A program made the position numbers and the translations under genes. Positions 1 to 33,762 of a stretch of DNA of 33,762 nt are shown here, in pieces. How positions within the stretch are numbered: position 1 is the first letter of the stretch; every line of letters starts with the position of its first letter. The DNA is from Chiloscyllium plagiosum. Lineage: Eukaryota. The DNA lies in the NCBI RefSeq assembly GCF_004010195.1, contig NC_057751.1, positions 10,189,173 to 10,222,934 on the forward strand, written 5' to 3'. The notes beneath the pieces are model-generated. The model had not been told where the DNA came from. It made no database searches and saw only the letters and a program-made list of their open reading frames with translations.

Positions 1-645
1 AGGCGGCGTTTGGTATGCTTTCCTTTATTGGTCAGAGTATTGAGTACAGGAGTTGGGAGGTCATGTTGTGGCTGTACAGAACATTGGTGAGGCCACTGTT
101 GGAATATTGCGTGCAATTCTGGTCTCCTTCCTATCAGAAAGATGTTGTGAAACTTGGAAGGGTTCAGAAAAGATTTACAAGTCTGTTGCCAGTGTTGGAG
201 GATTTGAGTTATCGGGAGAGGCTGAACAGGCTGGGGCTATTTTCCCTGGATCGTCATAGGCTGAGGGGTGACCTTATAGAGGTTTACAAAATTATGAGGG
301 GCATGGATAGGGTAGATATGCGAAGACTTTTCCCTGGGGTGGGGGAGTCCAGAACTAGAGGGCATAGGTTTAGGGTGAGAGGGGAAAGATATAAAAGAGA
401 TCGAAGGGGCAACATTTTCACGCAGAGGGTGGTACGTGTATGGAATGAGCTGCCAGAGGATGTAGTGGAGGCTGGTAGAATTGCAACATTTAAGAGGCAT
501 TTGGATCGGTATGTGAATCGAAAGGGTTTGGAGGGATATGGTCCGGGTGCTGGCAAGCGGGACGAGATTGGGTTGGAATATCTGGTCGGCATGGACGGGT
601 TGGACCGAAGGGTCTGTTTCTGTGCTGTACTCTATGACTCTATAA
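1..645 (+). mobile_element. CR1-type LINE, 3' end of ORF2 plus tail (relatively young copy, cut by the window edge)
   Basis: LYRTLVRPLLEYCVQFWSP, RLRGDLIEVYKIM, FTQRVVRVWNELP in an unbroken frame; ends in a CTCTATGACTCTAT tail. Confidence 0.93.
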
Positions 646-1000
646 CTTGCACTCTAAAGAATTAACTCTCGAGTTGTTGCTGGCTAATTAAACCACAGTG
701 GGTTGATGTATGTTTGGACTTGGATTTACTTGATTTGCTTTCGGAAACCCTTATGAGCCATTTATTTACTGAGAGGGCAAGTTCCAATCCAGGGCTTATC
801 GGAACTCTGGGACCTTCTCCTAACTATGGAATTCAGCTGGTTAAATTTCAGTTATGCTTTTATGGTCTTCAGAGGTTCTCCACCTTGGTTTGTGGCAAGC
901 TCCCTTGGTTTAGCAAAGTAGAGAATGCATGCTAATGGGAGAGAATGTGAGTTCTGTATCCAACAAGAAATAAGCATCTGGATTTCTCTGTTGTTTGGCT

Positions 1001-1078
1001 TAGAGTCATAAGGTTTACAGACAGTGCAGAAACGGACTCTTTGGTCCATCTTGTCCATGTCAACCAGGTGTCCCAAAT
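1001..1078 (-). mobile_element. Short CR1 3'-tail fragment
   Basis: tagagtcata...cagaaacggactctttggtcc...tccatg is the reverse complement of the tail at about 575-645. Confidence 0.7.
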
Positions 1079-1266
1079 TGTTGAATGATGCAGCATTGTT
1101 TGTGTGTTGGACACCTAGGTGCAATGAATCTCTTCTGTTCTTTTGATAAATATATTTTAACTTTGTGAAGTACAATCAGATTATGAGTGGCACAGATAGC
1201 CAGATGGAAATGTGAATGAATTCAGGACAACGTATTTAAATGCAAGGTGTGTTTGACACTTGTTAG

Positions 1267-1366
1267 GATGACCAGTTGGATGCTGCTGAAAATATTTAAC
1301 TGGGTTTTCGTGAATCTGCAAGTGCATCGAGGGCAAATTGAGATGCTGCGGAAAGCAAGTAAAGAG
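1267..1366 (+). CDS. GPAT2: GPAT2 exon A (100 bp): (R)MTSWMLLKIFNWVFVNLQVHRGQIEMLRKASKE
   Basis: tgttag|G...GAG|gtgagg; matches the GPAT segment RLTGWVLLKLFN..IQIHKGQLEM; phase 2 to 0. Confidence 0.9.
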
Positions 1367-4300
1367 GTGAGGCACTGATCTTTTAACCTGTTGGGAGAAC
1401 TGTTGCAGGAGAGACAGATTCCATCTGAGGATTTAAGTTTCTTCTGAAAGGATTGAAAACTGTAGCCCATCATGGGATACTAAAGGTATCGCAGTCAGGG
1501 TTTTGTTTTGATTCAGAATAACTGACCAATGCTTCAGTTACCTGACATTCTGCTTTTGCGTTGCATTGCAGCATTATCTTTTTTCAGGCAGCTGACTGGA
1601 ATTCCCCTGGGAACCAACATGCTCAGATTCATTCTGTTACAAAAATAGAAATTGCTGGAAAAGCTTAGGCTTGGCAGCATCTGAGAAGAGAAATCAAAGT
1701 TTGTTGGGATCACGTGACCCTTTCTCAGGAGTTCTGAGGAAGGACCTGAAATATAAACTGATTTATTTCCACGATGCTGCCAGTCCTGCTGAGCTTTTCC
1801 AGCAGTTTTGTTTTTTCTGCATCCACAGTTCTTTTGATTTTCATTTGGTTAGTTCCTTTAAGCAAGTTAGATTGAAATGTGTGTGCTGTAACCAACCATA
1901 TTCTCTTAAAGAATTTAAAGAATATCATTTATATAGTCTTGTCACTGTTTTCACAGCACAGGATGAGAATGTAATGACCAGTTGTCTTGAATTGTATCTG
2001 CATTAAATGTGGATAGATATTTTTCCTTTTTTTTGACAGTATGATGGTCCATTTGTCTTTGTGCCTCTTCATAAGTCTCGCCTCGACTACCTACTGGTTA
2101 CCTTTGTCCTTTTCTGCCACAGTATTAGAGTCCCATACTTTACTTGTGGGGAAGATGTCCAACTTCCATTTCTCAGGTAATGACTGAAACCACGGTCAAG
2201 TATTTTCACACCTTTGAGTGTGAAGAATGTGCGGTTTTCTTGTGTTTTTTTACCATTTGGTTCAGATGTGTTCAGCAGTCCCACTGTCAGCAGAAGGTTT
2301 ATTTGCTTGTATACATGTGATTGTCTTGGGCAGAAAACGACAAGATCAGTTTTCTTCAGGTTGGGCATATATTTGTTATTTCTGTGCAGTGTTTAGATTG
2401 AACCTCCAGAATTGCTATTGTTAGAAAGCATCATGACTTTTTCACAAACTAAAATGCAGCACAGCCTCTGTGCTTGGATGTCTGTTTGCTATGCTATTGA
2501 TATTCATCTTGTTTTTCACCTGCTCAGGCCTCTGCTTCGGAAATTGGGAGGCATTTTTACTTCACATGATCATGGAGACCACTTGTTCCAGGTTGTTTTA
2601 AATTCGGTATGTGAGAAACATTTTCTTCTTTGAAATACTTCATGAAATCTAAATTTGCAACACTTGATCTGAGAACCAATTTGAACTCAGCGAAGATGGG
2701 TTTGTGTTCTTGATGTGAGTTACTTTGTCATTTTTAATTCGAGCAGATACAACAACAGTCTTGAAAGCTGGGCAGAATCATTTTGGGGAACTGACCAGGC
2801 CCCCTCCAAAATGTAATATAATTCCACTTCACCAATTATTGTGAAACGTATTAAATATTATGCTGCATGTAAAATGTAGTGACTCCGAGGCCTTGAGGAG
2901 AGAGTGTTTAACCAATATTGTTGTTCAATATGCTGCCTACAAATGTTAAAAATGTTGTACTTAGTTCCTCTGCTTGTTTGTCGTTACAGTTGGGGTATCA
3001 AGCAAGACAGACAATGTCTGTCAGGGCGCAGTTAGCTAAAGGAAGAAATCAGTTTGGACTGAAACTACTGAAACCAGACTGAAAATAATTTTTTTTCCCA
3101 ACAAGCAAACATGGTTCACGTAATGATCCAGCTCACATGAGGAACAAGCCCATTCTTTATATTTTGCAAAATCAGACGATATCTTGCATTTCCTAACTAA
3201 GAAAAATGGAATAAGATACACCCATGAGCTTGTTACCAAAAATAGCTGGGAATCCACAGTTGATCTGAAGCTGAAATAGTATTGTTTCAGCAAAGACGTA
3301 TCATCCTTTAACTCAGTAAAAACTCAAAGAACTGCAGATGCTGCAAATCAGAAACAAAAACAGAAGTTGCTGGAAAAACTCAGCATCTGGTAGAAATCAC
3401 AGTTAACATTTGGGTCCGGTGACCCTTCCTCAAGACCCAAAATGTTAACTCTGATTTCTCTACACAGGTGCTGCCAGACCTGCTGAGCTTTTCCAGCAAC
3501 TTCTGTTTTCAATGCTTTAACTGTTAGTGCATTGACACACATTTTGATCACTTCATTTTTTTTGTTCAGCTGGAAGTGTGAAGGAACATTCATTTACTTA
3601 AAAGATCTCAAGGACTGGGAATTGGTATTCTGGAGCCAGTCGTTAAGCTGGGTACAACATGGACAATTTATCTAATTGCCTCCTGTTCCTCCTCCGAATG
3701 ACCCTTTGCTGTCAAGTTTTTCAGAGAGACTTCAACCTGGCTTTTTTCGAAGTGTTGGAAAAATAGCCTTCTGTTTCTCTTGCTCTCTGTAGCTTTCCTC
3801 CCCACCTTTTTATTTTCTCCTTTCCTGAAAAGTAGTGACGTTACATTCCTCCTAATAGTCATAAGAGCATCCAAACACTGTGTTTTGACTTCTTCTAATT
3901 ACATACCTGCCATCCAGTTTGTGTTCTCGAAGTTCGCACACATGCATATAGATAAATTCAAGCACTAAGCCTCACCATGTAGTTGTCAGATGTTGTTCAG
4001 CCCATGCAGGATTAGGGTATCAGGCTTCTGCTAAATTGTTTGGCTGCGGTTCTGAAGTAGTTTGATTTTCTTCACTGTTTTTCATTTTACAGTACATCGA
4101 GGAACTGTTGAATGAGCAGCAGAGCCTGGCAGTTTACCTGAAAAGTCCTGTTTCATGTCCTGTGCTTTCAAGTCTCTCAGGATTAGTGTGGTTGTCTCAG
4201 GTGTTTGATGTTTTTCAGAACTGTTTAATACCAGATGCAGTTCTCATACCTGTTGGTGTAGCTTATGATCGCATCGTAGAGGAAAACTACTTGGAACAAA

Positions 4301-7300
4301 TGGTAAGATTGTTTGTGTGCAACCTTGGAGATGACATGAAAATTACTCAGCATGGTGATTGGACTTTATCAGACCTGCACATGATTATTATTTCTGGTTT
4401 GTGAAAGAAGCTTCATCCTATCTGAACATGAATTGTATATGTTTTCTTGTTTCATCTAATCCTATAGTATGAGAATGACAAGTGTAAAGATTGACTTTGG
4501 CGCTTAATCTTGGTTTTGCAAGATTCAAAAACCTACAGTCTTGAGTGAACTTTGAATTGAGTCACATCTGTCCAGAAAGCAGGCAGCCACTTTGCATACA
4601 GTGGCAGAGAGGAACACTGGTTAGGAAGGCAAGACAATTTTCTGTTCTTCACATTGTGATTTGAGTTATTTTCTTTCATGTGAGCAGGCAAAGCCAATAT
4701 TGATTTCATACTTCTTCGATCCATGGTATTGTACCTTACTGTCCACCTCTATCACGTGTGTGAGACATTGTGTTTATGTTCTGCAAACAACAGTTATCCA
4801 CCAGGTAGTAGGTAGGAATGGTTCAGGCCTTGTTTCCAGGAAGAAGCAGAAAACACATGACAATCGTAATTGAGAGGGTGGGTATTTGGAGAGTGGTGGT
4901 GGACATGCAAAGGGATTGCATGTCCTTGGTGGTGAGGAGACGATTTTGAACAGGAAATGTTGACATAGATATGAAATGTGAGAAGAATTGCACAAGTAAG
5001 TGGGGAGGGGTTTGACAAGGGGAGAAAAAAATCAAGTCAAAGTCAGAAAAAATAAGTTCACTGAGGCTGGCACAAGTAGAAACATTTGATCTATCTGGGA
5101 AGCCATGTTTGTGGACTTTGGGAAAAGATACAGGATTGGGTCAATGAGCTGAGAAGCTATTAGGAGAAGGTCATCAGATGAGGCGAAGTTGGTGACATTT
5201 GTGGACACAATAACCTGATGCTTCATTGTATGGTCACTATCCAGGGAAAATTGGAGAAAGTGTCCATGAGGTGGTGCTCAGCCTCAACAATGTAGAGGAC
5301 AGTGTGCCAGACAACAGTAGCACCACTGTTTTGGCAGGCTTGATGACAAAGGTAGAATTGGATCGAGTGCACAGAGTGCCATCAGTTCAAAGAGCATTAG
5401 ATTAGGACAGTGAGGAGGACAAAGAAATTCATGCAACCTATGTCACATCAGCAGTTCCAAATGAACACATTGAGTGAACCTAAAAGGCCAATAGAAGGGG
5501 TCCAGATCAAGGGTGAGTGTTGGAGGTAGGTGAAGTTGCCTGTGGGACAGGGAGAGCACACCTGTCCAAAAGAAATGAGCATGGAAGTTGAAGTGACGGA
5601 AAAACAATTCACCGTAATCGAGCCCAAAATTCATGGACTTGGGGGTTCAGGGGGATAAAACTAAGACTTTTGCTGTGTACGGAACGTGCAACATCGCAGT
5701 GTAAGATCGAAAGGGATAATAAAGAAATTCTGAGAAAGTTTGAGGAAAGCTGCATTTGGTGTCATTGATGCACGAGAACATAGAACATTTTCATTGAGGA
5801 GCAGGAATAGATCATTCAACCCTTGTTCTTCTGTTTCCACTCTTCTCTAATATCATGGCTGATCTGATTTTGGTTTCAACTCCACATTTCTGTCCATGTG
5901 TGTTAAACTTTGATTGTTGCTGGACCTGAGGTTCCTTAATCTTTTGATAATTTTGATTAATTGGTTGCTAAACACTGCTGTTCGTTCGTGTGCAAGAATC
6001 AGTTAACTGGTGTTACTGAACCTGGGTATTTCTTGAAATTAAAATCAAAGTTAAAACCTTCAAAAACCTCAATTGATCCAATGGTTCTAAACTGGACTTT
6101 TCGAATATCCAATCCTAGACACTTGAATTATCAATTCGAGATGTCAATTTGTAACTTAAATAATTTGCAATTTAGTGACAAGACAGTAACTTCAGTGAAA
6201 AATCATTTAAAAAAAAGTAATGTTATGTCTTATTCAAACTCCATACTGTTTGTTTTCCGCCACATTTCCACAAAAGACAGTCAGACAGACAAGTGCATTT
6301 TAGGGATAAATGAAAGAAAATGACAAAATTGGCCAGGTCACATAGGTGGTTTTCATGATACAAGGTTTCCACAGGAATAGATTATTGTTTCAAGGTTGAT
6401 TTTCCAAAGATATTGATCAGGGCTATCTTTGCAGTTCACTGACAAGAAGTCTGTAATACTTCAAACTCGGTTTCTCTACTCTGAACATTCAATAGCTGAT
6501 TACAGGGGGTTAGCCAGGGAGCTTGCAAATCTTCATGCGGTGCCATTAACAGCCAAACTAATCTGTTGGACTATAACCTGGTGTCCAATATGATTTTTCA
6601 CTTTACTCACAGAAAACATAGCCCAAAAAGCTAGTTTAACATTCTGGCCTCTCCCCGTCAAACTGACTGTCTCCCCACAAGGTCTGAGTTCCAGTTAACA
6701 TTGGCTATTTGCTTGAACTTTCGAGGCATGGTGGAACTGACTCTGAGGTTCGTCCTCCTTATTGACTAAAAGTGCTGTGTTTCGATATAATGGTCTTCAC
6801 CAGTAAAAAATCATCTATAGAATCTTTTGTTCAGGGATCAACTTGCAATTGATTCTAGGCCTGACCTCTCAAATAAACAAAAGCTTGTTTGTCTATTTTT
6901 TTGCAATACAAGCTGTTGGATGCAGACCAAATGTTACTTTCAGTTCACAATTTCCAATTCACAACTCTAAACCAAAACTGATGACGCAATAAAATTTTAA
7001 AAATGAAAAATCTGTGGGTGTTCCAACAAAGCGAACATTGACTCACCCTTTGAAAGGCTGCAACAACTTTAGAAAAGATCACCCAAAGTACTGTCTTGAA
7101 CAAAGAGCCCACGAACAGGCCCTTCGGCCCTCCAAGCCTGTGCCGATCCAAATCCACGATCTAAACCTATCGCCCAATTCCTAAGCATCTGTATCTCTCT
7201 GCTCCCCACCTACTCATGCATCTGTCCAGATGCACCTTAAATGAATCTACTGTGCCTGCCTCTACTACCTCTGCTGGCAACGTGTTCCAGACACCTACCA

Positions 7301-10300
7301 CCCTCTGTGTAAAGTACTTTCCGTATGTATCCTCAAACATTTCTCCTCTCACCTTGAACGCGTGACCTCTTATTATTGAATCCCTCACCCTGGCAAAAAA
7401 AGCTTATCTCTGTCCACCCTGTCTGTACCCTTAATGACTTTGTAGACCACAATCATGTCCCCCCTCAATATCTTTTTCGAATGAAAACAATCCTAACCTA
7501 TTCGACCTCTCTTCATAGCTAGCACCTTCCATACCAGGCAACATCCTCATAAACCTTCTCTGCACCCTCTCCAAGGTGTCCACCCACGTCTTTTGGATAA
7601 TGTGGTGACCAGAACTGTACACAGTATTCTAAATGTGGCTGAACCAAAGTCTTGTACAGTTTTAACATGCCCTGCCAGCTCTTATACTTAATACCCTGTC
7701 CGATGAAGGCACGCATACCATACACCTTCTTGACCACACTATCCACTTGTGCAGCCATCTTCAGGGTACAATGGACGTGAACTCCGAGATATCTCTGCTC
7801 ATCAACTTTTCCCAAGGCTCTTCCATTTATAGTATCGTTCGCTCTAGAATTAGACCTTTCCAAAATGCATCCCCTCACATTTGCCCAGATTGAACTCCAT
7901 CTGCCACTTCTCCGTCCAAATCTCCAGTCTATCTAGATTCTCCTGTTTTCTTTGACAATCCCCTATGCTTTCTGCTACTCCACCAATCTTCGTGTCATCT
8001 GCAGACTTAGTGATCATACCACCAATATCCTCTTCCAGATCATTTATGTACATCACAAACAACAGTGGCCCTAGCACTGATCCTTGTGGAACACCACTGG
8101 TCACCTTTCTTCATTTCGAGAAAGTGGGGAACAAGAGAAAGGGTTGGTCCACTAAAGGATAAGGAAGGAAGGTTGTGTGTCGAAACGGATAGGATCTGTT
8201 GATATATCTTCAACTACTACTGTCTCCTGTTGCTCAACCAGTTCTTTATCCACCTTGCACGAACACCCTGCACATAATGTGACTTAACTTTCTTCATGAG
8301 TTTCCCATGGGGAACCTTATCAAATGCCTTACTTGTCCATGTATATGGCATCTACAGCCCTTCCTTCATCCATCAACTTGGTCACTTCCTCAAAGAACTC
8401 TATTGAGTTGTTAAGGCACGATGTCTCCTGCACAAAACCATGTTGCCTATCACCGATAAGCTCATTATGTTCCAAATATCAATAGATCCTATGCCTCAGT
8501 ACCTTCTCCAGCAACCTTCCCACCACTGATGTCAGGCTCACTGGTCTGTAGTTACGCGGAATATCCCGACTACCCTTCTTGAACAGGTGACAACATGAGC
8601 AACTCTCCCGTCGTCCGACACATTACTTGTGTTTAAGGATGCTCCAAAGATATCTGTCAGGGCCCCAGCTATTTCCCCTCTCGCCTCTCTCAGCAACCTG
8701 GAATAGATCACATTCGGTCCTGAGGATTTGTCCACCCTATTATCTTTTCGCCTACCCAACACATCCTCCCTTCTTTATGTCAGTGATCCAGAGTAAACAA
8801 ACCTCTATCTCTAATCGCAACATTTATTCTGCCCCTCTCCTCAGTGAACACTGATGCAAAGTAATCATTGAGAATCTCCCCCATTTTGTCAGGTTCGGCA
8901 CACAATCTTCCTTCCTTATCCTTTAGTGGACCAACCCTTTCTCTAGTTACCCTCTTGCTTCTTAAATATGAAGAAAATGCCTTAGGACTCTCCTTAATTC
9001 CGCTTGCTCAAGTTATTTCATGAGCCCTTTTAGCCCGCTTGATTCCTCGTTTAAGGTTGTTTCTACTTTCCAAATATTCTTCCAAAGCCTGTTCTGTTCT
9101 TAGCTGCCTGGACCTGAGGTATGCTTGCCTTTTCCTCTTGGCTAATCACATAATTTCTGCTGTCATCCAGCATGATTGAATCTTGCCTCTCCTATCCCTT
9201 GTTTTCAAAGGGACATGCCTATCCTGCATTATCTTCAACCTATCTTTGAAAGCCTCCACATATCAAATGTGGACTTACCTTCAAATACCTGCCCCCAATC
9301 CACATTTCCCAGTTCCTGCCAAATTTTGATATAATTGGCCTTGTCCCGGTTTAATACTCTTCCCTGAGGACCACTCTCATCTTTGTCTACAAGTATTCTA
9401 AAACTTAAAGAATAGTGGTCACTGTTCCCAAAGAAATCCCCCGCTGCAACTTCTACCACCTGGCTTGGCTCATTTCCCCAACACCAGGTCCAGTATGGCC
9501 CCTTCGTAGTTGGACTATTGACTTATGCTCTATAAAACTTTCAGGATGCTCCTTCCAAATTCTGCCCCATCCAGACCTCTGACATGAAGTGTGTCCCGGT
9601 TAATGTTGAGAAAGTTAAAATCTCCCAACACCACCATCCTGTTGCCTCTACATCTTTGCATAATCTGTTAACCTATTTGTTCTTCTACGTCAAGGTCACT
9701 GTTGGGATGCCTGTAATACAGCCCCAACAATGTATCTCCACCCATAATGCCTCACTACCCAAGCCCTCCATTGTGTCCTCCTTTAGCACAGCCATGATGC
9801 CATCCCTGACCAGTAATGCAACTCCTCCCCCACCTTTTACTTCCCTTTCTGTCCTGTCTGAAGCACCTGTAGGTCAGGCAGCATCCAAGGTGCAGGAGAA
9901 TCAGCGTTTCGGGCATAAGCCCTTGAGGCATTCCTGAAGAAGGGCTTATGCCCGAAACGTCAATTCTCCTGCTCCTTGGATGCTGCCTAACCTGCTGCGC
10001 TTTTCCAGCAACACATTTTTCAGCTCTGACCTCCAGCGTCTGCAGTCTTCACTTTCTCCTGAAGCATCTATATCCTGGAACACTTGGTTGCCAATCATGT
10101 CCTTCCTTCAACCAAGTCTTTGTGATCGCAATAATGTCATCACCCCCAGGCACCAATCCAAGCTCTGTTTGTCTGCCTTACCGCCTATACTCCTTGCACT
10201 AAAGCATACGCACTTCAGACCATCAGTTCCCTTGCATTCCTCTGCTCTCTGTCTTCGCTTCCCCTTAGTAATGCTAACTTCATGATCCTGTTTCTTAGAG

Positions 10301-13300
10301 TCTCTGCAGTCCTTACAGTTTCCACCTTACTGTCTACTAGTCTTCTGGTTCCCAGCTCCCTGCCACATTAGTTTAAACCCTCCCCAACAGCAGTAGCAAA
10401 AACTCCTCTAAAGACATTAGTTCCAGTCTGGTTCAGATGCAGAATATCCAATTGTAATAGTCCCACTTTCCCCAGAACCGGACCCAATGTCCCACAAATC
10501 TGAACCCCCTCCCTTCTGCACCATCTGTCAAGACATGTTTCACCCTGCCTATTCTTTTATTTCTACCCTAGTTAGCATGTGGCACTGGTAGCAATCCTGC
10601 GATCACTACCTTTTAAGGTCCTCTTTAACTTCTCTCCTCGTTCCCTGAATTCTGCTTTCAGGACCTCATCTCTTTTTTTACTTATATTATTGGTGTTTAT
10701 ATGTGCCATGACAATGGGCTGTTCACCCTTCCCTTTCAGAATGCTTTGCATCCGATCAATGACATCCCTGACCCAAGCACCTGGGAGGCAACCTACCATC
10801 TGGGAATCTCATTTTCGACCACAGAACCACCCATACAATAGAATTCCATATAACTATGACCCTATGAGTCTTTTTCCCGCCCTTCTAAACAGTAGAGCCT
10901 GCCAAGGTGTCATGATCCTGGCAACTGCTGCCCTCCCCTGGTGAGCCATCTCCCCCAACAGTATCCAAAATGTTTTGGAGGGAGATGACTGCAGGGGACA
11001 CTTGCACTGCCTTCCTACTCTTTCTCTACCTTTTGGTCACCCATTCACTGTTTCCCTCAGCAATTCTAGTCTGCGGTCTGACCAATTCATAAACGTGCTA
11101 TCCACGACCTCCTCAGCATCACGGGTGCTCCAGTGAGTCCATCCGCAGCTTCAGAGCAGTCATTTGGTCACACGAGCTGCAGCTAGATACACCCGAAAGT
11201 GTAAGAGTCTGGGATGTCAATCAAGCAAGAGACACATGCTATGGGTCTTCATGTGACTGACAACAATGTGCCACATGGGTACTTTTCATCATGCACTTCA
11301 CCTGATTGTGGTTTTTAAAGCAGACATCACATTGACACGATCAGCTTCTAATGTGGCTCACATCATCTTAGTTTGCTGATTTGTAGCATTGAGTGACTAT
11401 GGAAACAGTTTTTGTTAAGTTACTGAACTGACTACCAGCAGTTAAGGCCAGTTCAGTGATGTATGCTTTGGCATTTCCAGGGTAAATCTTCAAAGACTGG
11501 AGTGTCATGGGATGCTTACTTTCAACTAGAGGGTGTTGTCCTTCTGCTTTCTGTCTCGGAGCTTACAGAAAGGCAGGATGCTTTATTCTGTTGACCACAG
11601 TTGTTGCAACCTTTGATTGTCCTGAGACACCCTTCTCTCTTTCTCTGCAAAACTAAACCAAGACATGAAGTCTGTCTTTCTTGAGTCCAGCTGTTGTTGC
11701 TTTTGTTTCGCGTGTAAATGTTTTGCACTTTGATCTTGGTGTGCCTCACCCTGAAGTGCTCTGGCCCACACAGTGACCAGGCCATGCAGACATATTGGGT
11801 AGAAATGATTGCAATCACATGACACTCATGATGATCCCCATTTTACCTTCAATTAGACACTGTTCCAAAGCGTAATCCCCTTATAAAACCTTGCATTAAT
11901 GACTGCAGATTCATACAGAATTCTGGACACAGTTTCCATTTGCTTGAGGAAGTGAGAAGCGTAGAACAGGTAAATGAAGAGGGGGTCGACAAAATCTTAA
12001 GATCCTAATTTGTTGCTTCATTTAATCTATGAAAATGGCTTTATGGCAGCATCTTTATTGCTTGATGAGCAAAGTACCTTTGTGACGTCACAAATTCACT
12101 GGCATGATCTTCATGAGAGGACAGGAAGATATTCGAAGAAAATTTAGTTGTTTGGTTTGTACCAGAGTATCACATCAATATCTCGAATGCTGACACATTT
12201 GTAACTTGAAATTCGTAGTTAAATGTTGTAAATTTCTGTAGGGACCTGGAAAGACTAGTATTTTTGCAGCAGTTCGTTGGGTGCTCAGGTTCCTACAAAA
12301 GAACTACGGCTGCATCCGGATGGATTTTGGACAGCCAGTTTCTCTGAAGGTATGAAGTGGGTTTTTCTGTGTTGGAGCACTATGGTGTTGCATATTTAGC
12401 GTTAGTGCGCATTCATAAAAGCGGGCAGTGAACATGAATTCCCTTGAATAATTCAGTGACGTGCATCAGTTGAGAAATATTTTAGACTTGAATTCTGGTC
12501 AAAATAGATTATAATTTCAACAACCTGTTCAGTCATCAGTCTGTTGGGTTAGTTGATACATGAGTGGATGTGTACTTGCAAAAGTATTTGCAGCTCTTTG
12601 GCTACTTTTAGTACAATGCCCAGATTGACTGAAGTCAGTTTTAACCTGACATTCAACAAGAACCTGCATTTATATAGTGCCTTTAAATGATAAAATGTTG
12701 CTCAAGATTTGTGAAGTGCTTTGAAGTAAAATTTGACAGTGAGACACGTAAGGAGATGCAATGTAAGGTGACCAAAAACATGATCAAAGCTGGAGGTTTG
12801 AAGCGATGTCTTAGGTGGGACAGAAGAAATGTGAAACACTTGACCTTTCTAATGTGGGTTGACAGCTTAGTTTGCATTTCTTTGAGGAGTCTCGTTCATG
12901 TGGGTTTTTCTCTGCTCTAGGATTACATAGAGAATGAAGGAATGCATTTGTGCAGCTCTGCAATTCCGCTCCAGAAGATCTTATTGCCCTGTGTGCTCGG
13001 ATGCAGGTGAGGAAGAGAGACATTGAGTGTTTTGAGCACTAAGTAACTCAGTTCACCGTTGAAGGTTCATTTCCTTTTGTGTCCTTTTTTCAATACCTCA
13101 CAGTATGTGTTGGGCCTTCCAACTAAGATAACTGTGCCACCATAGAGAATAAATCAAATCCGAACACTTTTTGAAAAAAGTGATCTTAAAACATGTTGTG
13201 TGCATCTTAATGGCTAGGTTAATCCTCAGTGATACAATATTAGACTGACTAGAAGGTGCCAAGTTCACTGCTTATTTTAGAGTCAAGGAATTCTACAGTA

Positions 13301-16300
13301 CAGAAACACACCTTTCAGTCCAATTTGTCCATGCTGACCAGGTATCCTCAATGAATCTTGTCCCATTTGCCAGCATTTGGCTGACATCCCACGAAATCCT
13401 TCCTGTTCATGTACCCATCGAGATGCCTTTTAAACATTGTAATTGTACCAGTTTCTACCACTTCCTGTGGTAGCTTTTTCCACACATGCACCACGCTCTG
13501 CTTGGCAAAGTTGTCCTTAGATCCTTTTTATATCTTACCCTTCTCATCTTAAACCAACGCCTTTTCGGTTTGGATTCCGGTACCCTGGGGAAAAGACCTT
13601 GACAGTTTACCTTATCCAACTCACATCTCAGCCAACCTTGGTAATAGTTAATTTGCAGGGAAATAGTAAGCATTATATTCAGAAAAAGAAACAGCTGGGA
13701 GGAGGTTATTTGGAAAGGCTCAAGATAGAAGTTGTTTTTAGTGGAGAAGTGCTGGCAGTGTATGAGATTTTCCATTTGAAGTTTTTTAGAGAGTGAAAAT
13801 CTTATTTCTGTTACTCTAAAGATAAGGGACATTCAAGTGTATGTGCAGGATTGTCATTCCAAGAGGGAGATAGCGATTGGATAAGAGTGGTTGTCAGTGG
13901 TTAAAACTTGAGATTCTTGTGCACTATTTCAAAGGGAAAAAGACGCATTCATTCAGAGAAGAGACACAGAAAAAAGGTTTAAAATTAATTTTCAGTACAA
14001 ATACAATTAGCTGAAAAATGAAAAAAAATGAATTTATGTCGTGCCTTTCATGACCTCAGGATATTTGAAAATGATTTACAAACTGTGAAGAATTTGAATT
14101 ATCGTCAGTGTTGGGCATGGGGGTAAACTGTCGTCAATTTTTGCATGGCTGGCTCTGCAAACAGCAATGTGATGATGAATAGATTACCTCTTTGTTCAGT
14201 AATGTTAATTGAGGGATCAACATTGGCAAGTGCTCTGGGGATGACTCCCTTCAAGGTTGTGTCATGGAATCTTTTATAACAACCTGACAGCAAGGATGGG
14301 ATTGTGGTTTATCATCCAATTCAAAACTCAGGAACTGCGGCAGCACAGCCCTCCCTCTGTAGTCCAATGAAGTGTAAGCATTGGCCATATCCCTCTAAAC
14401 CTTTCCTGTTCACATATCTAACGGCCATCTGGTTTGAAGCCCTAAATGGAAGCTATGAGCCCTGGATAACACTTTGCTTCACAATCTATGATTGAAACCC
14501 ATACTTTAATGGAAGCACATAAAAAGTGCAACAGATAATTGAGTAACATTCATCCTGACAAAATGGGGGCATTTTCAGCTAAAATTCATCCCTTAATATG
14601 CCTGAACTCTCCAGCATTGTAACCCTCAATCTCATAAGGACAGCTGCAACCTGTTGATTCTGAGCATACTCTGCTGGAACATTTCCACACTCTGGAATCA
14701 TGCATGGTAATATTGTTTGGAGTGTGGGAACTAAGACCAGCATATAGATTAGATTTCAAAAGCTATTAGCGTTGTCCTCCGGTGGTTTCTTATTTGTAAA
14801 TACTATGATTTTAACCTCCAAGGTATTACCTTTCAGTTGTCCTGATGCATACATATAGATTCTGTGTTCATTGTTTTCTGGAAAGATGGAAATTCAAACT
14901 TAAACATAGCTGTTCAGACAACTTGATAAGATAGAAACCAAAAGAACTGCTGATGCTGTAAATCAGAAATGCTGGTAAAGCTCAGCAGGCGTTGTTTGTC
15001 ATTAACAAATCGTCAATATTTTAATATAAGGCATTATGTTTCAGCACTGATGCTGTGTACTATGAGAAGTCTCAGGACTGGCTATTGAACAATGATGAAT
15101 TGATACAACTCAGCAAACACCATCGAGCGCTAGTAGCTGATCTGGGACGACACATGCTTTACAGTAAGTTGACTGGCACTGATGAACACCTACGCCTACT
15201 GTTCAGGGATCTGTTTGTCTACGTGCATCTTCAGCAATTCATCTGTTCTACTTCAGCTATTTCATGCAATCTTAAATTCTACTTGCAATTTGTGCCAGGT
15301 GAATTTGGTCAAGTTTAGCATTGACCCTAAAGGGCAATGTAATTTAGTCGTGGGAAGTAGCAAAATTATATAACCACAACTTGAGGAGACTGCAGGAGCT
15401 TGCAACTTGATGTTCCAGACTGTGGCATCCAACCTCTTAGTCATCACATCTAGTTAACCTCTCATGTATTATTGTTAAAGAGTCAGTTGGAGTCACATGT
15501 AAAAGGAAGGTTAACATGACTGGTATCATTGTTTAAAACTTGAACCACTCGAGCCAATTTGAACTGTCAGGATATTGGCATCAATTCTAGTACCGGTGTG
15601 AAATGTATCCAGAACATGACCCTATTTTGGAAGACCTGTTGATCTCAGTTTAGAAAGTTAGAAGTTTTTCTATTCATTCTGATCTGTAATTAAAAGTTTT
15701 TGGTCTTGTTCAGAATTATGAAACTGTAGTGAAATGGGTACTGATGTCCTAACTCAAGCTTCATTTACAATGAGTTTTGGATTATTTTTATTTGAATGCT
15801 CTTTCTCTTTTTCATTCCATTTTTTTGCATCTCTTGAAACCTCGAGTAGCCTATAATTCCAAAACAAAAAGTGATACATTTGAAGTTGTGGACTTACATA
15901 TTGATCATTTTATGGAACGTCATCAGTTGGAATTCTTAAAACACGTAAATAACAAAGTCGTTCTCAGGAGTACAGCACAGTTCACTGCAGAGCCGAATAT
16001 TGTGTATGCTTCTGATTCCTTTGCTAACATGATCCAGGTGAGGACAAAATAGACTTCAGTTTTGTCCTTTTGAAACATAAATAGTAAGGGAAGAATCTGT
16101 TCTTCAGGAGAAGATGGTGTAAAGAATCTACCATCCTTACATGGTTTGGCCTGTATGTGACTCCAGGGTTCACTAATATGGTTAACTCTTAACTGTCCTC
16201 AGAAATAGTTGAGCAAACCTTTCAGTTGTATCAAACCATGAAATAGTTCAGAAACAGAATGGAACCTGACCTTGAACTGGGTGTGGGATCAGACCATATG

Positions 16301-19300
16301 ATGTCCCAGTCATCACCATCATAGTATCTGGGTGCATGCTGTTCTGCAGACAGGATAGACCCAGTATAGTTTGTGGAACAGTGGCATAGTTTTGGGAGTG
16401 AGTTGCCTCAGGCATCTTCAACATTGTGTCTGGACGCCATGAAGTCTTATGGTATCAGATCAAAAATGGGCATGAGTTCTCCTGTAGCACCACCATCTCT
16501 TTATTGACAAATGTGTATTTCATTTTGAGCACCACTTGGAGGAAGGGTGCAGACTGTACAAAAAATGGGGAATCACTGACCATCACCCAAAAGTGGCACC
16601 GCACCACTACTGCTGTCTGAGCTTGTCAAGTCCTGATTGATGTGGCTCCTCAAGTAGATTTGTGGCAGGTGATGAGGGAACCAACAAGACGGAAAAGCAT
16701 GCTTGACTTTGTCATTCCCACTCATCTTGTCACTGATGCATGTGTCGATGGCAGTATCAGTATGCGTTACCATCACACAGACCTTGTAGAAACAAAGTGA
16801 CTTGGGCACATTGAGGATATCCACCAGTATATTATATGGTACTATCAGTGTGCTAAATGGCATAAATTTCACATAGGTTGAACAACTTCAGACTTGACAT
16901 CCATAAGGCAGTATGGGCCATCAGCAGCAGCAACGTTGAACTTCAACATTACCTACAAAATCATGGCTCAGCATAGCTCCCACTTTGTCATATGCCATCT
17001 ATCTCTGCCATCTCGACCATCAAGCAAGGGATCAAACTGGTGAATTGAAGGTTAAGTAATTCCACAGTCAATAAATCAAATCTAAAGTCTGCAGTCCTAC
17101 TTGATGCAGTCATGAATGGTGCTGAACAATTTCTCAACTGTTTGGAGGTGGAGGCTCTACAACTATCCCCATCTTAATGGTGAGGGAGCCACACATGAAT
17201 GCACAAGATAAGGCTGAAGCATTTGCAACAATCTTCAGCTAGTTGTGTCAAGGAAATGATCTATTTCAACCTTCTCTGGAGATTCCCAACATCACAAATG
17301 CCATCCATCAGCCAATTCAATTGATGCCATGTGCTACCAAGAAACCGCCTACGCATTATTGAAGCTTGGGCTGATAAGTGCCAAGTCATATTTTTGCTAC
17401 ATAGTGTTGCCAGGTAATAGATATTTCCAAGCCCTTGACATTTGACAGCGATACCATGGCTGAATTCTTCACTGTCAAGATCCTGGCAGTTACCATTGAC
17501 CAGAAACTGAATTTGACGAGCCACATAAATAGTGTGGTACGAAGAGCAGGCCAGCAGTTCAGAATTGTGCAATGAGCAATTAATCCCTGGTTCCTCAAAG
17601 CCAGTCTGCCTTTTACAATGCTCCAGCAACACTCATACAGCTTGACACAAAGCAGCCTGCTTGATTGGCACTGCATCCACAAAAGTTTGCTCCCTCCACC
17701 ACTGAAACATAGTAGCTCCCTTGTGTGCCTTCTGTATTGCACTGCAAAAATTCACCAAGGTTTTTTGGCAACTCTTTCCATAGCCAGACTCTGTACCATC
17801 TCAAAAAACAAGGGCAGCAAATCCATGTGAATACCACCACCTGCAATTTTCAACCCAAACCAGTCACTATTTTGACTTGGAAGTACATTGTCATTCCTTC
17901 ACTGCTGCTGTATCAAATCTTGGAACTCCCTCCCAAAACAGCACTGGGTGTACTGACACCAAATGGACTGTAGCTGTTTAAGAAGACAGCTCACCATGAT
18001 GTTTTCAAGTGCTGTTGGTGTTGGGCACAATCTGCTGGCCCTACCAGAAAAGCCTACATTCCCTGAATGAATGAAAATCAATGAAAATATCTGTGCTTTC
18101 TTGAAGAGAGTAAGGAGAAAGTTTATTGGTACATACGACGGCTGAGTAGCTTGAGCTGGGTGGTGAAATTGGACATCCGGGAGCAGAGAAGATTCAGGGG
18201 ATATAAATAGTTTTCAAACCATGTGATTTTCACATAGCAAATGGAAACTGTTTGAGCTGACAAGTGGTTGGGTAACCAGGTGTTATAGACTTAAAATAAA
18301 GGACCAAAGAAATTGAAAGGAAATGTAAAGATTTCTTGACAGAGTTGGCAATATTTGGATTGTGTAACTTGTAAGCAATTGTGAACAAAATTGCACATGT
18401 GCTTGAAGAGGACTAACCTGGGATATTATTAGGTAAATGATCATGTGCTAGATGAAATTGATCAGCTTTTCTGTATTGAAGATGAACAGAATGGCTTTTT
18501 CACATTAGAAGGTTCTCTGTGTTAACCAGTCATGATACTGCGTGGAGAACACTTGTCACTGAAGACTTAAATTTGTTGTGAGTAATACCTATTCTTTCTT
18601 TCCGATAGCTGCTTCTTGCTCCTCGGCAGTTATGTCCACCACCATCTTGGCCTGCCTTCTATTTCACAAACATCAACAGGTAGGTTGTATCTGTGATAAA
18701 TAACTTCATTTCAGTTATAACAAGCGCATTGATTTGCAAATGGAGAAAGTGAGGACTGCAGATGCTGGAGATCAGAGCTGAAAGATGTGTTGCTGGAAAA
18801 GCACAGCAGGTCAGGCAGCATCCAAGTAGCAGGAGAATCAAAGTTTTGGGCATAAGCCCTTCTTCAACATTGATTTGAAAATGTCTGCTTTTGGGGTATT
18901 TTTAAAAGATCACTGAGAAATGAACAGTTCTGATCATTGCTGAAATAAATAATATTTTAAAGCCATTAATACTTTTAACCAAATCTTTCTCCAGGGCATA
19001 TTTCTGAGCACATTGGCAAAGGATTTCTGCTGGTTAATGAATGAGGTTCTCGCACGGCATTTTGATGTCGGATTTTCAGGGAAGTTGCTGGATATTGTGC
19101 TGCATGCCCTTTTTCTGCTGAGAGAATGTGTGATACTGAGGAGTTGTCCACTGAATAATCTGATTGTGATACCAAAGGCAACCAGGAACGCTGTGGAGGA
19201 GCTCAGTTTTTACAGTAATTCTATTCTACCTGTCTTTCTTGGTGAGGCTGTAGCTGGTAAGTAGCGAACCATCTCTTTATTTCAGGAAAATAGAAAAAGT

Positions 19301-22300
19301 GGATGCAGCATTTGTAAAAGAATGGAAGGAATGTTTTGCTGAGAACCTGCTTTCTACAACAAATGGTTGTACCCCTGTTAACATTGCTCTCTGTCATTTT
19401 GGTACTCAATAAAGTGTTGTGCACTTCCAGTATTTATTTCTGCTTTGATTAGTGCTGAGTATTCTTCCGTCATTTCACTTGGAGTCTGTCTGCAAGTGAA
19501 CTGATAAAAAAAAATGCCCATGGATGTTGTTTTCAAGTTCAGTATCAACTTGGTTTTCTTCAGCTGTGTTTATTATGCTGTGAGATAATGTTTCTGATTG
19601 TGTATTGCATAATTATGAGGAGTGTTTAGCATAGAAAGGAGCAAAACTTGATGCTGTCCATGCTTCGCAACAGCAACCAATTCCTTCCTCTGATGAAAGA
19701 GTAGTTTGATGGCAATCAAAGATGGCTTGTGTGTGCAGGATGGTAGAGAGCCTATGTGGTGTATGACTGCGGACACTTCCCACGTCAAACCTATCATCTC
19801 TTTTCTTTCAGCCTGTGCTTTAAATTCACTTCTAAGGGAAGTGGCTAAATACATGGTGGACTGGGACTCCGATGCAGAGGTTGCAATCAGCCAAGAGGAA
19901 CTTATCTGTAAAACTGTTCAGCTGTGTCAGTTACTCTCCAGTGAGACACTGCTTCTACCAGTAAGAACAGTAACAGTTTGTATTCAGAGATTAAAACAGA
20001 GCATATTGTTTAGAAAAGAAGTGATTTTAAGTTATGGGAATTGAAGAAATTCAACTAAATTGAATTGATTGACTTATTGTCACTTGCATTTTAAAGTGAG
20101 TAACAGAATAAAATCCGATGAAAAGCTTCAAATGTCAGCTCAGTCTAGTGCTATTTTGAAGAGTTTAAGGTAAAAAGATAGAACTGAAAGAGAGTTCATC
20201 TTCATTCCACTGCCTCCACCCTGAGTTCTGAACTAGCTCACCAGTGACCCTTGCAATGCCACCCTGCAACATCTGCGCCAGACCCACCACTGTAGCAATT
20301 GCCACCCTTTAGGTGCCATCTCTTTGCTGCTAGTCTCATTTCACCGTTGCTGAATCCCATGCTGAATCCACAGTCACCCTGCAAATGAAGACACTTGAAA
20401 GTTGCCATTATAAATTTCTGCATGGATATTTGTGTCTGACAAAGCTGAGCAAGCAATGATGTGATCGAAAAAATTGATGACGAGGAATGTTAGGCCTTGG
20501 ACCGATACTTCAGGAAACAAGACCACGCATTTGGTGGTCGTGCTTTTAGAAGTTTTGGCATTAAATTCTCGAATGATGTTTCTGCTTCTCGACATTGCTT
20601 AATTCTGTGTGTCCCACTTGAGCCCCTCTTATTTCGCGGAGCATTTTGGCGCCATTTTTAATAACTATTTGTTTGACTGAGCATTCATTTTGTTTGTTAC
20701 ATAAATTACCTTGGCACATTTTTCAGTTTTAATTCAGCTTGTGACGTGCAGGGGGAGTTCAATCAGTAAATAGTGGTGTTATTCGGCATTATGTTATTTT
20801 CCTATGCCTGAATGATTTCTATTAAAAACATTTATTTTCAGTTGTTTCCTTACTTTCCACCATAACAATCTGTATTTTACTTGAAACTCCTGCAGCCCTG
20901 CCAGTCAGTGTACCAGTTTTCACAGGAAGCAGTGGACAAGCTGATGTATTGTGAGATTCTTCTCATGGAGGAGGTATGATCATTTTTCTAGTTACTGTGC
21001 TGATGAGAAGGTGACTCATGGGAGTTAGTGTTTTGTTTCAGTCATCATTGGAAATTTGGATTCTGTGGTTGTAGACAGCAATGTGAAAAGTTATTCCTGA
21101 CATTATCCGGATCTTTAGCCCAGGACACTTCTATTGAGAAAGTGATAAACAAAACCTTTGGGATTTTGACCTTTATCAACTGAGGTGTAGAGTACAGAAA
21201 CTAGATATTTGCAGTGAGTATGTACAGAACCCTCGATTGGCCTCAAAAAGATTATTGTGCCATTTCTGGGCGGCACATTTCACAAAGTATGTGGCAGGAA
21301 GTGCCACCATGTAGAATGTTTCTTGAGAATGGTTGCAGAGATCAAGTACTCCATGTTTGTGGATTGGAGTATCCTTCAAGGAGAGAAGATTAAGAGAACA
21401 TTTTGTCAAGGTGTTCTTAATCATGAGCCTTCTGCACAGACAGAGAGAATGTTCTTTGTGGTTGAAGGACGGAGAGGCAGTGTATTCTGATTTAAAGAGA
21501 TTGACACATTCCAAAGCATTTTCATACAGCATAATCTGAAATGCATTATTTGAGAGTTCAGCGGAGGCAGATTTATTCAAAGAAGAAATCGGATAATTAT
21601 CTGAAAAGAGGAGTAATTACAGTGTTGAGCAAATATGACTAGTTGAAATGTTCTTGCAGAGTGCCAGCACAAACATTATGGACCAAACAGCCTCTTTCTG
21701 GGCTGCAACAGTCAAATGATTCCACATATTCTCTTCAGATTTTAAAAAACAGGTTGTTACATTTCAAAATAAAAACAGAAATTGTGGAGAAACCCAGCTT
21801 CTCAGAAGAAGTGTCATGGAATCTGAAAGTCAGCTTTCCCTCCACACATGCTGCCAGACCTTCTGAGTTTCTCCAGCAATGTCTGTTTTTATTTCAGATT
21901 TCCAGCATCTGCAGCTCTTTGTTTGTTTTGTATGTGAACTGCTTTTGAATGTTCGAGAGAAATAATGGTCTGTCTTGTTCCATTTTGGAATTTATGAGGA
22001 GACTTGTGGACTGTAGACGTTGAGAGACTGAATTTAAATCCAGGTCTGAAAAGGTTTCTCATTCACACAAAGGTGTCAGAGGCAAGTTTTTAGTTTTTCT
22101 TCCTGTGCATAGGATCAGGCGATGGAAACAAGAGTCTACAGCCTATTGAGGACAAACTAATGAAGGTCTTTTGTCCCACGAGTGAAGTAACCAGTAATCC
22201 AAATTTAAAAACCATAAGTGTGATAGTTGCCAATGAAATCAATCAGGAACCCATTGGTTAGATTGTGAAACTTGACCACAAGGAATAGTTAGGACAAATA

Positions 22301-25300
22301 GCATAGAACCACCAATGTGAAAGCTCGGAAAGCACGTGGGAGAATAAGGAATATGAGGTTGTGCTGCTAAGATTAGATGAAGCAGAGTAAGAAGAGACTA
22401 TTGTGAAGCATTAATGCTGGCATGAACCACTTGGGTTATCTGACGACTTAAGTAAATTCCACTTCAGTGTGGAATAGCAGACACACACATCTGATAGCGA
22501 ATGAATGGAATATACAGTGTAGAATAGGCATTCCCTCCACATTCTTGGGCTTAAGAGGGTGAAGTATATATATGATTGTGACTGTAGGAAGCTGAAGTAT
22601 CATGATGGCAAAAGGATGAGATTTGACTTTGTTCATCTCCCAACAAAGACTTGCGATCTGAACTAAGAATGAAATGATCCCTGAGATCATGTACTAGAGA
22701 AGTTGTTAAAACAGGCTGTAGCAGATTAGACATTGATCCACTGTTTATTCACCAGCCAGCTGTAACATTTTCAGAAGTGATCTCTGGGTAGAGGCAGGAA
22801 AACATTTGGCAGATGGCACTTAATACAAGTGTGAAATTGTGTACTTGGATGGAAAGGACAGCAAAGCAGTGTACTATTTAAATTGAAAGCAATTGCAGAA
22901 CCGTCTGATGTAGCGGTATCTGGATGTCTGGTACATAAATCAGATAAAGGTATTATGTAGGGAAAGCAAGTGATTTGGAAGGTTTGAGAAATGTTGTTTA
23001 TTGCAAAGGGAATGGAATGTAACAGTAGGGAAGCTGAACCATAGTTATACAGTGTGTTGGCGAGAGCACATCTCAAGTACTGTGTGCAGATTTTGTCTCT
23101 TTGTTTGAAGAAAGAAAGAGTTGCTTCAGGATCAATTAACTGAAGATTCACATGATACATTGCATTGTCTAAAGACAGAACATGTCTGTCTTAAATCTGT
23201 CTGTGTTTAGAAATAATCTTTTTGAAATATGTAGCATTTTGAGAGGATGAGATGAGTGGATATCTTGTAAAGTTCCCTCTTGGAGTAAACGCTGGAATGA
23301 ATTGTAGAAATTCCATTTGAGAAAGATGAAAATATCTTTCACTGAATTACTCGTGCAGAATTTTCTTCCTTGTAATGCCGTGGAGGCTGATATTTCACAG
23401 GTATTTGAGGCGAAGTTGGATGGCTTTCTGCTTGTCTTGAGAGCTTTTGGGTGCAGACAGAAAATTTGAGCTGGGATCACAAACAAATTAATCATGGTCT
23501 TCTTGAGTAGTGGTGCATACACAAAGGGCCAAATAGCTTTAGTTCTTAAATAATTGTCCTGAACCTTTTGCTTTTTCTCCTCCTTTTGTAGAATGAGAAC
23601 AAACAGCCAGCTTGTGACACATGGCAGAAACGGTTTGGGAAGGAGATGACATGGAAGGTGATGGATGATTTTGATGACTCTGAGAGTGACACTGATGAAA
23701 CAGTCTGGACCTGTTATTTTAAGGTATAACACTCATTTGAAAATCTAGCTACAGTAAGAATGTTCTCAACTTTTCTACATTTGAAGAACATGTACATAAG
23801 ACTATGTGTTAAAATTTCATTGCGGACGTAATAGACTAACAACTTCGCAGAATTATTTGGCTGAGCATTGGATATACTGGTGGACAGCCACTGGAAGCCA
23901 AAATTGCAGAATGATGCGAATCTTTTGTGAGGTTGGTTGATTGCTCAAGAGCAGAGTTTTGACTTGAGTTAGTATTTCTGATGTAAAAGTACAGCAGCTA
24001 ACTGTGTTAACATTCATGGGGGTACATCTTTGCATTTTGGTTGGTTGTACACAATGAGTCAGCTGTAAATCTAAGAGTAGAACAGTATGTCTTTGCATTT
24101 TTGGTCTTGTTTCTTATTTTGTTCAACTCGGTTTGGCAGCAGGTGCCTAATGTATTGTTATATTATTTCCAGCTTGGCCAAACCCAGGAAAGCCACACAT
24201 TTTTCCTTTTTCTCTGCAGCTTGCTGCAGCCTGTATTGAAAGTGTATGAGACAGCAGCAGGTTTGCTGCACAAATTGGACTTTCCAATAGAAGGTATTGT
24301 TTGCATAATTGTTGAACTACTTTTGAATGATCAAATAATTAATAAAATAAGAATTTTGAGCGCTTTGGTGGTGTCTTGGTTTGTAGAATGCTGTCCCTTG
24401 GCTTGTATCCATCTATCATGAAGACACCACCCCTTTCCTCCTCAATATTCATGATTTTGGAATGTCACCAATGGTTTTGTGTGTCATGAGTCTGAGTGGG
24501 ATGCTCAGGAAATGTCACCTTTGAAACTGAGATGTGTTGAAGTTGGAATCTTTGCTCATATGAATAAACAAAACAATCACCTTTATTGTTATGCCATTCA
24601 AGTAAATCTGAAAGGAAAAGTGAACTTATTGCATCTCAATAAATAAATTCCAGTTCCCCTTTTATGTGGCTTACCTGGCTAATGTGTTTAACAAGAATTT
24701 TATTAGAAGTGTCCTAGGCAGCCCAAAATTCTCAAATTTCACATGCTATGAATTGAGATCGTGAAAAGAGAACACAGCCATTCTGACAGGATTCAACGAG
24801 AAAAGATTCAAGCTCATTCTGCTTCCGTGCTTTTTCCTTCAGAGCCGCAGTGTGTACTGAAGATGTTTCAGCTTTTGAATGCACAGGGAGAAGAACAGCA
24901 TGGTGAGTCAAACAATATAACAGAATGATTTGAATCAACGATTTGCTCACGAACCACTCCATTATGCACAGGAAGGAATGATTACAGATATCGTGTTCAT
25001 GGCATATAGAAAAGTCATGTCGCTGTTTTAAAATTGGTTAGCACTGTGAGCTTCCTTTGGCTGATCTCAGCTTGTTTCAAATGTGGTTATTGTTCACTCA
25101 GCAACAATGAAAGATTTTTGGGTTCATGTCAATTTTAACTGTAAGAGCTTACTCAGTAAGTTTATCATAGTAATTTTTATTGCAAAAATATGCTTTATTC
25201 ATAAAATTATTATCCAAAGTACATGAAAAGGATTCTCAATCTGTTCTGTACAGTCTGTGTGGAGAGAAAAGAGAGGCATAAATGACAGAAATTTGACATC

Positions 25301-28300
25301 CCACAAAGAAATCTTGCAGTTGCAAAAGACCAAGACATTTTTTAAGCCATGCAAGTTAAAATATGTATATTCATTTTGAGGCATCAGTGGGGCCTGAGAA
25401 CTGAATGGACCTCCACCTTTGTTTGGCAAACGAAAAAGTTCCTTGAACCAAGTGCATATTCCTTTTTGGCCCAGTTGATGTTTGTCTATATGTGTCCGGG
25501 AAACAGCCCATGGAGCATGGAGTCCTGAGTCAGGGAGCTCTCAGGACAATCCTCAGCAAAAACCACTGCATTTCTCTTCAGATCATCTTTACAAAGGCAG
25601 ATAGTGGGAGATAGTGTAGGACTGTCTTTTTCCCCTCTGTAGCCAATTCAAGGGCAGCATGTGGTGGTGGAGGAAGTACTGATGTTCACAAAGGATCTCT
25701 CAGGCAGTGCTTTTCTCACTATGAGCTAAGCCACATCTTGGTGCTTGTTGGAAAGCTCTGATTATAAGGCATTCTGCCAAATTATTTCAACAGTCTTGCT
25801 CATGGAACCACCTCACAGGATAAATCCTCTCATTTTCCCGCAGGGTCGTGAGGACACCACATGCTGACCACTGTTAGATGAAGGTCTGGTCAAATGTGTT
25901 TTCCTTGGCAAATTTTACATGAGGGCCAGTAATATGAAATGTTTCAATCACTTGAAGTGTTCTATGGCACTGAGGCCAGACCCATCCTTAGCAACACCGG
26001 AGACAGGTAGAACCTCAGTAAACACTGTCACTGAGTGTTTTCTTACTAAGCACGCAGCAGCCATCAGGATGAAGGTGGTGTTGGGTATGACCACCCCCAT
26101 CCAGAACTTTATAAATGTTGTCCCTGCAGACACGATGCATCTTACCTCCAAATCAAGTGGAAAATGGCTTGGGTGACGGAGGCACAGGCCCGCAGAATGG
26201 ACCAAACCTGCACTTTGTACAGCAACACTGAGAGTACTTCACACCTGATAATCAAGCTTTTAGCCGAAATGGAGAGGGAGTAGTGCTCCCATCTGTCTTA
26301 TTTCTGCCTCACCTTGACAAGATGCTCTTTCCAAGTTCTGGTGCAAGCCATGGCTCCCTCTGAGTCACGTAACCAGCTCGTAGAGTAGTCTAATCCGATT
26401 GCAGATTCCCTCCCCAAAGCACGTTTTAGAGAGCCTGTCCCACCTGTATGTTGAAGACCTTTTGTCCAGAGTGATGAGGCAGGTGTCCATCCCCCTATGC
26501 TGCAGGTAGGCAATCGTAACCCTGAGCATTGGGAGGCTTTCAGGAATCACCCTGTCCAATGCAGCACAGGTTTGGTCGGGATGATTCATTGATTCACGAG
26601 CAGACCTGATCTGGTTGGTAACTATCTTATATTTGACTTTATAATCTGCCTTCAGCAATGACGATGGTCAATTTGTAATTTCTTTCTGCTTGTAGAAGAG
26701 GGGGATGATATCTTTCCAAAATTGGATTTGCACATGCTACCTCCCAGAAGCATATACATCCAGCAGGTCCTGGCCAATCAAGTCCCGCAGAGGTGAATAT
26801 AACTCGGCCAGAAAGCAGTCGCTTTTGGGAGTTTATTCTTTTCAAAGCACTCGAGGGCCTTAGCTCATTCAGAGGTAACGGCTGTTCCAGCCTCTTCCAC
26901 ATGCTGTCATCGAAGACCTCAGTGATAGAGGATGGGAATGACCAGGAGGCCGGGCTGTCTTTGGGCTTCGTGTCATACAGCCTGACATAAAAATGATTGC
27001 TGATCCTCAGGATGTCAGACTGAGATGACATTTCTGAACTATCTTCTTCCTTCAGGCTGCTAATCACAGTGTTCTCCCTGTGTACCTTCTGGATGAAGAA
27101 AAGTGAGCACGTTTCATCCTGCTCCACAGTGCAGATCCTGGACTAGAAAATTATCTTGAAGATCTTTGAGGCAAAAAAACCATGCTTGCTGGCAGTTCAC
27201 CTCTTCGGGGTCCCCATTACCCCCATTGCATGCAGCAGGAGTAGTTTCTTCCTGCTTGTCTGGAATTTGGACAGTTATCCCTGTCTTTCTTTCTCACCTT
27301 CTGAATACCTTTGAGGTTAAAGAAGCTGTTGATATTCTCCTTGAATGTTTCCCGCCAATCCGCTAGAGACTCAAAGAGGGGCTTCATGGTTCTCCAGCCT
27401 GTATAATCCCTTTGCAGCTCCTCAGTGTTTTCTGGGGTAAAGAGTTTTGCGTTCAGCATCCATTTTCCCTTGCCGGCCTGCTGGTTGTACTGTACACCAC
27501 AGTTGGTGAGCACAAGGCAATGGTCAGAGAAGAACACAGCCTTGACGCTGATGGATCTGACAGAGAATGTGGGGGATTGACTCATCCATGCTGCACTTCA
27601 TCTGCATGGGTGCAGAAAATGTTACGCGGCTTGGCAATCGCAAATCTGATTTGGTGTCCAGTTGCTGTCAGTCCCCTGGATTGAAGTTTCCAGCCAGAAT
27701 GTTGTCAGCAACAGTTCCTGATGGCTGGAGATTGGGTTTCACTGGGCCGCTCACAACTTCCAGATTGGGTGGTGATACTCTCCTCCCCTGAGGTGCTGTG
27801 CCTCATTTGTTTGGTTAATGGTTATCCCTCTGCATGACTTTATCAGAGGAGGTGATATGTCCATCATCCAGCTGCCTCTTTCTGTTTTGCTGTTGGCCTG
27901 ACATGTTTTCCTTTTTCCAGTTGTTTCCTATCAGTATATGTTCCCCTGTCTCCTTCATTTCCTCCTCCTCCATTGACTCCATTTGTTCAGGTGGACATTG
28001 AGTCAGTTGTTGTGCCGCCACTCTGGCAACCACAATCCATCGATGATCTCGAGGTCTTGTGCTTAAAGTTTCAGTTAAGATTTATCCTAAGAGAACCACC
28101 TTTTGGATCACCTGACTTGATTGGCCAGGATCTGCTGGATATATATGACAGCATGCTTCTGGGAGGTAGCATGTCCAATTTGCAAATCCAATTTCGGTCA
28201 AAGTCAACTGTGTACCTCCATCAACCTGACTGTGCTCTTGACACTCTCGCCTGACACATGGTTATTTGCAGTGGTCGTAGCTCTGGCTCTGCTGCGCCGG

Positions 28301-30309
28301 CATGATGATGCACCATTTGCACCTCAGTTCAAGCTACAATCCTTCAATGTCCAATCAGAATCAGGCGATTATCTTAAAACCCTCTGATGACTTGCAACTC
28401 TTAAACTTGGTCAGAGCCAAAGGGCCAAGAAGTGAAAGCTCTGGATTCAGTCTGTTAACAATTGAATACCAGCTCCCCATTACTGGCTGTCCTGACATGT
28501 GTCTCTTGTTCTGTTTTGTTCACTGAAGTTTTTCTTATATTATCAGTCTTATTTTCTGAACTCAAAAATAGCAACAATCCACACTTCACAACTGCTTGAG
28601 CATGACAAGAGGCTACACTACATTGGACAAACGGGCAGAAAACTAGCCACCAGGATACATGAACATCAACTAGCCACAAAACGACATGACCCTCTCTCAC
28701 TAGGAAGGACACCACTTCGACTGGAACAATACATCCATCCTAGGACAAGCCAAACAGAGACATGCACGAGAATTCCTAGAAGCATGGCATTCCAACCGGA
28801 ACTTGAGCAATGAACACATTGACTTGAATCCCATTTACCACCCCCTGAGAAAAAGAACAGGAAATAACATCACCAATCTGAGGAAACCCAAACATACATA
28901 GAAAGCAGGAAACGCCAGCAGTGCTTCATCTAGAGGTTCACTGAAGATGTTACCTAGGATGCTGACGAAATGTCTGAAAATGAACCTTCCAGCTCAGTGA
29001 GCAAACCTACATACAGAACCTCAACCTGAGCTATAAATCTTCTCAAAACTTACTAATCCATCTGTCACTCCACAAAAGGTCTTCATGCCTGAAGCAAGTT
29101 AGCTAAAGTACTCGGAGAAAGATAGGCAAGCTTATTTTATTCTCTAAACAAAACCAAGTCACATTAACAAGAATTGCATCTTGCTCCCACACTGAAGTAA
29201 GTGAACTGCTAAAAGAGGCAGAAAATACATGCAGCTCACAACAACTGTAGAGAGCTCGCATACATTGGTCTGTTGCATACTGGAAGTCAGAACTAATCCA
29301 TTTTAAAATATAGCTCTGTCCTTGTGGAAAAACCTTCAACCTCAGCATTTTCACACTTGTAAACCTTGCGTCATAAAACCAGACTTGATTTTTGACCAGG
29401 AGCACCAATGCTCTCAAAGGGTTTTATAACTAATCACAGTTAAACAGAAATTAATTGAATTCTTCATTTGTTGAATCAGGTCCAAAACAAATGCAAGTGT
29501 ACAATATTGCTCTGCATCAGAATTTATGTGGCTTGAATTGTTGTCCTTGTGCTCTGCTGTGACTTCCTGATGAGATTTTTGAGACCATTTATTAGTGACA
29601 AAGACAAGGCTGAAGTATTTGCAATCGTCTTCAGCTGAAAATACTGAGCAGATGATTCATCTTTTTTTCCTCTTCGGTCTGTGTTGTCATGGATGCCACC
29701 CATGTGATATCAAAAAATTGCTGAAGGTACTGGATACAAAAAGGCTATGTGTCCTGATCGCATCGTGTGTGCAGCAATGAAAACCTTGGTGCCAGAACTA
29801 GGCAGGGTTTTAGCTAATACTTCCAATACAATTATGCACCTTTGACTATCTGACAATGTAGAAAGTTGTCCAACCTTGAAAAAGACAGGGCAGTGCATTG
29901 TGACCGTTTACATCTATACCTCAACTACCTTGAATAGTATGTGCTTGCAAAGACTATTACCTGCAAGTTCCTGTCAAATCACACACTACTCTGACTTTCA
30001 ACTCCTCAATACTTCATTTATAACTGGATTATAAACCTGTATACCTGCGTGACATAGACTGCAGCGTTCAAGAAGGTAGCTAACCACCAGTTAGTCAGTG
30101 GCAATTAAGAGTGGACAATAAATGTTTGACCTGAAGTATTTGTCACACTTAATGTATGATTAATTTGAAAGATGAACAATGAAACAGTTTTTGGTGAAGA
30201 TGAGTTTAGTTTTGAATGCATGCATCACTAAAGCATTTTCAAACATTTTACAGGAAGTGCCACAGTCAGCATTGTAAACAGCGCTATTAAGATCTTCAGG
30301 GAATTGGGG
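1267..30309 (+). CDS. GPAT2: Mitochondrial glycerol-3-phosphate acyltransferase 2, partial gene (15 internal coding exons; N-terminal exons and final exon not found in window)
   Basis: Manually spliced exons give one uninterrupted frame of about 589 codons collinear with GPAM/GPAT2. It includes HKSRLD (HxxxxD), LRKLGGIF, IPDAVLIPVGVAYD, KNYGCIRMDFGQP, VMSTTILACLL, EVLARHFDVGFSG, ELSFYSN and PCQSVYQ. The segments PACDT..W.., FFLFLCSLLQP and the lack of FLEGTRSR favour GPAT2 over GPAM (comparison from recalled sequences, no search run). Confidence 0.92.
1640..1839 (+). mobile_element. Short palindromic PLE-terminus-derived element (subfamily B)
   Basis: Inverted arms (attgctggaaaagctt...ggcagcat / atgctgcc...agcttttccagcag); degenerate CTGAGGA core at 1734; candidate TSD ttcattctgtta (1628-1639) / ttcatttggtta (1840-1851). 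Confidence 0.7.
2040..2176 (+). CDS. GPAT2: GPAT2 exon B (137 bp): YDGPFVFVPLHKSRLDYLLVTFVLFCHSIRVPYFTCGEDVQLPFL(R), acyltransferase motif I
   Basis: Long T tract then gacag|TAT...AG|gtaatg; HxxxxD motif; phase 0 to 2. Confidence 0.95.
2528..2606 (+). CDS. GPAT2: GPAT2 exon C (79 bp): PLLRKLGGIFTSHDHGDHLFQVVLNS, motif II region
   Basis: ctcag|G...TCG|gtatgt; KLGG.F motif; phase 2 to 0. Confidence 0.92.
3318..3510 (-). mobile_element. Short palindromic PLE-terminus-derived element (subfamily B)
   Basis: aaaacagaagttgctggaaaaactcagca / tgctgagcttttccagcaacttctgtttt inverted arms; GGGTC-CGGT-GACCC hairpin near the centre; similar to 1640-1839. Confidence 0.75.
4093..4302 (+). CDS. GPAT2: GPAT2 exon D (210 bp): YIEELLNEQQSLAVYLKSP...IPDAVLIPVGVAYDRIVEENYLEQM, motifs III/IV
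   Basis: ttttacag|TAC...ATG|gtaaga; phase 0 to 0; motif IV IPVGVAYD. Confidence 0.95.
4870..5770 (-). mobile_element. Degraded Penelope-like element, reverse transcriptase region
   Basis: Minus-strand remnants ELFFRH..HAHFF, SNSTFVIKPA (cf. IKPADKG), LYLFPKVHK (cf. YLLPKIHK), LPTY, LLTTKDMQSL (cf. TMDVQSLYT); frameshifted. Confidence 0.8.
5778..5900 (-). mobile_element. Degraded CR1-type 3'-end fragment
   Basis: catagaac...aggagcaggaatagatcattcaacc...atcatggctgatctg resembles 33320-33482. Confidence 0.55.
9872..10058 (+). mobile_element. Short palindromic PLE-terminus-derived element (subfamily A) inserted in the CR1 LINE
   Basis: 54-bp inverted arms 9871-9924 / 9940-9993 (49/54 match); flanked by ctgaagcacctgta (9858-9871) / ctgaagcatctata (10059-10072). 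Confidence 0.85.
9934..9961 (+). ncRNA. Minimal hammerhead-ribozyme-like core
   Basis: CTGAAGA-A-GGGC-TTAT-GCCC-GAAA-CGTC: both catalytic boxes, 4-bp stem II, palindromic ACGT in place of stem III; stem I poorly paired in this copy. Confidence 0.65.
12079..12094. promoter_or_regulatory. Perfect 16-bp palindrome containing a consensus CRE (TGACGTCA)
   Basis: tttgtgacgtcacaaa is its own reverse complement; function unproven. Confidence 0.3.
12242..12349 (+). CDS. GPAT2: GPAT2 exon E (108 bp): GPGKTSIFAAVRWVLRFLQKNYGCIRMDFGQPVSLK
   Basis: ctgtag|GGA...AAG|gtatga; matches KNYGCVRVDFAQPFSLK; phase 0 to 0. Confidence 0.95.
12655..12815 (-). mobile_element. Old L2-like LINE 3' fragment
   Basis: tgcatttatatagtgccttt 3'-end signature followed by aaatttgac...aaggagat...ggtgaccaaaa; recognised by eye only. 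Confidence 0.5.
12921..13006 (+). CDS. GPAT2: GPAT2 exon F (86 bp): DYIENEGMHLCSSAIPLQKILLPCVLGC(S)
   Basis: ctctag|GAT...AG|gtgagg; L..LLP.. pattern; phase 0 to 2. Confidence 0.9.
13279..13617 (-). mobile_element. CR1-type LINE 3' fragment
   Basis: Reverse-complement similarity to 320-645 (GLFPRVPESK..RYKKDLR..). Confidence 0.85.
14025..14360 (-). mobile_element. Degraded DeuSINE (SacSINE1/AmnSINE1-like)
   Basis: Reverse complement reads taaaagattccatgac...ccaatgttgatccctcaattaacattact...atcacattgctgtttg...cctgaggtcatgaaaggcac, resembling the Deu domain and L2-type tail as recalled. Confidence 0.7.
14934..14989 (-). mobile_element. Short fragment of the subfamily B PLE terminus
   Basis: aaagaactgctgatgctgtaaatcagaaatgctggtaaagctcagcagg resembles 3326-3385. 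Confidence 0.65.
15045..15163 (+). CDS. GPAT2: GPAT2 exon G (119 bp): TDAVYYEKSQDWLLNNDELIQLSKHHRALVADLGRHMLY(T)
   Basis: tttcag|C...A|gtaagt; R.LVA.L..H.L pattern; phase 2 to 1. Confidence 0.9.
16105..18078 (+). mobile_element. Degraded, internally deleted non-LTR retrotransposon (second LINE family, clade not assigned)
   Basis: Endonuclease-like remnants (HEVLWYQIKNG; VMREPTRRKSMLDFV), IEAWADK..VIF..CQ RT-thumb-like remnant, tail ending tgaatgaatgaaa; shares sequence with 29590-30150. Confidence 0.7.
18100..18520 (+). mobile_element. Very degraded CR1-type 3' fragment
   Basis: gagcagagaagattcaggggata, ggaaactgttt, atttcttgacagagttg resemble CR1 ORF2 C-terminal DNA. Confidence 0.45.
18609..18679 (+). 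CDS. GPAT2: GPAT2 exon H (71 bp): ASCSSAVMSTTILACLLFHKHQQ
   Basis: ccgatag|CT...CAG|gtaggt; matches AIMSTHIVACLLLYRH; phase 1 to 0. Confidence 0.93.
18743..18867 (-). mobile_element. Short PLE-terminus-derived insertion (subfamily A) with 16-bp TSD
   Basis: Reverse complement of 9935-10058; flanked by cattgatttgcaaatg (18727-18742) / cattgatttgaaaatg (18868-18883). Confidence 0.85.
18995..19256 (+). CDS. GPAT2: GPAT2 exon I (262 bp): GIFLSTLAKDFCWLMNEVLARHFDVGFSG...ELSFYSNSILPVFLGEAVA
   Basis: ctccag|GGC...G|gtaagt; phase 0 to 1. Confidence 0.96.
19812..19960 (+). CDS. GPAT2: GPAT2 exon J (149 bp): (A)CALNSLLREVAKYMVDWDSDAEVAISQEELICKTVQLCQLLSSETLLLP
   Basis: tttcag|CC...CCA|gtaaga; ISQE.L...LC.LL pattern; phase 1 to 0. 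Confidence 0.94.
20896..20973 (+). CDS. GPAT2: GPAT2 exon K (78 bp): PCQSVYQFSQEAVDKLMYCEILLMEE
   Basis: ctgcag|CCC...GAG|gtatga; phase 0 to 0. Confidence 0.94.
21130..21722 (+). mobile_element. Degraded CR1-type 3' fragment
   Basis: Collinear with 1-645 (gtagagtacaga, tgtacagaaccct, tgtgccatttctgg, gaagattaagaga, ggaccaaacagcct..tgattc). Confidence 0.65.
21766..21930 (+). mobile_element. Short palindromic PLE-terminus-derived element (subfamily B, degraded)
   Basis: aaataaaaacagaaattgtggagaaac / gtttctccagcaatgtctgtttttattt inverted arms; atgctgccagacc and ccagcatctgcag shared with the other copies. Confidence 0.7.
22780..23540 (+). mobile_element. Degraded CR1-type ORF2 3' region
   Basis: tggcagatg..ttaatacaagtgtgaa, tactgtgtgcagattttgtct and aagggccaaatag remnants collinear with the other CR1 copies. 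Confidence 0.6.
23592..23723 (+). CDS. GPAT2: GPAT2 exon L (132 bp): NENKQPACDTWQKRFGKEMTWKVMDDFDDSESDTDETVWTCYFK
   Basis: tttgtag|AAT...AAG|gtataa; acidic DSxSD patch typical of GPAT1/2; phase 0 to 0. Confidence 0.93.
24173..24293 (+). CDS. GPAT2: GPAT2 exon M (121 bp): LGQTQESHTFFLFLCSLLQPVLKVYETAAGLLHKLDFPIE
   Basis: ttccag|CTT...G|gtattg; FFLFLC.LL.P; phase 0 to 1. Confidence 0.93.
24843..24902 (+). CDS. GPAT2: GPAT2 exon N (60 bp): (E)PQCVLKMFQLLNAQGEEQH
   Basis: Strong pyrimidine tract ttcag|AG...G|gtgagt; phase 1 to 1 links exons M and O. Confidence 0.85.
25184..28500 (-). mobile_element. Degraded Tx1/L1-like LINE
   Basis: FFSDHCLV..GKGKWMLN (endonuclease end), EQDETCSLFF, FYVRLY, LLKADYK..HPDQTCA..RVI.ESL.MLR.TIAY (RT start); 3' end ttttatgaataaagcatattttt; 5' boundary uncertain. 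Confidence 0.85.
28615..29055 (+). mobile_element. 5'-truncated Penelope-like element: GIY-YIG endonuclease remnant plus terminus
   Basis: HYIGQTGRKLATRIHEH, then after a frameshift GHHFDWNNTSILGQAKQRHAREFLEAWHS; followed by a hammerhead motif at 28941. Confidence 0.9.
28937..28978 (+). ncRNA. Minimal type I hammerhead-ribozyme-like motif in the PLE terminus
   Basis: TTCA-CTGAAGA-T-GTTA..TGAC-GAAA-TGTC-TGAA: stem I TTCA/TGAA, stem II GTTA/TGAC, both core boxes. Confidence 0.7.
29590..30150 (+). mobile_element. Degraded fragment of the same LINE family as 16105-18078
   Basis: caaagacaaggctgaagtatttgcaatcgtcttcagct matches 17203-17240; gactgcagcgttcaagaaggtagctaaccac matches about 17967-17997. 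Confidence 0.7.
30254..30309 (+). CDS. GPAT2: GPAT2 exon O (56 bp): (G)SATVSIVNSAIKIFRELG
   Basis: ttacag|GA...GGG|gtaagt; matches SATYCLVKNAVKMFKDIG; phase 1 to 0. Confidence 0.92.
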
Positions 30310-30777
30310 GTAAGTGAAATTAACGTCGACCTTATTCAGAAAATAACTGAATCATGATCCCGTGCCCCTCCTGAGCTATAAGTTGTGTGCTTTGGCATTG
30401 CAATTTGCACAGTGCTCGTATGTTATGGAGGGAAATTGACCTGCAGAATCTTTCTTGTCGCCGTGCAATGATACATGACCATAGTGCAGGTTAATAGTTT
30501 TGGGTAATTTTGCAGTGATCCACAGGGTGGTTAACCAGCCAATACTAAGCCTATCAATATCCTGCGCCATGTGTTAATACATAATTCTTTGCCAAATGGC
30601 TAAGGTACTGAGGAACACCTTTTGATATGCTCCATGTCCGGGAGGATTCATACTCTTACAACTCGGAAAAGAAAAGTTGTTGCAGTATTCATTGAGATTT
30701 TTGCTGGGTAATTTGGAAAGATTAAAGTTGTATACTTTGAGGATCTGAGGCATGTACCATTTGTCACAAGCCATTGT

Positions 30778-31607
30778 TCATAGAGTCATAGAGTTGTATA
30801 TCACAGAAACAGACCCTTTGGTCCAACTCGTCTATGGCGACCCAATCTAGTCCCATCTGCCAGCACCTGGCCTATATCCCTCCAAATCCTTCCTATTCAT
30901 ATACCCATCCAACTGCCTTTTCAATGTTGCAATTGTACCAACCTTCACCACTTGCTCTGGCAGCTCATTCCATACACATACCACACTCTGCGTGAAAAAG
31001 TTGCCCCTTAGGTTTCTTTTCTATCTTTCCCCTCTCACCCTAAACCTTTGTCTAATTCTGGACTCCCCCACCCCAGGGAAAAGACTTCGTCTATTTATCC
31101 TATCCACGCCCCTCATGATTTTGTAAACCTCTGTAAGATTGCCCCTCAGCCTCTGACGCTCCAGGGAAAACAGTCCCAACCTATTCAATCTCTCCCATCG
31201 CTCAAATCCCCCAACCCTGGCAGCATCCTTGTAAACCTTTGCTGAACCCTTTCACGTTGAACAGCATCTTTCCGATAGGAAGGAGACCGGAATTGCTCGC
31301 AATATACTAACATTGGCCTTACAAATGTCCTGTACAGCTGCAGCATGACCTCCCAGCTCCTGTACTCAATGCTCTGACCAGTAAAGAAAAGCATACCAAA
31401 CGCTACCTTCACTTTCAAGGAGCTATGAACCTGCACTCCAAAGTCTCTTTGTTCAGCAATACTCCCTCGGACCTTTAGCATTAAATGTTTCAGTCCCAAA
31501 TGTATAAGATTTGCTTTCCCAAAATGCAGCACCTCACATTCATCTAAATTAAACTCCATCTGCCACTCCTCAGCCCATTGGCCTGTCTGATCAAGATCCC
31601 ATTGTAA
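30778..31607 (-). mobile_element. CR1-type LINE, 5'-truncated
   Basis: MEFNLDECEVLHFGK, LYRTFVRPML; tail reads catagagtcatagag on the + strand; highly similar to 1-645. Confidence 0.92.
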
Positions 31608-31811
31608 ATATTTAGTAAATGAAAATTAAGGCACGCATCACACGTCATGGAACATTTTAAATTGAAGGGTAATGATCATCCTTTGTGCACACTTAGTGCT
31701 GAATGTGCCAGCTAAGTCAACTGAAAATGCACCACCTTATTGCAATGTAGAAATATGTAGAAAACTGCAGATTGCAGGATGCATCATTTTGGGAATTTGA
31801 CAGGCACAATT

Positions 31812-33073
31812 ATAGAATCATAGAGCTGTACTGCATGGAAACAGACCCTTCAGGTCCAGCTCCTCCATGCTGACCAGATATCCTAAATAAATTTAATCCT
31901 ATTTGCCAGCTTTTGGCCCATATCCCTCTAAACCTTTCTTATTCATATATCCATTCAGATACCTTTTAAATGTTGTAATTGTACCAACCTCCACCACGTC
32001 CTCTGGCAACTCATTCCATCCACACACCACCCTCTGCATGAAAAAGTTGCCCCTTAGGTGCGTTTTAAAACTTTCCCCTCTCACTTTAAACCTATGCCCT
32101 CCAGTTTTGGACTTCCCCACCCTGGGAAAAAGTCCTTGTCTATTTATCCTATCCATGCTCCTCATGATTTTATAAACCTCTATAAGTTCACCCCTCATCC
32201 TCTGATACTGCAGGGAAAATAGCGTCAATCTATTCAGCTCCTCCCTATAGCTCAAACCCTCCAACCCTGGCAACGTGCTTGTCAATTTTTCTGAACTCTT
32301 TAAAGTTTCACAACGTCCCACCGACAGCAGGGCAACCTGAATTGCACGCAGCATTCCAAATCAATGTCCAGTACAGCTGCAATATGAACTCCCAACTCCT
32401 ATACTCAGTGGACTGACCAGTAAAGGCAAACACACCAAATGCCGCCTTCATTATTCCATCTACCTGCAACTCCAATTTCAAGGAATTATAAACCTGCACT
32501 CTAAGGTATCCTTGTTCAGCAACACCTTTCAGTGTATAAGTTCTACCCTGATTTGCCTTCCAAAATGCAGCATCTCCCATTCATCTGAATTAAACTATAT
32601 CTTCCACTCCTTGGCCCGATGGCCCATCTGATCAAGATCCCATTGCATTCTGAGGTAACCTTCTTTGCTGTCACTACATCTCCAATTTTGGTATCATCTG
32701 CAAACTTAACAAACATACCTCCCATGTTCACATCCAAATCATTTATGTACATGACAAAAAGCAGTGGACCCAGCACCGATCCTTCTAGCACACTGCTAAT
32801 CACAGGCCTCCAATCTGAAAAGCAACCTTCCACCACCACCCTCTGTCTTCTACCTTTGAGCTAGTTCTGTATCCAAATATCTAGTTCTCCTATTGGTTCG
32901 TGTGATCTAACCTTGCTAACCAGTCCAACATGAGGAACCTTGTCGAATGCCTTACTGAAGTCCATATACATCACGTCCGTTGCACTACCCTCATGAATCC
33001 TCTTTGATAATACTTCAAAAAACTCAAGTTCATGAGACATGATTTCCTATGCACAGAGCCATCTTGACCATCC
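31812..33073 (-). mobile_element. CR1-type LINE, 5'-truncated, includes RT core
   Basis: GSVLGPLLFVMYINDL..KFADDTKIG, RGELIEVYKIM, FMQRVV..WNELP. Confidence 0.93.
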
Positions 33074-33082
33074 GTGAGTCCA

Positions 33083-33310
33083 GGGATCGATTAGCTCAGT
33101 TGGACAGCTGTTTTGCAAAGCAGAGTGATGACAACAGCGTTTGTTCAATTCTTGCATCCGCTAAGATTAACATGAAGGTATCTCCTCCTGAACCTCTCCC
33201 CTTGCCTGAGGCATGCTAACTCTGAAGGTAATCCACCAGTACTCATCTCGTGCTGTCTCTCGGTTTCGTGAGAGAGCAGCCTTGTGGTCTGGTGGGATTA
33301 CAGCAATTTT
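33083..33310 (+). mobile_element. tRNA-derived SINE (degraded)
   Basis: Pol III A box TAGCTCAGTTGG (33092-33103) and B box GTTCAATTC (33143-33151), followed by a non-tRNA body; no cloverleaf. Confidence 0.6.
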
Positions 33311-33319
33311 TGTCCATGA

Positions 33320-33482
33320 GAGCTAGGAGCAGAAAGGAGGACACAATTCAGCCCCTCAACCTTGCTCCACCGTTTGATATGATCATGACTGATCTCATGT
33401 CCTTTTCAAGCCCACTTTGCTGAATCCTCTTCATAACCTTTCAACCCATTATAGATTAAAAACTTGTCTATCTTGTTCTTAA
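33320..33482 (-). mobile_element. CR1-type 3'-end fragment (different subfamily)
   Basis: aggagcagaa..attcagcccctc..gatcatgactgatctc..cataaccttt; resembles 5778-5900. Confidence 0.55.
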
Positions 33483-33658
33483 TTCTGGATCAGTGGTGCT
33501 GGAAGAGCACAGCAATTCAGGCAGCATCCGAGGACCCACTTTGCTGAATCCTCTTCATAACCTTTCAACCCATTATAGATTAAAAACTTGTCTATCTTGT
33601 TCTTAATTCTGGATCAGTGGTGCTGGAAGAGCACAGCAATTCAGGCAGCATCCGAGGA
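33411..33658. repeat. Exact 124-bp tandem duplication
   Basis: 33411-33534 is identical to 33535-33658. Confidence 0.97.
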
Positions 33659-33762
33659 CAAGCAAAATCGACATTTCGGGCAAAAGCCCTTCATCAGGAA
33701 TAAAGGCAGAGAGCCTGAAGCGTGGAGAGATAAGCTAGAGGAGGGTGGGGGTGGGGAGAGAG
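33483..33762 (-). mobile_element. Penelope-like element terminus related to subfamily A (runs off the window end)
   Basis: gtgctggaagagcacagcaattcaggcagcatccgagga..tttcgggcaaaagcccttcatcagg is homologous to 18790-18866; carries a hammerhead core. Confidence 0.75.
33670..33697 (-). ncRNA. Minimal hammerhead-ribozyme-like core
   Basis: Minus strand CTGATGA-A-GGGC-TTTT-GCCC-GAAA-TGTC. Confidence 0.65.

Follow-up and report, generated by a model that had tools for sequence, protein, structure and literature searches.

The window analyzed here, a stretch of 33,762 bp from Chiloscyllium plagiosum NC_057751.1 within which all positions are counted, carries a GPAT-family gene (match to GPAT1, E value of 7.5e-12). 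Pieces of Penelope-like elements (PLEs), placed in its introns by eye, account for 1,586 of the 33,762 bp. Six are short stubs of 58 to 199 bp that belong to two related groups. Group A comprises the pieces at 9872, 18743, and 33607, with mutual identities of 80 to 91%, and group B those at 1640, 3318, 14934, and 21766, which are 79 to 88% identical across aligned parts; A and B share ~70 to 75% identity over 100 nt. A profile search of the window returned no further members of either group, the arm pattern of A and B had no match in the viral or metagenome contigs searched, and no reading frame is open across all arms. The six short and two longer pieces named in a preliminary description of this DNA are present, and the relatedness that it proposed holds within the two groups. 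Its two longer PLE termini both exist but have to be redefined: the piece at 28601 belongs to an unrelated family, and that at 33483 is a 52-bp duplicate, the long terminus being 33607 to 33762. We found no description of these pieces from sharks in the article texts searched; chondrichthyan families may be listed in the supplements of Li et al. 2026 and Cervera and de la Pena 2014.

Anatomy and flanks of the pieces

Four of the six stubs form head-to-head palindromes in which one arm is longer, in agreement with the earlier account of a complete arm joined to a shorter inverted one. In the group B palindrome at 1640 to 1838, the minus arm ends at the tail-less site and the plus arm has a partly deleted tail; both hammerheads are decayed, and the arms join 1 to 3 nt upstream of the CUGA box. 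The asymmetric group B palindrome at 3317 to 3509, also with a decayed core, has a minus arm bounded by the CUGA box on one side and by the outer edge of a 40-nt tail on the other; its plus arm begins within stem II and lacks the tail. At 21766 to 21926, a tail-less minus arm of group B with a large internal gap is joined to a tailed plus arm, and the core is decayed. The group B fragment at 14932 to 14989 (minus strand) consists of the tail region alone, without a hammerhead.

The group A palindrome at 9872 to 10058 sits in an older repeat. Its plus arm, which has an intact core and a tail, begins 4 nt before C3 (9934); its minus arm is interrupted at the center by a 10-nt gap and stops ~30 nt before the tail-less site. 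The group A piece at 18743 to 18867 (minus strand) is a single arm that begins one base into the CUGA box and continues through the whole tail, with two mismatches in the core. A long copy of the group A variant A′ occupies 33607 to 33762 (minus strand), with a tail-less 3′ end, an intact core (C3 at 33697), and at least 65 nt upstream of the core before it runs into the window end. The tail that this copy lacks is supplied by RNA reads (loose end at 33606, 146 reads). The 3′ end of A′ is present a second time as a 52-bp piece that lacks the hammerhead core (33483 to 33534, minus strand) and sits in a perfect 124-bp tandem duplication (33411 to 33534 and 33535 to 33658). Family C (28601 to 29052, plus strand) is the 5′-truncated end of an RT/GIY-YIG PLE and contains a frameshifted endonuclease C terminus, the 3′ UTR, and an intact hammerhead core at 28941 to 28974.

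The four palindromes have four different centers, the internal gaps of the arms skip the ribozyme region, and the tail is one-sided in three of the four. None of the pieces ends in poly(A), as had been described, and the window contains no head-to-tail ribozyme tandems. Target site duplications (TSDs) of 11 to 16 bp were significant against 398 random flank pairs at three of the seven loci tested (each P < 0.01), namely, 18743 (18727 to 18742 and 18868 to 18883; 15/16, P = 0.005), 9872 (9858 to 9871 and 10059 to 10072; 12/14, P = 0.008), and 3318 (3303 to 3313 and 3512 to 3522; 10/11, P = 0.008). Candidate TSDs of 8 to 16 bp had been proposed for several pieces; that at 1640 proved marginal (1628 to 1639 and 1840 to 1851; 10/12, P = 0.06), and none was found at 14934, 21766, or 28601.

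Published insertions of EN+ PLEs show an inverted, 5′-truncated pLTR, a one-sided 30- to 40-bp tail, TSDs of 8 to 10 bp, and palindromes at the junction (PMC3846280; PMC8557442). The combination of a one-sided tail, variable TSDs, and an inverted copy matches the published PLE signature, and the likeness extends to head-to-head arms and solo end pieces. In contrast to the insertions described in the parts of those accounts considered here, the shark insertion often consists of two arms alone, occurs at very high number, and has the longer TSD range given above.

Hammerhead cores

A structural descriptor identified three intact minimal hammerhead cores in the window (9934, plus strand; 28941, plus strand; 33697, minus strand), compared to 0.05 in 60 shuffles. 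The CUGANGA and GAAA boxes, stem II, and the UH triplet are present in these three copies, only one of which, that at 9872, is among the six tiny pieces, and there the first stem I pair is broken. The core is decayed or missing in the other five stubs, and no group B copy (the GGGTC/GACCC type) passed the descriptor, even with two mismatches allowed. Stem I measures 0, 2, and 4 bp across the three intact copies. At 33673, the letter most frequent among genome contigs is that of the palindromic form of the helix III remnant, a form that is altered in two of three window copies. The preliminary description had seen shared boxes with complementary stem II sequences and a structure kept while the sequence changes. 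This holds to the extent that stem II differs among the three families, but the rarity of intact boxes among the tiny pieces narrows it, and covariation within a family was not demonstrated. Rfam returned no hammerhead family at an E value of ≤10, and single-strand folds of eight core regions were no better than shuffles (z of −1.8 to +0.7), as expected for minimal motifs. Read ends formed no pile at the cleavage site among 1,506 RNA reads, a weak test given the poly(A) single-cell library.

In metazoan PLEs, minimal type I hammerheads occur mostly as isolated, scattered motifs that have been attributed to truncated PLEs, and some are paired on opposite strands (Cervera and de la Pena 2014, PMC4209133). 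The predicted shark ribozymes share with them the CUGANGA box, one extra base, a stem II closed by G-C, the GAAA box, and a candidate palindromic remnant replacing helix III. They differ in that group A′ has a stem II of 4 bp and a stem I of only 2 bp, and no shark is named in the portion of that paper considered here.

The 5′ end of A-type copies in two genomes

Contigs of two species were placed on one 223-bp stretch, with A′ rather than the A and B stubs themselves as the query. The stretch drew 37,488 and 37,171 contigs in the two species, which bears out the abundance claimed earlier, although neither contig counts nor depths translate into copy numbers. In both genome runs, the top-listed loose-end site was 33701, which precedes the CUGAUGA box by 4 nt and held 853 and 923 contigs; position 33700 held 283 and 292 further loose-end contigs. 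Continuations past 33701 are long and unlike one another (agreement of 0.31 to 0.33). Because the loose letters share their first 5 to 6 bases, part of the step at 33701 reflects subfamily divergence. Summed depth drops from 4.9 to 2.3 million across 33692 to 33715 (run X1) and declines slowly thereafter. Longer copies are common, with ~40% of the summed contig depth continuing 20 to 35 nt upstream of the core. The ends precede the cleavage site (33670/33669) by ~31 nt, and no loose end falls at that site among the 18 of 563 loose-end sites listed. All eight opposite-strand joints listed have one side at 33697 to 33706, and a single asymmetric junction was seen repeatedly in both species, in 18 and 17 contigs. 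Within the window, five of eight loci end within −9 to +1 of C3 (P < 0.001 under uniform truncation, calculated post hoc). Truncation of these copies is not random, and the sharp 5′ end at 33700 to 33701 agrees with the earlier expectation that they are not simply random truncations. A fixed 5′ end at the edge of the ribozyme is not mentioned in the parts of the EN+ PLE accounts considered here (PMC3846280; PMC8557442).

This 5′ end, which predominates among A-type copies across the genome, coincides with the A, at 33701, of an initiator-like heptamer at 33697 to 33703 (minus strand). The initiator consensus is YYANWYY, and the heptamer is its only match in 150 positions, with a background of 0.0115 per position. 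The consensus is a degenerate one, the check covered a single subfamily, and families B and C lack the motif. RNA starts showed no listed pile at 33701 among the 1,506 reads, again a weak test, with both strands about equally represented. A 3′ splice site was rejected as the cause of the fixed end for A′, since the bases preceding position −4 are not AG.

Origin of the stubs

The pieces are most likely ribozyme-bearing ends of Penelope-like elements, of a known kind. The stubs are probably pLTR terminal modules of EN+ PLEs, arising as by-products of autonomous elements in the form of run-off cDNAs from the 5′ repeat. The terminal module, or pseudo-LTR, would consist of a minimal hammerhead, about 60 nt, and an optional 30- to 40-nt tail and would be inserted by the PLE RT/GIY-YIG protein via target priming. 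We infer that the PLE mRNA has its 5′ end within the upstream repeat, ~4 nt before the CUGA box, in which case the fixed end would be the transcription start. Reverse transcription would begin at an internal site, one or the other of the two tail edges, and with the 5′-proximal repeat as the template it would run off the RNA end after about 90 to 130 nt. One primed strand would give a single arm, and two primed strands (presumably twin priming) or fold-back would give a head-to-head pair, with every insertion creating a new joint between the arms across a few matching bases and the tail typically remaining one-sided. The ribozyme would not set the ends and would decay after insertion.

Anolis Poseidon PAc in vitro has two RT start sites that bound the tail, primes both strands, and starts reverse transcription internally; 5′-shortened RNA gives shorter products, the ribozyme is dispensable, and RNA beyond the RT start is required (Frangieh et al. 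2024, PMC11167929). That system likewise shows no RNA termini at the cleavage site, and its RT start sites account for the outer ends of the shark stubs; genomic run-off stubs and a fixed inner end are not described in the sections of that account considered here. A more specific form of the run-off reading, which we offer tentatively, is that the stubs are fossils of a “strong-stop”-like product, in which the mRNA would start at −4, a dimeric RT-endonuclease would prime both target strands at the two tail edges of the 5′ repeat, and the run-off cDNAs would be joined head-to-head.

An RT/GIY-YIG open reading frame lies upstream of the core in family C and in non-shark look-alikes, and two protein searches with arm translations linked none to A or B, which would have had a coding parent of this type. 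Family C was rejected as that parent, its local scores being 16 to 28 against a null maximum of 25, with nothing alike beyond the core. In non-shark DNA, the core lies 222 to 316 nt downstream of GIY-YIG pieces in 8/8 tblastn hits, and the palindromic minis L043 and L061 are 89 to 92% identical to the end of the GIY-YIG-bearing L048. The non-shark palindromes were scored for TSDs without a null (9 of 12 such loci examined), and of these scores only that of L043 (17/19) is used here. Upstream extents in non-shark families range from a few to hundreds of bases, and a sharp 5′ end may not be general to PLE families.

The preliminary description had favored a separate, non-autonomous, retrozyme-like family, that is, a self-standing “ribozyme-only” retroposon whose stub RNAs would come from the same start and be remobilized in trans by the PLE protein. 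The very high abundance with a sharp common 5′ end speaks for this, as do the lack of a long group B member in the window, the missing coding parent of A and B, the junction recurring in both species, which could be an amplified master, and published non-autonomous PLE derivatives (PMC8557442; Li et al. 2026, bioRxiv 10.64898/2026.07.22.740005, in the parts considered here). A short self-propagating RNA may exist, above all for group B. As a general explanation the self-standing retroposon is nevertheless unlikely, and the claim of a separate family was not supported: the palindromes do not share the single junction of a master copy, long A′ siblings are common, the ribozyme is dead in five of six stubs, and the stubs lack the RNA beyond the RT start that the anole protein needs, if the shark element is alike. 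Animal non-LTR retrozymes, found in the single chondrichthyan sampled, are likewise noncoding, derived from the PLE pLTR, and equipped with a type I hammerhead, with dispersed monomers; their tandems are head-to-tail, with a ribozyme in each unit (Li et al. 2026). The shark pieces are single or head-to-head, and because they form no head-to-tail units in the window, end away from the cleavage site, and have four different centers, we conclude that they are not retrozymes.

An origin from the 3′ repeat of full-length RNA, with the fixed end produced by an endonuclease recut at ATT (−4) or by an RT stall after the folded ribozyme, is improbable to a greater degree. Bases 33701 to 33699 on the sense strand are ATT, ATT is also the target favored by the anole enzyme, which can nick the repeat of its own element (PMC11167929), and the arm gaps bypass the ribozyme region, but the end falls on the sole initiator-like motif, and a stall would be expected 3′ of the ribozyme, a side on which the sites listed include no true accumulation of ends. 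Purely random 5′ truncation could draw on the slow fall in depth upstream of the core, the broad spread of extents in non-shark families, and the heavy truncation known for PLEs (PMC8557442, in the part considered here); it is largely refuted by the sharp step and shared top loose-end site in two species, by the eight listed inversion joints hinged there, and by the five window loci that end within 11 nt of one another. DNA-transposon MITEs, which as small inverted-repeat elements bearing TSDs resemble the palindromes, are refuted because the TSD lengths are variable and the ends asymmetric. Symmetric terminal inverted repeats with a short fixed TSD were not found; instead, the arms are unequal, single-arm copies are flanked by TSDs, the TSDs are long, and a hammerhead core lies at the center. 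In this respect the earlier reading of the pieces as PLE-type, hammerhead-headed, retro-inserted MITE look-alikes is upheld by their anatomy and TSDs.

These very abundant shark repeats, which annotation tools might take for MITEs, hairpin RNAs, or SINEs, are most likely Penelope ends. The wider value lies in the fixed 5′ end, which gives one base to check by CAGE. If the “strong-stop” reading is true, the inverted ends of PLEs would be explained without the antisense self-priming proposed in 2013, the transcription start would be mappable from DNA alone, and the hammerhead would lie at the mRNA 5′ end, where cleavage would remove the capped first ~30 nt. Tens of thousands of shark junctions make models of PLE inverted ends and of the role of the hammerhead directly countable.

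Anatomy of the hammerhead-bearing pieces

Repeat finding, alignment, and profile search of the whole window confirmed six short pieces (stubs, at 1640, 3318, 9872, 14934, 18743, and 21766) and two longer ones (28601 and 33607); the profile search returned no further members of the stub groups in the window. Group A comprises 9872, 18743, and the variant A' at 33607 (80 to 91% identity), group B comprises 1640, 3318, 14934, and 21766, and family C is represented by 28601. Groups A and B are ~70 to 75% identical over 100 nt, and family C resembles them only in the ribozyme core (local scores of 16 to 28 versus a shuffle maximum of 25). An exon at 2040-2174 matches GPAT1 (E value of 7.5e−12), a match to be read at the level of the GPAT family, not of a paralog.

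Of the six stubs, four form head-to-head palindromes. Judged against 398 random flank pairs, target site duplications (TSDs) were significant at 18743 (15/16), 9872 (12/14), and 3318 (10/11) and marginal at 1640 (10/12, P = 0.06), while none was found at 14934, 21766, or 28601. Three of the four palindromes have a one-sided tail of at most 40 nt, and the opposite arm ends where the tail starts; in 9872, the short arm ends ~30 nt before that site. The 9872 target site (9858-9885) shares a 6-base likeness with the sequence that continues the element, which hints at possible homology-assisted priming of the short arm. All four palindrome centers differ, and two, read by eye, are joined over 2 to 4 shared bases. 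In 3318, the tail is on the arm extending to the CUGA box, whereas 21766 has it on the opposite arm, an arrangement that suits two primers better than a simple fold-back. For 5 of the 8 loci, the end of the longest arm falls between −9 and +1 relative to C3, a base of the CUGA box (P = 4.5e−4 under uniform truncation over 200 nt, with offsets entered by hand and the interval chosen post hoc). The stubs are target-duplicating insertions of a hammerhead-plus-tail module, with mirror arms of different centers, a preferred inner end at −4, and long siblings.

Other repeats were seen in the window. A perfect 124-bp tandem duplication (33411-33658) bridges the junction between the tail of an older repeat and the A' 3' end and is either very recent or an assembly artifact. 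Short inverted repeats at 26728-26784 and 28114-28178 (94 to 96% complementary, ~1.3 to 1.4 kb apart) lie within a long intronic insertion, and the long LINE-like repeat that hosts the 9872 element contains a 71-bp inverted copy (8119-8189 and 8889-8959). A candidate tRNA-like SINE head was judged by eye at 33065-33300.

Ribozyme cores and coding relatives

A structural descriptor identified three intact minimal type I cores (9934 and 28941 on the plus strand, 33697 on the minus strand), whereas 60 shuffles averaged 0.05, and a second core search of the window agreed. Only one of the six tiny pieces holds an intact core, so the preliminary description of the stubs as hammerhead bearing fits the ancestor and not most copies. 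The 18743 core has two mismatches, and no group B copy passes the descriptor at two mismatches, a level equivalent to chance (9 hits versus 7.6 expected). The Rfam search gave no match. Among the 40 of 70 variants listed for A-type contigs, those in the core were nearly all CpG-type changes, apart from one loop II change, and covariation of stem II was not observed within group A.

Pieces of family C match P0002, a carpet shark protein with both RT and GIY-YIG domains (83%, and 27/28 residues), and their Pfam matches fall below curated cutoffs; the family is an RT/GIY-YIG element in truncated form. Two protein searches found no coding match for groups A and B, so for these we infer a parent. 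Proteins P0001 and P0003 to P0006, four of them from carpet sharks, are host gene models that include the C terminus of the family C endonuclease, representing either exonized Penelope-like element (PLE) pieces or annotation noise.

As an outside control, metagenomes were scanned for the same core, which yielded at least 122 stretches; 121 loci with 126 core matches were analyzed. In the best 40 blastn matches, these resembled the shark arms over the core only. All eight tblastn matches to P0002 (seven loci) were on the strand of the core, 222 to 316 nt upstream of it, and all four that were tested matched Pfam GIY-YIG, two above the cutoff. A clear adjacent inverted arm was present in 12 loci, two of which are probably one insertion. 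Locus L043 is a ~255-bp palindrome with a TSD (17/19) and a one-sided 38-nt extension, and it is 89 to 91% identical to the end of the GIY-YIG-bearing locus L048. Because these non-shark loci share the architecture, stub anatomy is general to PLEs. A larger form occurs at L079:153-1341, where head-to-head 539-bp PLE ends (95% identical) each carry a GIY-YIG piece and a hammerhead.

Ends of A-type copies in two species

The sole A-type copy with upstream sequence (33540-33762) was compared with public data at 80% likeness in 4 of 24 listed runs, and it matched 37,488 contigs in the host species (X1) and 37,171 in a second species (X13). Among the 18 of 563 loose-end sites listed, the most common in both genome runs was 33701 (853 and 923 contigs), which lies 4 nt upstream of C3; a further 283 and 292 contigs ended at the neighboring 33700, and none of the listed sites fell at the cleavage site (33670/33669). 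Ends at 33701 and 33700 account for about one-fifth of partly matching contigs (5,215 in X1 and 5,374 in X13). Continuations past 33701 are long and barely agree (0.31 to 0.33), and the first 5 to 6 loose letters are shared, so part of the step reflects another subfamily that diverges upstream. Summed depth in X1, which is not copy number, fell from 4.87 million (33692-33699) to 2.98 and 2.29 million and then slowly to 1.75 million (33732-33739), with a similar profile in X13, indicating that long copies are common and that a sharp step is also present.

Of the 14 joints listed, eight are between opposite strands, and each of these has one side within 33697-33706; perfect palindromes are probably underassembled in contig data. 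An asymmetric inverted joint, 33658|33701, was seen in 18 contigs of one species, 17 of the other, and four RNA reads. It equals a symmetric palindrome minus ~40 nt between two 4-base repeats and reflects either recurrent deletion or amplification of a small family.

RNA evidence came from run X21 alone, as X22 contributed 0 reads. X21 placed 1,506 reads on the A' stretch, about equally on both strands, in which neither starts nor ends piled up, and an X21 loose end at 33606 provides the tail missing from the 33607 copy. On the sense strand of 33607-33762, one of 150 positions matches the initiator consensus YYANWYY (background of 0.0115 per position), and the A of this match is at 33701; neither group B nor family C gave a match.

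Origin of the stubs

Passages of a study of an anole element (PMC11167929) report that its protein nicks and extends both strands, that RT starts internally at two sites flanking the tail, that 5'-shortened RNA gives shorter products, and that ribozyme cleavage is dispensable; the protein also requires the initial 172 nt of the ORF, past the RT start reported at 111-118. By analogy, we lean toward a run-off reading of the stubs in which both strands are primed. If −4 is where shark PLE mRNA begins, reverse transcription of its 5' repeat would give run-off cDNAs of exactly stub size. Priming of both target strands would produce head-to-head pairs with the tail on one side, and the resulting stubs, lacking the downstream binding sequence, would be dead on arrival.

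That the stubs descend from a short self-propagating RNA is unlikely, and somewhat less likely still is structural release, or recutting by the endonuclease at the ATT at −4. Random truncation would accommodate the metagenome families, whose upstream extents vary from a few bases to hundreds and count against the run-off reading. The clustering of inner ends in the window argues against it and, together with the sharp step at 33701 in two species, upholds the earlier proposal of nonrandom ends; we regard random truncation as very improbable and an origin as MITEs as scarcely credible.

Related structures are described in parts of the PLE literature. Minimal hammerheads dispersed in the thousands, some of which form opposite-strand pairs, have been attributed to truncated PLEs (Cervera and de la Pena 2014, PMC4209133). 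Also described are inverted copies with tails and TSDs, palindromes at junctions, solo terminal repeats (pLTRs), transcription start inside the pLTR, and nonautonomous derivatives (Arkhipova 2013, PMC3846280; Craig 2021, PMC8557442). Tandem retrozymes derived from pLTRs are reported in one chondrichthyan (Li 2026, bioRxiv). Searches of the literature found no paper that describes these shark families or reports an end fixed at the edge of the ribozyme. Anatomy, TSDs, and GIY-YIG-bearing non-shark siblings corroborate the suggested PLE origin, while the separate, retrozyme-like family that had been proposed is not supported. We conclude that the stubs are real and abundant and of a PLE kind that is already known.
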